Source: an uncultured cyanobacterium (GTDB lineage: Bacteria > Cyanobacteriota > Cyanobacteriia > PCC-9006 > JAAUQQ01). Taken from it: 64,000 nt of DNA. Below, in pieces: positions 1 to 64,000 of this stretch. The position numbers and the translations under genes were made by a program. Below the pieces are notes generated by a model that saw only the letters and a program-made list of their open reading frames with translations, was not told the origin of the DNA and ran no database searches. The stretch is taken from the NCBI GenBank assembly GCA_963718615.1, contig OY970368.1, positions 2,048,001 to 2,112,000 of the forward strand, in the 5' to 3' direction. How positions within the stretch are numbered: the first letter of the stretch is position 1; every line of letters begins with the position of its first letter.

Positions 1-2
1 AC

Positions 3-1469
3 ATTGATAGTGATGGCAACCTAGACGTTGTAGCTAGCTCACGAAAGAATCAAATTGTTTGGTTTCAGCAAGATAATAGCGGAAATTTTACTGAAAGGAT
101 TGTAACAAAGACTTTCAACAACACGAATAGTGTTTTTTCTCTTTCTTCTTCAGACATTGACAACGATGGTGATCTTGACATTATTTCAGCTTCAGCCTAT
201 TCGTATGCAGGTAATTTGACTTGGTATGAGAATGATGGCGCTGGAAACTTTACAGAACACACAATTTTTGCTCCTGAAACAAGGCCTTCTGACTTACAGC
301 CTTGGCAAGTGTCTTCGATTGATATCGACTCCGATAATGATATCGACATACTAGCTGTATTCAAAGGACGGATGGGAGGAGCAAAGATTTCTTGGTATGA
401 AAATGATGGTAATGCTAACTTCGAGGAACATATTATCGTTGAGAATCTTACTAATAACGGAGGACGATCTGAATCAGCGTTTCTTGTTGACTTAGATGCC
501 GATGGTGACATCGATTTCATTTCACAGTCTCTAACAGGTCTCGGTATTTCATGGTATGAGAATGATGGTGAAGAAAACTTCACCGAGAATTTAGTGGATG
601 ACAATCAGCTTTATTATGTCGAGCCAAAATCAATTGATGTTGTGGACTTTGATAGAGATGGAGACCTAGATATCCTAGTGTCATCTCAAGTGAATCCTGC
701 CAGAACGCTTCTATTTGAAAATGATGGCAATAATAACTTTCAAAAGCATCTCGTAGCCATTAACGAAAAGGCTATATTTTCTTCGTCTTTCTCCGATATC
801 GATGGTGATGGCGACATTGATATTGTCTCAGCATCGCGTGATGACAATAAGATTGCTTTGCTGGTTAACCTTGAATGCTTCCTCACCGGCACTCTCGTCA
901 CCACCACCCAAGGCCCACGCCCCGTCGAAACCCTCCAAATCGGCGACCTCATCCAAACCGCCGACGGCAAAACCCAACCGATCAAATGGATCGGCACCCA
1001 AACCTTCGACGCCGCCAAACACCCCGCCCACCCCTTCCGCACCTACCCCATCCGCATCCAAGCCGGAGCCCTCGGCCACAACCTCCCCAGCCGCCCCCTC
1101 TATGTCTCCCCCGACCACGCCCTCCTGATCGACGGCCTCCTGATCAACGCCGGAGCAATCACCAACGGCACCACCATCACCCAGATCCCCATGGAGCAAT
1201 TCACCTACTACCACATCGAACTCGAACACCACGCCCTCCTCCTCGCCGAAGGCACCCCCGCCGAAAGCTACCTGCCCCAAAACCAAGCCCGCGACAGCTT
1301 CGACAACGGCGCAGAATACGACCAGTTCTACCCCAACCACAACATCCTTTCGCTGTTGCCCATGCACTACCCCCGCGTTAGCAGCAAACGCCAACTGCCC
1401 CGCTTCGTCGCCAAACGGCTCCAGAAAATTTCAGAAATTCTCAGCAGCGACGGTATCCTTACCGCCTAG
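3..1469 (+). CDS. FG-GAP/VCBS-repeat protein with C-terminal Hint (Hint_2/BIL-like) domain; 5' end lies outside the window
   Basis: Frame is open from position 3 (IDSDGNLDVV...). Repeated DxDxDGDxDI...WYENDG motifs. Hint starts CFLTGTLV at 876 and ends YYHIELEHHALLLAEGTPAESY. Confidence 0.85.
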   Translation: MDSDGNLDVVASSRKNQIVWFQQDNSGNFTERIVTKTFNNTNSVFSLSSSDIDNDGDLDIISASAYSYAGNLTWYENDGAGNFTEHTIFAPETRPSDLQPWQVSSIDIDSDNDIDILAVFKGRMGGAKISWYENDGNANFEEHIIVENLTNNGGRSESAFLVDLDADGDIDFISQSLTGLGISWYENDGEENFTENLVDDNQLYYVEPKSIDVVDFDRDGDLDILVSSQVNPARTLLFENDGNNNFQKHLVAINEKAIFSSSFSDIDGDGDIDIVSASRDDNKIALLVNLECFLTGTLVTTTQGPRPVETLQIGDLIQTADGKTQPIKWIGTQTFDAAKHPAHPFRTYPIRIQAGALGHNLPSRPLYVSPDHALLIDGLLINAGAITNGTTITQIPMEQFTYYHIELEHHALLLAEGTPAESYLPQNQARDSFDNGAEYDQFYPNHNILSLLPMHYPRVSSKRQLPRFVAKRLQKISEILSSDGILTA

Positions 1470-1492
1470 AGAAGCACTAGAGAAGCATGAAT

Positions 1493-2062
1493 CTAACGTT
1501 GCACTTGTAGGCAAGCAAAAAGCTGCCCCACAGTCAAATCTACACCCATCGCAAAGTCAGGAACGGGTAACCGGTCATCGGCGGCACTGAAATGAATCGG
1601 TTGTTGATCTTTTGGATAAGTGGTCACTGATCGCTCAGCCGGATCGACGAGCCACCCCATCTTGCAGCCGTTGCGTAGGCAGTGAAGAATATTGTCGATA
1701 ACCCTGGTGGTGCTTTGATTCGGGGAAAGAATCTCGATGGTCCAATCCGGAGCGATTGAGAACGTATTCGCGATCTCCCCCTGGTCATCGGTTGGAATTC
1801 GCTCCTGACAAAAGATCGCCACATCCGGGACGATTGAGCGGCCCCCAAAAGTGCAGCGAAGCTCTGGAAACGCTTCAGCTGTTCCCTCATCTTCTAAAAC
1901 GCGGTTAATTCGCTCAGTGACTTTGCGCTGAAGGCGGCTATGTTTTCCCTTGGGCATTGGCTTTTGGTCAATCTGCCCGTTGATATATTCGCAGCTCGGC
2001 TCAGTCTCAGGGAGTGCCAGGAATTCTTCGAGGGTGAGGGACTTTATCGGGGTTTGAACCAT
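1493..2062 (-). CDS. Uma2 family (PD-(D/E)xK) putative endonuclease
   Basis: LTLEEFL..EYING..PMP..HS; PELRCTF..PDVA; PDWTIEILSP; GWLVDP. Confidence 0.9.
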   Translation of the reverse strand: MVQTPIKSLTLEEFLALPETEPSCEYINGQIDQKPMPKGKHSRLQRKVTERINRVLEDEGTAEAFPELRCTFGGRSIVPDVAIFCQERIPTDDQGEIANTFSIAPDWTIEILSPNQSTTRVIDNILHCLRNGCKMGWLVDPAERSVTTYPKDQQPIHFSAADDRLPVPDFAMGVDLTVGQLFACLQVQR

Positions 2063-2143
2063 AGATTAGCGATCGTCGTCGTAGCTCTAGTGTACCGTAG
2101 GAAATGACTTGTCCGTAATGCTCTGTTAGGGGGAGATGAGGTC

Positions 2144-2800
2144 TTGCAACTAGACGGTGAAATGGCCTATGAGGGCTTGCGCGATCGCATCCTCCCCGGT
2201 GATGTCATTGCCTTTTCAGGTACAGGGTTTCCGTCAGAAACGGTGAAGCTGGCAACTCGATCTGTGGTTTCCCACGTTGGGATTATTGTGCGGGTGGATC
2301 GGGCGGCGGAGGGCACCTTTCCGATCGTGATGGAAGCCAGCCCCATTGAAGGGTTTTCGGGGGTGGGGATACGGGATTTGGGCGATCGCATCCTCCATCA
2401 TCCCGGCAATATTTGGTGGCTCCCTCTAGACCTCGAACAACGTCGTCGCCTGGATCAAGCCGCGTTGGTTAAATTTTTGTGGGAGCAGGATGGCAAACCC
2501 TACGACACCGTCCAAGCCATCAACTCTGCCCTCGATTTTCGCTGCGAGGTTTCGGGGCTTGCCCAGCTCACAGCCAATGAAGAGAACTTTGATCAATTAT
2601 TCTGCTCCGAGCTCGTGATCGGAGGGCTTAAAGCTGGGGGGCTGTTGGCAGGGGTAAATGCCTCCGAACTGACGCCAGCGGATCTCTGTCAGTTGGCGAT
2701 CTATGCCCCTCAATATTACGGCTTAAAAATCATAGATACCCATTTAGAAATTGCATCCTATAACAGCGTCCCGATCTCCCAGGCAGAACAATTTCACTAG
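2144..2800 (+). CDS. Permuted papain-like NlpC/P60 (YiiX/YebB-like) hydrolase
   Basis: PGDVIAF, SHVGII (His before Cys), GKPYD, FCSELV, TPADL. Confidence 0.7.
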   Translation: MQLDGEMAYEGLRDRILPGDVIAFSGTGFPSETVKLATRSVVSHVGIIVRVDRAAEGTFPIVMEASPIEGFSGVGIRDLGDRILHHPGNIWWLPLDLEQRRRLDQAALVKFLWEQDGKPYDTVQAINSALDFRCEVSGLAQLTANEENFDQLFCSELVIGGLKAGGLLAGVNASELTPADLCQLAIYAPQYYGLKIIDTHLEIASYNSVPISQAEQFH

Positions 2801-2832
2801 ATTCTTGATAGCTCGATCTTTTCGCAACAAGA

Positions 2833-2856
2833 AGGGACATGGCATGCCATGTCCCT
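2833..2856. repeat. 24-bp perfect palindrome (REP-like; possible bidirectional terminator) between convergent genes
   Basis: AGGGACATGGCATGCCATGTCCCT is its own reverse complement. Confidence 0.75.
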
Positions 2857-2879
2857 CAGACCCCTGAAGCATTCACCGA

Positions 2880-3818
2880 TCAGCCTTCTACATTGATTTT
2901 GGTGACCAGCTCTAGCTTGACCGTTTCTGCCAGCTCGTTGGCCACTTGGCAAGTGCCCGCATTCGCATGGCCACCGCCACCATAGGACAACATCATTTCA
3001 CCGATATTGAGCTTTGAAGTGCGGTTGAGAATGGATTTGCCAACGGCAAAAACAGTGTTTTGCTGATTGAGTCCCCAAAGAATATGAGCCGAAATATTGC
3101 AGTTAGGGAAGAGGGCGTAGATCATAAAGCGATTGCCCGCATAGATTTTCTCTTCATAGCGCAGATCCAGGACGACAAAATTGTCATACACCGTTGCGCA
3201 GCGCTCAATTTGTTCCTTAAATAGCTCCTGTTGGACAAAGTACAAATCGGTTCGTTCTTGAACATCAGGCAGTTCTAGAATCTCTTCGATGGACATGGAT
3301 TTGCAGCAATCGATCAGCTCCATCATCAGCTGATAGTTGGAAATCCGAAATTCTTTAAAACGACCCAATCCCGTCCGAGCATCCATCAAGAAATTCAGCA
3401 ACACCCACCCTTGGGGATTGAGAATTTCATCTAAGCTAAACTGAGCTGAATCCGCCTGATCGACCGCTGCCATCATCTCTTGAGAGATATTAGGAAACGC
3501 CGCTGCTCCGCCGAAGTATTCATAAACGACTCGGGCTGCCGAGGGAGCATCGGGCTGAATAATATGGTGTTCTATCTCCGCAGGATTCCGCAGGATTTCG
3601 CTGGCATGATGGTCAAAGGCGAGATAAACGCCAGGTACATAGGGGAGATTTGTCGTGATATCGCGATCGGTAATCTCGACCTTGCCATCCTGCATATCCT
3701 TGGGATGGACAAATTTAATCTCGTCGATTAGCTCACGCTCTTTCAACAGCACCGCACAAACCAGTCCGTCGAAATCGCTCCGGGTCACCAATCGATACTT
3801 GTCTCGGGTTAGCAGCAT
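2880..3818 (-). CDS. DHH-family phosphoesterase (exopolyphosphatase-like / nanoRNase-like)
   Basis: TRSDFDG, FDHH and C-terminal GGGHANAG motifs. Confidence 0.85.
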   Translation of the reverse strand: MLLTRDKYRLVTRSDFDGLVCAVLLKERELIDEIKFVHPKDMQDGKVEITDRDITTNLPYVPGVYLAFDHHASEILRNPAEIEHHIIQPDAPSAARVVYEYFGGAAAFPNISQEMMAAVDQADSAQFSLDEILNPQGWVLLNFLMDARTGLGRFKEFRISNYQLMMELIDCCKSMSIEEILELPDVQERTDLYFVQQELFKEQIERCATVYDNFVVLDLRYEEKIYAGNRFMIYALFPNCNISAHILWGLNQQNTVFAVGKSILNRTSKLNIGEMMLSYGGGGHANAGTCQVANELAETVKLELVTKINVEG

Positions 3819-3854
3819 CGCGTTCAGAGAGATTAAAAGTCATATATACTGTGC

Positions 3855-5720
3855 CTAGTTTTCCCGTCTGCGATCGCGAAACAACAACCCTTCCCCTCCC
3901 GCCAACACCACCCGCTGCCATTTGCGTACCGAATTAATCCGATAGAGAGCTTGTGCCCGCTGAAGTTGCTCGGGAGTGATGCGCGCCTCGACTAGTTTTC
4001 CCTGAGCCAACAGCCAATTCCGGAAGGTTCCGGCTAACAAACCCGCTACCACTGGGGGCGTCAGCCAGGTGTCATCCAGCTCGACCACCAGATTACCCAA
4101 GCAAAATTCAGTGACCTCTCCTTGATCATTCCACAGCAATACATCGTCGTAGGCCGAATGGGCACTGAGGGCTTGGTCATACCACTGGCGATGGGTCGTT
4201 TTGTGATAGAGAAAGGGATCGTTGCGGGGGATGGGATGGGTAGCCAATGTGGCGGTGAGTGGTGGTGAGGTGCCGGTGTTAGTGCCGATGTTAGTGCCGA
4301 TATTAGTGCCGGTATTTTCCAGGGGCTTGGCTTCTAGCCGACAGTCGCCACTGCGCCCGAGCAATAGCCGCACGCGCTGGGGGGCCTTCCAGGCATGAGC
4401 TGCTGTCAAAAGTTGCGCTTGGACTCGGTCAAGGTTCTGCTCAAAGTCAAAATAGGCTGCCGATCGCCCCAATCGCTGGAGGTGTTCTTCCCAGAGAAAA
4501 TAGCCCGATTCCGGTTCCCAAAGCAGGGTTTCCAAGAGTTCAAAGGGTGGTGGGGCATGGGTTAAAATTGCCGTTTTTAAGCAGCATTCCTCGTACTCTG
4601 CTTGGCTGTCGGAGTCCCACACAATGCCACTACCCACACCATATTCTGCCGTGCCAGTTGAGCGATCAACTAATATTGTCCGAATGGCAACGTTGAACTG
4701 AGCCTGATGCTGCGGTCCCCAATAGCCGAGCGCCCCTGTATAGATTTTTCGGGGAGAATCTTCCACGGCTTGAATAATCTCCATCGTTCGGGGTTTAGGC
4801 GCACCGGTAATTGAAGCACAGGGAAACAGCGCCGCCAAAATTTCGGCCATGGTAGCTGAACTCTCCGCTGTGACCGTTGAGGTCATTTGCCACAGCGTCG
4901 GATATTGCTCTAGGTCAAATAATTGGGGAACTTGCACCGACCCCAACCGGGCAATCCGCCCCAGATCATTGCGCAGCATATCGACGATCATCACGTTTTC
5001 GGCTCGATTTTTAGCCGATGCCTGGAGCTGCTGAGCCTGGGCGCGATCGCCCGCCCAATCCAATCCTCGCGCCATGGTTCCCTTCATCGGTCGTGTCGTC
5101 AACAGCGGCCCCGTCTGGGTAAAAAACAGCTCCGGCGACGCCGAACAAATGGCATAGTTGCCCAGATCGAGATAGGCTCCGTAATAACCCGGTTGAGCTT
5201 GCATCAAATCTTGAAACAGCCCCCAGGTGCTGCCTTCAAAGGTTGTCCGTAGCCGGAATGTATAATTGACCTGAAACGTATCTCCCTGGGCAATGGATTG
5301 TTTGATTGCGGCGATCGCCCCCTCAAACCCCGCCCGATCCACCGAAGCCAACCATTTCCCGAGTTGATAATTGGCCTGATCGGCAGTCTGATCAGCGGTC
5401 TGATCAGCGGTCTGATCAACAATACCTTGCTCTCTCGTCAGAGCCTCCTTCGCTAACCGTTGGGGTTCTCGATACAATCCAAACCACAACAGCGGAAACC
5501 CAGCGGGATCGGTTTGGACCTGCAACGCCGAATCAAAGGCAGGCGCGGCCTCATAGCTCAAAAAACCAGCGGCGTAAAGTCCTTGGTAGGTGACCTGTTG
5601 ATCGAGGTGGGCGATCGCATCCAGAATTTCTTCCCGTCGAAAGACCTCAACCACCTCAACTGGGTTTTGAAAGGAAAGCCATTGCTGACTTTCTGGCTGA
5701 TGCAGCAAAACGGATGACAT
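3855..5720 (-). CDS. pabB: Aminodeoxychorismate synthase component I fused to a class IV aminotransferase-like ADC lyase (PabB-PabC)
   Basis: SASPELF, RPMKGT, KNRAENVMIVDMLRNDLG, FPCASITGAPK, then ELLETL..HLQRL..YHKTT..GLLAGTFR. Confidence 0.9.
   Translation of the reverse strand: MSSVLLHQPESQQWLSFQNPVEVVEVFRREEILDAIAHLDQQVTYQGLYAAGFLSYEAAPAFDSALQVQTDPAGFPLLWFGLYREPQRLAKEALTREQGIVDQTADQTADQTADQANYQLGKWLASVDRAGFEGAIAAIKQSIAQGDTFQVNYTFRLRTTFEGSTWGLFQDLMQAQPGYYGAYLDLGNYAICSASPELFFTQTGPLLTTRPMKGTMARGLDWAGDRAQAQQLQASAKNRAENVMIVDMLRNDLGRIARLGSVQVPQLFDLEQYPTLWQMTSTVTAESSATMAEILAALFPCASITGAPKPRTMEIIQAVEDSPRKIYTGALGYWGPQHQAQFNVAIRTILVDRSTGTAEYGVGSGIVWDSDSQAEYEECCLKTAILTHAPPPFELLETLLWEPESGYFLWEEHLQRLGRSAAYFDFEQNLDRVQAQLLTAAHAWKAPQRVRLLLGRSGDCRLEAKPLENTGTNIGTNIGTNTGTSPPLTATLATHPIPRNDPFLYHKTTHRQWYDQALSAHSAYDDVLLWNDQGEVTEFCLGNLVVELDDTWLTPPVVAGLLAGTFRNWLLAQGKLVEARITPEQLQRAQALYRINSVRKWQRVVLAGGEGLLFRDRRREN
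4270..4316. repeat. In-frame 12-bp tandem repeat (NTGT/NIGT, about 4 copies) within pabB
   Basis: GTGCCG(G/A)T(G/A)TTA units. Confidence 0.85.
5376..5417. repeat. In-frame 12-bp tandem repeat (DQTA, about 3.5 copies) within pabB
   Basis: CTGATCRGCRGT units. Confidence 0.85.
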
Positions 5721-5826
5721 GGTGCAAGGCTCAGAGAGGGTTTTTCTATGAATAGGGTTTTTCTGTGAAACTTAGGGTTTGCCTGTAAATCTACTGGGCG
5801 GGCTGCCAATGGCTTTAGCGTTATTC

Positions 5827-5877
5827 AAAGCTTGGATAAAAGCTTGGATAAAAGCTTCGATAAAAGCTTGGATAAAA
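5827..5877. repeat. Intergenic 12-bp tandem repeat x4
   Basis: AAAGCTTGGATA x4, one variant unit. Confidence 0.9.
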
Positions 5878-5980
5878 TTGCGAATTTTAGGGGAACGCAT
5901 GGGTAGTTTCAGATTAGGTAATCAGAGCTTTCTGGTTTTGGCAATTCCTTCTCTATCTAGGTCAATCAGGGCGAAGAATC

Positions 5981-6190
5981 ATGAGACAACTTTGGTTGGA
6001 TTTCCTCAAAACTCTAGGATTTGCCTATTGGGTCACTGTTGCAGATGGCACCAATAAGACCTATTGTTTTGGTCCCTTTGGCAGCGCAGGTGCTGCGATC
6101 GCAGCCCAAGACGACTGCTGCCGTACCCTTCTCCAAAATCAAACAGGGCCGGTCTACATTAAGTCGGTCAGAATTTCCACAGAACGCTAA
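5981..6190 (+). CDS. Small cyanobacterial protein, DUF1816-like
   Basis: LG.AYWV.V......TYCFGPF.S...A pattern. Confidence 0.6.
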   Translation: MRQLWLDFLKTLGFAYWVTVADGTNKTYCFGPFGSAGAAIAAQDDCCRTLLQNQTGPVYIKSVRISTER

Positions 6191-6249
6191 AGCCTGGAAA
6201 GGGAAATTGATGCATCTCTTGCTTTGCATCCATGCAGCTCAATCGCCTT

Positions 6250-6609
6250 TTAGGTGGCTAACAGCTTGGCCTTGAGCTCGGCTTCCGAAGCCCGAAAGCC
6301 CACTAAAATCGCTTGGCCATCCCGTTCAAAGAGGGGACGCTTGAGCAACATGGCATCTTGGGCGAAGGCCTCGATCCATTGCTGATCGTCCCAATCTTTC
6401 TTCTCTTCATCCAGTGCCCGATAGGATTGCCCGGAAGTATTGCGCATCGGCTTAGCCGTTAGGGCCTGCACCCAGGTTTGTACTTGCTCAAGGCTGGGGG
6501 GGTGCTCTTTGGTATTGACAAATTCGTAAGGAATTTCGTGATTATCGAGCCACTGCAAAGCCTTTTTACAAGTGCCGCAGCTGGGAATGCCATAGATTTT
6601 AAGCACCAT
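6250..6609 (-). CDS. ArsC/Spx/MgsR family protein
   Basis: YGIPSCGTCKKA..., NTSGQSYR, MLLKRP. Confidence 0.9.
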   Translation of the reverse strand: MVLKIYGIPSCGTCKKALQWLDNHEIPYEFVNTKEHPPSLEQVQTWVQALTAKPMRNTSGQSYRALDEEKKDWDDQQWIEAFAQDAMLLKRPLFERDGQAILVGFRASEAELKAKLLAT

Positions 6610-6613
6610 GATT

Positions 6614-7144
6614 TCACTTCATGTTCTCTGACGCTTGATTGACCTGGGCGATCGCCCCTTGATCAATCTGAATCTCTAAATTCTGATCATCGCGGGAAAG
6701 CAGCGATCGTCTTACCTGTCCCACATACACGGGGATCGTTACCCCCGCTTGATGCAGCAACGCCCGTGCCCGCACCGTCAGTTTTGCATCGCCATTGCGA
6801 CCTAATCGTCCAGGGGAATACAGATCGTTCGCCGCTTGCTGGAGGGTTGCCTCTAGGCTGTCTGCATGGACGGTGTCCGGCGTTAGGACAATGACCACTT
6901 CCGCTCCGCCATTGTCATAGACCACGGTGAACCGCTCTGCCCCTTCAACGGCCACCCGCTGATACAAACTGAGATTGAGGGCTAAGACTCCCGCTGTGAG
7001 TAGCCCCATAAAGCTGGTTACACCCACCAAGCGAAAACGCAGCCCCCAGCCAAAAATAAAGCCAAGGGTCGTCAATGCACCGCTGACCAATGTGATCAGC
7101 CCTAGCCCTTTGGCAAGGGTAAGGAAGTCAAGGGTTTCTGGCAT
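6614..7144 (-). CDS. ycf51: Ycf51 family protein
   Basis: Two N-terminal TM helices, RFRLVGVTSF, VYDNG, ATLQQAANDLYSPGR. Confidence 0.85.
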   Translation of the reverse strand: MPETLDFLTLAKGLGLITLVSGALTTLGFIFGWGLRFRLVGVTSFMGLLTAGVLALNLSLYQRVAVEGAERFTVVYDNGGAEVVIVLTPDTVHADSLEATLQQAANDLYSPGRLGRNGDAKLTVRARALLHQAGVTIPVYVGQVRRSLLSRDDQNLEIQIDQGAIAQVNQASENMK

Positions 7145-7216
7145 GGGTACTAGAAAGGGATAGAACTAAGATGTAACACTTTGTTGAGCGATCGGTTTCC
7201 ATCCTATCGTTTTATT

Positions 7217-7272
7217 GCTGTTGTTTTTGGGCTGTTGTTTTTGGGCTCTTGTTTTTAGGCTCTTGTTTTCTG
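7217..7272. repeat. Intergenic 14-bp tandem repeat x4
   Basis: GCT(G/C)TTGTTTTTGG-like units. Confidence 0.85.
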
Positions 7273-7292
7273 AGACGTGAGGAGATCAGCCG

Positions 7293-7685
7293 TTGAAATT
7301 TTCTGGATTGAAGTTTTCTGGGTCAAGGGCGATCGCGATCGCCTGGACACTACTCATTCTCTTGCTCTGCTCGATTCCCCAGCGGGCCTTACCGGATGCC
7401 CCCGATTGGCTGGGGCTAGACAAAATTGTCCATTTCACCCTGTTCGCAATTTTGGCACAGCTTTGGCTGCGAGCCGCTGCCAAGGGGGACAATCCCTTGG
7501 TCCTTAACCCAGCCCATCGCTGGCGTCTATGGCTGGCTGGCGTTGGCTATGGGGCCTTTACCGAATTGTATCAAGCCCTGATTAGCTGGGCCTTTGCGGC
7601 TGGGCGCTCTGCCGATGTCGCTGACATGCTCGCGGATGCCTTGGGCTTTACCGTCAGTCTTTTGCTCAAAGGTCGCTGGCGCTAG
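7293..7685 (+). CDS. VanZ-family membrane protein
   Basis: DKIVHF..FAIL, YGAFTELYQ, GRSADVADMLADALG. Confidence 0.8.
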   Translation: MKFSGLKFSGSRAIAIAWTLLILLLCSIPQRALPDAPDWLGLDKIVHFTLFAILAQLWLRAAAKGDNPLVLNPAHRWRLWLAGVGYGAFTELYQALISWAFAAGRSADVADMLADALGFTVSLLLKGRWR

Positions 7686-7901
7686 GGGCGGACTCTCTGA
7701 TTAAATCTTTTGAGATTAAATCTTTTGAGAGCAGGGTTGGGTTGAAGGCTGCTTTTAAAAAGTTGCTTTGTATGTCCAAACTTTAAGTGTTATTGCAAGA
7801 GGCTTAGAGAAGTCTTTAGGACAATGGCATTCCGCCAAAGTTACTTTTACGCTTAGATTACGCTTAGAACAAGACGCTCATCACTCACCAGCGGATTTTG
7901 T

Positions 7902-8204
7902 ATGAAGAATTATCGCCTCACCTGCACGCTCACCTTTGGAGATATCTACGGTCAGATCATTATTTGGCTGATTGTCATTTTCCTGAGTTTGGCCACAGCA
8001 CTGGCGCTGATGGGCGCAGGTAGCCCGATTTATGCCCTCGCAACCGTTGGCTTGATTTTGGTTCTGTCGCTGCCCTTTTTGCTCTTTGCCTTCGTGACCA
8101 CGTTGCTCAATAACATTGTGATTGCGCCTTTTGACCCTGAAGCTCAGCCTGCAGGGAATGATGCCGTTGTTGCGCCCGGTAATCCTGCCGAGGCGATGGG
8201 ATAG
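7902..8204 (+). CDS. Conserved cyanobacterial 2-TM hypothetical protein upstream of sdhA
   Basis: YRLTCTLTFGDIYGQII...PFLLFAFVTTLLN; hydrophobic. Confidence 0.75.
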   Translation: MKNYRLTCTLTFGDIYGQIIIWLIVIFLSLATALALMGAGSPIYALATVGLILVLSLPFLLFAFVTTLLNNIVIAPFDPEAQPAGNDAVVAPGNPAEAMG

Positions 8205-8215
8205 GAAGAACTATC

Positions 8216-10030
8216 GTGATCATTCAGCATGATGTCCTGATCGTGGGGGGCGGCATTGCAGGCTGCCAAGCGGCCCTAGAAATTGCCAAAACTGCGCCCC
8301 ACCTCAGCATCGGCCTTATTGCCAAAACCCATCCCATTCGCTCCCATTCCGTTGCGGCCCAGGGTGGGATCGCGGCTTCGTTGCAAAATGTCGATCCGGA
8401 AGATAGCTGGAAAGCCCATGCCTTTGATACGGTCAAGGGCTCGGATTATTTGGCAGACCAGGATGCGGTGGCAATTTTGGCCCAAGAAGCGCCCCAAGCG
8501 ATCATTGACCTAGAGCATCTGGGGGTGCTGTTTTCACGACTGGCCGACGGTCGTGTGGCCCAGCGAGCCTTTGGCGGTCATTCCCATAACCGCACCTGTT
8601 ACGCCGCTGACAAAACGGGCCATGCCATTTTGCATGAGCTGGTGATGAACCTGATGCGCCACGGCGTCACGGTCTATGACGAGTGGTATGTGATGCGGCT
8701 GATTGTGGACGAAGCCGAGGCGGAAAAAACGGCCCGAGGCGTCGTCATGTTTCGGATTCGGGATGGGCAATTAGCGGTGGTGCAAGCCCGAGCCGTGATG
8801 TTGGCGACCGGGGGCTATGGTCGTGTTTTTAATACGACCTCCAATGACTACGCCTGTACGGGCGATGGTTTGGCGATGGTGGCCCTAGCCGGACTGCCCC
8901 TTCAGGATATGGAATTTGTTCAATTTCATCCCACGGGACTCTATCCTGTGGGGGTTTTGGTCTCTGAAGCCGTGCGGGGTGAAGGAGCCTATTTGATCAA
9001 TCATCAGGGCGATCGCTTTATGGCCCACTATGCCCCCAGCCGAATGGAGTTGGCCCCTCGGGATATTACGTCACGGGCGATCGCTCTAGAAGTCCGGGCT
9101 GGTCGGGGCATTCACCCCAATGGCAGTGGCGGGGGTCCCTTTGTCTATTTGGATCTGCGGCATATGGGGCGTGAGAAAATCATGAGCCGGGTGCCCTTTT
9201 GCTGGGAAGAGGCCCATCGGCTCCTGGGCGTAGATGCCGTAGAGTCGCCGATCCCCGTCCGACCCACGGCCCATTACTGCATGGGCGGTATCCCCACAAC
9301 GGTGGATGGAGAAGTGATCTATAACCCTAGCAGCCAAACCGTTGCAGGCCTGTTTTCTGCGGGAGAAACGGCCTGTGTTTCAGTGCATGGAGCCAATCGC
9401 CTGGGCAGCAATTCCCTGCTGGAATGTGTGGTCTATGGGCGGCGAACGGGGGGGGCGATCGCCCGCTTTCTCCAAAGCCCCAAGGCCCCAGATCCTAACG
9501 CCTCAGCCCTCGATCCAACTCCTTACCTCCAAGATGCCCGAGCTCTGCTCCAAGGGTTACTCGACCAACCCGGCCAATACCGTCTGGGCGAAGTGCGTCA
9601 GCAATTCCAAGACTGCATGAGCGAACACTGTGGCGTGTTCCGCACCGCAGAAACCATGCAGGCCGGTCTTGTCCAGTTGCAAAGGCTCAAGCAAAAAGCT
9701 GCCCAGATTTATCTCGACGACAAAAGCAAGCTCTGGAATACAGAACTGACCGAAGCCCTCGAACTGAGAAATCTTTTAGTCGTGGGTGAAATCATCCTCG
9801 CCTCTGCCCTCCAGCGCCAGGAAAGTCGGGGAGCCCACTTTCGAGAAGATTTTCCCCAGCGCGATGACCCCCAATATCTTCATCACAGCCTTGCGGCTCG
9901 GGGAATTGCTCGTTCAGTAGAAGACTCAAAAGACTTGACGATCGAGGCTTGGGGCCTTGCTACGGCGGTTAAGGTACAGCCACGCCCGGTGGCCCTGGGT
10001 CTGTTTGAGCCCAAGGAACGCAAATACTAA
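8216..10030 (+). CDS. sdhA: Succinate dehydrogenase/fumarate reductase flavoprotein subunit
   Basis: GGGIAG, RSHSVAAQGG (covalent FAD His), QFHPTG, SEAVRGEG, HYCMGG, VHGANRLGSNSL, ESRGAH. Confidence 0.95.
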   Translation: MIIQHDVLIVGGGIAGCQAALEIAKTAPHLSIGLIAKTHPIRSHSVAAQGGIAASLQNVDPEDSWKAHAFDTVKGSDYLADQDAVAILAQEAPQAIIDLEHLGVLFSRLADGRVAQRAFGGHSHNRTCYAADKTGHAILHELVMNLMRHGVTVYDEWYVMRLIVDEAEAEKTARGVVMFRIRDGQLAVVQARAVMLATGGYGRVFNTTSNDYACTGDGLAMVALAGLPLQDMEFVQFHPTGLYPVGVLVSEAVRGEGAYLINHQGDRFMAHYAPSRMELAPRDITSRAIALEVRAGRGIHPNGSGGGPFVYLDLRHMGREKIMSRVPFCWEEAHRLLGVDAVESPIPVRPTAHYCMGGIPTTVDGEVIYNPSSQTVAGLFSAGETACVSVHGANRLGSNSLLECVVYGRRTGGAIARFLQSPKAPDPNASALDPTPYLQDARALLQGLLDQPGQYRLGEVRQQFQDCMSEHCGVFRTAETMQAGLVQLQRLKQKAAQIYLDDKSKLWNTELTEALELRNLLVVGEIILASALQRQESRGAHFREDFPQRDDPQYLHHSLAARGIARSVEDSKDLTIEAWGLATAVKVQPRPVALGLFEPKERKY

Positions 10031-10054
10031 CGCCTAGGGTTCAAACCCCAGGCG
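10031..10054 (+). terminator. GC-rich hairpin directly after sdhA (REP-like)
   Basis: CGCCTAGGGTT-CA-AACCCCAGGCG, one mismatch in the stem. Confidence 0.55.
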
Positions 10055-10214
10055 GTTTAGGCTGGCTGCAAATCTGAAATAGGATTGATTTGTTTTAAAA
10101 TTCGCCTGTAAAATTCCCCATAGGTGTTGAATCCCCCTTAGTGCGGTAGGGTACCCAACGCAACTACGTTACGATGGAAATTACGCATCTCAGTCCCTGA
10201 GGAATGGGTCGCAT

Positions 10215-10850
10215 ATGTTATTGACCGAGCTTGCCACTCAAACTCCGGCTCCCTGTAAATTGCTAATTTCACGTCGACAGTACCGAACGTGTCATATTCA
10301 TGTGCCTGATCTGGAGCAGCACTTGAGCGCGATTCAGGTGGGCGAGGATTTCTACAGTTTTTATAAAATTTTTGATGATCCCCAAAAGTTAATTCATTTG
10401 GTTTGTAAGTTGGGGAACCGAGGCGATCGCATGTCCCTCACCCGTGCCCCCAAGGGCTACACCCTCTGGGTGTGGGAGCCGGATGCCACCCCTTTACCCG
10501 GCCAACAGCATCCCGCGCTGACGGATGACCCGGCCTATACCCAGATTTTGCCTCTCCAGGCCGAATATTTTCCCTGCATGGTCACGGTTCCCGAGCTTAA
10601 TCGGCAGGTTTTGGCCCTGGGGCTCAAAGGTCATTTTTACCGCTTTTTTAAGCTAGAGAAGGACTTTGACGGCGTCATGAATGTGGCGGGGCGTCTCTCG
10701 CGCCAAGGATCAGAAACCATGATTGTGACTGCGCGCGGAATTTTAGAGAAAGTGGCCCAACACCTCGACCCGACGGTGACTCAAAGCATTGAGGGGGGAT
10801 ATGTCATCTGTGTCCGAGAAGACTCGGCCCATCTCGTGATTCCCGCCTAG
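10215..10850 (+). CDS. Hypothetical protein made of two homologous ~80-aa domains
   Basis: Y..C.I.VP.L...L.A......FY.F.K....L...G...GY...V.E pattern occurs twice. Confidence 0.75.
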   Translation: MLLTELATQTPAPCKLLISRRQYRTCHIHVPDLEQHLSAIQVGEDFYSFYKIFDDPQKLIHLVCKLGNRGDRMSLTRAPKGYTLWVWEPDATPLPGQQHPALTDDPAYTQILPLQAEYFPCMVTVPELNRQVLALGLKGHFYRFFKLEKDFDGVMNVAGRLSRQGSETMIVTARGILEKVAQHLDPTVTQSIEGGYVICVREDSAHLVIPA

Positions 10851-10904
10851 GTTCTGCTCAAATCAACCTTTAAAATTGACTGCTGATGTTTTGGCGGCGC
10901 ACCT

Positions 10905-11834
10905 GTGGATGGATCCTTAACCTACGGACTGATCAACTTTTATAAGCCTCTAGGCTGGACCTCCCATGATTGCGTCGCCAAGGTCCGGCGTCTGCTGCGC
11001 CAAAAACGGGTGGGTCATGGCGGCACGCTTGATCCGGCGGCAACGGGGGTCCTGCCGATTGCGGTTGGTCAGGCAACCCGACTGATCCAATTCTTACCCG
11101 AAGACAAAGCCTATGTGGGTCGTGTCCGGCTTGGATGGATCACCGATACCGATGACCTAGAGGGGGCAGTGATTGCCCAAACGGATGCTTCTGCGGTGAC
11201 CCTAGCCCAGGTCGAGGCTCAACTTCCTCAGTTCCAAGGAACCATCCAGCAGTTTCCCCCTCGCTACAGTGCCATCCAAATCGAGGGCAAGCGGCTTTAC
11301 GATCGTGCCCGACAGGGGGAAGTTTTTGAGGTGCCGCTCCGAACGGTTACGGTTCACCATATCCAGGTGTTGAGTTGGCAACCGGGCGATAGTGAACGGG
11401 CTCCGGAAATTGAGCTGGCGATCGCCTGTGGGCCGGGTACCTACATTCGCTCCATCGCCCGTGACCTTGGTGCAGCCCTAGGGGTCGGTGGAACCTTGGC
11501 AAGTTTGGTGCGGACGAAGAGTTGTGGATTGGCCTTGGGGGAAAGTTTGACCCTAGAGGAATTAGAGGCCCGTCGAGAGGTGGGGGAATTGGCGCTGCTG
11601 GATCCGGCGATCGCCCTTCAGCACCTCGAAGCCATTTGCCTGACCCCCGCGCTCGTTCAGCGTTGGTTCTATGGACAGCGGTTGCCGATAGAACGGTCGC
11701 CGTCACCCCATCCCGTGCGGGTTGAGGACGAAGCGGGAAGTCTCCTAGGAATTGGGGAGTTGTGTTTAGGACAAAACGGGTGTCCGATTCTGGCTCCTAA
11801 ACTGGTCTTGTCGCCGGAGACTGGAATCGGTTGA
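10905..11834 (+). CDS. truB: tRNA pseudouridine(55) synthase
   Basis: KPLGWTSHD, GHGGTLDPAATGVL, PPRYSA, GTYIRSIARDLG. Confidence 0.95.
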   Translation: MDGSLTYGLINFYKPLGWTSHDCVAKVRRLLRQKRVGHGGTLDPAATGVLPIAVGQATRLIQFLPEDKAYVGRVRLGWITDTDDLEGAVIAQTDASAVTLAQVEAQLPQFQGTIQQFPPRYSAIQIEGKRLYDRARQGEVFEVPLRTVTVHHIQVLSWQPGDSERAPEIELAIACGPGTYIRSIARDLGAALGVGGTLASLVRTKSCGLALGESLTLEELEARREVGELALLDPAIALQHLEAICLTPALVQRWFYGQRLPIERSPSPHPVRVEDEAGSLLGIGELCLGQNGCPILAPKLVLSPETGIG

Positions 11835-11870
11835 ATGGGCCTCTGCAAATCATGAGTTTAGCCTTTAGGT

Positions 11871-14800
11871 CTATTGGGTTTCTCCAATTAAGGTAAATCC
11901 AGCCCAGGCTTTTGGATCCGCATTTTCTTGCTTGACCCGTAACATCGCTTGCCGCAGCGCTTGAGCACTGTCTAAATTCTCGCCTTGCCTCAGCCGATAG
12001 AATTCCGCCATCAGCTTGGCCGTTGCGTCATCCGGGACCTGCCAGAGCGATACCATGACGCTCGCGGCCCCTGCGCCCAAAAACGATCGTGATAACCCAA
12101 TCACGCCATCTCCAGTAATTCGCCCTCGTCCGGTATCGCAGGCGCTGAGGACAACCAGTTCCGCTTGGATGGGAATGTCCAAAATTTCGCCCGCTGTCAG
12201 TAAGCCGTCATCCGCAGGGGTGGTTGCAGTCGCACTGTCGGGAGCGAGGGCGATCGCCCCCTTCAAAGGCTCACTGGAATTGAACACCCCATGGGTTGCC
12301 AAATGAATCAGCCGAGACTGGGACAGTTGCTGTTTGACGCTGCCCTCTGTCGCTGCGGCACCGATGCGCGCTTGAGTCTTGAGAATTTCGCCAATTTCTT
12401 CGGCTTCCGTCGCGGTAAACGGCAGCGGCGCAAAGGATGGCGGCATAGGGGTCGGATTGCCTACAATCAGGGACTGTTGCAGCGTATTGGGGATTTGCTG
12501 GCGGCGACGGTGGGTGGCCTCTAGAACTTGCATCGCTGGAGCAGTTTGGAGGGTATGTTGCTCGAACCAAGTAGCTGCCGTCATTGGCCTGAAGCGCTGG
12601 GAAGGGTACTAAGAAGAGTTCCTCCTGGGGAATAAAGACGATTCGCTCCTGGGCCTCTGGGGGCAAGAGATCGGCGATGGGGGTAATCAGGAGTTGGTAG
12701 AGTTGATTGAGGGGATTGGCGGCGATCGCAGCGGCTGGCGCAGCCATTGATGCAGCCGTTGATGCAGCAGCTCCTGAAGGCACAAGACCGGCCCCTTCCT
12801 CGCCCCGGCTCAACCGACTGGCGGCTCGGGCGCAGAGGCGATCGTTCATACAGCGTCGGGCAATGGCGACAGCATTCACGAGGGACGTTTTGTTTTGCTG
12901 TTGCCAAGCAAACAGATTAACTTGCCGAACCTGCACGTTACCCTCGGGCGAAAGCACCCAGATGAGCAGTCGGGACGCTTGGGGCTCTCCGGCATATTGG
13001 GGCGATGCACCGTGGGGAACTTCGACAAACTGCTCACGGGCAATGGTATAGGCCACCATCGTTGCCTTTTGCTCACGGGCAATGCGTTGCAATTCGGCTA
13101 AGTTGGGGGGAGGAACAGTGGCTTTTTGGGATTGCTGGGCCGCATTGCCTCGGGCCAAGAGCTCCACAAAGGCTCGGCCTCGGCCCCGTTCGGCAATTTC
13201 GAGGGCTTGGGCGGGTTTGTTTTGGTCGACGAGAACTTCCTGCAAATTTTGGTAGGCCGCTAGCTGGGTTTCAAAAATTGAAACCTTATAGGTATCGTTA
13301 TTTCCCAGCCCCGCCCGCAGGGATTCCCAAACGCTCAAACTCTCAAACAGACTCCGTTCTGCGGCGGCCAGTTGGTCCACTTGAAACTGAGCATCCCCTA
13401 GATTGGTTAAGGCAATCCCTTCGCCTAAACGAGTTTTGAGATCGCGCACGATCGCCAGTGCCTGTTGATTGAATTCAATGGCCTTACCATAATCTTTTTG
13501 ATAGGCATAGGTCGCGCCCAAGCCTAAAAGAGTCTGTGCAATTTCTAACTGAGAGCCAATGGCTTGAGCGAGGGTGAGGCTTTGCTGGTAGTGGGCGATC
13601 GCTTGCCCAAATTCCCCATTCAGGGCATAGGTATTGCCTAGATTTCCTAGGGTTTGCATTTCCCCATAGCGGTCTTGGGTTGCACGGACTAGGGTTAAAC
13701 TTTGCCGCTGGTATTGAATGGCCTGAGGATAGTTCTTCTTCGATAGGTAGGCGTTCCCCAAATTGCGTAGGGCTAAGGTGTACCATTGGGGTGCCGTTTC
13801 TGGAGTTAGTTGATTAAGGCTGCGGTTGTAATAGTCGATCGCGGTGTCGTAGTCCCCGAGGGCTGCGTAGGCGGCACCGATGCCCGCTTGGGCGATGCCG
13901 ATTTGGGTGCGATCGCTCGTTCGCATGGCTTTCTCAAGCTGTGTTTGATGAAATTCTAGCGCTTTAAGATAATCTCCAATGACAAAGTGAGAAACTCCCA
14001 AATTATTGAGCGAATAGAGTTCCCATTCTGAGCTTTTGTTCGCTTCTGCTAAAGATAGATTTTGTTCATAACACTGAATTAAGACATTATAAAGGCCCTG
14101 GTCTCGCTGACCGGCGGAGGTCTCTTGAAGTTGCTTGACCTGTTGGGGACAATCCTGAAATGGAATACGGGTGGGTGTTACGCCTGAAATCGTTTCGGGT
14201 CCAGGGTTGCTGTTGTTTTGGGAAGGATTAAGCGAGTCGTCTTGGGGAACGTTTGCGATTGGACCTAAATCAGGATTGCTCGGTGAAATTGGTGCACCAG
14301 CAACACCGGGATTTAGAGAATTAACTCCAGAGGCAGCAGGGTCGATCACTTCTGCATCACCCGTTGGTGAAATTTGAATACTATAGGTGACGGTATTCAT
14401 GGGGCCAATACCAAGGGGGAGGCTTGGGAAAAGAGGCTGAACACCAATGACCATCGGAATGACTGTAACCGTAAAACTGCCCCCCGGACCAAGAAAAGGT
14501 AATGTATTGGGTCCATTGGTATTAACGGAAAGACTTGTGGGTATTTTGTTTGAGGTGTCAGGATTATTCCCAAAAACGTTGCCCTGTAGACTTTGTATGG
14601 TTTTGGTAGACCAGTAAGTAGGAGGAATCAGTAATAAGTTTGGTTCTGGAATGACGCTCTTAAAAATGGAGAGATCTGCAAACCGGGCAGAAGATTCTAG
14701 GGGAATTCCAAAAATGACAGAAACGGATTGATTGACCGTCTCAGGAACTTTGAGGACTGATTCTGGTTGTGTTTGTAAATCTCGGATAATGCCTGGGGGA

Positions 14801-16533
14801 ATGCGAGGCGGGGATGGCGGATCCGGAGGATTATCAATTTGAGTGGGAACTTCAACGGTTTGCGAAACGGCGAGGCCATCGCTAACACGGAGGCTAAAAG
14901 CATTGAGATTACCGCTAATTCCGGTAGGTGGTTCGTAGGTGAGAGCGTCGGTCAGGGCGATCGCCTCACCATTACCCAAAACGACCCCATTTCTTCGTAA
15001 AATACCGCTGTTAACCGCAACGAGAGCCAACGTCAAATTATCATTGTCTGCATCTGCGATCGCTAAATTCAAATCATTCAACGTAAAGCTAAGCGGCTGA
15101 TCGACCGTCGTGGTTAACCCTGGACTTCCCGTTAAAATCGGTGCGGCATTGTTAAAGGTAATACTAATTTCATTGTTGGGACCTTGAGTGGTTGTACCGG
15201 TTGCGTTAAACGAGGTATTGGCGATCGCCACCGGAGCCCCAAAAGTCCCCACAGAAAGACCCCCTGCTGTGCCATTAATCGCCAAATTCCCCACCGTAAA
15301 GCCAACATTGTCGGGACCTCCATTATGCTGAAGGGCGATCGTTCCCGCTGTCTCTCCTCCAAAGGTATCAATCGTGGTTGGACTTCCTAATTCATTTAGA
15401 AGGGTCCCTGTTCCCTGAATCGTTCCCGCTGCATTGATTGAAACATTTCCCCCCTGTCCGGCATCGCGACTTTCCCCTTGGCTGGCTGTATTAATGGTTT
15501 CAAACTGAATGTCTCTACCCCCATTGAGTTGAACAGCGCCTGCGGCCACATTATCTGTGGAGTTTGAACGTGCAGAAGTATCGATCGCCCCCGCTGCAAT
15601 CGTACCTTGGGGCGCGGCTACGGATATGGGACCACCCTGAATAAAGTTAGCAGCTTCTTCCGTCGTATCATTGACTGCCGTACTGAGATTGCCCACTTGA
15701 ATACTAGAATCTGTGCCCGTTAAGAATTGGGGGAGCGACTGAGGGGTGAGTTCTGGCGGGAGGCGATCGCCTCCCGCCAGCGTGGAAATTTCTAGCGTCA
15801 ACACTGCCCCCGCTTGACTAATCTGAACCCGATTTTGTCCCGGTACTGCTGCAATCAGAAGGTTACCTCCGGGCGCTGTCAAATTGCCACCACCGTTGAT
15901 GTTGCCGCCTAGAAGAATCAGCGTGTTACCCGGTCGTACAGCCAAGGTTGCTTGGTTGACTAAGGCTGCTGGATCCTCGAAGGAAAAGGCGAAGGCTGTT
16001 GGATCGCCGAGCAACTGGGCGTAGTTATTCGGGCCAAAGGCATTAAACCACTGGTCTCCGAAGGCAATGCGATCGCCCGTCATCCCCAAAAACGCCGCAG
16101 GCAAATTGAGCTGGGCATTGGGACCAAAAATCAGACCCGCTGGATTGATTAAAAATAAATTAGCAGTGGCTCCCGTAATTTGAAGCGTTCCGTTAATGCT
16201 TGAAGGCTGTCCCCCCGTGATTCGACCCAAGATATTTTCAAGGGTGGGATTGGCCACAAAATTGGCCGTTTGCCCGAGGTTGACATCAAAGGTTTGAAAA
16301 CTATGAAAGAGGTTATTGCCTGCCGTCGTTCCACCGCTAATATCAACCTGATTCCCAACAGAATTGACCGTGGTTCCGGTGCCATCCGTTGCCGGGGTAA
16401 TGGCTTGGGCCAAGATCAATGGAGGCTGTGAGAATGCAGGCCTTGATAACGCAGGCTGTGATAACGCAAGCCAAGAGACCATTGCCACGCTGGGCAGCGT
16501 GAGCCAGGACAACGGAGACAGAGGCGTTAGCAT
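11871..16533 (-). pseudogene. Secreted haemagglutinin-N (TPS) / TPR / CHAT protein, split by a 1-nt frameshift near 12564
   Basis: Signal peptide, NLFHSF..NLFLINPAG, TPR array. CHAT begins in ORF 12271-16533 (LYQLLI.PI, FIPQEELFLVPF) and continues in ORF 11871-12584 (IHLATHG, LSACDTG, SLWQVPD). Confidence 0.8.
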
Positions 16534-16658
16534 AGCACTTACCCATTCAGGAGATTTGGATCCCTATGACCGCGCACCGCAATTTATGCAGTGTAGCGAT
16601 TCAATCATAGAATCGGGTCTTGCCTTTGGTTTTCGAGCTGAAATTCTCTGGCTCCGGA

Positions 16659-18407
16659 TCAATGGCTGGGTTCGTTACTCTTGTCACAGGCTTCGGGGGT
16701 GAGCATAGCGCGATCGCGCCCCGCCTGCTTGGCGGCATAGAGCCCCGCATCGGCCTGATCGACCAAAAGACTCGGCAGTTGTTCCGAGTTGGGAATCATC
16801 GTGGCGACTCCCAAACTCAAGCTCACCACCGGGGCGACCTTAGATCCCTTGTGTTCAATTTGAAGCTCCTTCACCCGCTGCCGCACGAGCTCCGCCAGCT
16901 CTAGGGCACGGTCCGTCGACGTATTGGGCAACAAAATCACAAATTCTTCCCCCCCATAGCGGGCCGCCAAATCTGTTGAGCGTTTGACAACGGATTGTAG
17001 GGCTTGGGCAACCGACCGCAAACAGCGATCGCCCTGGGGATGGCCATAGGTATCGTTATAAATTTTAAAATAGTCAACATCGCAAATTATCAACGATAGG
17101 GGCCGCTGCGATCGCATCCCTTGCTGCCAGGAGCGCTGCAGGGTTTCATTAAATAAACGCCGATTGGCTAATTGGGTCAGCTCGTCTTTGCTGGAAAGCT
17201 GCTTAAATTGACGGGTTTGATAGGCCGCTAAGCCCAAGGTGGAACCGAGCCAAACCAGTAAACCCGGTACCCAGGGTAGCCACCAACTGCCCCACCAAAA
17301 GACGATATAGCTCCCCCCGACGAGGAGACCGGTGCCCCCTAGAATCCACAGCAGGGGCCTGCGGATTTGCAAGGGCTGCCAGTACAGGAGAAAACCGAGG
17401 CTGGCGATCGCCCCCAATCCCACCCATTCGGCCCATTTCGGTACCGTGCGAATTCCCGGTGCACGGCCCATTTCTACGGCACTGATGATTTGGCTAGCGA
17501 GATTGGCATGGAGTTCCACCCCGTACATTGTGGTACCGGTGTTCTGTGGCCCATTGCTGTAGGACGTAAAGAATAGATCACCATCCGCAGCAGCGGTACT
17601 GCCCACAATCACGAGGCGATCATGTAAGAGTCCTGGCACTAACTCACCCTTGAGGACCTGGGTGAGGGAAACTCGCACAAACGGTTCTGTGGAATGACGT
17701 AGATTGAGCAAAAGCTGATACCCATTGGCATCCGCATGGATATAGCCGCCATCCTGAGACTCAAAGGCAGGAAAGGCGATACCTTGGATGGTCAAAACTG
17801 GGTCTTCGGGGTCCGGCTGGATGCCTGCGGCTGCGAGATATTCCAAGGCCAAGCGAAACCCCAAGCCCGGTAGGGCCTGATCATGATCCAAGGCCGGATA
17901 GAGCAACCCCCGCCGTATCCGTCCATCTGGATCCGCAAGAATATCGCTAGCGGCTAATCGCCCTTGGGAGCGCAAAATCTCATTACCAGGCACGGCTCCA
18001 ATTTTTTCATTGCCAACCACTTTTTCAATGCCAATCAAATTGGGCGTATTGGCAAAGACTTGGGCCAACTGGTCTTGACCCTTGCCAATGGGCAAATTGC
18101 GGTAAAGATCTAGACCTATGACCCGAGGTTGCTGGGCTGCGATCGCCGTCAACAACTCCGCCAGGGTTTGGTCAGAGATCGCAGCTTGGCCCAGTTGCTG
18201 TAAGTCTTCTTCCTGGATGCCGACAATGACAATCCGGTCGTCCCTAGGCTCAGCCACCCGAGAACGAACCATGGCATCCAAGGTTTGCAATTCGAAGGAC
18301 TGTAAACCGCCCAAACATCGCAAACCTGAGATCAGGCCAACCGTCCCCAGGCTAATCAACCCTGGAATGAGGGAGGTCAGACAACGCTGCCAATTTTTCC
18401 CAACCAT
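16659..18407 (-). CDS. CHASE2-domain diguanylate cyclase
   Basis: CHASE2 (DDRIVIVGI, IGLDLYR, GVELHA), 3 TM helices, DELTQLANRR, RSTD I-site, GGEEF. Confidence 0.9.
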   Translation of the reverse strand: MVGKNWQRCLTSLIPGLISLGTVGLISGLRCLGGLQSFELQTLDAMVRSRVAEPRDDRIVIVGIQEEDLQQLGQAAISDQTLAELLTAIAAQQPRVIGLDLYRNLPIGKGQDQLAQVFANTPNLIGIEKVVGNEKIGAVPGNEILRSQGRLAASDILADPDGRIRRGLLYPALDHDQALPGLGFRLALEYLAAAGIQPDPEDPVLTIQGIAFPAFESQDGGYIHADANGYQLLLNLRHSTEPFVRVSLTQVLKGELVPGLLHDRLVIVGSTAAADGDLFFTSYSNGPQNTGTTMYGVELHANLASQIISAVEMGRAPGIRTVPKWAEWVGLGAIASLGFLLYWQPLQIRRPLLWILGGTGLLVGGSYIVFWWGSWWLPWVPGLLVWLGSTLGLAAYQTRQFKQLSSKDELTQLANRRLFNETLQRSWQQGMRSQRPLSLIICDVDYFKIYNDTYGHPQGDRCLRSVAQALQSVVKRSTDLAARYGGEEFVILLPNTSTDRALELAELVRQRVKELQIEHKGSKVAPVVSLSLGVATMIPNSEQLPSLLVDQADAGLYAAKQAGRDRAMLTPEACDKSNEPSH

Positions 18408-18447
18408 ATTGTGCAGTCCCTGCTAAAGCGGCGGTCGAAAAGTAACA

Positions 18448-19257
18448 TTACCGCTGTGAAATCTGAAGCGAAGGCGTTTTCACCTGAGCCTGCTGGAGGA
18501 GCGAGGTCAGAGTTGTGCGCAGTTCGACTTGGTCGGGATTTTGTTCGATCGCCCGCACCAATAAGCCGACAGCGTCATACCAATAGCCCTGGGCCGCTTG
18601 GGCTGAAACCTGCTCGAGTACAGACGCAGAAGGAGAAAACTGGGCGATGCTTGCGGGCAGGCGAGTAATAAAGCTGCGAGCATAGATGCCAGAGCCAAAG
18701 AGCTCTGCCGTGGTGGTCACGGGTCGACAGGCGGAAACCACGGTCCAGCGGTAGCGAACATTGGGTTCCAGCGTAATCGATTCAGGCAGCGTCAGATGGA
18801 AAACCCCGCTGTGGTTCGCGGTCAACGCCTGGGAATAGATCGGCTGGGCCTGCTGAGGATGGGACAGCATCATCACCATGGAAACCGGCTGCTGGGTTTG
18901 CACAGACCAGGCCAGCGTCGGCTGGGCTTGGGTGGTGAGGAGGCCAGCCGGGTCCTGGGGGGCCAGGAGGCTGAGCTGAGTGGCGGGAGTTTGAGCGGTA
19001 GAGATTTGATCGGGAGACGGAATGACGCCAGGGCAAGCGGGGGCACCGGCATCGCGCCGCCCACCGGAGAGTGTACTGCCGACCCGGCCTCGGTTCTCTT
19101 TGGGACGCCATTGGACTGTGGAGGGGGAAGCACTGGCCGAGGGGGGTGGACTTGGGTGAGTTTGGGCGATCGCACTCGCGGTCATCAAGCCCCAAAGGGG
19201 AATAAAACCGCCTGTGATGGCGATCGCCAAGCCCCAGGAAGATAGCTGCTGCAACAT
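18448..19257 (-). CDS. DUF928 domain protein
   Basis: Signal-like N-terminus, GGRR..C, LLAP...GLLTT..PTL.W, YRWTV, GYWYDA; ATG start chosen at 19257. Confidence 0.8.
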   Translation of the reverse strand: MLQQLSSWGLAIAITGGFIPLWGLMTASAIAQTHPSPPPSASASPSTVQWRPKENRGRVGSTLSGGRRDAGAPACPGVIPSPDQISTAQTPATQLSLLAPQDPAGLLTTQAQPTLAWSVQTQQPVSMVMMLSHPQQAQPIYSQALTANHSGVFHLTLPESITLEPNVRYRWTVVSACRPVTTTAELFGSGIYARSFITRLPASIAQFSPSASVLEQVSAQAAQGYWYDAVGLLVRAIEQNPDQVELRTTLTSLLQQAQVKTPSLQISQR

Positions 19258-19332
19258 AAACAATCCGGTGTGAGGAAAGGAATAGGGCAGATCCACCTTA
19301 AGACTCGTAAAATTTGCCAAGAGAATTAAAGC

Positions 19333-22300
19333 TTACCAAGGATTGCCCACAAGGTTGAAGGCAGCCCAGTAAAAGGGATGGGTAAAGCGAATCGGTTCAG
19401 CATTGGGCTCAGAATTTACCTCAGAATTCACCTCAGAGGGAGGGTCTGATTCTGCTGCGGGGGGAGCAAGCCACTGTAATTCCGGGGGCAACGGAATCGA
19501 CTGGTGAGCCGTCAGTAATTGACCGTTCTCGATCCGCGTTTCGCCGTTCAGCATGTGAAGCTGGGTGGCTTGCAGGGCGGCGGCGAGTCCGTTTGCAGAG
19601 GAAACCTGACGATAGAAATCCGTCATTAAGGCCAGTGTGCCCACATCTGAGACAGACCATATACTTCCTAATACAGACTTCACACCACTGGCTGCCGCTA
19701 AGCCGGTAAAGCCCAGTTCTGCGTCTGAACTGCCAAGCGCGGTTGCGCAGGCACTAAATGTCAGTAAATCTACGTTGGATAAATCCCAGGGAAGCTGGCG
19801 GAATTTGCGGAGATTGAGTTGTTCTTCCCACAACTGAATAAAGGAATCCTGAGCGGATCCCGGTTGAAAAACGGCGTGGGTGGCGAGATGCAAAATCTCT
19901 GGCCGCTGCTGTTGTTGCTGGTTGAGCAGATTGTCCAGGGTAAAGCCTTCGTTGAGCCAGGGGCGATCGCTTCCCAAACTCTGACTAATGGTTTGCAATT
20001 CTGTCGCGACCGCAGGCAGAGGCGCTAGGGTTTGAAACTGGTCCGCCCCCATGGATAACAATTGGCGGGGGGGCTTGGCAGGGAGTCGGGCATCCATCAA
20101 ACTCATGCTGGGAACGAGCGCTAAGGCATAGCGTTCAATCACAAACGTTTCTTCATCCATCATGGCTGCGACGGGAAGCGTGCGCAGTCCTTCATCTAGG
20201 CTGAAGAGGAGCTGGGTGATCTGATTTTTTTCTAGTTCTGGTTCAAAGGGTTCGACCAACCATTGATAAAACTGTCGTCCCGTGGGTTGATAGCCATATT
20301 CATCGTCCGGGTCAGAGGCGGCCATGCGAAACAGTTGTGCGAGCGGAATGACCTGTTGCCGCTGGACGGGGAGGGTTTTAGCGATCGCTTTCCCCTCCGG
20401 TAAAACCAAAACAATATTCAAATGATCCTGATCGAGTTGGGGCGATCGCCCTTGTTCCGTCAATAAGTCTTGATCAAGCTGGTTAGGACTGGTCGCAGAA
20501 ATGCCTGTTGCTTCAGCTTTCTGACGAGCGGGGGGCCGAAAGAACGCATAGATAACGGCGCTAGCAATTCCTTTGCTGTCCCGCGCTTGGCGTAACCGGG
20601 CCTGAATTTCTCCCAAGCTCAGAGTTTCGCCGGAAGCAATGTCCCAGTAGTTGCGATAGTCTTCACTGCTATTTCGCTCGGACTGTTGCACAAGCATGCC
20701 AGCGGTCGTAGGATCGAGGGAAAGTCCGGTTGAGGGGTTGAGGCTTACCGTCTCATTGGCGTTGGTGAGCAGCGCCGTTTCTGACTGAAGCGCTAACGTG
20801 TTCTCCCACTGAGATATCAATTGCTGAGATGTCAATGGGATCAACGGTAGTTTTGATGCATTAGAGTCAGCGGTTGTTGCCGGGGACAAAGGGTCTGAAG
20901 AAGCCCCAGGATTGCTAACTGGCAACGGCGTTGGAACGGGATTCGGGTGAGCAACAGATGTTGGAATGGGGCTGGGAATGGGGCTAGGAATAGGGTTGAT
21001 AACCGGTGGAATAACAGGCTGGGTTGTCGTGAGTTGATAAGGGATAGGTGTGATCAAACCGGGGGTTGTTGCAGTGGCCGTGTAGGTTGCGGGGAGATCG
21101 GTGGCGGCGATCGCCAAACTCGCCTGCCCCCCGCTAATAGCAACCTGGCTGTTGCCCTCAGGGGTGATACCGCTGGGAACTGTAAAATTGACCCAGCCAC
21201 CATCCACCGGAGCGCCGTCGTTGCTGGCGATCGCCAAGCCAATCGGACTGGCAAAGGCCGTATTTACCTCGGTGGTTTGGGGCGTACCGCTAGCGGTAAT
21301 CACAAAGCCTTGGGATTCAAAGGCACCGATATCGGGATTGCCCCATCTGGCTAGGCCCCGTTGATCCGTGGGGATATTAGAACTGCCTTGGTCGATTGCT
21401 ACACTACCGGGCAATAGGGCTATGGTTTCTGTCAGGCCGCCATAGTTCCCGAGGGGCGCGAGCAGTGGATGGATTGGCGCAGTGTGGGTGCCCACAAACG
21501 CACTGAGGGTGAAGCCTGTTGATCCAGTTTGAATCCCAATCAGATTGTGGTTTAAATCCGTAAACGAACCAAAGAGATCGGGACCTATCGCCGCTTGATT
21601 CTGCGCCACAATCGTATTCGCAACCGTTAAAGCTCCTCCGGCTGTCCCTTGCATAATGCCGCCGCCACGACCTTGACCATCCCCATCGGCATCGGCTTGA
21701 TTATGGGCGATCGTGGCATGGATAAGTTGACCCGTTCCATAGTGATTTAAGCCGCCACCATCCCGCCCTGCTTGGTTATCCGACAAGGTAATATTTTCAC
21801 CCTGAAACGTTGAATTTTGCCCCAGGGAAATTCCGCCACCGTCCAGTCCAGCCGTATTACGAGCGATCGTCGAATTTACCAAGTTTAGGATTCCCCCGGC
21901 AGCAATGGGATTGACCCCAATTCCCCCGCCGTAGTCCCTGGCGTGGTTGTCCGTTACCAGGCTGTTTTTTAGGGTGATAGTACCCGTGAAGTTTTGAAAA
22001 TTCGGAGCCGCTAAACCACCGCCGTTAATGTCAGACTGATTGTTACTCAAGGTAACAGTATCAAGTACCAAATTACTCGAATTTTCAAGATTAATCCCAC
22101 CCCCAAATTGACCCGCTTGATTGCCTTGAATGACGGTCCGCTGAATGTTACCTTGTAATTCTAATAAACTCAGCGCACCGCCATAGAGCTGTGCTTGGTT
22201 GTTGATGAAGTTGCTATCGGCGATCGCCAAATTACCCGTATTATGCCGCACTGCGCCACCGCTGGTCGCAGTATTATTTTGAAAGTTACTCCGAAGGATG

Positions 22301-25164
22301 GAAAGTATTCCATTGTTAACGGCGATCGCTCCCCCATAGCGTGTTGCCACATTATTTTGAAATGTGGTATTATCCACTGTCAGCGTTTCATAATTGTTAA
22401 TGGCACCCCCATCTTGGGTCGCTTGATTGGCGTCAAAGAGCGAGTTACGAATTACCATCGTAGCGCCAACGTCGTTTTGGATTGCACCCCCGAAAGCCGT
22501 TGCAATATTGTTTTGAAATTGCGTGTTCTCTATCTGAAAATTACCGCCATCACTCGCCTCTAGACCGCCGCCAAATCTGGCTTGGTTATTGAGAAATTCA
22601 CTAAAGGCGATCGTGCCATTAGCATTCGACAGTCTTAAGCCGCCGCCGTCCCCAACCGCCGTGTTGTCCTGAAATGTTGCCGACTGAATATCAACCGATG
22701 TATTGACGGCAAAAATTCCTCCTCCGTGACTGGCTGCTTGATTGTGGTCAATAGAGGTATTTTGCAATGTAAGGGGTCCATTGCTCCATAGACCCCCACC
22801 ATTGGTTTGGCTAACGTTGGCACTTACTCCAATATTACTCAGATTCAGACGGCCTAAATTGTTATAAATTCCTCCTCCTCGATCTGAGGAGAGATTCCCG
22901 CTAATACCTGAGAAAAGGGCATTGACGGTACTTCCAGCGCCGATATTCGCAATGCCACCTCCCCGAACTGCCGAGTTTTGATCAACGCCAACGGCGTTTA
23001 GAGTTAATTGGCCGAGGTTATAAATTCCTCCTCCCTCATTGGTCGTCGTATTACCACTAATACCGCTATTTAAAATCTGGCTTGAACCGCTGAGAAAAAG
23101 CCCTCCTCCATCGACTGCGGCTTGATTTTGGGTGATGCTACTGTCCCGAATGATTAAGCTAGAAGTCGGTGCACTGCTATCGATTCCGCCTCCGTCTAGA
23201 CCAGACTGATTATTGAAAACCGCAACATTTTCTAGGGTTAAATTGCCTTCATTTAAGATACCTGCACCGGATTCTCCTGTGGGGGTTTGTCCGTTGACGA
23301 TCGCCACATTCCGAATCGTTGCTGTCGTCCCCGGTGCAACAAAGAAATTTCGAGACTGATTACTTCCGCTAATGGTTGTCGTTGCTAAATTTCCACCATC
23401 AATCGTGACATCCTTATTGATCGTTACTAGGGCAAAGCTTGGGTTCCCGCTATAAACGCCTGATCCTAAGTTGATCTGACGGGGGCCAGCCACATTACCG
23501 ATTGCATCGATCGCCTGCTGAATGGACTGAGTAGGAGAATTGATTTCCAGATTGACTTGATTGAGATTAAACGTTAATTCTCCGGTACTATTCAGGTTAA
23601 TTGAAGTTCCACCGACTCGATTAAAGCGTCGTCCCGTTAACGTTAGGGCGGCATTGCCGCCACCGGTTTGATTGATGGAGTTTCGCAACGTAATGTCGCC
23701 ATTGCCGCCGCTCCCGCTGCTGGTGGTAATGAAAACATTAGTACCGGTATTGAGAGCGCCTTCAATTTGGCCAGGGGAGATTTGGCTCGCGGTTCCCGTT
23801 GTGCTGGGGTCAAACAGCCCGCTGCTCAGAGATCCTGTGCCACTATTAATGATGTCAATGTCGCTGGGATCTAGGAGCCAGGTGCCTGGTATTCCTTGGG
23901 TTGCACTGGCATCAACCTGGGCGTCTTGAACATTCAGGACCGCTTTGCCCGAGGTTTCAAGCAGCCCGCCGTCGCCCCCCTGAGGCCCGCCCTGGGCGGT
24001 AGCGCTGCCTGCAAAACGGGTCTGCGCCTCAGACCAAACGGTGATCTGCCCGCCCTGGCCTTGAAGGGTGGCATCAGCCTGTAGCTGGCTCTGGCTATCC
24101 ACATTAACGATTTGGGCACGGGGTAAGTCACCTTGTCCTTGCTGATCGCCTCCGATCCGGATTTGTCCCCCCTGAGTTTCGCCGTTGGCCTCCAGGGTTG
24201 CATGGGCGAGCTGAATCTGTTGACCCAGCACCTGAATCTGACCTCCTTGGGTCCCGCTGGTGTTGATTTTGCCAGAGGCGATCGCCTCCCCCGCCCGCAA
24301 CGAAATCTGTCCTTGGGCGTTAATGGCGATGCCGGTTGCCTCCTGTACCGCCGGGGGCAGATCCGCCTGTGCTGTAATCGTGCTATCTGAGAACGTCGGT
24401 GCGTTGGTTTCGGTTGGGGGGGCAGGCAATGGGGCGGCAGGACCTGCCAGCCTGACTTTGAGTAAGCCCTGACCATAGTCCAACTGCACGGCTTGCCCCT
24501 GGGGCACCGCCATTAGCGTCACTTGACCTTCTGGGGCATTGAGTTGACCGGTATTGACAACGCTATCGCCAATTAGCGCCAAATCTTGACCCGGTTTGAC
24601 GTCCAGATTCCCTTGATTGATGACTGCACCACCGGGCTGATCGACTGCAAACGTTGCCCCTTGGGGATTGCCAAGCAATCGCTGATAATCATTCGATCCA
24701 ATCGCTGCAAATTGCCCATCAGAAAATTCTAGGGTACGGGCCGTTGTGGCGGTAAAGGCTCCGGACAGATCGAGTCGCGCATTCGGACCAAAGACGATGC
24801 CCTGGGGGTTGATCAAAAATAGCCGTGCGGTGCTATCTATTACGCGCAGCGTGCCGTCAATCTGGGAGGACTGCCCGCCGGTGACGCGCCCAAGGACATT
24901 TTCGACTTGGGGGCCGGGGGAGAATTCTGCGGTTTGCTGCTGGCTGAGGTTGAACTGGTCAAAGCTATGGAACAGGTTTTGTCCGGCTTGGGTGCCCCCT
25001 TGAATTTGGAAGCGATCGCCCGTTTGCAGAACGCTTGTACCGGTGCCGTCCGGTGCTGAAATAATCCCTGGAATCGATTGGGCCAGGGATTGAGGGCAAT
25101 ATCCCCCTGCAATCCCGAGGAGAATCGGCAAGGAAAGGCGAGAGGCAGATTGTGCAGAGTCCAT
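19333..25164 (-). CDS. Large secreted haemagglutinin-N / beta-helix (GGAI-FxxN repeats, choice-of-anchor-Q-like) / CHAT protein
   Basis: NLFHSF, LINPQG, GGLLETSG, WLLDP, many N.A..GG(A/G)I repeats, DQRG...DIGAFE, CHAT LHLATHA and FSACAT, HPFYWAAF. Confidence 0.88.
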   Translation of the reverse strand: MDSAQSASRLSLPILLGIAGGYCPQSLAQSIPGIISAPDGTGTSVLQTGDRFQIQGGTQAGQNLFHSFDQFNLSQQQTAEFSPGPQVENVLGRVTGGQSSQIDGTLRVIDSTARLFLINPQGIVFGPNARLDLSGAFTATTARTLEFSDGQFAAIGSNDYQRLLGNPQGATFAVDQPGGAVINQGNLDVKPGQDLALIGDSVVNTGQLNAPEGQVTLMAVPQGQAVQLDYGQGLLKVRLAGPAAPLPAPPTETNAPTFSDSTITAQADLPPAVQEATGIAINAQGQISLRAGEAIASGKINTSGTQGGQIQVLGQQIQLAHATLEANGETQGGQIRIGGDQQGQGDLPRAQIVNVDSQSQLQADATLQGQGGQITVWSEAQTRFAGSATAQGGPQGGDGGLLETSGKAVLNVQDAQVDASATQGIPGTWLLDPSDIDIINSGTGSLSSGLFDPSTTGTASQISPGQIEGALNTGTNVFITTSSGSGGNGDITLRNSINQTGGGNAALTLTGRRFNRVGGTSINLNSTGELTFNLNQVNLEINSPTQSIQQAIDAIGNVAGPRQINLGSGVYSGNPSFALVTINKDVTIDGGNLATTTISGSNQSRNFFVAPGTTATIRNVAIVNGQTPTGESGAGILNEGNLTLENVAVFNNQSGLDGGGIDSSAPTSSLIIRDSSITQNQAAVDGGGLFLSGSSQILNSGISGNTTTNEGGGIYNLGQLTLNAVGVDQNSAVRGGGIANIGAGSTVNALFSGISGNLSSDRGGGIYNNLGRLNLSNIGVSANVSQTNGGGLWSNGPLTLQNTSIDHNQAASHGGGIFAVNTSVDIQSATFQDNTAVGDGGGLRLSNANGTIAFSEFLNNQARFGGGLEASDGGNFQIENTQFQNNIATAFGGAIQNDVGATMVIRNSLFDANQATQDGGAINNYETLTVDNTTFQNNVATRYGGAIAVNNGILSILRSNFQNNTATSGGAVRHNTGNLAIADSNFINNQAQLYGGALSLLELQGNIQRTVIQGNQAGQFGGGINLENSSNLVLDTVTLSNNQSDINGGGLAAPNFQNFTGTITLKNSLVTDNHARDYGGGIGVNPIAAGGILNLVNSTIARNTAGLDGGGISLGQNSTFQGENITLSDNQAGRDGGGLNHYGTGQLIHATIAHNQADADGDGQGRGGGIMQGTAGGALTVANTIVAQNQAAIGPDLFGSFTDLNHNLIGIQTGSTGFTLSAFVGTHTAPIHPLLAPLGNYGGLTETIALLPGSVAIDQGSSNIPTDQRGLARWGNPDIGAFESQGFVITASGTPQTTEVNTAFASPIGLAIASNDGAPVDGGWVNFTVPSGITPEGNSQVAISGGQASLAIAATDLPATYTATATTPGLITPIPYQLTTTQPVIPPVINPIPSPIPSPIPTSVAHPNPVPTPLPVSNPGASSDPLSPATTADSNASKLPLIPLTSQQLISQWENTLALQSETALLTNANETVSLNPSTGLSLDPTTAGMLVQQSERNSSEDYRNYWDIASGETLSLGEIQARLRQARDSKGIASAVIYAFFRPPARQKAEATGISATSPNQLDQDLLTEQGRSPQLDQDHLNIVLVLPEGKAIAKTLPVQRQQVIPLAQLFRMAASDPDDEYGYQPTGRQFYQWLVEPFEPELEKNQITQLLFSLDEGLRTLPVAAMMDEETFVIERYALALVPSMSLMDARLPAKPPRQLLSMGADQFQTLAPLPAVATELQTISQSLGSDRPWLNEGFTLDNLLNQQQQQRPEILHLATHAVFQPGSAQDSFIQLWEEQLNLRKFRQLPWDLSNVDLLTFSACATALGSSDAELGFTGLAAASGVKSVLGSIWSVSDVGTLALMTDFYRQVSSANGLAAALQATQLHMLNGETRIENGQLLTAHQSIPLPPELQWLAPPAAESDPPSEVNSEVNSEPNAEPIRFTHPFYWAAFNLVGNPW

Positions 25165-25520
25165 AGTCTTCTACCGGTCGGTGCCCAAGGGCCACAAACT
25201 ACACTCAGACTGATGTCTAGGTCGGTTTGAGGCTGGAAGTGATTCGGGATCGATGGGTAGATGACGTAGGATTAGAATACCCAATGGGGTTGAGGAAGCG
25301 ACGCAGGTTTGTTGTCGTGCTCAACGACTTACGGCATCACAGGTTTTGGTAGGCCGCGCCCCCACAACCTTGACTAGAAAGGACTCAGATTCAAGCTTGC
25401 AAGCATCCAGAATATTCCAATTCAGTGCTTCTTGAGACAGCATTGAAGTTGCTCATATACCTCATTCAGGCGATCGCCTCGCCAACCAATCGTTCAAAGT
25501 CCAATGCAAACGGGCGAGGA

Positions 25521-26213
25521 TTAAAATAATGCTCTCGTTAAATCTGCGTTCAATAAATTGGCTCCCGTTAAATCCGTCTCTCGTAAATCTACCCCTTGCA
25601 AATTGGCTCCCGTCAAATCTGCATAGCTTAAGTCTGCTCCTTGCAAATTCGCATCCCGCAAATCCACAGCGACCCCTGGCTGCTCCAAGGAACGGCATAA
25701 ACTTGCACGACAAAGCCTAGCCCCTTGCAAATTGGCTCGACGCAGACTGGCCCCATCCAATCGCGCATAGCTTAGATCTGCGTTCTGCAAAATCGCATCT
25801 GATAAATCCGTTCGGTGGGTTGCACTGGTTCGCAAATCTGCATCAAAAAGGAGGGCATTGGTGAGATTTGCGCGCTGAAGATTGACCCCACTTAAAATTG
25901 CTTTACAGCAATGGGCTGCTACTAACTGAGCCTCTATCAAAATCGCACCACTTAAATCTGCTTCCCGTAAGCGAATCCCTTGGAGCAGAGCAGTAGAGAG
26001 ATCAGCCCCCCAGAAAATCGATTCACTCAAATCCCCAGCTTGCAAGTTTGCTTGACGCAAATCGCTTTTGCCAAAATGCGCCTGCCGCAGATCTGCACCG
26101 CTAAAATCAATTCCTCTGAGGCATGCACCCGTAAAGGCTGCCTCATGGATTTTAACCTGGGAAAAACAGGTTTCCCCCGCCGCATAGCGTTGCAAAATAA
26201 CTTGGCTATTCAC
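25521..26213 (-). CDS. Pentapeptide repeat protein
   Basis: Continuous A(D/N)Lxx repeats; N-terminal LQRYAAGE. Confidence 0.9.
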   Translation of the reverse strand: MNSQVILQRYAAGETCFSQVKIHEAAFTGACLRGIDFSGADLRQAHFGKSDLRQANLQAGDLSESIFWGADLSTALLQGIRLREADLSGAILIEAQLVAAHCCKAILSGVNLQRANLTNALLFDADLRTSATHRTDLSDAILQNADLSYARLDGASLRRANLQGARLCRASLCRSLEQPGVAVDLRDANLQGADLSYADLTGANLQGVDLRETDLTGANLLNADLTRALF

Positions 26214-26285
26214 TGCACGATCCCCTCAACCAATATGAACCAAACTACTGATTAAAAAACGATGACTTGCTTAGCTTAACTCGAC

Positions 26286-26666
26286 TTAATTCCCAAAATT
26301 CTGAATTTGGCGCTTGAGGCGATCGCTAATGCCATCACAAACAATCTCACACAACTCAAAAACCCGAGGATCAATAATTTTATAGTAGGCACTCACCCCC
26401 TTGGGTTGCCGCTCCAAAATTCCGGCCTGGGTCATAATCTTGAGATGCTTCGACAAATTGGCCTGACTAAACCCCGTGGCCTCGGTCAGCTCCATTACAT
26501 TCATCGGCCCCCCCCGCAAACAATTCAGGATCTGTAACCGGGTGACCTCCGATAGCACCTTGAAGTAGTCCGCAAGTAGCGCCAGACTATCGGGGGATAG
26601 CGACGAAGGAGATGAAGGCATAGGCAGCGGGCAATCAAAGTCCAAGAGGGAATGGGAGACCTCCAT
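26286..26666 (-). CDS. ArsR/SmtB family transcriptional regulator (true start 26666 or 26621; the 297-aa ORF is over-extended across feoA)
   Basis: FKVLSEVTRLQILNCL...NVMELTEATGFSQANLSKHLKIM..AGIL...YY.I.D..VFELCEIVC. Confidence 0.88.
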   Translation of the reverse strand: MEVSHSLLDFDCPLPMPSSPSSLSPDSLALLADYFKVLSEVTRLQILNCLRGGPMNVMELTEATGFSQANLSKHLKIMTQAGILERQPKGVSAYYKIIDPRVFELCEIVCDGISDRLKRQIQNFGN

Positions 26667-26710
26667 TTTACGGGACTCATCCTCTTTTTCTGAAGTCTGT
26701 GCAATAATCA

Positions 26711-26725
26711 TGAAAATAATTGTCA
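26711..26725. promoter_or_regulatory. Fur-type 7-1-7 inverted repeat upstream of feoA
   Basis: TGAAAAT-A-ATTGTCA, 21 bp before the feoA start. Confidence 0.6.
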
Positions 26726-26746
26726 ATAAAGCAGCGGATTTAAGCC

Positions 26747-26989
26747 ATGGGCCTATCTGAATTGCGGATTGGTGAAGTCGCCTTTGTTCAACAGGTGAAT
26801 ACAGAGACTCACGAAGCAGCGCTAAAGGGACGTTTTGAGGCATTGGGAATCTATAGCAATCGACCGATTCGCGTGTTGCGAAAAGCGAGATTTGGTGGAC
26901 CGCTCCATGTTCGGATCGGAGCAACGGCAGAAGTGGTCCTCCGGCGTCAAGAGGCGGCGCGAATTTTAGTGTGGTCGAAGCAATCATGA
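26747..26989 (+). CDS. feoA: Ferrous iron transport protein A
   Basis: LSEL..G....V; RFEALGI; KARFGGPLHVRIG; ATGA overlap with feoB. Confidence 0.9.
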   Translation: MGLSELRIGEVAFVQQVNTETHEAALKGRFEALGIYSNRPIRVLRKARFGGPLHVRIGATAEVVLRRQEAARILVWSKQS

Positions 26990-28845
26990 AACAGAACATC
27001 CAGATCAGTGAGCCTCTGGGGAGTACACGGGAACCCCGAGTTGTTTTGATTGGCATGCCGAACACAGGGAAGTCAACCTTGTTTAACCGTATTACAAAGG
27101 CTGCGGCCTCTGTGGGAAATTGGCCCGGCATGACGGTTTCCTTGCTCCAAGCCCAGGTGCAAATCCAGGGAAAAACCATAGAGGTTGTTGACCTACCGGG
27201 GATCTATGACCTCGGTGGCTTTTCTGATGACGAAAAGGTAGTTCAGGATTTTCTAGAGAATTTTGCGGTTGATTTAGTAATTATTGTCATTAATTCTGCA
27301 CAAATTGATCATCAAATTCGCTTGCTGTTGCAGGCTAAATGTCTCAATCTCCCCATTTTGGTCATTCTGAACATGGCCGATGAAGCGCAGCAGTATGGAA
27401 TTCGGATCGCGGTCGAAGAACTCTCTCGCCGATTAGAGTTGCCTGTGATTCTGCTCAGTGCGAAATATGGCAAAGCGGATCAAGTGATTGAGCAGGCCAT
27501 TGAGCAGGCGATCGCCCCATCCCTCTTCCAGTCGACGCCTGCTTCCCCCCTTCCCAACCTACTCGCCTGTCTTGGGGATCAAGCGGCGATCGCCCCCGCC
27601 ACCCTTGAGAACCTCCTGGCCGGTGTGGTAACCCTGTCTCCCCAACGGGGTGGATTGACGCCTCGAATTGATGCTTTGCTGTTGCATCCCGTTTGGGGAT
27701 TACCGCTGTTTTTTTCAGGCATGTTTTTGGTGTTCTGGCTGATTTGGAGTCTCGGTTTACCCGCCCAAGGACTCATGGGTCAACTTACCGATACTGTCCA
27801 AACATGGGTTTTAGAACCCTTGCTCGCGCCCTTACCACCCTTAATTCAAGATTTTTTCATCAATGGCTGTTGGAATGGCCTTGCAACGGTGGCTTCGTTT
27901 ATTCCCCTCATTCTGCTCTTCTTTATTTTGATGGCTGTCCTCGAAGATAGTGGCTATCTTTCTCGGTCTGCCTATTTGATGGATGCATTGATGGAAAGAC
28001 TGGGGCTAGATGGCCGCAGTTTCGTCATGCAAATGCTGGGGTTTGGTTGTAATGTGCCCGCATTAATGGGAACTCGGGTGATGCGATCGCGATCGCTCCG
28101 TTTACTCACCATGTTAGTCATTCCCTTTTCTCTTTGTTCAGCTCGACTTCAGGTTTTTGTCTTTATCTTGACCGCTGTTTTTTCAGATCAACGGGGGGCG
28201 ATCGCCCTATTTTCGCTCTATCTCCTCAGTTTTGCCGTCGCTCTGATCACCGCCGCCCTACTCCAAAACTTCTTTCCCCACAATGAGCCCTTTGTGCTCG
28301 AACTTCCACCCTATCGTTGGCCCACTTTCCGTCAAGTAATCCTGAGAAGCTGGATCGAGGTTAGGGATTTTCTGACCCGTGCTTCAGGGTTTATTCTTGT
28401 GGGCTGCATAGCAGTTTGGATGGTGACCAATCTTCCTCCTGGAGCGACTCAATTGGACAGTATCGGGGGCCAAATGGGTCAATGGCTCCAGCCAGTGATG
28501 GCTCCGCTGGGCATTGATCCCAAGCTAACCCTTGCCCTGATTTTTGGTTTTGTGGCGAAGGAAGTCGTCGTTGGAGCCTTAGCCGTCATCTATGGTTTAG
28601 GAGGATTGGGATTGAACGATGTCACGTTTCAGCACACGTTAGGGGCACAGATCAGTTTTGCCCAGGGCTATAGCTTTTGCATTTTTTGCCTCCTATATAC
28701 CCCCTGTCTTGCGACGCTGTCCACACTCCTGAATGAATCTAGATCCTGGAAGTTTATGCTATTCTCCCTGGGATTCTCGCTGCTCTTAGCCTGGGCAAGC
28801 AGTTTTGTCTTTTATCAAAGCGCCTTGTTATTAGGCTTTAGCTAG
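26986..28845 (+). CDS. feoB: Ferrous iron transport protein B
   Basis: GMPNTGKS, NWPGMT, DLPG, NMAD GTPase motifs; LEDSGY, GFGCNVPA, FVLELPPY, LYTPC. Confidence 0.95.
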   Translation: MKQNIQISEPLGSTREPRVVLIGMPNTGKSTLFNRITKAAASVGNWPGMTVSLLQAQVQIQGKTIEVVDLPGIYDLGGFSDDEKVVQDFLENFAVDLVIIVINSAQIDHQIRLLLQAKCLNLPILVILNMADEAQQYGIRIAVEELSRRLELPVILLSAKYGKADQVIEQAIEQAIAPSLFQSTPASPLPNLLACLGDQAAIAPATLENLLAGVVTLSPQRGGLTPRIDALLLHPVWGLPLFFSGMFLVFWLIWSLGLPAQGLMGQLTDTVQTWVLEPLLAPLPPLIQDFFINGCWNGLATVASFIPLILLFFILMAVLEDSGYLSRSAYLMDALMERLGLDGRSFVMQMLGFGCNVPALMGTRVMRSRSLRLLTMLVIPFSLCSARLQVFVFILTAVFSDQRGAIALFSLYLLSFAVALITAALLQNFFPHNEPFVLELPPYRWPTFRQVILRSWIEVRDFLTRASGFILVGCIAVWMVTNLPPGATQLDSIGGQMGQWLQPVMAPLGIDPKLTLALIFGFVAKEVVVGALAVIYGLGGLGLNDVTFQHTLGAQISFAQGYSFCIFCLLYTPCLATLSTLLNESRSWKFMLFSLGFSLLLAWASSFVFYQSALLLGFS

Positions 28846-29837
28846 GCCGAATGTTCCGGTTGCAATTGCAGGTCCGGCGCAGAGCCAAAGATTTTATCCG
28901 TAAAGCGCACATACCAGGCAGCGGCTTGCACTTGGATAATGTAGGCCATGGCAATAATCAAGGCAATTTCAGACCCTTTTTCACCGAAGGCGCTCATGGC
29001 GATCGCCAAAGCAATGGACAGATTGCGCATCACAGTACCGTAGACCAGGGCGATCGCATCACCTCGATTAAAGAAGAATTTGCCCACAAGGGTACTGAGT
29101 AGAAAGTTGCCAAGATAGAGGATCGCCAAGGGTAGCAAAAACGAAAGTAGCTCCATGGGATTATTCACAATAGCCTTAGATTTGATTGCCATGGCCACAA
29201 AGACAATGCCGAGAACGCCCAAGGTTGAAAATGTCGGAAACTTTTGTTTGAGGTTTTTGTTGTACTTGTCGACCCCGACCAGTTGAATCAAAATAATTCG
29301 CGTTGCAATCCCCAAAACCATGGGTAAGAAAACAATGATGATAATTTGTTTGAAAATTTCCCTTAAGGGGATTGTAACCACGGCTCCCATTAAAAACTTG
29401 GCGTAAAAAGGCGTGGCAACGGACCCTAAAATTAGACCAATTACGGTCATTTTGACCGCAGCACTAAGATTCCCTTTGGCAAATCCAGTCCAAGAAATCG
29501 TCATCCCACTGGTGGGCAATAGCGAAGCCAGCAGCAGTCCTAAAGCCACGAGGGGGCGATCGCCAAAGAAAAGCTTACCCATGCCAAAGGCAAAGAAGGG
29601 AACAATGGCAAAGTTAATCAGTTGGGTCACGAGCTGAACCTTATAGTCGCCACCAGAAAGAACCTTCTGAAATTGAAGGTTGATCATCATGGGATAAACC
29701 ATGAGAAATGTCAGGGGAATAATCAAAGACTTCAGCGGAGCAGGATTGACGATCGAACCCACGACGATCCCTGCAACCATAAAAATGGGAACGGACCAAA
29801 CCAGATTTTTCTGAAGAAATCCCAGTAACTTCCACAC
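28842..29837 (-). CDS. Acr3/BASS-superfamily (bile acid:Na+ symporter-like) transporter; probable GTG start near 29837 (ORF track start 29924)
   Basis: About 10 TM helices, FLMVYPMM, LLPTSGMTISWTGFAKGN, RNLSIALAIA. Confidence 0.8.
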   Translation of the reverse strand: MWKLLGFLQKNLVWSVPIFMVAGIVVGSIVNPAPLKSLIIPLTFLMVYPMMINLQFQKVLSGGDYKVQLVTQLINFAIVPFFAFGMGKLFFGDRPLVALGLLLASLLPTSGMTISWTGFAKGNLSAAVKMTVIGLILGSVATPFYAKFLMGAVVTIPLREIFKQIIIIVFLPMVLGIATRIILIQLVGVDKYNKNLKQKFPTFSTLGVLGIVFVAMAIKSKAIVNNPMELLSFLLPLAILYLGNFLLSTLVGKFFFNRGDAIALVYGTVMRNLSIALAIAMSAFGEKGSEIALIIAMAYIIQVQAAAWYVRFTDKIFGSAPDLQLQPEHSA

Positions 29838-29932
29838 GAGTTTTGAGCTCCCGTAATCTTGCAAATATTTTTCAAAACCGACGACGCGAGGCTTGAGAGA
29901 ATTAGAATGTCGATCGTCTTCCATTCAATATA

Positions 29933-29946
29933 TAACTAATTAGTTA
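29933..29946. promoter_or_regulatory. Perfect palindromic operator candidate abutting a -10-like TATATT on the minus strand
   Basis: TAACTAATTAGTTA. Confidence 0.65.
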
Positions 29947-30002
29947 ATTAGGCAATCAAGCAATTCTTGTGCCGCTGGCCATTGCCAAAAGAACACCTAG
30001 CC

Positions 30003-31637
30003 CTAAAACTGAAAGACCGTGCGCAGGCTACCCACCCAAATTGGGTCGTGATCCGCTTGATTTTCTGGGTTGATCACCACAAATAATCCAGGAATCAGCG
30101 CCACATGAGCATTGAGTCGATAGCGATACAGGGCTTCTAGATGCCAAGCCGAATCCTGCTCCTCCGGTCCACCGGTATTGCTGAGCACATGGGGCGGCTG
30201 GCCGAGGATGAAGCCTCCGTAGTTTCCCTTGCCACCCAGATCGGGCAGTCCTAGGGTGACCGCCCAGTTTAAGAGCGTGGCGCGATCGCCTGCCACAACA
30301 CTACCGCCAGAGGTCTCTGCATCCGCAAAGGTCATGCCCACCCAACCGGAGAGTGTTGCTGGTGCACCCAAGCGTAAGTTTGTTTCTAGACCCACATGGT
30401 CCGCTGAAGTCGCCAGATTACCAAAGGGCGCATTCGCGAGCCGACTGCCGGTTCCGCCTGCAACCGCAACCCCATCAACCGCGTAATAGGAATGAGCATA
30501 AGTCAGTCCCAGTTGAACAGTCTTGTTGGGTTGGTATTCAAGTTGGGTAAGAGCGGTGTAATTCCCCTTGAAAAGCCCGATATCGGCATTAGCAGCACTG
30601 TTTTCCTGGGCTAAGTACCCCAAAGAAAGTGTCAGTTGGTCACTGAGATCATAGGCAGCGGTGATACCTGTTCCTGGAAAACCTTGATAATAGATCGGGT
30701 TAAAACGTCCAAATCGCGACACGGAGCCGAGAGTGGGACTTGCCAAACTTCCATTAAACGTGTTCAACGTATTGGCATAGTAGGCCCCTTTGATGGCATC
30801 AACCTGGAGCTGAAGCCGATCATTAACCGGAAAACGGTAAAAGAGTTTGCCAATATCAAGGGTGTTTTGGGTATTGCGATCGAAATTGAGGCGCGTCATG
30901 TTCGTGCCAGTGGTTCGCGTGTTAAATGCCACTGGATTAAGCGCATCCAGACGAATTTTGAGCAGATCTTTGCCCGTAAAACTCGTATCTAGATTGAGCC
31001 GAAGCCGACTGCCCACCGCCAGATTTTCCGGCAAATCGGCTCCACTACCGTTAGGCTTTGTGTCACCCCTGAGTTGATCCAAGGAGAAGACAGCATCCCC
31101 TTGCAAACGCGTTGTAGGAGAGAACTGATGAGATTGCAATTCAGAGGTTTGAAGATCAAGGCGATCGAGTCGCTGATTGAGCGTCACGAGTTCCGCTTGA
31201 AAATCAGATTGAATTCGCTGAACCGCATCCCAATCCTCCTGAGGGATTTGCTCAAAGGAGAAGGTTGTGATTTTCGCTAAACATTGATCGAGAATATCGG
31301 CGAACTCATAACGGCTGATTGCCTGATTGCCTTGAAAAAGCTGCTCCGCAGGATTACGGAAGTCCGAAGGATTAGCCGGAACGCATTGGTATTTTTCCAC
31401 GAGCGATCGCAAAGCCTGAAAGGCCCAGTCCGTCGGCTGTACATCAGCTAATCGATCCACTAGGGGCAAAACTTCGGCAGCCTCAGCAAGCTCGACAGTC
31501 TCGGGGAGGCGATCGCCCAAGGGAACTTCTGCTGCGGCAACCCTTTCACCTTGGACCGCCCAAAACACGGGGAGGAGTAAAGCCAGCGTCAACTCCCCCA
31601 TTTTAGCAATTAGGAAAGGTCGAAATTGATATTTCAT
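30003..31637 (-). CDS. Cyanobacterial SLH/OprB outer-membrane porin (iron-uptake porin family); start uncertain (31637 or about 31600)
   Basis: LADVQPTDWAFQALRSLVEKYQC SLH motif, coiled coil, QFSPTTRL, RLNLDTSFTGKD, C-terminal Phe. Confidence 0.9.
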   Translation of the reverse strand: MKYQFRPFLIAKMGELTLALLLPVFWAVQGERVAAAEVPLGDRLPETVELAEAAEVLPLVDRLADVQPTDWAFQALRSLVEKYQCVPANPSDFRNPAEQLFQGNQAISRYEFADILDQCLAKITTFSFEQIPQEDWDAVQRIQSDFQAELVTLNQRLDRLDLQTSELQSHQFSPTTRLQGDAVFSLDQLRGDTKPNGSGADLPENLAVGSRLRLNLDTSFTGKDLLKIRLDALNPVAFNTRTTGTNMTRLNFDRNTQNTLDIGKLFYRFPVNDRLQLQVDAIKGAYYANTLNTFNGSLASPTLGSVSRFGRFNPIYYQGFPGTGITAAYDLSDQLTLSLGYLAQENSAANADIGLFKGNYTALTQLEYQPNKTVQLGLTYAHSYYAVDGVAVAGGTGSRLANAPFGNLATSADHVGLETNLRLGAPATLSGWVGMTFADAETSGGSVVAGDRATLLNWAVTLGLPDLGGKGNYGGFILGQPPHVLSNTGGPEEQDSAWHLEALYRYRLNAHVALIPGLFVVINPENQADHDPIWVGSLRTVFQF

Positions 31638-31734
31638 ACAGTCACTGAATAAGCTGAAAAGAGATACAGTTGCTTGTCCTTTTCTTTCAGGCATTAGCAA
31701 CCGTATCGATCCAACAACAACTAACTCCACTCAA

Positions 31735-32841
31735 CTAGCCGTTTGCATTCAGTCCCGAGGCGTGAAACACTACAGGTGTCGCTGGACCTAAGGCCAAAAG
31801 CTCAGGAAAATTATGAGCATTAGGCTCATGCATGGCTTGAATTCCTAAGTTTGCCCGATTAAGCAAATCGGCATAGGAGGGCACCACAGCACCCTGACTG
31901 TCGAGGATGGAGTGGTTGAAATTGAAGCCATTGAGATTAAAGGCCATGACGCCAATCCCAAGGGTGGCCGACCAAATCCCAAGGGTGGGAAGTGCCGCCA
32001 GGAGAAAATGAACCGCACGGCTGTTATTCAGGGTCAGCGCAGGGACCAGAACTCTGCCCAGATAGCCCACATGTCCTGCCATCAAGTTGTAGGTGGTTTC
32101 CTGTTGGCCAAATCGATAACCCGCATTGGCTGATTCTAGGTCCGTGGTTTCGCGAATGAGACTCGTGGTGACCAAGGAACCATGCATGGCACTCAGAAAC
32201 GCACCGCCGAAGATACCGGCAACACCAAGCATGTGCAAGGGATGCATCAGCACATTGTGCGCGGCCTGAAGGGATAGCATGAAGTAAAACGTTCCTGAGA
32301 TACCCAAGGGCATTCCCTCAGAGAAACTGCCCTGACCCAGGGGATAAATCAAGAGAATTGCTGTGGCAGCCGTTACGGGTGCGGAAAAAGCAACGGCAAT
32401 CCAGGGTCGCATCCCCAGGCGATAGCTTAACTCCCATTGCCGACCCAAATAGCACCAAATGGCAATGAGGAAATGGAAGATAATCAGTTGATAAGGACCC
32501 CCGTTGTAGAGCCATTCAGCAATGGAATTAGCTTGCCACAGGGGATAAAAGTGCAACCCAATGGCCGCTGATGTGGGAACAACCGCAGCGGTAATGAGAT
32601 TATTACCCCCGAGGATCGAACCGATTACAGGCTCTCGAATGCCCTCCATATCTACATGGGGAGCGGCGATGAAGGCGATCGCAAAAACAATACTAGCGAC
32701 CAACAACGTTGGAATCATCAAGACCCCAAACCAACCGATATAAAGGCGGTTGTGGGTGCTCGTAATCCATTTGGAAAACTGCTCCCACGTCCGCGACAAC
32801 TCAAATTCAGAATTTTGTCTGTTTCGGATTACAGAACTCAT
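31735..32841 (-). CDS. psbA: Atypical photosystem II D1, 'rogue' (group 2-like); not O2-evolving
   Basis: D1 fold with D61E, D170E, E189A, D342L, R334P, an insertion in the QB loop (AGHVGYLGR) and no S264. Y161, H190, H198, H215 and H272 are kept. No ChlF QD motif (CYLGRQW). Confidence 0.88.
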
Positions 32842-32988
32842 CGGTCAGACCTCCAAAAACGAGGATATGTCTGATCCAGTCCGCAACAGTTAAGGGTGAG
32901 CAGTCAGGCTCAGGAAAATTTCAGGCATCCAAAATAATGACGAAATACCGTACTGCTACCCGTAGGACGAACTCTTCAGAACAGCTCC

Positions 32989-33008
32989 ATTGTATAACTA
33001 GATAGCGA
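32989..33008 (-). promoter_or_regulatory. Operator-like motif plus -10 (TACAAT) upstream of rogue psbA
   Basis: Minus strand reads TCGCTATCTAGTTA-TACAAT. Confidence 0.55.
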
Positions 33009-33073
33009 TTTGATTAGCGAACTTTTTGTTAAGCTTTGCCCGTCTAGGCCAAGCGCTAGGCCAAGCGCGGAGA

Positions 33074-33282
33074 CTAGGGCTTACTCATATAGCCGCCCGT
33101 AGCCGGATCAATCGACACGTAGAAATAGCCAGAGGATTTCCAGGCTCCAAAGCCTCCTCCCATATGGGCAATCTGCTCTAGGCCGTTCGCGGCACATTAC
33201 CCTCCAGATGCGCCTTAACCTCCGCTGAGCTCAGGATCTCGAAGGACATTCCCTTTAGCTGTTCACAGTCGTTGCCATACAT
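33074..33282 (-). pseudogene. Probable rhodanese remnant between petC and rogue psbA
   Basis: Minus strand encodes MYGNDCEQLKGMSFEILSSAEVKAHL...*, then in another frame GLEQIAHMGGGFGAWKSSGY, a rhodanese C-terminal GGxxxW signature; the central part is missing. Confidence 0.5.
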
Positions 33283-33825
33283 TCAGACCCACCAGGGTTG
33301 TTCGTCAGTTCGGGGATCGATTTCAGTCCAGGGATAAAGCCAAATGGCATCCCCTTGAATGGCTACATGAACAATCTTGAGGGGACGATCCGCAGGACCT
33401 CGAACCACAACCCCTTCAGGGGTATAGAGAGAACCATGACAGGGGCATTGAAACTGTTGGTCCATGTCATTCCAGGGAAAGGTACAGCCCAGATGGGTAC
33501 AGTTGTTGACAATACCCATGGAGTTCAATGTGCCATCGGCTTCCACGGTGAGATAGGTGGGTTCTCCAGCCAAGCCTGCAATTAAGGCCCTTGTGCCCGG
33601 AGGTTCTGCCAAAATCTGGCTCGCAGGAATCAGAGTTCCCAATTTATCTTTGGCGAGGAAGCCGCCTCCGGCTCCGGCTTCCGCTGGGGGAACAAAAAAT
33701 TTGGCAACGGGATAAAGGCTAGAACTAACCGTGGTTGCGATCGCCGCGCCGGTCAAAAAATTAAGCAACTGACGCCGAGACAGGGACGGACTTTCAACCG
33801 GCATTACATCATCCATAACATCCAT
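33283..33825 (-). CDS. petC: Cytochrome b6f Rieske iron-sulfur protein (alternative PetC copy)
   Basis: Tat SRRQLL, CTHLGC and CPCHGS, VRGPA, WTEIDPRT...WW. Confidence 0.92.
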   Translation of the reverse strand: MDVMDDVMPVESPSLSRRQLLNFLTGAAIATTVSSSLYPVAKFFVPPAEAGAGGGFLAKDKLGTLIPASQILAEPPGTRALIAGLAGEPTYLTVEADGTLNSMGIVNNCTHLGCTFPWNDMDQQFQCPCHGSLYTPEGVVVRGPADRPLKIVHVAIQGDAIWLYPWTEIDPRTDEQPWWV

Positions 33826-33849
33826 TTACTCCGCTGATTTCAACCCGTT

Positions 33850-34068
33850 TCATTTTGAAGAATTCGCTTGAGATTGACGGGTGTTCAAGCCAAATAATCC
33901 GTAAAGCAGACAAGATCCCGCTAGCGCACTCAACGTCGCCATCGTGCCAAAAACATCAAGCGCAATGCCCAGGGATGAGCCTGAATAGACAAACAGCCCC
34001 AGATAAAACAGGCCACTGGCAACAATGAGGCGAATCAGGCGATCGGTAGTTCCAAGGTTATTAAACAT
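33850..34068 (-). CDS. DUF2892 / YgaP-like small membrane protein
   Basis: NLGTTDRLIRL...GSCLLYGLFGLNT. Confidence 0.8.
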   Translation of the reverse strand: MFNNLGTTDRLIRLIVASGLFYLGLFVYSGSSLGIALDVFGTMATLSALAGSCLLYGLFGLNTRQSQANSSK

Positions 34069-34117
34069 GAGTAATACCCTCTCTCAGGAGGATCGATTGA
34101 TTGACTGATGAATGGAT

Positions 34118-34525
34118 TTAGGCTGCAACCGGCACCGCGACCGGCAACCGATCCATTACAGCCTGCATTTTCTTGCTGGCGTCCAAGGCAATTTCCTTAG
34201 CTCTAGGGCTATGCACCATCAGGAACATCATCAGGGGGTCCACCGCAGACACCTCAACTCGGCCATTCTCATGCTCCTGAACAACAACGTTGCAAGGATA
34301 AAGCACCCCTGCCTTGTCGTCGGTTTGGATCATTTCGTAGGCCACTTGGGGATGACAAGCCCCGAGAATTCGATATCGACGGAAATCGGCCCCTAGTTTT
34401 TTCTTGAACGCGGCTTGCACATCAATTTCGGTCAATACCCCCAGCCCTTCTTCCTTCAGGGCTTCGGTCACGAGGGCGATCGCCTCATCAAAGGAGGCTC
34501 CAACAACTTTACTAAAGTGATACAT
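34118..34525 (-). CDS. DUF302 domain protein
   Basis: FDEAI..VTEALKEEG.GVLTEIDV, YRILGACHP, LYPCNVVV; ATG at 34525. Confidence 0.85.
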   Translation of the reverse strand: MYHFSKVVGASFDEAIALVTEALKEEGLGVLTEIDVQAAFKKKLGADFRRYRILGACHPQVAYEMIQTDDKAGVLYPCNVVVQEHENGRVEVSAVDPLMMFLMVHSPRAKEIALDASKKMQAVMDRLPVAVPVAA

Positions 34526-34619
34526 GAACGACAAATCCTTACGATGGGTCAGAGGAGAGGGAGGAGAAAGTCGACTGAGGACTAAAACGCAACAATCCTT
34601 AACCTCTTTCTGCATTAAA

Positions 34620-34677
34620 CAACCAAATAGTAATTTAGTCAACTCGCCCCCTTGAATCTTTTATAACTATCTAGTAG
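34620..34677. promoter_or_regulatory. Two operator-like motifs in the divergent DUF302/sqr promoter region
   Basis: CAACCA-AA-TAGTAA (34620-34633) and TAACTA-TC-TAGTAG (34664-34677). Confidence 0.5.
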
Positions 34678-34710
34678 AGTAATTGAATAAAGATAGAAGG
34701 ATTGAGCGCC

Positions 34711-36042
34711 ATGGCCAATGTTGTTGTAGTGGGTGCCGGGTTAGCGGGTTTGCCAGCAGCTTACGAGTTGAGGCATTTTTTGCCAATGCAACATACGGTT
34801 ACCCTAGTTTCTAGTGAGTCGCAGTTTACGTTTATCCCAGGGTTAATACAGGTTGCTCTCGATTTAAAGCCGCTCAAGCATGTACAACTGGATCTAGAGC
34901 GTCTCTGCCGGCGTCATGGGTTAAATTGGCTGTCGGGTGCAGTCACGGCCTTGGATCCTGTGGGTCGAACGTTGACGGTGGAGGGACAGGGTTCGTTGCC
35001 CTACGATTATTTGGCGATCGCCACAGGTGCGTCACTAGCGTTTGACCTCGTTCCTGGCCTTGGCCCTGACAACGGCTACACCCAATCGGTTTGTACCCCC
35101 CACCACGCCCTTGCCGCCCGCGAGGCTTGGCTCAAATTTCTAGAAAATCCAGGTCCCCTGGTGGTTGGAGCTGCGCCGGGGGCAGGCTGTTTTGGCCCCG
35201 CTTATGAGTTTGCGCTGATGGCTGAACATGAGCTGCGTCGTCGAGGTCTGCGCGATCGGGTGGCCATCACCTATGTCACGCCTGAGCCCTATGTGGGGCA
35301 TCTGGGGGTTTCAAAGGTTAAAAACGCCGAGACTTTGACTGCTGAGCTGATGAAAAAACGGGGCGTTGAAGTGATTACTAATGCGGTAATCCAATCGGTT
35401 GAACCAGGCCAAATCCTCCTCAGCGACGGTCAGCAGTTACCCTTTCAATATTCGATGATTTTGCCTGCCTTTCGGGGTGTGGGATTTGTCCGTGCGGTGC
35501 CTGACTTGGGAGATGACAAAGGTTTTATTCCCGTTTTGCCAACACAGCGTCATCCTAAGTTTCCGGAGATTTATGCAGCAGGTGTTAGCATTAAGCTGGC
35601 ACAACCGGATCAAACATTAGTTCCCATTGGTTTGCCCAAGAGCGGCCAAATGGCAGAGGCGATGGCCACTGCTGTTGCCCATAACATCGCAGTTGAACTG
35701 GGAGCACTGCAAGATTCTCTTGTCATTCCGACGCTTGATGCCCTCTGCTTTGCAGAATTTGGTGATACCGGTATTGCCTACATTGCAGCGCCAGTGCTGC
35801 CCGACCCCAAAACCGGTAAACGCAAAAACTCCTATGCAGTAAGGGGGGCTTGGATTGTTTGGGTGAAAGCTGCTTTTGAAGAGTATTTCATGGCTAAAAT
35901 GCGGTTGGGTGTCGGGATGCCCTGGTACGAGAGGTTAGGCCTCAAAACCCTATTTGGGCTGAAGCTTCTGAAAAGCGTTGCATCCCACGAACAAACCACC
36001 GTTCCAGAGGACAACAGCCCATCCTCAAGCTTAACAACCTAA
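34711..36042 (+). CDS. sqr: Sulfide:quinone oxidoreductase, type I-like
   Basis: GAGLAG FAD motif; three conserved Cys in SVCT, GCFGPAYE and LCFAEFGDTG; PKSGQMAE; KAAFEEYF. Confidence 0.85.
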   Translation: MANVVVVGAGLAGLPAAYELRHFLPMQHTVTLVSSESQFTFIPGLIQVALDLKPLKHVQLDLERLCRRHGLNWLSGAVTALDPVGRTLTVEGQGSLPYDYLAIATGASLAFDLVPGLGPDNGYTQSVCTPHHALAAREAWLKFLENPGPLVVGAAPGAGCFGPAYEFALMAEHELRRRGLRDRVAITYVTPEPYVGHLGVSKVKNAETLTAELMKKRGVEVITNAVIQSVEPGQILLSDGQQLPFQYSMILPAFRGVGFVRAVPDLGDDKGFIPVLPTQRHPKFPEIYAAGVSIKLAQPDQTLVPIGLPKSGQMAEAMATAVAHNIAVELGALQDSLVIPTLDALCFAEFGDTGIAYIAAPVLPDPKTGKRKNSYAVRGAWIVWVKAAFEEYFMAKMRLGVGMPWYERLGLKTLFGLKLLKSVASHEQTTVPEDNSPSSSLTT

Positions 36043-36082
36043 GGTACTGATCAATCGTTCTTGCTGATCCTTTGGTGTGCAG

Positions 36083-36577
36083 ATGAACAGTCACCGCTCC
36101 GATACCTTGACCAATCCAGAAGCCAATGAACAGCACTTTAAAGCCTTAGCCGATCGCTTTAAGCTTTTGAGTGATCCCAGTCGCCTCCGAATCCTTTCTG
36201 CACTGTGTCAGCAAGAGTATAATGTCACTGAAATTTGTGAGCTGACGGGCCTGAATCAGGCCAACGTTTCCAAGCATTTACAATTGCTCAAATACGCAGG
36301 CGTAGTGCGGTGTAATCGCGTTGGGATTTGCCGTTACTACCGCGTTATTGATCGGGATTTATTAGACCTCTGCTCTAAACCTTTAGCTGAGTTTAAGGAA
36401 TTGCCGCAAATTGAAACTTTAGGAGAAGATCACTGTGTTGAAAAAACAAGTTCAAACCAGACTAATTCGATGGGGACTCAGCCTAGTACTGATAGTAGGT
36501 GCTGTGCTTGGACTACCGGCGATCGCCCAGGCCCAACCCCATCCCGAGGAATTGGCCAAGGCAGTGCAGTCGATTGA
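36083..36577 (+). CDS. ArsR/SmtB family regulator (Cys-rich; C-terminal tail overlaps the next gene)
   Basis: FKLLSDPSRLRILSALC...NVTEICELTGLNQANVSKHL..L..AG.V.C.R.G.CRYY...LLDLC. Confidence 0.85.
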   Translation: MNSHRSDTLTNPEANEQHFKALADRFKLLSDPSRLRILSALCQQEYNVTEICELTGLNQANVSKHLQLLKYAGVVRCNRVGICRYYRVIDRDLLDLCSKPLAEFKELPQIETLGEDHCVEKTSSNQTNSMGTQPSTDSRCCAWTTGDRPGPTPSRGIGQGSAVD

Positions 36578-37064
36578 AAATCTGGATGCCCTGCGCAGCG
36601 ATTTAGCAGCCTATCTCAAAGACACCTCTGAGCCTCCCACCGCAGAAACGATGAAGCAGGTTTGTAAACCGGTTGGCATGAAGGCAGTACAATTGAGTCA
36701 GGAAAATGGCTGGCAGGTCAAGCAAATTGCCAGCAAGTATCGCAACCCCAACCATGCACCCAGTACGCCCTCAGAGCGGCAGGCATTAAAGGAATTTGAG
36801 CGTCAGCCTGAGCTCATGGGGTTCTGGCAATCCGAGACCGTTGGCGATCAAGCTGGATTGCGCTATTACCGTCGCATTAACGTGGAGGAAAGCTGTTTGG
36901 CCTGTCATGGTTCAAAAGCAAGCCGTCCCGAATTTGTTCAGAATAACTATCCCCAGGATTTGGCCTACAACTTTAAGGTGGGAGATTTACGCGGCATGTA
37001 TTCAGTATTTATGCCGGACGTGACCCAACAGGTTGTAGAGCAAGCCTTGAGTGCAAACTCATAG
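36435..37064 (+). CDS. Tll0287-like / DUF3365 c-type heme protein, exported
   Basis: Signal peptide, QVCKPVG (candidate axial Cys), KYRNPNHAP, CLACH, GDLRGMYSV; AGGAG RBS before the GTG. Confidence 0.85.
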   Translation: MLKKQVQTRLIRWGLSLVLIVGAVLGLPAIAQAQPHPEELAKAVQSIENLDALRSDLAAYLKDTSEPPTAETMKQVCKPVGMKAVQLSQENGWQVKQIASKYRNPNHAPSTPSERQALKEFERQPELMGFWQSETVGDQAGLRYYRRINVEESCLACHGSKASRPEFVQNNYPQDLAYNFKVGDLRGMYSVFMPDVTQQVVEQALSANS

Positions 37065-37079
37065 AGGTCCAAGCCAATT

Positions 37080-37610
37080 ATGCGTCAACTTCTTCTTCAA
37101 CTTGCGCTGCTGAGTACTATCGCTTTGGTCTTGATCACAGGACTGGGAGGGTCGTTCTCAAAGCCAGCGATCGCCGCCATCCGTCAACTTGAAGAAGCAC
37201 CGGGTCAGATGCTTTACCAATCTCGCCAAATCTTAAACGATCAGCAGGGTAATTCCTGGCAGGCGATCGCCTTTAAGCGTATTCGGGCGAATGGCGATCA
37301 GACCTTCAATCTTCGCTTAGTAGGGTTTCCGGGAATAGTGACCATTGACCGATCGCTTCCCCTCACGTTAACCAATTCCCTGGGACAAGTCTTCATGGCA
37401 TCGGATGCCTCGCAGAAAATTTTTACTGATACCAATGCTCCTGAAAGCCATGTGGGCCAGTATGATCTTCAGCCGATTTTGTCACAGCTTCAACCTGAAT
37501 TGTCCTGGCAATTAGATTTACCCACCCAATCGTCTGAGCCGGTCACGCTGTCGATAGGCTCAAGCGTTATTCAAGAATGGCAGGCGATCGCCCAATCTAA
37601 CTCAAATTAA
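37080..37610 (+). CDS. DUF3122 domain protein
   Basis: AAIRQLEEAPGQMLYQSRQ.L.D..G.SWQAIAFK, LRLVGFPG, VGQYDL. Confidence 0.8.
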   Translation: MRQLLLQLALLSTIALVLITGLGGSFSKPAIAAIRQLEEAPGQMLYQSRQILNDQQGNSWQAIAFKRIRANGDQTFNLRLVGFPGIVTIDRSLPLTLTNSLGQVFMASDASQKIFTDTNAPESHVGQYDLQPILSQLQPELSWQLDLPTQSSEPVTLSIGSSVIQEWQAIAQSNSN

Positions 37611-37739
37611 CTCGAATAACGACTGATCGCTTTCCATACCAAAGCAGCCCTCAAGGCTGGAGCATCACGGACAGAACTCCTAGCAATAGAGCGGTCCATT
37701 CATTCAATCTTGTCACCCTGAAAACTTGGAAGAATAATT

Positions 37740-38387
37740 ATGAAATTGAGAAATCGTCAATCCCAAAATCGTTGCTACAATCATTCCTCTCGCCGAAACG
37801 GCTCAGGAAAAGCGGGTAAAGCCTGTAGTATGGCTCTGTTAGCTTCTATTATGACCTTAGCCGCCAGTTCTAGTCCTCCCCTCGCAGCCAGTTCCCTCGA
37901 CGCCAAAACGCAGCAGGTGATGGTCGAATCGATCCAAGATGAGTATCATGCCAAAGCGTTTTATAACGCGGTAATTGAGAAGTTTGGCCCAGTTCGTCCC
38001 TTCATCAATATTGTTCAAGCGGAAGAGCGCCATGCCCAACGATGGGTGGCTTTATTCAACCAGTATGGACTGCCGGTTCCTGAAGACAGCTTTGCTGGAA
38101 AAATTGCGGCCCCTGCAACCCTATCAGAAGCCTGTGAACTCGCAATTGCCGCAGAGATTGCCAATGTTAAAATGTATGATGGCTTCCTTGAATTCGTAAC
38201 CGAACCTGATTTGCGAACGATTTTTAGTCAACTGCGGAATGTATCTGAGAATCAGCACAAGGTTGCGTTCGAGCGCTGTGCAAATCGTGTCCCTGGGGAA
38301 GGACAAGGTCAAGGCCAAGGTCGTCAGGGTCAAGGTCGTCAGGGTCAAGGTCGTCAGGGTCAAGGCTTAGGATGGAGGATGAGATGA
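37740..38387 (+). CDS. Ferritin-like (DUF2202-like) exported protein with Gly/Gln/Arg tail
   Basis: DEYHAKAFY..VI.KFG.VRPF.NI..AEERH, EIANV.MYD, H..AFERC; tail CAAGGTCGTCAGGGT x3 (38316-38360). Confidence 0.75.
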   Translation: MKLRNRQSQNRCYNHSSRRNGSGKAGKACSMALLASIMTLAASSSPPLAASSLDAKTQQVMVESIQDEYHAKAFYNAVIEKFGPVRPFINIVQAEERHAQRWVALFNQYGLPVPEDSFAGKIAAPATLSEACELAIAAEIANVKMYDGFLEFVTEPDLRTIFSQLRNVSENQHKVAFERCANRVPGEGQGQGQGRQGQGRQGQGRQGQGLGWRMR

Positions 38388-39190
38388 CTCAGTTCAAACA
38401 ATCGTTTTCAACGGTTTATGGCCCTGTGCAATCCTGGCGATTTGGGCGATCGCTCGGCATCGATCCGATTGGTTTGCGATCGACCTGTTCGTTTAACTGC
38501 GTCTATTGTCAGTTGGGGATCATTCAAGATCAAACCATGACGCGCAGCCGGTTTGTCGAAACCCAACAGATTGTTGAAGAACTTAAGCAAATCGACCCAG
38601 TCAAGACCCCCTATGATGTGGTGACCTTGAGCGGCAGTGGAGAGCCAACGCTGGCGCTCAATCTAGCAGAAATTATCACCCAGGCCAAGACGATCACGGG
38701 CCGTCCCGTTGTGGTTTTAACCAATGGATCGTTGTTGGGCGATCGCGAGGTTCAAGCAGCCCTCAATCTCGCCGATCAAGTTGCCGTTAAACTTGACGCA
38801 GTTTCAGTCAAACAACTGCAACGGGTCAATCGCCCCACAAGGGAGATGCAATGCTCAGACCTCTTTGCTCATCTCCAGTTCTTTGCCGATCATTATTGGG
38901 GGGAATTGGCGTTGCAGACGATGGTCCTTAGCCCTTGGTCTGCCCCCGAGAAAGCCCAATATATCGAAATGTTGCAACAGTACCAACCGGACGAAGTGCA
39001 GCTCAACGCCCCTGCTCGTCCTCAGCCAAAAACCCGCCAACTGGAAGCACGGGGAAATGCCCCCTTCGAGACCAGTTCTTCTGCACTTCAGACCCTACAA
39101 TGCGTGACAACGACAACACTACAAGACTTTGCCGAAGAGATTGAACGATTAACCGGCATTCCCACGCGATACCCGCAGCTACAGCATTAG
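38384..39190 (+). CDS. Radical SAM protein (COG0731-like Fe-S oxidoreductase)
   Basis: YGPV.SWRFGRSLGID, CSFNCVYC, SGSGEPTL, LTNG; ATGA overlap with the upstream gene. Confidence 0.85.
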   Translation: MTQFKQSFSTVYGPVQSWRFGRSLGIDPIGLRSTCSFNCVYCQLGIIQDQTMTRSRFVETQQIVEELKQIDPVKTPYDVVTLSGSGEPTLALNLAEIITQAKTITGRPVVVLTNGSLLGDREVQAALNLADQVAVKLDAVSVKQLQRVNRPTREMQCSDLFAHLQFFADHYWGELALQTMVLSPWSAPEKAQYIEMLQQYQPDEVQLNAPARPQPKTRQLEARGNAPFETSSSALQTLQCVTTTTLQDFAEEIERLTGIPTRYPQLQH

Positions 39191-39270
39191 TCCAGCCGCG
39201 CTTAAGTTTGGCCCGATCAATTGGGTCAGATTTGTAAAGATAAAACACAACGTCGTTCAGGTATCCGATC

Positions 39271-39287
39271 AATCGCTATACAGTTAT
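39271..39287 (+). promoter_or_regulatory. Operator-like motif upstream of bchE
   Basis: AATCGCTATACAGTTAT, 15/17 identical to the rogue-psbA site. Confidence 0.55.
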
Positions 39288-39340
39288 CTAAAGATTAAGC
39301 AAGCTGGTTTTATCGTCAACCTTGTGACAGGGGTCAATCC

Positions 39341-41380
39341 ATGCGTATCCTCATGATTCAGCCCAACTACCATTCTGGGGGAGCCGAAATTGCCGGAAAT
39401 TGGCCTCCTAGCTGGGTTCCTTACGTTGGCGGAGCGCTAAAGCAAGCAGGGTTTGACCAGGTTCGCTTTATCGATGCCATGACTAATTACATCGATGACG
39501 TTGCCCTCGCCGCCATGATTGAGCAGCATCAACCGGATGTAGTGCTTGCAACTGCTATCACACCGATGATTTATCAGTCGCAAACAACGCTACAAATTGT
39601 GAAGGCGGTTTGTCCCTCAGCAGTCACGGTCATGGGGGGAATTCATCCCACCTATATGTACCGCGAAGTTCTCCAGGAGGCCCCGTGGATAGACTATATT
39701 ATTCGGGGTGAAGGCGAAGAAATTACGGTCAATTTGATGCGGGCGATCGCGGAAGGGCGCGATCGCCAAGACCGCGAATCCATTTTAGGCTTAGCTTACA
39801 TCGATGAGACTGGTCAGATTGTTGCAACCCCTGCCCATCCCCCCATTCGAGACCTCAATACCCTTTCACCAGATTGGACTTTATTAGATTGGGATAAATA
39901 TATTTATACGCCGTTGAATGTGCGAGTTGCCGTTCCCAATTTTGCGCGCGGTTGTCCCTTTCGCTGTCGATTTTGTTCCCAATGGAAATTTTGGCGTAAA
40001 TATCGAGCTCGCAAGCCCAAACAATTTGTCGATGAAATTGAATATTTAGTGAAAGAGCATCAGGTTGGCTTCTTTATTTTAGCGGATGAAGAACCAACCA
40101 TTAGCAAAGCTCGATTTGTTGCCCTGTGTGAGGAGTTAATCGACCGTAATCTGGGTGTCCATTGGGGGATTAATACCCGTGTAACCGATATCCTGCGTGA
40201 TGAAGCCGAATTACCTCTCTATCGCAAGGCCGGTTTAGTTCATGTCTCTCTGGGGACAGAAGCGGCTGCCCAGCTTAATCTCAATGTCTTTCGCAAGGAA
40301 ACAACCATCGCAGACAATAAACGGGCCGTTAAGCTCCTGCGAGACCATGGTATTGTTGCCGAGGTTCAGTTCATTATGGGACTTCCCAGCGAACTTCCTG
40401 AAACCATCGAAGAAACCTATCGGATGGCGCGGGATTGGGGCGCAGATATGACCAATTGGAATATGTACACTCCTTGGCCCTTTGCCGAGCTGTTTCAAGA
40501 TCTGGAAGATAAGGTTGAAGTTCGCGATTATTCCCACTATAACTTTGTAACGCCCATTATTAAGCCGGATCACATGACCCGCGAAGCCGTGCTCGAAGGG
40601 GTTTTGCGAAACTATGCCCGTTTTTATGGGTGGAAGTTTTTGGAATATTGGTTTACCCGCGATGGCTTCAAGCGACGCTATCTCTTGGGCTGCTTATGGG
40701 CCTTTGTCACGACCACCCTGAACAAACGCTTTTATAATTTGAAGCGCATTAAGCGTAAAGGTGTTCATGCTGAAATCGAATTTGGCTTTGATGAATCTCG
40801 CATTCTTTCTGAGGAGGCGATGGCCCGTTTGAAGGCAGCTAAACTCGCTGATGTGGAGTTTCCTGAGGGCAAAAATCCTCAGTTGGTTAATGGCATTTCT
40901 AGTGGTGCTTCTGAGGGAATTCCCGGCAGTATTGCAGCCTGTGGAGCACCGCCAGATGTGTCAGAGTCTTCAATTCTAGATCCTGTTGAATCGGAACTTC
41001 AACTGATCATTGTCCATGGGGATGAAACAAGTCGAATCGCCCTACGGAAGGGATTGCGATCGCAGCCCGGCCTAGAAGTCGCTAGCGAAGCAACCAACGG
41101 CGAAACAGGGCTGATTTTGCTTGACTCTATCATTGTGGATGTCGCAATCGTAACAGCCCAATTGCCGGATATGTCATTAAGTACCTTTTGGCAACGCGCA
41201 CAAGCACAAGCAGGATCTTGTCATCCCTTCAAGCTGTTAGTGCTCACGGAGGCAGCGACACCACTAGAAGTACTAGAAGAGGCCGGTATGGCCCACTGCC
41301 CAGCAGACTGGCCCCCGGAAAAAATTGCTGAGATCATCCAATCTCTACAAACACAAGCCAAAGAACTCATTACAACCTAA
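39341..41380 (+). CDS. bchE: O2-independent Mg-protoporphyrin IX monomethyl ester cyclase (B12 radical SAM) with C-terminal receiver-like domain
   Basis: MRILMIQPNYHSGGAEIAGNWPP, B12-binding region, RGCPFRCRFCSQWKFW, ILADEEPT, VSLGTEAAAQ, YTPWPF; REC-like fold from about 40997. Confidence 0.9.
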   Translation: MRILMIQPNYHSGGAEIAGNWPPSWVPYVGGALKQAGFDQVRFIDAMTNYIDDVALAAMIEQHQPDVVLATAITPMIYQSQTTLQIVKAVCPSAVTVMGGIHPTYMYREVLQEAPWIDYIIRGEGEEITVNLMRAIAEGRDRQDRESILGLAYIDETGQIVATPAHPPIRDLNTLSPDWTLLDWDKYIYTPLNVRVAVPNFARGCPFRCRFCSQWKFWRKYRARKPKQFVDEIEYLVKEHQVGFFILADEEPTISKARFVALCEELIDRNLGVHWGINTRVTDILRDEAELPLYRKAGLVHVSLGTEAAAQLNLNVFRKETTIADNKRAVKLLRDHGIVAEVQFIMGLPSELPETIEETYRMARDWGADMTNWNMYTPWPFAELFQDLEDKVEVRDYSHYNFVTPIIKPDHMTREAVLEGVLRNYARFYGWKFLEYWFTRDGFKRRYLLGCLWAFVTTTLNKRFYNLKRIKRKGVHAEIEFGFDESRILSEEAMARLKAAKLADVEFPEGKNPQLVNGISSGASEGIPGSIAACGAPPDVSESSILDPVESELQLIIVHGDETSRIALRKGLRSQPGLEVASEATNGETGLILLDSIIVDVAIVTAQLPDMSLSTFWQRAQAQAGSCHPFKLLVLTEAATPLEVLEEAGMAHCPADWPPEKIAEIIQSLQTQAKELITT

Positions 41381-41394
41381 ATCCTTAAACACCC

Positions 41395-41428
41395 CAAAAG
41401 GCTCACAGTGTAACGCTTGAGCCTTTTG
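41395..41428. terminator. Rho-independent hairpin after bchE
   Basis: CAAAAGGCTCA...TGAGCCTTTTG. Confidence 0.75.
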
Positions 41429-41429
41429 C

Positions 41430-41460
41430 TTGACTTTCTCATTAGATCACTTTACAGTTA
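41430..41460 (+). promoter_or_regulatory. Sigma70-type promoter of psbA (D1') overlapped by an operator-like motif
   Basis: TTGACT-N17-TACAGT; TCACTT-TA-CAGTTA at 41447-41460. Confidence 0.6.
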
Positions 41461-41575
41461 TATGGTGACACAAGCCCAGTAAGCAAAAAGTTGTCACAAC
41501 CCGTGTTGAGCTATTTTGTCTTTGGCTATTTTGTCATCGTCTCATCATTCATTTTTTCTTAGGACGTTCGAATTT

Positions 41576-42682
41576 ATGACCACAACGTTCAATCAATCTC
41601 CCAGCATCAATGCCTGGGATCGCTTTTGTGATTGGATTACAAGCACAAGCAATCGTCTATATATCGGCTGGTTTGGTGTGCTTTTGATTCCCACTGCTTT
41701 AGTCTCCGCTATTGTTTTCATTCTCGCAATTGTTGCGGCTCCCCCAGTCGATATTGACGGGATTCGTGAGCCAGTTACGGGCTCATTGCTCTATGGCAAT
41801 AATCTGATGACTGCAACAGTTGTTCCGTCATCTAATGCAATTGGTTTGCACTTGTATCCTATTTGGGAAGCTGCCAGCCTAGATGAATGGCTTTACAACG
41901 GTGGCCCTTACCAGATGATTATTTTCCACTTTCTCGTCGCCATCTATGCCTACATGGGGCGTCAGTGGGAACTGAGTTATCGTCTGGGTATGCGGCCTTG
42001 GATTGCGGTTGCTTATTCTGCTCCCGTGGCTGCCGCAACCTCTGTGCTCCTGATCTATCCGATTGGCCAAGGCAGCTTTTCCGATGGCCTCATGCTTGGT
42101 GTTTCTGGCACGTTCAATTTCATGATCGTGTTTACAGCTGAGCATAACTTGCTGATGCATCCTTTCCATATGTTGGGTGTTATCGGGGTATTTGGCGGAG
42201 CTCTGTTCTCGGCTATGCATGGTTCTTTGGTAACAAGTTCTTTGGTTCGTGAAACCAGCGAAGTCGAATCTCTCAACCAGGGTTATAAGTTCGGTCAAGA
42301 AGAAGAAACCTACAATATTGTTGCGGCTCACGGCTACTTTGGTCGCCTGATCTTCCAATATGCCTCGTTCAACAACAGTCGGTCTCTGCATTTTTTCCTA
42401 GCAGCTTGGCCCGTGGTGGGGATTTGGTTTGCTGCCCTAGGCATCAGCACCATGGGCTTTAATTTGAACGGATTTAACTTCAATCAGTCGGTTCTCGATA
42501 GCCAAGGTCGTGTGATTAATACCTGGGCCGATGTCTTGAACCGGGCCAATCTAGGCATTGAGGTGATTCACGAACGGAATGCTCACAATTTCCCGCTCGA
42601 CCTTGCCTCTGGCACAGCACAACCTGTTGCCATCAGTGCTCTGAGCGGTTCTCCGGCCATTGCTCCAACTCTTGCTGGATAA
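41576..42682 (+). CDS. psbA: Photosystem II D1', low-oxygen (group 3) form
   Basis: Mn-cluster residues D170, E189, H332, E333, H337, D342 and A344 all intact; D1' signature G80A, F158L, T286A, plus P173M; ATG at 41576. Confidence 0.92.
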
Positions 42683-42725
42683 TTGTCATCCCTAGGAGTA
42701 TCTCCAGGACAGGTGTCGTCTAAGG

Positions 42726-42773
42726 CATTGGCAGGAAGAAACGGGCCGTGTTCAATCGTTCTTCTTGCCAATG
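42726..42773 (+). terminator. Long hairpin after psbA
   Basis: CATTGGCAGGAAGAA...TTCTTCTTGCCAATG. Confidence 0.55.
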
Positions 42774-42879
42774 TTTCTTAAGGTTTTTTATGGATTGGAC
42801 CATCAGGATTAGAATTGATCTTTCATTATTGATTTGAGTATAAGACAACTTAAAATAGTCACCCTAGAGGAATTTCCCA

Positions 42880-43242
42880 ATGAGCCTAAAATCTATTACT
42901 CGTCCTTTGAATACAACTGAAATTACCATCATGAGTAACGTCAGTACTGTTCAAGCCAAAGGAAGTAGGATCACGAGAATTGAGGCCAGTCAACAAACCC
43001 TTGATTCGTCCAATCAGGCAGCTATTCATTTAACATTTGATGTCGATCAGCCAGAAGAAGCTTCTCTTCCAAACCTTCTACAGTCCACTCAATCGCTCGG
43101 TTTGATTTTAAATTTAGAAGATGCCTTTGAGTTAGGATTACTTCTAGTAGCGATGGGATTAGTCGATCAAAACGATATAGAAGCGAGTCAAAGTTTAGAC
43201 CGCCTTGCTGGACTGATGAATGATTTGCAGAACAAAGGTTAA
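42880..43242 (+). CDS. Hypothetical protein
   Basis: 120-aa ORF with GAGG RBS; no recognised motif. Confidence 0.6.
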   Translation: MSLKSITRPLNTTEITIMSNVSTVQAKGSRITRIEASQQTLDSSNQAAIHLTFDVDQPEEASLPNLLQSTQSLGLILNLEDAFELGLLLVAMGLVDQNDIEASQSLDRLAGLMNDLQNKG

Positions 43243-43422
43243 GAATAACTGAATAATAAGTGGATTAGAGCGATTCAAGTTATTGGGCGGGCGATCGCAC
43301 CCATACAAGCAACCGCCCTTCTTACCATCCTCGCACCAAGCTTTCCATACCATCATTCCCGCCGGATCAGCCCGAAAACTCTTTTTTCGGGCTTTCCTAA
43401 CCTTTGTGGAACTAATACGCAA

Positions 43423-43794
43423 CTAGCTTTCCTTGCTTTGTAATGAGGGAATCCGCTCCACCATATATTGTCCTAAAAAGGTACTCACAATCGATAGGAT
43501 AATCGGCCCTAGGAAGAAAGACAGAGGACCCTGGACCGAAAAACCAGGGACAAAGACTGCAGCGAGCCAAAAACAAAAGCCATTCACAACGAGCGAAAAT
43601 AGACCAAAGCTTAGAAGGGTAAGGGGTAAAGACAATAATCGCAGAAGCGGACGGATGCTGCCGTTAACGACCCCGATGGCGATCGCCCCCACCAAAGCAG
43701 CTGCAAAGGTCGATAGATTGACACCCGGTAGCAGAATATCCACAACCAGCAAACTTAAGGCTGTAACCAGGCTCGTGAGCAAGATTCCTAACAT
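43423..43794 (-). CDS. 4-TM 'phage holin family' (YvlD-like) membrane protein
   Basis: LPGV....F.AAL.GA..IG.VN..IRP.L..LSLPL..L.FGLF.LVVN. Confidence 0.85.
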   Translation of the reverse strand: MLGILLTSLVTALSLLVVDILLPGVNLSTFAAALVGAIAIGVVNGSIRPLLRLLSLPLTLLSFGLFSLVVNGFCFWLAAVFVPGFSVQGPLSFFLGPIILSIVSTFLGQYMVERIPSLQSKES

Positions 43795-44115
43795 AATTCA
43801 AGTATCCTCTATTAACGCGATTGATGAAGCGATATTAAGCATCAGACCTTCACCACGAATGGCTCTAGAATCGCGGTCTTCAGACTTGTGAAACATCTGT
43901 ACAAAGATAGAGCTTTGCACGAAATATCTAGGTCTGGTTTAGGTCTGGCTTAGATGAGAGATACGAATCGGAGAAAACAAGCCTTCGTACAGGACTATTT
44001 CATCCCTCTACCCTTGTTTATAGATTTCTACAATTAGACTTAAGGCAGAAGCGGCCTTCGAAGCATCTGCACATAATAAAAGACAACAACGATTTTAGAT
44101 AACCTAGAGGCTCTT

Positions 44116-44307
44116 TTGATGAATTCTAAGCTGTTTCACTATATCCTCGGGATCTTCCTACCACCTGTGGGGATCTTTTTAACCTATGGCGTCAGTAGTA
44201 CATTGTTAATTAACATCGTCTTAACAGTGATTGGCTACGTACCAGGCGTGATTCATGCCGTATGGGCGATCGGTAAGCATTACGAAAAGATCAACGAAGT
44301 TTACTAG
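44116..44307 (+). CDS. YqaE/Pmp3 family small membrane protein
   Basis: IFLPPVGIFL..G......INIVLTVIGYVPGVIHAVW. Confidence 0.9.
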   Translation: MMNSKLFHYILGIFLPPVGIFLTYGVSSTLLINIVLTVIGYVPGVIHAVWAIGKHYEKINEVY

Positions 44308-44351
44308 AGCTAGCTTGTAAATCCCTACGAACTTGTAAGACTGGTATAAAA

Positions 44352-45074
44352 TTACCTTGTACAAAGAGAATCATTAGCACTACTCCCATAGGCTCGATAG
44401 ATATTCTCACGGGTCATGACTTGCTCCGGCTGGCCGTCAGCCAAAAGATGACGTCTGAGTAAGAGCAAACGATCGTAGCGCTTGAGTGTATCGCCCCAAT
44501 CATGGTTGCAGACCAAGACTGTTTTGCCTTGGTGTTTGAGGCCATTCAACAACTGAAGGAAAAGTTGTTGAGTTTTCGGATCAATCCCTGCAAAAGGCTC
44601 GTCGAGCAGTAGCAAGTCAGCCTTTTGAGCCAGGGCACGGGCGAGGAATACCCGCTGCTGTTGCCCCCCCGAAAGCTGATTGATGGGGCGATCGCGCAAC
44701 GCCACCAAGTCCACCTGAGCTAAAGCCTCTAATGCCGCCTGCCGTTGCTGACCGGTTGGCCCCAGCAGCCAGCCTTGACCGGCGGCAAAGGCCATCATTA
44801 CGACATTCCAAGCTGTGATGGGATAGTCCCAATCAATTTGCGATCGCTGCGGGACATAAGCCACTCGTTGCCGCTGCCGCTGGAGCGGCTGTCCTTCAAA
44901 TAGAACCACACCTTGACTGGGCAAAAGCCCCAAAATAGCCTGAATTAGCGTGCTTTTTCCTGCCCCATTAGGACCAATCAGCCCCACCAACTCCCCTGGC
45001 TGCAGCCGAAGAGAGATATCTTCTAGGGCCAAGATGCCCCGATAGTTGACAGAGAGATGCTGAACTTCTAGCAT
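44352..45074 (-). CDS. Zn/Mn ABC transporter ATP-binding protein (ZnuC/MntA-like)
   Basis: GPNGAGKST, YVPQRSQIDWDYP, LSGGQQQR, LLDEP; ATG at 45074. Confidence 0.9.
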   Translation of the reverse strand: MLEVQHLSVNYRGILALEDISLRLQPGELVGLIGPNGAGKSTLIQAILGLLPSQGVVLFEGQPLQRQRQRVAYVPQRSQIDWDYPITAWNVVMMAFAAGQGWLLGPTGQQRQAALEALAQVDLVALRDRPINQLSGGQQQRVFLARALAQKADLLLLDEPFAGIDPKTQQLFLQLLNGLKHQGKTVLVCNHDWGDTLKRYDRLLLLRRHLLADGQPEQVMTRENIYRAYGSSANDSLCTR

Positions 45075-45081
45075 GAGCGAA

Positions 45082-45096
45082 CGATAATCATTCTCA
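45082..45096. promoter_or_regulatory. Zur/Fur-type box between the divergent metal-ABC genes
   Basis: CGATAAT-C-ATTCTCA (reverse complement TGAGAATGATTATCG). Confidence 0.65.
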
Positions 45097-45151
45097 ATTT
45101 GGTTATCATAGCAAAAAGTCGGGCCAAATGATCGGGGCAATGGGGAGCAAT

Positions 45152-46237
45152 ATGTTTCAGCTACAGGGCAAATGGGGTTGGGTTTGGGGACTCGTCTTAG
45201 TGGGGGGGATCAGTGGCTGTAGCCAGTCTGAGGGTTTATCCAGTCAAAACTCCAGTAGCCCAGGGGAAGAGAATGTCAACAAGCCGGAGGTTGTTGCAGC
45301 AACCCAGGTCCTTTGTGATTTAACTCGTCAAATTGCCCAGGAGACCCTACAGCTTACTTGTCTGATGCAGCCTGGCCAAGATCCCCACACCTATGAGATG
45401 ACCCCTAGCGATCGCCGAGCCATTGAAACGGCTGATTTGGTTCTGTACAGTGGGTTCTCTTTTCCTCTAGGCATGGTTCAAACCATCGAATCTGTAAAGT
45501 CAGACCAGGAGCGTTTGGCGGTTTATGAAGTGGCGGTGCCACAGCCTCGGCTGATTAAAGAGCATGATCATGGGCATGAGCATGAGCACGAGGATGTTCA
45601 TGAAGATAGGCCTGTTAACGCTGCAAATCCTAAAAATAGCGAGACATCTCAGAACCAAGATCTGGTCGCAGATCCCCATGTTTGGCACTATGCTCCTCAC
45701 AACGCGGCAATGGTAGAGGTGATTCGCGATCGCCTTCAACAACTTGCCCCAGAGCACAAGATGCAGTACCAACGGACCGCCAGTAGCTTAATAGAATCGT
45801 TTCAGTCTATAGACACCTGGATCAAAGCACAGATTTCAACGATCCCCGCCACTTCGCGCAAACTGATCACCACCCATGAAGCATTGGGCTATTTTGCAGA
45901 AGGCTATGGTCTGACCCTAGCAGGCGCTCTTGAAGGGCTATCCACAGAAGAACGACCCTCCGCTGCTCGGATTGCAGCCCTAGCTCAGCAAGTAAAATCT
46001 ACCGGGGTGCCAGCGATCTTCGCCGAATCCAGCGTCAGCCGTGAGCTTATACAAGCCGTTGCTCAAGAAGCCGGAGTGACTGTCGCAACTTCCCCTCTCT
46101 TTGTTGACGGTCCGGGTGAACCGGGCAGTGGAGCAGAAACCGTGAGCACGCTACTCATTCATAACACCTGCACGATTGTGAATGCTTTAGGAGGGCAATG
46201 CACACCGCTGAGTTTGCCTGCTCAGCCTCCATCCTGA
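45152..46237 (+). CDS. Zn/Mn ABC transporter substrate-binding lipoprotein (ZnuA-like)
   Basis: Lipobox ISGC, DPHTYE, His-rich loop HDHGHEHEH, DPHVWH, TTHEAL. Confidence 0.88.
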   Translation: MFQLQGKWGWVWGLVLVGGISGCSQSEGLSSQNSSSPGEENVNKPEVVAATQVLCDLTRQIAQETLQLTCLMQPGQDPHTYEMTPSDRRAIETADLVLYSGFSFPLGMVQTIESVKSDQERLAVYEVAVPQPRLIKEHDHGHEHEHEDVHEDRPVNAANPKNSETSQNQDLVADPHVWHYAPHNAAMVEVIRDRLQQLAPEHKMQYQRTASSLIESFQSIDTWIKAQISTIPATSRKLITTHEALGYFAEGYGLTLAGALEGLSTEERPSAARIAALAQQVKSTGVPAIFAESSVSRELIQAVAQEAGVTVATSPLFVDGPGEPGSGAETVSTLLIHNTCTIVNALGGQCTPLSLPAQPPS

Positions 46238-46393
46238 GCCAAAAGATTGAGAAATTTAGACCTACCGAATTAATTTTCTCTGTCAAGCTTCTGTCAAGCT
46301 GATGTCATGCAACAAGGTTAAATAAATCTAAAATTTCCTGCCGTTGTTAGATTAAAGACTTTCCGCCAACATTGAATTTGTTTAGCCTATAAG

Positions 46394-46436
46394 CTAGAGC
46401 CACAAAACCTAGAGCCACAGAACCTAGAGCCACAAA
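46394..46436. repeat. 15-bp tandem repeat x3 upstream of xfp
   Basis: CTAGAGCCACARAAC units. Confidence 0.8.
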
Positions 46437-46544
46437 GCCCAAAAAGTTTTGTAGCAATTGAATGGCCCTCTGCCCAGAAGATGCAAACGGTTTAGCCACC
46501 GAATCTTGCTTGGCTAGTGCTCAATCAGCTTGGAGGAAACTTGT

Positions 46545-48959
46545 ATGACTGCTTCATCTACACCCACCTGGATTACAACCCAAAATCAGGTTTTGTCGGC
46601 TGAAGAACTGGCCCGAATGGATGCTTATTGGCGAGCCTGCAATTATCTGGCCGTTGGCATGATTTATTTACGGGACAATCCCCTCCTCAAGGAACCCCTT
46701 AAGGCTGAACAGGTCAAATACCGCCTCCTGGGCCATTGGGGCGCTTCTCCAGCCCTCAGTTTCACCTACATCCACTGTAATCGCCTGATCCTCAAATACG
46801 ACTTGGACATGATCTTTGTCGCGGGTCCCGGTCATGGCGCGCCGGGAGTTCTGGGTCCGGTCTATCTGGAAGGCACCTATTCAGAAATCTATCCCGATAA
46901 GAGCCAAGACGAAGAGGGGATGCGACGGTTTTTTAAGCAATTTTCTTTTCCTGGCTATATCGGTAGCCACGTCACGCCGGAGACCCCCGGTTCAATTCAT
47001 GAAGGGGGAGAATTGGGTTACAGCGTTTCCCATGCCTACGGGGCGATTTTGGACAATCCCGATTTGATTGTGACCTGTGTCGTGGGAGATGGAGAGGCTG
47101 AAACGGGACCCCTAGCCACGGCCTGGCACTCCAATAAATTTATTAATCCGGCACGGGATGGAGCGGTGTTGCCGATTCTGAATCTCAACGGCTATAAGAT
47201 TGCCAATCCCACAATTTTAGCCCGCATTTCCCACGAAGAACTGGAATGTTTGTTTAAGGGCTATGGTTACACGCCCTACTTCGTCGAAGGCAAAGATCCC
47301 CTAGAGATGCACCAATGTATGGCCCAAGTCATGGAGGAATGCATTCTCAAAATCAAGGAAATTCAACGAGATGCTCGGGTTCACGACAAAGTGGAGCGCC
47401 CCCGCTGGCCGATGATTGTCCTGCGCACCCCCAAGGGATGGACCGGCCCCGCCGAGGTTGATGGTCATAAGGTGGAGGATTTTTGGCGATCGCACCAAGT
47501 CCCCATCGGCGGAATCCACAGCAACCCCGAGCACTTGCGCAGACTAGAAGCCTGGATGCAAAGCTACAAACCCGAGGAACTGTTTGACGAAAAGGGTTCG
47601 TTAATCCCAGAACTTCAAGCCCTAGCGCCAACCGGTACGCGTCGTATGGGGTCTAATCCCCACGCCAATGGAGGTCTGCTGCGCAAGGCGCTCAAACTGC
47701 CAAATTTCCGTGATTATGCGGTTTCAATGGAAGGCCATGGTCAGGCGGAGTTTGAAAACACGCGGGTCTTAGGGATGTTTATGCGCGATGTCATGCGGGA
47801 CAATCCCAACAATTTCCGCCTCATGGGACCGGACGAAACGGCTTCCAACCGGCTTCATGATGTCTACGAGGTAACCAAGAAGGCTTGGATGGCAGACTTT
47901 TATCCCGAAGATCTTGATGGTAGTCAACTTTCACGGGATGGCCGGGTGATGGAGATGCTAAGCGAACACACCCTCCAGGGCTGGCTCGAAGCCTATCTCT
48001 TAACCGGGCGTCACGGCCTCTTCCACACCTACGAAGCCTTTGCCCATGTGGTCGATTCAATGTTCAATCAACATGCCAAATGGTTGGATATTTGCCAATC
48101 CCACGTGCCTTGGCGACGATCGGTCTCTTCACTCAATATTTTGCTCTCATCCCTCGTCTGGCGGCAGGACCACAACGGCTTTAGCCATCAGGATCCGGGC
48201 TATGTGGATTTGGTGACCAACAAAAGCCCCAATGTAGTACGCGTCTATTTCCCGCCGGATGCCAACTGCTTGCTCTCCGTGGCCGACCATTGCTTCCGCA
48301 GCACCGACTATATCAATGTGATTGTGTCCGACAAGCAAGAACATTTGCAGTATTTGCCGATGGAAGAGGCGATCGCCCACTGTACTAAGGGAATTGGCAT
48401 CTGGAGTTGGGCCAGCAACGATGACTGCGGCACTGAGCCAGATGAGCCAGATGTGGTCATGGCCTGTTGTGGAGACATCCCAACTATGGAATCCTTGGCA
48501 GCGACAGCGATTTTGCGGCAAGAGTTTCCTGAACTCAAAATTCGCTTTGTCAACGTGGTAGATCTCTTCACCTTAATGTCCCAAGGAGAACACCCCCATG
48601 GTCTCAGCGATTGGGATTTTGACACTCTCTTTACCCCCGACAAGCCCGTCATCTTTAATTTCCATGGGTATCCCTGGTTGATTCACAAGCTAATCTATCG
48701 CCGTTCTAACCAAGAACGTATCCATGTCCGGGGTTATAAGGAAGAGGGCAATATCAATACGCCGCTGGAGCTAGCCATTAAGAACCAAGTTGACCGATTT
48801 AACCTAGTCATTGATGTGATTAATCGAGTGCCGAAACTCGGCTCCGCCGCTGCCCATGCCAAGGAACGGATGAAAAACACAATCATCGAATGCCTAACCT
48901 ATGCCCATGAGCATGGCAAAGACCAAGATGAAATTACCAATTGGAAGTGGCCCTACTAG
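46545..48959 (+). CDS. xfp: Phosphoketolase
   Basis: [29 protein letters not shown] (TPP-binding), [19 protein letters not shown]. Confidence 0.95.
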
Positions 48960-49194
48960 TTGAGATAGACGCTTGGCTTAGTATCGCCAAACATCCTGAT
49001 CTGGCTATGACTTTCTTTGCCTCCCCCCTTCCCTAGTTGACGATTTGGGTGGAGGGCGATCGCACGGGAACGAGTTTAGTTTCCGGCGATCGCCACCCGC
49101 TCTATTCAGGACTGACGAAGTCGTTCAAGCCTCTGTCCCCTAGTCCATTTAACTTGCTTCGCGATCTAGAATAGAGGAATAGAAAATAGCAGAA

Positions 49195-49833
49195 ATGAAT
49201 GTCAAGTTGTATCTACTACGTCATGGTGAAACAACATTTAGCCAAACCGGCGGCTACTGTGGGGCTTTAGATGTAGAACTCACTTCCTTCGGTCAAGCCA
49301 TGGCTCAATCCTTTGCTGATGCCTATCAACATCTGAAGTGGGAAGCCATCTATTGCAGCCCAATGAAACGCACCCAAGCCACAGCGACTCCAATCGCCCA
49401 GGCAACAGGCTTGATTCCCCAACTGCGGGAGGGGCTGAAGGAAGGACACTTTGGTCAATGGGAAGGCAAAGAAAAAGAGGAGGTTCGACGCAACTTTGAG
49501 GAAGACTACTACCATTGGATGACAGAACCAGCCTGGAATGCTCCCACCGGGGGCGAGACCGCTGTGGAGGTGGCGAATCGGGCCATGGCTGTGATCGCAG
49601 AAATAAAGGAAAAACATACCGCTGGCAATGTACTGGTGGTCTCCCATAAGACGACTCTACGGGTGATTCTCTGTAGTTTGCTGGGGATTGATTTAGGACG
49701 ATATCGCGATCGCCTCGACTATCCCGCAGCCTCGCTGAGTGTGGTGAATTTTGGGCGGTATGGTCCGTTGCTGGAACGGATGGGCGATCGCACTCACATG
49801 CCCCCCGAATTGCTGGCACGGGAGGGCACATGA
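49195..49833 (+). CDS. Histidine phosphatase (phosphoglycerate mutase family)
   Basis: LLRHGET, SPMKR, VVSH. Confidence 0.9.
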   Translation: MNVKLYLLRHGETTFSQTGGYCGALDVELTSFGQAMAQSFADAYQHLKWEAIYCSPMKRTQATATPIAQATGLIPQLREGLKEGHFGQWEGKEKEEVRRNFEEDYYHWMTEPAWNAPTGGETAVEVANRAMAVIAEIKEKHTAGNVLVVSHKTTLRVILCSLLGIDLGRYRDRLDYPAASLSVVNFGRYGPLLERMGDRTHMPPELLAREGT

Positions 49834-51047
49834 ACATTCTGGTCCTGAACGCAGGGTCGAGCAGCCACAAAAGTTGTCTATACCAATTGTCTAGCAAACT
49901 ATTGCCACCTGAACCCCCCAAGCCCTTGTGGGAAGGATCAATCGATTGGACTCATCAACCTGGCCAAGCAGAGCTTCAGATTAGAACCGCAGCGGGATGT
50001 TCTATCACAAAAACGCTGCCAAGTGACGATGGCAAAGCTGTAATTCAGGATTTACTCAAAAGCTTATGGCAAGGAAATACCCAGGTTATTGCAAAGCCAA
50101 CTGAAGTCCATGGAATAGGCCACCGCGTGGTTCATGGCGGGCAAATCTACCGCGAAGCAGTGCGGATCGACGAAGCCGTCAAAGCAACGATTCGGGAGCT
50201 CATTCCCCTCGCACCGGCCCATAACCCTGTAAACCTAGAGAGCATCGAGATTAGCGAGACGCTGCTGGGGCCAGACATTCCGCAATTTGCTATCTTCGAC
50301 ACGGCTTTCCATAGCCATCTGCCGAAGGCTGCTGCGGTTTATCCCGGTCCCTATGACTGGGTTGCGCAGGGCATTCGCCGCTATGGGTTTCACGGCATTA
50401 GCCACGAGTATTGTGCCCATCGCGTTGCACAGTTGCTTGGCCAAGACTTGCATTCTCTGCGTTTGATTACCTGTCATCTGGGCAATGGCTGCTCTTTGGC
50501 GGCAATCCGCGAGGGTCGGAGTGTGGACACAACTATGGGATTTACGCCCTTGGAAGGGCTGATGATGGGCAGTCGTTCGGGGTCTGTGGATCCGGGGATT
50601 TTGCTGTATTTGATGCGGCAGCAGGGACTGAATGCGGATGATCTTGAGCGGTTGCTGAATAAACAGTCAGGGTTGCTGGGATTATCTGGGGTTTCTAATG
50701 ATCTGCGGGTGGTGAAGGAGGCGATCGCCCAAAACAACCCCCAAGCGCAATTGGCCTATGAGGTTTATATTCACCGCATTCGCAGCGGCGTTGGGGCGAT
50801 GTTGGCGAGTCTAGGCGGACTGGATGCGCTCGTGTTTACGGCGGGGGTGGGGGAGCATGATGGGGGGGTGCGATCGCAAGTTTGCGAGGCCTTTGGGTTT
50901 CTAGGATTGACGCTTGATGCGACGAAAAATCAGGGCAATCCTCAGGATGAGGATGTCGCTGTACCTGAGTCGCGGATTCGAGTGTTTGTCATTCAAACTC
51001 AGGAAGACTGGCAGATTGCGAAGACCTGCTGGGCAATGCTGGCCTAA
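49830..51047 (+). CDS. ackA: Acetate kinase
   Basis: LNAGSSS, GHRVVHGG, FDTAFH, RYGFHG, HLGNG, FTAGVGE. Confidence 0.95.
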   Translation: MNILVLNAGSSSHKSCLYQLSSKLLPPEPPKPLWEGSIDWTHQPGQAELQIRTAAGCSITKTLPSDDGKAVIQDLLKSLWQGNTQVIAKPTEVHGIGHRVVHGGQIYREAVRIDEAVKATIRELIPLAPAHNPVNLESIEISETLLGPDIPQFAIFDTAFHSHLPKAAAVYPGPYDWVAQGIRRYGFHGISHEYCAHRVAQLLGQDLHSLRLITCHLGNGCSLAAIREGRSVDTTMGFTPLEGLMMGSRSGSVDPGILLYLMRQQGLNADDLERLLNKQSGLLGLSGVSNDLRVVKEAIAQNNPQAQLAYEVYIHRIRSGVGAMLASLGGLDALVFTAGVGEHDGGVRSQVCEAFGFLGLTLDATKNQGNPQDEDVAVPESRIRVFVIQTQEDWQIAKTCWAMLA

Positions 51048-51190
51048 GCTTATGACCTCAGCTTGCGGTGAGTCAGTCTGTTCTATCAATAATGCTAAGT
51101 CTCGATCGTTGTATTAATCCAGCGCCTAGCTGGATCTCAACCGAAAAACCGTCATTTTTTTTGAGAAAACTTTAGATTTTATGAAATGGT

Positions 51191-51207
51191 CGGAAATGTT
51201 TTTTCCG
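51191..51207. promoter_or_regulatory. Inverted repeat upstream of the WYL gene (candidate autoregulatory operator)
   Basis: CGGAAA-N5-TTTCCG, 42 bp before the ATG. Confidence 0.5.
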
Positions 51208-51249
51208 GGTAGTTCTTTTAACATGGGTATTAATCTATGATTAAGACTT

Positions 51250-51923
51250 ATGACTCGACGATTAGAGCGTCTGTTGAGATTAGATGAGCTACTCAGAGAA
51301 CAAGGACGACAAACCGCAGAAACGCTGGCTGCGGAATTGGAGCGTACAGAGCGGACAATCCGTAGCGATATTGAATTCTTACGCAATCGCTATGGTGCAC
51401 CCATCCAATTCTCTCAGCAGAAAGGTTGGTACTATACTGACCCAGATTGGCGCTTGCCCACCGTTGCACTCACCCAGGGAGAGCTGTTTGCTTTGACACT
51501 TGGAGCACGAATGCTACGGACTTATGCTGGCTCCGCCTACGCCCAAGAACTAGAGGGGGCGATCGCCCAACTTGCCCAACGTCTGCCAGAGCAAACCTGG
51601 GTTGATCTTCAACAATTGGCTGAGCAGAATATGCTGTTCAGAACGGGGGCAGAGCTGGACCTGAATCCTGAAATCTGGCAGTGCTTGGAACAAGCTTGCC
51701 AGAAACGGAAACGGGTTTGGATGCGCTATGCAACTCCTGGTAAGCCAGTTTCGGAGCGAGAAGTCGATCCCTATCTTCTGCATATCTCCCAAGCTAATCC
51801 TTACATGACGGGCTGGTGTCATAAGCGGCAGGAGGTCCGGTGGTTCCGGGTTGATCGGATTCAAGCGGTGGAGCTCCAAAAGGAGCAATTTGAGATAGAT
51901 GCAGCTTTTGATCGGGAAGCACA
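51250..51923 (+). pseudogene. HTH-WYL transcriptional regulator truncated by IS3 (C-terminal WCX domain absent)
   Basis: N-terminal wHTH (ERTIRSDIEFLR), WYL (REVDPY, YMTGWC, FRVDRI); the ORF reads into the IS left end at 51924. Confidence 0.85.
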
Positions 51924-53198
51924 TGAAGTGACCCCCAAAACCTGAACAGAAGCGAGAGAGAGTAAGCTAAAGTCTAGGAGGCAAAAGGGTCATGGCAAAA
52001 AGACAGAGAAATTACAGCAGCGAGTTCAAGGCCAAGGTGGTACTGGAAATGGTCAGCGGCCAGCGGTCGCCGACGGAGGCAAGTCGAGCTCATAAGGTCC
52101 ATCTATCAGTGCTATGCCGGTGGAAGAATGAATTTCTCAAGCAGGCCCATCGAGCATTTGAAGGGAAAGAATCAAATGACGAAGCCTCAGAGAGAATAAG
52201 CGAATTAGAAAGAATGATAGGTCGATTGACAATGGAGCTGGAAGTGTCAAAAAAAGCTTCGGATGTGTGGAACCTGAGCGGAAACGGAAAATGATAGAGG
52301 AGTTCAAGGAAGACTATCCCATTCAAATTATTTGCGATGTGATTGGATACAGTCGAAGCCGATATTACTACAAGCCGAAGTCAGAGAAAGAAGATGAAGA
52401 CGAAAAGCTCAGAGTAGCGATTATCGAAGTTGCAGGAAGATATCCGACTTACGGTTACAGACGGATAACGAAACAACTTCAGCGAGAAGGATGGAGTGTC
52501 AACCATAAGCGAGTGAGTCGTCTGATGAGGCAGTTAGGTCTACTAGCTCAAAAGCGGGTGAGGCGGAAGCGAACGACGAACAGTGTGCATGGCTATCGGC
52601 GTTATCCAAATCTGGAGAAAGGGCTGTTGGTAATGCGTCCTGAGCAGGTGTGGGTGGCGGACATCACCTATATCCGCTTGAAGGAGGAGTTTGTCTATCT
52701 GGCAGTGGTGATGGATGTATTCACCCGCAGTATACGAGGATGGCACCTGGATAAGACAATGGAGAAGAGCTTGACGATAACAGCACTGGAGAAGGGATTG
52801 ATGAAAGCAATTCCCGAGATACATCATTCAGATCAAGGGGTGCAATATGCAGCGAATGACTATGTAAAAATGTTGGAAGAACACAACGTTAAGATTAGTA
52901 TGGCAGCTATCGGGAAAGCCTGGGAGAATGGATATGCGGAAAGATTAATGAGAACGATCAAAGAAGAGGAAGTAGACCTATCAGAATACCGAAACTTTAG
53001 TGAGGTCTATGAGCGAATAGAAGAGTTTCTAGAGGAAGTGTATATGAAGAAAAGAATCCACTCGTCATTGAGCTATTTGACACCGGCTGAATTTGAAGAA
53101 AAGTGGATGCGCGGGCAACAGAATGCAGAAGTGTGATAAAAGTAAAACAACTCTCGCTTAGGCCAGATCTTTCTGTCCAAAGGAAGGGGTTCACTTCA
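51924..53198 (+). mobile_element. IS3-family insertion sequence (1275 bp), orfA 51992-52294 and orfB 52267-53136
   Basis: TG...CA ends with IRs TGAAGTGACCCC / GGGGTTCACTTCA; A7 slippery site at 52249-52255 gives a -1 fusion; DDE motifs WVADITY, HHSDQG, AER; no target duplication. Confidence 0.95.
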
Positions 53199-53311
53199 GA
53201 TCTTAGATTGTCGTCTTGACCTGAGATTGCCGCTTCTCATTTCCTTTTGCCAATTCAGTGGGCTCCCCGCCTTCTAATTGTCGCGACAGGCAAATGTCTT
53301 GACACTTGATA

Positions 53312-53443
53312 GTCCAGAAATTCGGGGGGATGTTGCCAATCGATCAGTTTGGCGGTGTTGGGAAAAAAGAATTCGATCGCTTCTTGAAAATAGGTACGCA
53401 GCACAAACTTCCAAGGGCCATCTTGGGGATCGGACTGAACCAT
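53312..53443 (-). pseudogene. N-terminal fragment of a cyanobacterial Rpn/YadD-like protein
   Basis: DGPWK.VL..YF.EAIEFFFP.....IDW..PPEFLD, after which similarity stops abruptly. Confidence 0.6.
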
Positions 53444-53569
53444 TGCTCTCTGTCCCTGAGTAAGAGTTCGATTGTACTTCTTTTGGGGTACTCGCCAGTC
53501 AATTGAGGCGTGGCGTTTCTAGCTGTGCGTTCGGAATTAGCTAAGGTAAAAGCTAGGAGAATGTGCTTT

Positions 53570-53925
53570 CTGCGTGAATCTGCGTAGGCTTTTTGTTTGA
53601 AGATGGAATAAAGATACGGATGGAGTGGGTGAGTGATGGAGTAATGGTGTGATGGAGTCGTCACCCAATCACCCCGTCACCCAATCACCCCGATACTCAA
53701 CGACCCATGACCCAGACCCCTGAAACACAACTGAAAACTGCTGAGGCGCGGCTGGCGGAGGCTTTGGCGTTGCGGGAGGCTGGGGATTTGGTGGGGGCGG
53801 TGGGGCGGTTGCGGGAGCTGCTGGAGGAGGCTGGGTTTGTTCGGGGGTGGATGGAGTTGGGGCGGACGTTGCGGCGGTTGGGGGAGCGAGAGGGGGCTTT
53901 GGAGGCGTTTGGGGAGGCTGAGCGG
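53570..53925 (+). repeat. 356-bp near-identical repeat copy 1 (upstream region plus first ~73 codons of the TPR-GT gene)
   Basis: Matches 59368-59726; contains 8-bp GTGATGGA / TCACCC(A/C) repeats. Confidence 0.92.
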
Positions 53926-56751
53926 CTTGATTCAACGTATTTACCTAGCAAGATTGATTGTGCAGTCGAACTGCGCAAGCTTGGCCAACTTGATAGAGCT
54001 AAGGAAAAATTAAACGAAATCCTTAAGATCGAACCAGGTCAACCTATTGCTTTGTTTGAGCTTGGCGAAGTCTATAGATGTAAGAATGATCTAGATAAAG
54101 CGATCGCCCAATACGAAAAAACCTTAGAATCTGAGCCGGAGCATTTTTGGGCTTTTTTACAAGTTGCCCTATACAAAAAAGAACTAGATCGACTAGAAAC
54201 AGTGGAAGAACGATTAAAGAATGTTCTTAAAGAAGAGCCTAAGCACTTTCTTTCTCATGTACAGTTAGGCCTACTAGCTCGTCATCAAGATCAACATCTA
54301 AAAGCTCTACATTGGTTCCAGAAAGCTGCTCAATTAGCAAAATTTCCTGAAGAGTCTCTTCATGCTCAACTTAGTATTATTGAAGAACTACAGGTATTAG
54401 AACGGTTATCTGAAGCTTTAGTCTTAGCTAAGGAGATAAGTCAAACATATCCTGAGGAAGTCTATGCTAAAATCCTCTTAGGAAATACTTACCATCGCCA
54501 AAAGTTTTTTGATTTTGCAATAGGTGTGTATCAAGAAATTTTGGCAGATAAGCCAGATCATTTTGATGCTCAGATTGGGTTGAGCCGGAGCTTATTTGAA
54601 TTAGGTCAAGCTGAAGCAGCGTTGGATATTTTGACTCAGATTGAGAATGAGCAGAAAAACACTCTATCAGTTCAGCTATGGCAAGTTGAGATTCTTCATA
54701 GCTTAAGTTATTTAGACCAAGTTGAAGACAAACTCACTCAATTACTAGAACGGTTTCCAACTGAGTCTCGTATACTCATGCGGTTTGGCCATTTAGAGCG
54801 GCAGCGCGGGAGCCGAGGTAAAGCTTTGCGATGGTTTCGAAAAGCAGAGGAGCATGCTGGAGATATAGAACAAGTTTGGAGTGCCCAGCTTTTTGCAGTT
54901 GAGGAACTTCGTGATCTGAAGCATTTAGATGAAGCAATGGCTGAGATAAAACAACGACTTGAACTGCGGCCTCAGAATGCCTGGGGACATCTCATTTTGG
55001 CAAGTATTTACTACGAAAAATTGGATCTAAAGAAAGCCGCTGATATTTATCGTCGTTTATTGCAATATCATCCAAATCATCTAGAAGCTCAACTAGAGCT
55101 TGCTCAAATCTTAAGTGAAACTCAGCAGGTTTCAGAAGCGATTGAAAATCTTGAGAGACTTTTTCAATCTGGACGGCAAGACTTTCGTATTCTTATGAGT
55201 TTAGGTCAGCTTGCTCAGTCACAGAAAGATTGGGCGATCGCCCAAGAATGGTACGAGCTAGCTTGTCAAGCCTATCCTCAAAAACCTCAAGGTTACATTG
55301 AGTTGTCAGAGATTTTTTATCAGCAAGGCAAACTTCAGGATGCTATTACGATCCTGGAGGAAGCAGAGCAGAAAATACCCCATGCTCCAGAAGTACCAAT
55401 CAAGAAGGCTGACTTACAGTTATATCTGGGCTATCCAGAAGAAAATCTACTAATTCTTAAAAAGGCTTATGAGAAGTTTCCATATCACGGTCCAATCATT
55501 CTACGAATTTGTCGATCATATTTACAATTAGGTAGATTTGAGGACGTAGTGATGCTGCTTGACAGTATCAAGTTTGATGATGGACGTTGGCAAAAGGAAA
55601 TCGCTCAACTATTAGGGGAATTGGCGATGCGACAATTTCAGTTTGAGCGAGCAGCGTGGCATTATCGAGAGGCGATCGCATGCGCCCCTAGTCTTTCCTA
55701 TGAACATAATCAATTAGCCCAGGCGCTTTTGTTGCAAGTCAAGCCTGTGGAAGCTCATGAGCAACTATCTCTGGCCACAGATGAGTTGAAGCGAAAGAAG
55801 ATCCCAGGTCAGACAAGCATTCCGTTGAAGGACCATGTGGCAGTGTTGGTCAATCAGATGCGCATGAATCCAACGTTATTAGAAAAAGTTAAGCAGGCAG
55901 AGCATCAACAGGGGCAGGACCAACTACTGAGTCTAGCTGCAATTATTGTTCGCGAGCCTAGTTATTTAGGCGCTTCTCTTTGTCTAGCAAAGTGTTTGCG
56001 ACAGCAAAACAGTTTTAATGAGCTAAAACAAGCTTTGGGGCAAATTCAGATGAATGTGCCAACCATTCCCAAGCGGATCGTGCAGTTTTGGGATAGCCCA
56101 ACGCTACCACCAGAAGTGGAACAGGTTGCTCGAAGTTGGCTAGAAGTCAATCCTAGCTATGAATATGTACGATTTTCATTGAAAAACGCGATCGCCTTCC
56201 TTCGCAAACATTACGAACCTGATGTCCTCAAGGCATTTCAATACTGTGGTCATCCGGCAACGCAGGCAGATTTGTTTAGGTTAGCTTATCTTTATAGGAT
56301 GGGTGGATTTTACGCGGACGCGGACGATCGTTGCCAAAAGTCTCTTGATGATTTGGTGGCGTCCAATGCTGAGCTAGTCGTGTATCAAGAGGAGTACGCC
56401 TCAATCGGAAATAACTTCCTAGGTGCTGTTCCGAATCAACCGATGATTCGGATTGCGCTCTATCAAGCCGTGGCGAATCTACTGAGCTATACAACGGAAG
56501 GGCCTTGGTTTCAAACGGGTCCAGGATTGATGACTTGCTCGTTTTGTACAGGCTTGTTACCGTATCTGTCGCATCTAGACTATAGAATGTGGCCGCGAGT
56601 CATGGTGTTGAGCCAGGAAGAGTTACGGGAATATGTTTGGCCCCATGTCGCGTTACCCTACAAGCACACAGAGAAAAGCTGGTCTTATGCGGCCTATCAT
56701 CGGCGTCAGGAACGAAAAACTGTACCTTCGCGAGGAGCAATGTCGGAATAG
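53707..56751 (+). CDS. TPR-repeat protein with C-terminal GT32 (DxD, OCH1-like) glycosyltransferase
   Basis: About 700 aa of TPRs, then IPKRIVQFWD, QADLFRLAYL, GGFYADAD, TGPG. Confidence 0.88.
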   Translation: MTQTPETQLKTAEARLAEALALREAGDLVGAVGRLRELLEEAGFVRGWMELGRTLRRLGEREGALEAFGEAERLDSTYLPSKIDCAVELRKLGQLDRAKEKLNEILKIEPGQPIALFELGEVYRCKNDLDKAIAQYEKTLESEPEHFWAFLQVALYKKELDRLETVEERLKNVLKEEPKHFLSHVQLGLLARHQDQHLKALHWFQKAAQLAKFPEESLHAQLSIIEELQVLERLSEALVLAKEISQTYPEEVYAKILLGNTYHRQKFFDFAIGVYQEILADKPDHFDAQIGLSRSLFELGQAEAALDILTQIENEQKNTLSVQLWQVEILHSLSYLDQVEDKLTQLLERFPTESRILMRFGHLERQRGSRGKALRWFRKAEEHAGDIEQVWSAQLFAVEELRDLKHLDEAMAEIKQRLELRPQNAWGHLILASIYYEKLDLKKAADIYRRLLQYHPNHLEAQLELAQILSETQQVSEAIENLERLFQSGRQDFRILMSLGQLAQSQKDWAIAQEWYELACQAYPQKPQGYIELSEIFYQQGKLQDAITILEEAEQKIPHAPEVPIKKADLQLYLGYPEENLLILKKAYEKFPYHGPIILRICRSYLQLGRFEDVVMLLDSIKFDDGRWQKEIAQLLGELAMRQFQFERAAWHYREAIACAPSLSYEHNQLAQALLLQVKPVEAHEQLSLATDELKRKKIPGQTSIPLKDHVAVLVNQMRMNPTLLEKVKQAEHQQGQDQLLSLAAIIVREPSYLGASLCLAKCLRQQNSFNELKQALGQIQMNVPTIPKRIVQFWDSPTLPPEVEQVARSWLEVNPSYEYVRFSLKNAIAFLRKHYEPDVLKAFQYCGHPATQADLFRLAYLYRMGGFYADADDRCQKSLDDLVASNAELVVYQEEYASIGNNFLGAVPNQPMIRIALYQAVANLLSYTTEGPWFQTGPGLMTCSFCTGLLPYLSHLDYRMWPRVMVLSQEELREYVWPHVALPYKHTEKSWSYAAYHRRQERKTVPSRGAMSE

Positions 56752-56790
56752 GCTTGGTACAATGGTTATAGACGTCGTTGGGAGATCACG

Positions 56791-57507
56791 ATGGTTCAAA
56801 TTCCTTCCCGTACTTCTGCACAGAAACCAAGATTAGACCCATCCTCGGCACAGGATTCTGCGCTGTCTCAAGCCGCACCGGATTGGGATATGCTGGGGGA
56901 GGAGTGGCTGAGTGATGAACCGGAGTTGGAGTCTGATTTTCACCGAGAGCAAATTACGTTGTTGTTGCGGTTGATGCAATGGTATTGGCGCAACCGCAAT
57001 GATATCTATTGCTCTGGCAACACGACGGTGTATTATGACGAGTCTCAGAGAACAAATCGCAATTTTAAGGGTCCGGATGTCTTTGTAGTGCTGGGGGTAG
57101 ATCCGAGGTTGCGCAGTAGTTGGATGACTTGGTGTGAGGGGGGTCGGTATCCGAATGTAGTGATTGAGTTGCTGTCAGATTCGACAGCGAAGGTGGATCG
57201 CACGGAGAAGAAGGCGTTGTATCAGAATATTTGGCGATTGCCTGAGTACTTTTGGTTTCACCCGCGTACGTTGGAATTTAAGGGATTTCGGTTGATGGGT
57301 GGGCAGTATCAGGAACTTGAGGCGGATGAGCGAGGATATTTGTGGAGTGAGGAGTTGGGCCTGTCTTTGGGGTTATCTGGAGAAAGGTTGCGGTTATTTA
57401 CGCGGGAAGGGGCGCTGGTTTTGTTAGAGGAGGAAGAGGAGCGCTTGCGGTCGGAGCGGTTAGCGAAAAAGCTGCGGGAGCTGGGGGTGAATCCGGATGA
57501 GGTTTGA
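56791..57507 (+). CDS. Uma2 family protein with coiled-coil tail
   Basis: SDEPELES..H, GPDVFVVLG, PNVVIELLS.ST...DR..KK.LY, EYFWF.P, LRELGVNPD. Confidence 0.9.
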   Translation: MVQIPSRTSAQKPRLDPSSAQDSALSQAAPDWDMLGEEWLSDEPELESDFHREQITLLLRLMQWYWRNRNDIYCSGNTTVYYDESQRTNRNFKGPDVFVVLGVDPRLRSSWMTWCEGGRYPNVVIELLSDSTAKVDRTEKKALYQNIWRLPEYFWFHPRTLEFKGFRLMGGQYQELEADERGYLWSEELGLSLGLSGERLRLFTREGALVLLEEEEERLRSERLAKKLRELGVNPDEV

Positions 57508-57516
57508 AGGTTTTTC

Positions 57517-58375
57517 GGTAGTCCAATTATGTGGGTGCTGGAGAGAATGAAGCGGCATGAGCCTGCTTAAGGCGCAATTGCTGGTTGTAATGGTGAACGA
57601 AATTCCAGATCGCAGCCTCGTGGTTCTCTTGTTTCTTTGAAAACGAGAGAGCCTTTCGGACCAAGCGCGACACCCTTTGCCGCAGGGTGCAGTTGAACCT
57701 CTCGATGTAGCTCGTCAGCCCGCTTTCTTTCCCAACCGCTCGGTGGCGTTGGCTAGGAAGCACACAGGCATAGCTCTCCCAATAATCGGTGTAGATGACT
57801 GCACATTGGCGGTACACTCCCGGTAGAGACCGCCATAAAGCTTCGGCAGATTTAGCACTTCGGTCCCCGATATAAAGGCCAATGATTTCGCGAGTGTCCG
57901 CATCTAGAGCAATCCAAACCCACTGTTTATTTCCTTTATGGTCCACGAACGACCAGAGTTCGTCCATCTGGACCGTCAGAGCTTTTTTACTTTCTTCGTC
58001 ACTTCCACCTCCCGAGCAACGGTTTTAGCTTTGGCGTTGACGTAGGTCTGAATGCAGCTCTCGGAGCGCTGCATCACCCGAGCAATTCCAGCGATGGCCA
58101 GCCTTTCAAGCAATAAACGTTCGAGCAAGGCTATCTCTTCATCGCTCAAGGGAAGGGATTTCGGAGTCAGGACAAACCGGCGACGGCAATCTCGACATTT
58201 ATAGCTTTGAGTACCGCGATCGTTGAAGCCGTTACGGCTGATATCTTCAGATAGACAGTTAGGACAATGAATCAGCTCTTGAGTCATCGCAATTGGCACA
58301 GAAGGGTCTTACCCAGTTTGCTTTTTCTTTCTCTAATGGCCACAACATACTCATCCCCCAGCTAAAGGCACTACC
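57517..58375 (-). mobile_element. IS1-family element with InsA (57976-58299) and InsB (57527-57967) joined by a -1 frameshift
   Basis: GGTAGT...ACTACC ends; CPNC/CRDC zinc finger; A AAA AAG slippery site (57982-57988, minus strand); DELWSFV, YTDYW, IERFN. Confidence 0.92.
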
Positions 58376-58384
58376 GAAGTTTAT

Positions 58385-58753
58385 TTAAGCAGAGAGTACT
58401 TGATTTTCAGATACGGACTGAGACATTTGAAGTACTTTTTTAAGCCAATTCCCGATTTGGGTGATGAATTCCTGATTGCGAGAATTGTCGGTCAAGCAAT
58501 GATTAAGAGTCAGTTGCCAGCGGGCGAGTTGAACCTGCAATTCAACTAACTCAGCCGTAGTTTCAACGTCAAACTCACAGGCAGTCCACTCAATCAGGTA
58601 TTTACTTTCATAGAGGATGTTATCTATAAGAATGGAAGCTGCCGCTTCTTTGGCGAGAGTTCGAAGTCGGGCAAGATTCATGGCGAGATAGCCCAGTCGT
58701 TGCTCTGGGGGTTGAGCTAAATAGCAGGCTTTTATTTCTGACAAATCTCTCAT
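58385..58753 (-). CDS. Hypothetical helical protein coupled to the DUF5674 gene
   Basis: RLG.LA.NLARL...ESKY.IEWTA....LVELQ.QLARWQ; 4-nt overlap with the upstream gene. Confidence 0.7.
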   Translation of the reverse strand: MRDLSEIKACYLAQPPEQRLGYLAMNLARLRTLAKEAAASILIDNILYESKYLIEWTACEFDVETTAELVELQVQLARWQLTLNHCLTDNSRNQEFITQIGNWLKKVLQMSQSVSENQVLSA

Positions 58754-59085
58754 TGTTCTCCTAGTTTATCTTCTAAGATTTTCTTGACTTTTTCGCGAAT
58801 GATTGGATCAGAGATTTGCATTTCGCGATTGTTTTGACGGGGTTTAATATTAATTAGCGATTCGTAAGCGACTTCTTGCTTAAATGGGATCCAGTCTGCT
58901 CCCCAAATGTCCTTTTGCGAGCTGCCATCTTCAAGGAGCATGGCCTCACAGTCCGCATGGAGTTGTCCGCCACCTGCTAAAATTTTTCTCTCGGTATCTA
59001 CAGCGGTTTTGATATATACACCAAGGGCTTCCAGCATCTCTACTTGCTGCTCTGGTGTTGCGTGATCTCGGATGATGTGGATCAA
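58750..59085 (-). CDS. DUF5674 family protein
   Basis: YIK.AVD.E..ILAGGG.LHADCE..LLEDGS.Q.DIWGADW.P, ESLINIKPRQNN. Confidence 0.75.
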   Translation of the reverse strand: MIHIIRDHATPEQQVEMLEALGVYIKTAVDTERKILAGGGQLHADCEAMLLEDGSSQKDIWGADWIPFKQEVAYESLINIKPRQNNREMQISDPIIREKVKKILEDKLGEQ

Positions 59086-59367
59086 AGCTTGGATTAGCTG
59101 ATTTTAACCGATCTTAGCAGCTTCTTTGAAGGTGTGCGAGTGGTGATGTGTAAGAAATGGTTTGGGTCATGAAGTAATGATTGTGAGCTGAGTGTGGATG
59201 GGGCTTGAGATTGGGGGTCGGTTTGGCCGAAGGAGGTCTACTGAATTTTGCTGGTGTGGTAGTTGAGGAGAAGGGTGCTAATGATGAGGATGGCGAGAAG
59301 CTGGAGTTCTGGGGGCCAGAGGGTGATGATTCTGGTGGTGTAGAGAGCGCTGGGGGGTGTTGGGTGG

Positions 59368-59726
59368 CTGCGTGGATCTGCGTAAGCTTTTTGTTTGAAG
59401 ATGGAATAAAGATACGGATGGAGTGGGTGAGTGATGGAGTAATGGTGTGATGGGGTCGTCACCCAATCACACCGTCACCCAATCACCCTGATACTCAACG
59501 ACCCATGACCCAGACCCCTGAAACACAACTGAAGACTGCTGAGGCGCGGCTGGCGGCGGCTTTGGCGTTGCGGGAGGCGGGGGATTTGGGGGGGGCGGTG
59601 GGGCGGTTGCGGGAGCTGCTGGCTGAGGAGGGTGGGTTTGTGCGGGGGTGGATGGAGTTGGGGTGGACGTTGCGGCGGTTGGGGGAGCGAGAGGGGGCTT
59701 TGGAGGCGTTTGGGGAGGCTGAGCGG
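59368..59726 (+). repeat. Repeat copy 2 of the 53570-53925 segment
   Basis: Near-identical apart from scattered substitutions and one extra codon. Confidence 0.92.
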
Positions 59727-62700
59727 TTGGAGCCGAAGCATTTGCAGAGTCGGATTGAGGGGGCGATCGAGTTACGGGCCTTAGAGCGATTTGATGAAGC
59801 TGAGCAGAAGTTGTTGGGGGTGTTGCAGATTAATCCGGAGCAGCCTGCGGCTTTGTTTCAGTTGGGGGAGGTGTATCGGGTTCAGCGAAGGTTTGAGGAG
59901 GCGATCGCCCAATATCATAAAACAATAGAAACTGACCCTAAGAATGCTTGGGCAAAGATTCAAGTAGCGATTACGTATCACGAGTCAGGTTGTTGGGATA
60001 CTGCCGAAGAAGAATTAAAGAATTTTATAAAAACTAATAGTGAACATCCAGAGGCCTACTTCAACTTAGGAAAAGTTTATCGATCAAAGAAGAATTTCAA
60101 AGAAGCGATACTCCAATATCAAAAGGTTCTTAGTATTCAACCCGATCATCATTGGGCTCAAATCCATATCGCAATCATATATCGAGAGATTGGACATTAT
60201 GACATCGCAAAAAAAAGACTGACTAGTTTACTGAAGGCTAATCCATCACACTCTTTTGCTCTATTCCAGCTTGGAGAAGTCTATCGTCTACAGAAAAAAT
60301 CAGAAAAGGCAATTGCCCAGTATAAAAAGGCTTTAGATTCTGATTTTGAGGCTCCTTGGCTAGAGATAAGTATCGCTAATGCTTGTCGAGAGATAGGAGA
60401 ATTAGACAAAGCTGAAAAGCATTTAATTCGATTTTTAGATACGAACGGTGCACACCCAGAAGCTCTATTCAACTTAGGGAAAGTCTATCGGTCACAGAAG
60501 AAGTTTGAAGAAGCTCTTATACAGTATAAAAAAGGGTAGTCCCCTTTAGTAAAGGATGGAGAAAATATCATTGGGCTGGTTGTTCAGCATCTTTTCTCTG
60601 ATTAGACGGTTGTACTCATGAATGAAATTCCAAATTGCACCGATATGGTTGTCCAGCTTCTTGGAGAAAGACAAGGTTTTTCTCACTAGGCGCGAAACCC
60701 TCTGCCTCAGGGTGTTGTTGAACCTTTCGATGTAGCTCGTCAACCCACTGTCTTTGCTGACGGCACGATGACGCTGCGCTGGAATCACACTCTCGTAGGC
60801 TTCCCAAAAATCCGTATAGACCGTGGCGCATTGCCGATACACCGACGGTAAGGATTGCCATAACGCCACGGCTGATGCTCGGGAGCGGTCGCCGATGTGG
60901 CAGCCAATCACCTCTCGGGTGTTCGCATCCAAAGCTATCCAGACCCATTGCTTGTTGCCCTTATGGTCCACAAAGGACCATAGCTCATCCATTTGCACCC
61001 TCAGCCTTCCTTTCGCTTTGGGCAGTACCTCTGCCTTTTGGGGCACCGCCTTATAGTGTTCATTGACGTAATCTTGCAGCCAGCTACTCGAAACGCCCGT
61101 TGCTCTAGCAATCCCTGCCAGGGGAATTTTCTCTAGCAGCAGCAGGTCTATCAAACTCTGGGTGTCTTTGTCTTTCGGCTTCCACTGGGGGTCTTCGACA
61201 AACTGTCGGTTGCAGTCTCGGCATTTGTAGTTTTGTTTGCCTCGGCGGGTTGTGCCGTTCTTGGAAATGTCGTGGGAGCCACAGGTCGGGCAAGTACGTT
61301 CTATGGTCATCTTTTCCTTTCTCCTACAACCGCTCCTCGTTTCTACAACAGTTTTCCCTTCTTTCCCTTTATCTTCAGCTCCTATTGACTACAACTGCTT
61401 CACTCTGTTTTTCTTTATCCTTTACATAAAAGCACTACCTAAAAAAGTTTTAGCAATTCAATCTGATCATTATTGGGCAAAAGTACATATTGCAATTATT
61501 TATAGAGAGTTAGGTCAGCTAGAAATTTCAGAAAATTATCTAAATCAAATTTTGGAGATTAGCTCTGATCATCCTTTTATTTTATTTCAGCTAGGAGAAA
61601 CTTATCGACTACAGCAAAACTATGAAGAGGCAATCTGCAAATACCAGAAATCTTTGGAAGTTGATCCTGAAAATCCCTGGGCCGATATTCAGATAGCGAT
61701 CGCCCAACGAGAATCAGGTCAATGGGGCGCTGCCGAACAACAACTCAATCAAATTCTTGATAAAAATCCGAGCCACTTTCAGGCTCATATACAGCAGGGA
61801 GTTTTAGCGCGGTGGCGAGATGAGCATGGGAAAGCCTTGGATTGGTTTCGTCAGGCAGAGGAATATGCAATTGAGATTTCTCAGAAATTGCAGACTCAAC
61901 TTTTGATCTGTGAGACATTACAGGAGTTGGATCAGCTTGTCGACGCTTATACCGTAGCAAACCAGTTAGCTGATCAATACCCTGAAGATTCACAGGCTCT
62001 AATGATCTTGGGCAACCTTTTCCGTAGGCAACAGGCATTTGATTTAGCGGCTGACTTGTATCAAAAGATTTTGTCGATTCAGCCGAACCATCATCCTGCC
62101 AGTATTCAATTGAGCCGTTGTCTGTATGACTTGGGGCAGGCAGAGGCTGCATTGCAAGCACTGACGGCGGTTGAGGATAAATCGGTGGCTGCTGTACCAA
62201 TCCAGACCCGTAAGGTTGAAATTCTCCGAGAGCTCCATCGGCTGGACGAAGCGGAGCAGACATTGCAATCCCTGCTAGAACGCTTTCCGATGGATTCGCG
62301 GGTGCTGATGCAGTGGGGATATCTGGAACGGCAGCGAGGGCAGCGGCAGCGGGCACTGGGTTACTTTCGACAAGCAGCAGATCATCCGTTGCAAGCTCAC
62401 CAAGGATTAGCGGCTCAGTTCTGTGCCATCGAAGAATTGCGCGATCTGGATCGATTAGACGAGGCCAAAACAGAAATTCAGCAGGTTTTGGCAAAATATC
62501 CCCAGCATCGACGGGCCAATATGATTTTGGCCAGTATCTTTTATCGACAACTGGAGCTTGGAACTGCTGCTGAGGTGTATCGCAAGCTGCTGCAATTCAA
62601 TCCCCATAATACCAATGCCCAGTTTGAGCTGGCGCGGGTGTTGAGCGAGATGCAGCAGCAAACGACCGAGGCTGTTGCCCATCTGCAAGTGCAATATCAC

Positions 62701-64000
62701 CAGTCGAAACGTCCCGAATTACGCATCCTGATGCGTTTAGGACAGTTGGCAGAGGCCCAGGAGGATTATCCAGAGGCGCAGCGGTGGTATGAGCAGGCGC
62801 GGGAACTTTATCCCCACAGAGCACAGGTGTATAGCGCACTGGCGGAGGTGATGTATCGGCAGGCGGAGATTGAGGGGGCGATCGCGCTCCTCTCCGACGC
62901 AAGACAAGAGATACCTCAAGCTCCAGAGCTTCCGCTCAAGTTAGCTAGTTTACAGATGCGGCTAGGTTATCCAGTAAAAAGTCTACGGATTCTTGAGGAG
63001 GTGTATCAGCGGTTTCCGCATCAGATATCGGTTTTGTTGCAGCTTTGTCATCTGCATTTGCAACTAGGAGAGTTTGAGAACGCCGAGGGACTTTTAGCCG
63101 GAACTGGATTTGATCACGGCAATTGGCGGAAGCAGGTGGCGTTGTTGCGGGCGGAGATGGCGTTGCGGCGGTTTCAGCCCCAGATGGCAGAACCCTATTT
63201 GCGGGAGGCGATCGCTATTGCCCCAGCAACACCTCATGAGCATAACCGTCTAGCTCAAACCTATCTACTCCAGGCAGAGCCGCTGAAGGCTTATGAGCAG
63301 GTCAAGTTAGCGACGGACTTATTGAAGCTAAAAATGGCTCCAGGACAGACTAACATTCCGCTGAAAGACCATGTGGCGGTGCTAATTAATCAGATGCGGA
63401 TGAATCCGGCCATGTTGGAGCAACTGCAAGCCGCAATGCAAGAGCAAGGTAAGGAGCGGTTGATTGGGTTGGGAACGATCGTCGCTCAGGAGCCGACCTA
63501 TTTGGGGGCGGGGTTGTGTTTAATGCAGGCGTTGCGGCAGCAGGATATTTTTGCGGAATGGCGGCGGTTGTTGCCAGTGGGGGCAGTGGGTTTGCCGCAG
63601 ATCCCGAAGCGAATTGTGCAGTTTTGGGATAGCCCGAAGCCACCGGAGGAGATTGCGGGAGTGATGCGGAGTTGGGTGGAGATGAATCCGGACTATGAGT
63701 ATGTAAGGTTTTCGTTGCAGCGGGCGATCGCTTTCCTCCAGGAGTATTACGACGCGGATGTGTTGAAGGCGTTTCAGCTCTGTGGCCATGTGGCCACCCA
63801 GGCGGATTTGTTTCGGTTGGCCTATCTGAACAAGATGGGTGGTTTTTATGCGGATGCGGATGATCGCTGTCTGGTATCACTAGATGATCTGGTGGAATCG
63901 AATGCAGAGCTTGTTGTCTATCAGGAAGAGTATGCATCGATCGGCAACAACTTTTTAGGTTGTATTCCCAATCAGTCAATGATTCAGATGGCGTTATATC
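59505..64000 (+). pseudogene. Second TPR-GT32 glycosyltransferase paralogue, interrupted by IS1 and running off the window end
   Basis: Removing the IS and one TSD restores ...QYKK|VLAIQSDHYWAKVHIAII...; the frame appears open to IPKRIVQFWD / GGFYADAD at 63601-63860. Confidence 0.9.
60535..61439 (-). mobile_element. IS1-family element (905 bp) with a single-ORF transposase 60546-61310
   Basis: IRs GGTAGTCCCCTTTAGTAAAGGAT / ATCCTTTACATAAAAGCACTACC; 8-bp TSD TAAAAAAG at 60527-60534 and 61440-61447. Confidence 0.97.

Follow-up and report, generated by a model that had tools for sequence, protein, structure and literature searches.

A shared palindrome ahead of SQR, two D1 genes and BchE in a cyanobacterial chromosome: a possible common switch for anoxic life

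The best explanation of the region described here, and one that we hold to be reasonably likely, is a chromosomal cluster for sulfidic or oxygen-poor photosynthesis that is wired as one regulon, with the ArsR encoded behind sqr as its probable regulator. The DNA signal common to the promoter regions of sulfide:quinone oxidoreductase (SQR), both D1 proteins and BchE hints, as far as sequence can tell, at a single switch for anoxic life. This signal, a palindrome, is the new element of the analysis; most of the gene pairings were known before.

ORFs and profile matches were mapped in the window, the whole 64-kb stretch of DNA that was analysed. Two gene arrays diverge from a 182-bp spacer between the DUF302 and SQR genes. 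The leftward array contains DUF302, DUF2892, a second Rieske, rogue D1, a porin and an SBF transporter, and the rightward array contains type I SQR, ArsR, a Tll0287-like protein, DUF3122, a ferritin-like protein, a small radical SAM protein, BchE and D1'. With the neighbouring regulator and feoAB, the genes are:

26286-26663, minus strand: ArsR_A, ArsR/SmtB-family regulator divergent from feoAB (PF01022 HTH_5; NF033788 80.6 bits for the trimmed 125-aa form, cut-off 55)
26747-26989, plus strand: FeoA (PF04023, 60.7 bits)
26971-28845, plus strand: FeoB (FeoB_N, Gate and FeoB_C domains)
28842-29924, minus strand: SBF-family (PF01758) membrane transporter (Pfam SBF, 96.7 bits)
30003-31730, minus strand: OprB-type outer-membrane "iron uptake porin" (PF04966; NF033921 515.7 bits, cut-off 100; start codon uncertain)
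31735-32841, minus strand: Group 2 (rogue) D1, psbA paralogue (TIGR01151 588 bits, just below the cut-off of 596)
33283-33825, minus strand: PetC paralogue, PetC2-like extra Rieske of cytochrome b6f (NF045928 284 bits, cut-off 250)
33850-34068, minus strand: DUF2892/YgaP-like small membrane protein (PF11127, 55.7 bits)
34118-34528, minus strand: DUF302 protein (PF03625, 88.5 bits; start ATG visible in the sequence at 34528)
34711-36042, plus strand: type I SQR (structure-sequence matches)
36077-36577, plus strand: ArsR_B, second ArsR/SmtB-family regulator (NF033788, 78 bits)
36435-37064, plus strand: Tll0287-like c-type heme protein with signal peptide (E 1.3e-55 to 5b82, Tll0287)
37080-37610, plus strand: DUF3122 protein (PF11320, 159 bits)
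37740-38387, plus strand: ferritin-like protein (Rubrerythrin match of 21 bits, under the cut-off of 22.8)
38372-39190, plus strand: small radical SAM protein (Radical_SAM, 55.7 bits; CSFNCVYC motif)
39341-41380, plus strand: BchE, oxygen-independent Mg-protoporphyrin IX monomethyl ester cyclase (TIGR02026 751.6 bits, cut-off 481)
41576-42682, plus strand: Group 3 D1' (microaerobic type), psbA (TIGR01151, 717.8 bits)

An earlier note on this DNA had listed most of these genes, and every one that it named was found, in the positions it gave. It was also right that the two psbA genes lie about 9 kb apart on opposite strands (8.7 kb as measured) and that the window holds no nif genes. The nifD gene, above its curated cut-off in a profile search, is elsewhere, at 4.07 Mb of the 6.1-Mb genome, and the host is nitrogen-fixing by its predicted gene content. 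The composition of the island is native, since its density of HIP1 is 1.46 per kb as compared with 1.44 per kb genome-wide.

SQR, a single copy in the genome, matched the A. ferrooxidans SQR structures 3sz0 and 3t2z at E 3.9e-94 and A. aeolicus 3hyv at 9.6e-78, and three of its Cys residues align with those of solved SQRs (sVCT, GCFGPAYE, CFAeFGD). The PetC paralogue carries the motifs CTHLGC and CPCHGS and shares 47% identity with the copy located directly ahead of petA at 3.466 Mb. In the Tll0287-like protein, both the CLACH motif and the Cys of VCxPVG upstream of it align with 5b82. BchE, also a single copy, has B12-binding and Radical_SAM domains and a CPFRCRFC motif. In its predicted model (pLDDT 92), the DUF3122 protein has an N-terminal membrane helix followed by an all-beta domain, and Foldseek found no solved look-alike of the model (best E 0.06). 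The porin gene is co-directional with rogue D1 across a gap of only 4 nt, and the ArsR_B ORF overlaps the Tll0287-like gene by 143 nt. The 297-aa ORF of ArsR_A is over-extended, with the HTH at its C-terminal end.

The earlier note had called the psbA pair rogue D1 and D1', and the diagnostic residues agree: by the criteria of PMC4408414 the genes belong to Group 2 and Group 3, an assignment that is residue-based and not tree-based. Rogue D1 has E170, A189, P334, N335 and L342, together with A80, L158 and A286, and a one-residue insertion directly after H252. D1' keeps every ligand of the Mn cluster (D170, E189, H332, E333, H337, D342, A344) and has A80, L158, A286 and Q130 at further diagnostic positions.

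The palindrome is an 8-2-8 element, TATAACTA-NN-TAGTTATA. It was discovered in the DUF302/SQR spacer alone, and its model was made from 124 instances at 75 loci of other genomes. Six sites, listed without strand, lie in five promoter regions of the cluster:

29929-29950: ahead of the SBF gene (TATATAACTAATTAGTTAATTA, 29.5 bits, genome rank 1, centre 16 nt from the ORF start)
32991-33012: upstream of rogue D1 (TGTATAACTAGATAGCGATTTG, 18.4 bits, genome rank 9, centre 161 nt from the start codon)
34616-34637 and 34660-34681: two sites in the DUF302/SQR spacer (23.5 and 19.7 bits, genome ranks 2 and 7)
39269-39290: upstream of bchE (TCAATCGCTATACAGTTATCTA, 15.5 bits, genome rank 19, centre 61 nt from the start codon)
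41443-41464: upstream of D1' (TAGATCACTTTACAGTTATATG, 16.7 bits, genome rank 14, centre 122 nt from the start codon)

All six rank among the 19 best-scoring sites of the 6.1-Mb genome. Sites of at least 14 bits number 47 genome-wide, six of them inside the 1.4 kb of DNA that the island spacers comprise. When the intergenic DNA of the island was shuffled 2000 times, 0.06 sites turned up on average and never more than 3. Exact TAACTANNTAGTA occurs once in the genome, as the second site of the DUF302/SQR spacer (34660-34681). All ten matches of at least 11 bits in the window fall between 29925 and 41451; because of this, and because the genes recur around type I SQR elsewhere, the clustering is more than chance. 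None of the three standard psbA genes of the genome has a palindrome site, nor has the ArsR_A/feoA spacer, where the best score was 6.7 bits. The sites of D1' and BchE are the weakest of the six. A promoter-like match spans 41430-41458, and the D1' site overlaps its second hexamer, TACAGT. Shuffled sequence gives at least as many promoter-like and terminator-like matches as the region itself, so such matches do not delimit transcription units.

In other genomes the palindrome is found in 21/28 DUF302/SQR spacers (maximum 5 in shuffled controls), ahead of all 12 intact G3 psbA genes fetched, with sites at least 662 nt from any SQR start, and ahead of 21/30 PetC paralogues, the background rate being 0.144 sites per kb. 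It occurs at 91 of 105 SQR loci, a count that is partly circular as SQR upstream regions were the source of the model. Lower counts were obtained for BchE (8/42 loci) and SBF (2/25).

The SQR-linked ArsR probably controls the regulon; ArsR_B was assigned this part by its position and by analogy. Like SuoR of Synechocystis, it lies in a divergent DUF302 / SQR-ArsR-Tll0287-like-DUF3122 unit, which the present cluster shares with plasmid pSYSM, and the DUF302 protein is the positional counterpart of SuoC. The divergent SQR-ArsR / DUF302 unit of Synechocystis has been reported (PMC4307280), and SuoR is stated in that review to bind the shared DUF302/SQR promoter region and to repress both arms. 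The 117-bp DUF302/SQR spacer of pSYSM has the sole strong palindrome of its 7-kb locus, at 23.2 bits.

Among 69 aligned ArsR sequences, four cysteines of ArsR_B are conserved (C44 in 48/69, C54 in 48/69, C79 in 51/69 and C99 in 66/69). The closest solved relatives of ArsR_B in the PDB matches are Rv0081 and SmtB, and the best of them, Rv0081, is presumably a hypoxia-regulon factor. ArsR_B was rejected as a curated BigR (41.5 bits, 155 needed) and structures of BigR or SqrR were absent from its PDB matches at E 1e-6; persulfide sensing by ArsR_B is therefore putative.

We propose that ArsR_B would sit on the palindromes as a repressor and would leave the DNA once sulfide, a sulfide product or the loss of oxygen is sensed through the four conserved cysteines. 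Judging from the roles of the families elsewhere, SQR would pass sulfide electrons to plastoquinone, the extra Rieske would adapt cytochrome b6f to a reduced quinone pool, standard D1 would give way to D1' or rogue D1 so that PSII yields little or no oxygen, BchE would maintain chlorophyll synthesis without O2, and FeoAB and the porin would import the ferrous iron available in anoxic water.

The inducing signal may be low oxygen and not sulfide, because sites of at least 16 bits also lie ahead of cydA (2003488) and between the second heme oxygenase and the second AcsF (2965608), classic low-oxygen genes. These sites also favour a hypoxia regulon in place of a sulfide switch, with SQR as one member and the palindrome bound by an oxygen or redox factor, either ArsR_B with a four-Cys Fe-S cluster or a regulator encoded elsewhere. 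The four cysteines and the kinship with Rv0081 would fit such a factor, 50 of the 91 site-bearing SQR loci have no ArsR within about 10 kb, and D1' and petC2 of Synechocystis are reported to be induced by low oxygen without sulfide (PMC4500134, PMC11304991). We regard a hypoxia regulon as possible but rather unlikely: the palindrome was discovered at, and is commonest at, SQR promoters, and a copy stands in the Synechocystis spacer to which SuoR reportedly binds (PMC4307280). The box described for the low-oxygen activator ChlR, TTMCC-N3/4-GGWAA, also differs from the palindrome (PMC13421787), and in this genome neither the island spacers nor the regions of acsF/ho and cydA contain it.

In the literature the arsenite-induced suo system of Synechocystis confers arsenic resistance and includes an arsenite transporter (PMC4307280, PMC5061849). 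A region with two ArsR/SmtB-family genes could likewise serve mainly for resistance to arsenic or metals, with the ArsRs and an ACR3-like pump as its core. ACR3 is the top NCBIfam match of the SBF protein, but its 86 bits fall far short of the 282.8 required, and this identity was rejected. Unlike suo, the region has no chrA (suoT); profile searches of its ORFs gave no match to the arsB, arsC, arsH or arsM families, and the neighbours are photosynthesis and chlorophyll genes. We consider an arsenic island very improbable.

Gene neighbours within about 10 kb were counted at 110 type I SQR loci in a sample of 401 cyanobacterial genomes, related genomes not being independent. DUF3122 was near SQR in 57 loci, the Tll0287-like gene and ArsR in 46 each, the PetC paralogue in 29, SBF in 23, DUF302 in 20, DUF2892 in 14, G2 psbA in 11, G3 psbA in 9, the ferritin-like gene in 9 and the small radical SAM gene in 7. 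BchE was at none of the 110 loci and at none of 35 cyanobacterial loci of a separate set. G2, G3, sqr and bchE lie within about 30 kb in 3 of the 401 genomes, namely the present one, G395 and G380. The cluster is thus a mosaic and not a single conserved module, a lineage-specific gathering of modules that are separate in most other cyanobacteria. The earlier note had seen one module here; the common palindrome in five promoter regions speaks for that idea, while the mosaic make-up and the rarity of the full set speak against it. The silencing of PSII by rogue D1 and its restart by D1', which the note also proposed, are putative roles.

Such scattering would also be expected if chance or loose selection for low oxygen had grouped the genes without common control, rogue D1 serving night-time N2 fixation and D1' microoxic PSII under separate regulation. 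Group 2 D1 has been linked to nitrogenase expression (PMC4408414), this genome is a nitrogen fixer's, and most of the 11 other G2 loci (8) lack the palindrome, with 3 carrying it at rogue D1. Against this, the island spacers hold their six high-ranking sites, a standard (G4) psbA was at 0/110 SQR loci as against G2 or G3 psbA at 19/110 (three broken or cut copies included), and the arrangement is repeated in G395 and G380 and partly in G156 and G003. Separate regulation is accordingly unlikely, and a common regulon remains our preferred reading.

The earlier note had known of no description of the full co-located set, and its claim of novelty was too broad. Already in print are sqr adjoining G2/G3 psbA in 15 genomes and arsR in 27 (PMC5061849), sqr beside petC2 (PMC11304991) and an H2S role for Tll0287, proposed by Motomura 2017 as quoted in 10.1101/2023.02.13.528314. 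On plasmid pAQ7 of PCC 7002, DUF2892 adjoins PetC as it does here.

Smaller associations were also seen. G395 and G380 have the run SBF-FeoB-FeoA-BchE (L048, L049), and the G3 copy of G380 is broken. A radical SAM gene is near BchE in 4/44 BchE loci. By hand count, type I SQR is present in 36/44 other BchE genomes versus 77/356 genomes without BchE. Of the 28 genomes that have a psbA matching the D1' gene described here at 85% identity or more, 25 contain SQR, again by hand count.

The cluster at ~26286-42682 of the window is built as two arrays that diverge from one short spacer, as listed below. Every gene that the earlier note had named was confirmed when the window was scanned with Pfam and NCBIfam profiles. 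The window spans bases 2,048,001-2,112,000 of a closed cyanobacterial genome (6.10 Mb), and the SQR, BchE, Tll0287-like and DUF302 genes are each present in a single copy in that genome.

Features of the cluster (window coordinates)
26286-26663, minus strand: ArsR_A, ArsR-family gene beside feoAB
31735-32841, minus strand: psbA typed by residues as Group 2 (rogue D1)
34529-34710: central spacer of 182 bp, from which both arrays diverge
34711-36042, plus strand: SQR gene (sqr)
36077-36577, plus strand: ArsR_B, ArsR-family gene behind sqr
41576-42682, plus strand: psbA typed by residues as Group 3 (D1')
Minus-strand array, in outward order: DUF302, DUF2892, PetC, a 441-bp gap, rogue D1, porin, SBF
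Plus-strand array, in outward order: SQR, ArsR_B, Tll0287-like, DUF3122, ferritin-like, rSAM, BchE, D1'

The porin gene lies 4 nt after rogue D1, and feoAB is convergent with SBF and divergent from ArsR_A. Promoter-like and terminator-like matches (20 and 19 in the island, against 19.2 and 19.1 in shuffles) gave no excess bearing on operons. The island's repeats, direct and inverted, are mainly HIP1 elements and offered no lead. The density of HIP1 is 1.46 per kb in the island and 1.44 in the genome; because the two are equal, nothing hints at a recent arrival from outside, and a foreign origin of the island is unsupported, its GC also being unremarkable. The nearest transposase-like genes are an rve-type integrase/transposase (52267-53136) and an IS1-type transposase (60546-61310), 10-18 kb downstream.

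The DUF302/SQR spacer was compared with 28 such spacers of other genomes. Two blocks were matched in 21 and 19 of the 28, with a maximum of 5 matches in shuffled controls, and both blocks are copies of TATAACTA-NN-TAGTTATA. The core pattern of this palindrome occurs exactly once in the 6.1-Mb genome, inside that spacer. A weight matrix centred on NN was built only from DNA upstream of SQR in other genomes (124 instances from 75 of 110 loci). Ranked genome-wide, the island sites stand first (before SBF), second and seventh (in the spacer), 9th (rogue D1), 14th (D1') and 19th (BchE). The genome has 47 sites of at least 14 bits, 6 of which fall inside 1.4 kb of island spacers, and 2000 shuffles of these spacers gave a mean of 0.06 sites and a maximum of 3. 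All 10 window matches of at least 11 bits lie inside the island, one of them within bchE. At D1', the site and the second hexamer of a promoter-like match overlap. No upstream region of the three standard psbA genes scored above 9.9 bits. Elsewhere in the genome, one site (2,965,608) separates the genes of a second heme oxygenase and a second AcsF, and another (2,003,488) is upstream of cydA; the remaining high-scoring sites are within genes or ahead of unrelated genes. At 4,063,128-4,063,171 there are three overlapping AT-rich partial matches of 15-16 bits without a clear second half-site. They precede a 532-aa protein with a 4Fe-4S ferredoxin part at its N-terminus and an HTH at its C-terminus, encoded 9 kb before nifD, which we take to resemble the nif activator CnfR/PatB.

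Like the cluster, other genomes carry the palindrome before D1' genes. All 12 intact Group 3 psbA genes fetched have a site of 17-30 bits, located 60-215 nt before the start codon. These sites lie at least 662 nt from any SQR start, and 3 of the loci have no SQR. Sites were also found before PetC paralogues (21/30), BchE (8/42), Group 2 psbA (3/11) and SBF (2/25) of other genomes, on a background of 0.144 sites per kb. Synechocystis plasmid pSYSM has one 23.2-bit site in its 117-bp DUF302/SQR spacer, and plasmid pAQ7 of Picosynechococcus sp. PCC 7002 has a 21.9-bit site before DUF2892-PetC. The palindrome is statistically strong, common to five island promoter regions and conserved before sqr and D1' elsewhere. 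On pAQ7 (locus L211) an IS4-family element stands between sqr and the PetC-DUF2892 pair, and has apparently split a once-contiguous module.

The two D1 proteins were typed by diagnostic residues, with numbering from the D1' translation (ATG at 41576), which equals standard D1 numbering. According to the available text of Cardona et al. (PMC4408414), Group 2 D1 proteins have incomplete Mn4CaO5 ligands, with mostly E at 170, D, N, R, Q or A at 189 and partial loss of the C-terminal ligands; H252 is kept with a one-residue insertion at G253, R334 is mostly P and N335 is kept. The 31735-32841 protein has E170, A189 and L342, keeps H332, E333, H337 and A344, and shows a V inserted after H252, together with P334, N335 and A80/L158/A286. 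Every diagnostic residue fits the Group 2 description in that text (PMC4408414), as the earlier note had proposed for this gene. Its reading of the 41576-42682 gene as D1' also held, the protein having the full ligand set (D170, E189, H332, E333, H337, D342, A344) with A80/L158/A286. Typed in this way, the first psbA is Group 2 and the second Group 3; PSII without oxygen evolution and low-oxygen induction are traits of the respective classes, to which both D1 proteins are assigned here by their residues. The other three psbA genes of the genome are Group 4 by their residues. The usual link between rogue D1 and diazotrophy holds at genome level, because nifD is present, ~2 Mb from the cluster.

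The SQR sequence aligned across residues 4-431 with the type I structures 3sz0/3t2z (E 3.9e-94), including the three conserved Cys, and its nearest relatives (63-77% identity) are in Leptolyngbya sp. Heron Island J, Leptolyngbya sp. PCC 7375, Nodosilinea and relatives. By full-length similarity and the Cys set, the 34711-36042 protein is a sulfide:quinone oxidoreductase of type I. BchE scored 751.6 bits against 481 for TIGR02026, with PF02310 (B12-binding), PF04055 and the radical SAM motif CPFRCRFC, and by equivalog criteria it is a member of the anaerobic Mg-protoporphyrin IX monomethyl ester cyclase family. The PetC paralogue (NF045928, 284 bits, cut-off 250) has the transmembrane anchor of PetC and the 2Fe-2S motifs CxHxGC and CxCHGS. 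It is encoded apart from the petCA operon, in which the housekeeping petC lies at 3.466 Mb directly before petA, and the putative label PetC2 follows from position and context. The Tll0287-like protein (PF11845, the Tll0287/sCache_heme family, 113 bits) aligned with 5b82 (E 1.3e-55) with both heme motifs, CLACH for the CXXCH heme-binding site and VCxPVG for the distal Cys ligand, and its N-terminus reads as a signal-peptide-like stretch. For DUF3122 a confident predicted model gave an all-beta domain with an N-terminal helix, and no structural relative was found among the solved structures compared. The SBF protein was considered as an ACR3 arsenite efflux transporter and rejected (TIGR00832, 86 bits against 282.8), so it is assigned to the SBF family only. 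The ferritin-like protein ends in a GQGR-rich tail encoded by three tandem 15-nt units (38308-38365).

The likeness to Synechocystis sp. PCC 6803 points to a candidate regulator. On pSYSM the SQR-linked suo genes (suoS-suoR divergent from suoC-suoT) are arranged as chrA-DUF302 divergent from SQR-ArsR-DUF3365-DUF3122, and the island likewise has SQR-ArsR divergent from DUF302, with the Tll0287-like gene (DUF3365) and DUF3122 after the regulator. In the available text of PMC4307280, SuoR binds the shared spacer and represses both arms. Both loci have a strong palindrome in this spacer, one site on pSYSM and two in the island. Unlike pSYSM, the island is chromosomal and has no chrA (suoT). Its left arm adds DUF2892, PetC, rogue D1, porin and SBF, its right arm adds ferritin-like, rSAM, BchE and D1', and four further sites stand ahead of the added genes. 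The gene layout of a SuoR-type unit, an ArsR gene behind sqr and DUF302 divergent from sqr, is present in the window as on pSYSM, with the palindrome in both spacers alike; binding of the shared spacer by ArsR_B would complete such a unit.

Profile matches place ArsR_B in the ArsR/SmtB family, and among solved structures Rv0081, SmtB and CzrA are the closest to it. Operators of this family have two half-sites flanking a 2-bp centre. From the gene position, the SuoR report from Synechocystis and this half-site layout, we infer that ArsR_B binds the palindrome. Among 69 aligned ArsR proteins (67 from SQR loci and the window's two), C44 is kept in 48, C54 in 48, C79 in 51 and C99 in 66. A persulfide sensor of the BigR/SqrR type was rejected: ArsR_B scored 41.5 bits against 155 for NF040642, no BigR or SqrR chain was matched, and the alignment with SmtB sets a Cys of the BigR/SqrR-type pair opposite V50. 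The ArsR_B frame is 166 aa long and shares 143 nt (36435-36577) with the beginning of the Tll0287-like gene. Most homologues have 95-135 aa, and the low-complexity tail may not be real protein.

ChlR was weighed as the alternative regulator. In the available text of PMC4500134 this single factor switches on D1' together with low-oxygen tetrapyrrole enzymes. Its regulon comprises chlAII-ho2-hemN and psbA1 in Synechocystis 6803 and Synechococcus 7002, and in Cyanothece 7425 bchE directly follows chlAII-ho2-hemN. ChlR is a MarR-type activator, and its box is given as TTMCC-N3/4-GGWAA in the portion of PMC13421787 at hand. This box is absent from the island spacers; its two window matches (20390 and 39976) are both coding, and none was found near acsF/ho or cydA. 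The island element is a different palindrome and its gene set includes sqr, and the reading of the palindrome as a ChlR box was rejected on the published box and its absence from the island spacers.

The neighbourhood was surveyed three times. Among 35 cyanobacterial loci with close SQR relatives, searched with the island proteins, most have SBF-PetC-DUF2892-DUF302 divergent from SQR-(ArsR)-Tll0287-DUF3122. Of the 35, 5 contain rogue D1, 1 contains D1' and none contains BchE. The second survey drew 401 genomes evenly from the class, 114 of which have type I SQR.

Genes within ~10 kb on each side of 110 full-length SQR matches, own genome excluded; in these counts related genomes are no independent observations, and some linkages are masked by fragmentation of the assemblies
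DUF3122: 57
Tll0287-like: 46
ArsR: 46
PetC paralogue: 29
SBF: 23
DUF302: 20
DUF2892: 14
Group 2 psbA: 11, and 1 broken
Group 3 psbA: 9, and 1 broken, 1 cut by the locus end
Ferritin-like: 9
rSAM: 7
Group 4 psbA: 0

In the third survey, BchE is present in 45 of the 401 genomes; it was counted in 2/37 species in the available text of PMC4500134, where it is called rare. Among the 44 other BchE loci, Group 3 psbA lies within 9 kb in 3 and Group 2 psbA in 1. SQR also occurs in 36 of the 44 other genomes with BchE, compared with 77 of the 356 without it (counted by hand). By coordinates, SQR and BchE lie within 20 kb of each other in the source genome (G000) and in sampled genomes G395, G380, G227 and G276. 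The full set of Group 2 psbA, Group 3 psbA, sqr and bchE within ~30 kb was found in the source genome, G395 and G380 of the 401-genome sample, and in G380 the Group 3 copy by sqr is shortened while an intact one lies elsewhere. The surveys show the modules recurring separately and the full set to be rare, so the cluster is a lineage-specific assembly of such modules. Clusters of this kind are known, and the island is the most complete variant in the sample. Seven same-order relatives (62-93% completeness) were also searched. One of them, G003, carries rogue D1 and SQR on one 8-kb contig; no BchE was seen in these seven incomplete assemblies, 4 of which lack any psbA match at the chosen E-value, so its absence is not claimed. 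The shortened copy of G380 (Leptolyngbya sp. PCC 7375; locus L092, ~6232) is a Group 3-like psbA that ends after ~residue 215, and a Group 2-like psbA in another genome (locus L133, ~16605) ends after ~residue 250; these are decaying copies or assembly errors.

The earlier note had read the cluster as one module that silences PSII through rogue D1 and restarts it through D1' during sulfide-driven photosynthesis. That reading is supported in part. The shared operator gives real support to a single module; the whole set is together only in the source genome, G395 and G380. The sulfide label, the silencing and restarting roles and conservation of the whole set gain no such support.

Grim and Dick (2016), in the available text of PMC5061849, found sqr near Group 2 or Group 3 psbA in 15 genomes and never near Group 1 or Group 4, with arsR by sqr in 27, and named linked regulation of sqr and psbA as untested. 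Our independent sample agrees with that placement of sqr a few genes at most from low-oxygen or non-oxygenic psbA (11, 9 and 0 of our 110 loci for Groups 2, 3 and 4). The same text deals with proximity alone; PetC, Tll0287, DUF3122 and BchE are not treated there as neighbours and no cis-element is given (PMC5061849). Type I sqr flanked by petC2 in Thermostichales MAGs is read as hypoxia electron transport in the accessible part of PMC11304991. Those hot-spring MAGs are described there with the sqr-petC2 pair only (PMC11304991), whereas the island PetC is one of 14 genes in a divergent array. In Thermosynechococcus elongatus the His/Cys-ligated c-type heme protein Tll0287 appears, on the partial account available, when D1' (PsbA2) is the only D1, and an H2S-oxidising role was proposed for it in 2017 (Motomura et al., as quoted in the available part of 10.1101/2023.02.13.528314). 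In comparison, the island gene is linked to sqr, as in 46 of the 110 SQR loci, and shares its array with D1'. Type 3 dominated the psbA transcripts of a sulfidic mat (PMC8651085). In PCC 7002, psbA and petC transcripts increased with polysulfide, with gene copies unspecified in the available text of PMC12466478. No published description of the sqr-Tll0287-DUF3122 linkage, the whole set or the shared cis-element was found in the open-access literature searched, and the candidate regulon and operator exposed by the island are in this sense without prior description.

In the mechanism we propose, ArsR_B would repress the island promoters and release them under sulfide or anoxia. SQR would feed electrons into plastoquinone, the alternative Rieske together with D1' and rogue D1 would remodel electron flow, and BchE would sustain chlorophyll synthesis. 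FeoAB and the porin may import Fe(II), and the Tll0287-like and DUF3122 proteins may act outside the cytoplasm, in sulfide oxidation or sensing. More widely, we tentatively suggest, with rather more doubt than confidence, that an SQR-linked SuoR-type repressor with the 8-2-8 operator TATAACTA-NN-TAGTTATA is a widespread switch among cyanobacteria, separate from ChlR, that ties sulfide oxidation to the replacement of D1 by D1'. Some lineages would have brought rogue D1, PetC2 and BchE into its regulon, as well as cytochrome bd and a second AcsF and heme oxygenase, and nearly the whole regulon would here be gathered in one 14-kb divergent array. If true, the island would be a natural cassette with which to move from oxygenic to sulfide-driven photosynthesis and back. 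How cyanobacteria turn down oxygen and turn up sulfide use matters for today's sulfidic mats and for models of low Proterozoic oxygen. That sqr and the unusual psbA genes go together has been on record since 2016 as proximity only, as far as the available text of PMC5061849 goes. The island gives a handle on it, a short candidate operator common to sqr, D1', rogue D1, petC2 and bchE with a candidate repressor in the array. The survey also shows the Tll0287-like and DUF3122 genes to be the most constant companions of type I SQR in cyanobacteria, Synechocystis 6803 included.

Just past the cluster, a phosphoketolase (Xfp), a histidine-phosphatase-family protein and an acetate kinase are encoded in a row (46530-51047), with no palindrome site of at least 11 bits near them; an Xfp-acetate kinase fermentative route would also suit dark anoxia. 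At 1,209,977-1,217,954 of the genome, 0.87 Mb away, DUF2892, DUF3122 and Xfp have paralogues in one group (55%, 45% and 61% identity). This locus, in which no palindrome site of at least 11 bits was found, has the look of a smaller second version of part of the island neighbourhood. On the other side of the cluster, two giant ORFs (11871-16533 and 19333-25164) have a TPS secretion domain along with a CHAT protease domain. A frameshift is suggested in the first, because its CHAT domain continues in a separate overlapping ORF of 237 aa. Between the two giant ORFs lie a DUF928 gene and a CHASE2-GGDEF gene.
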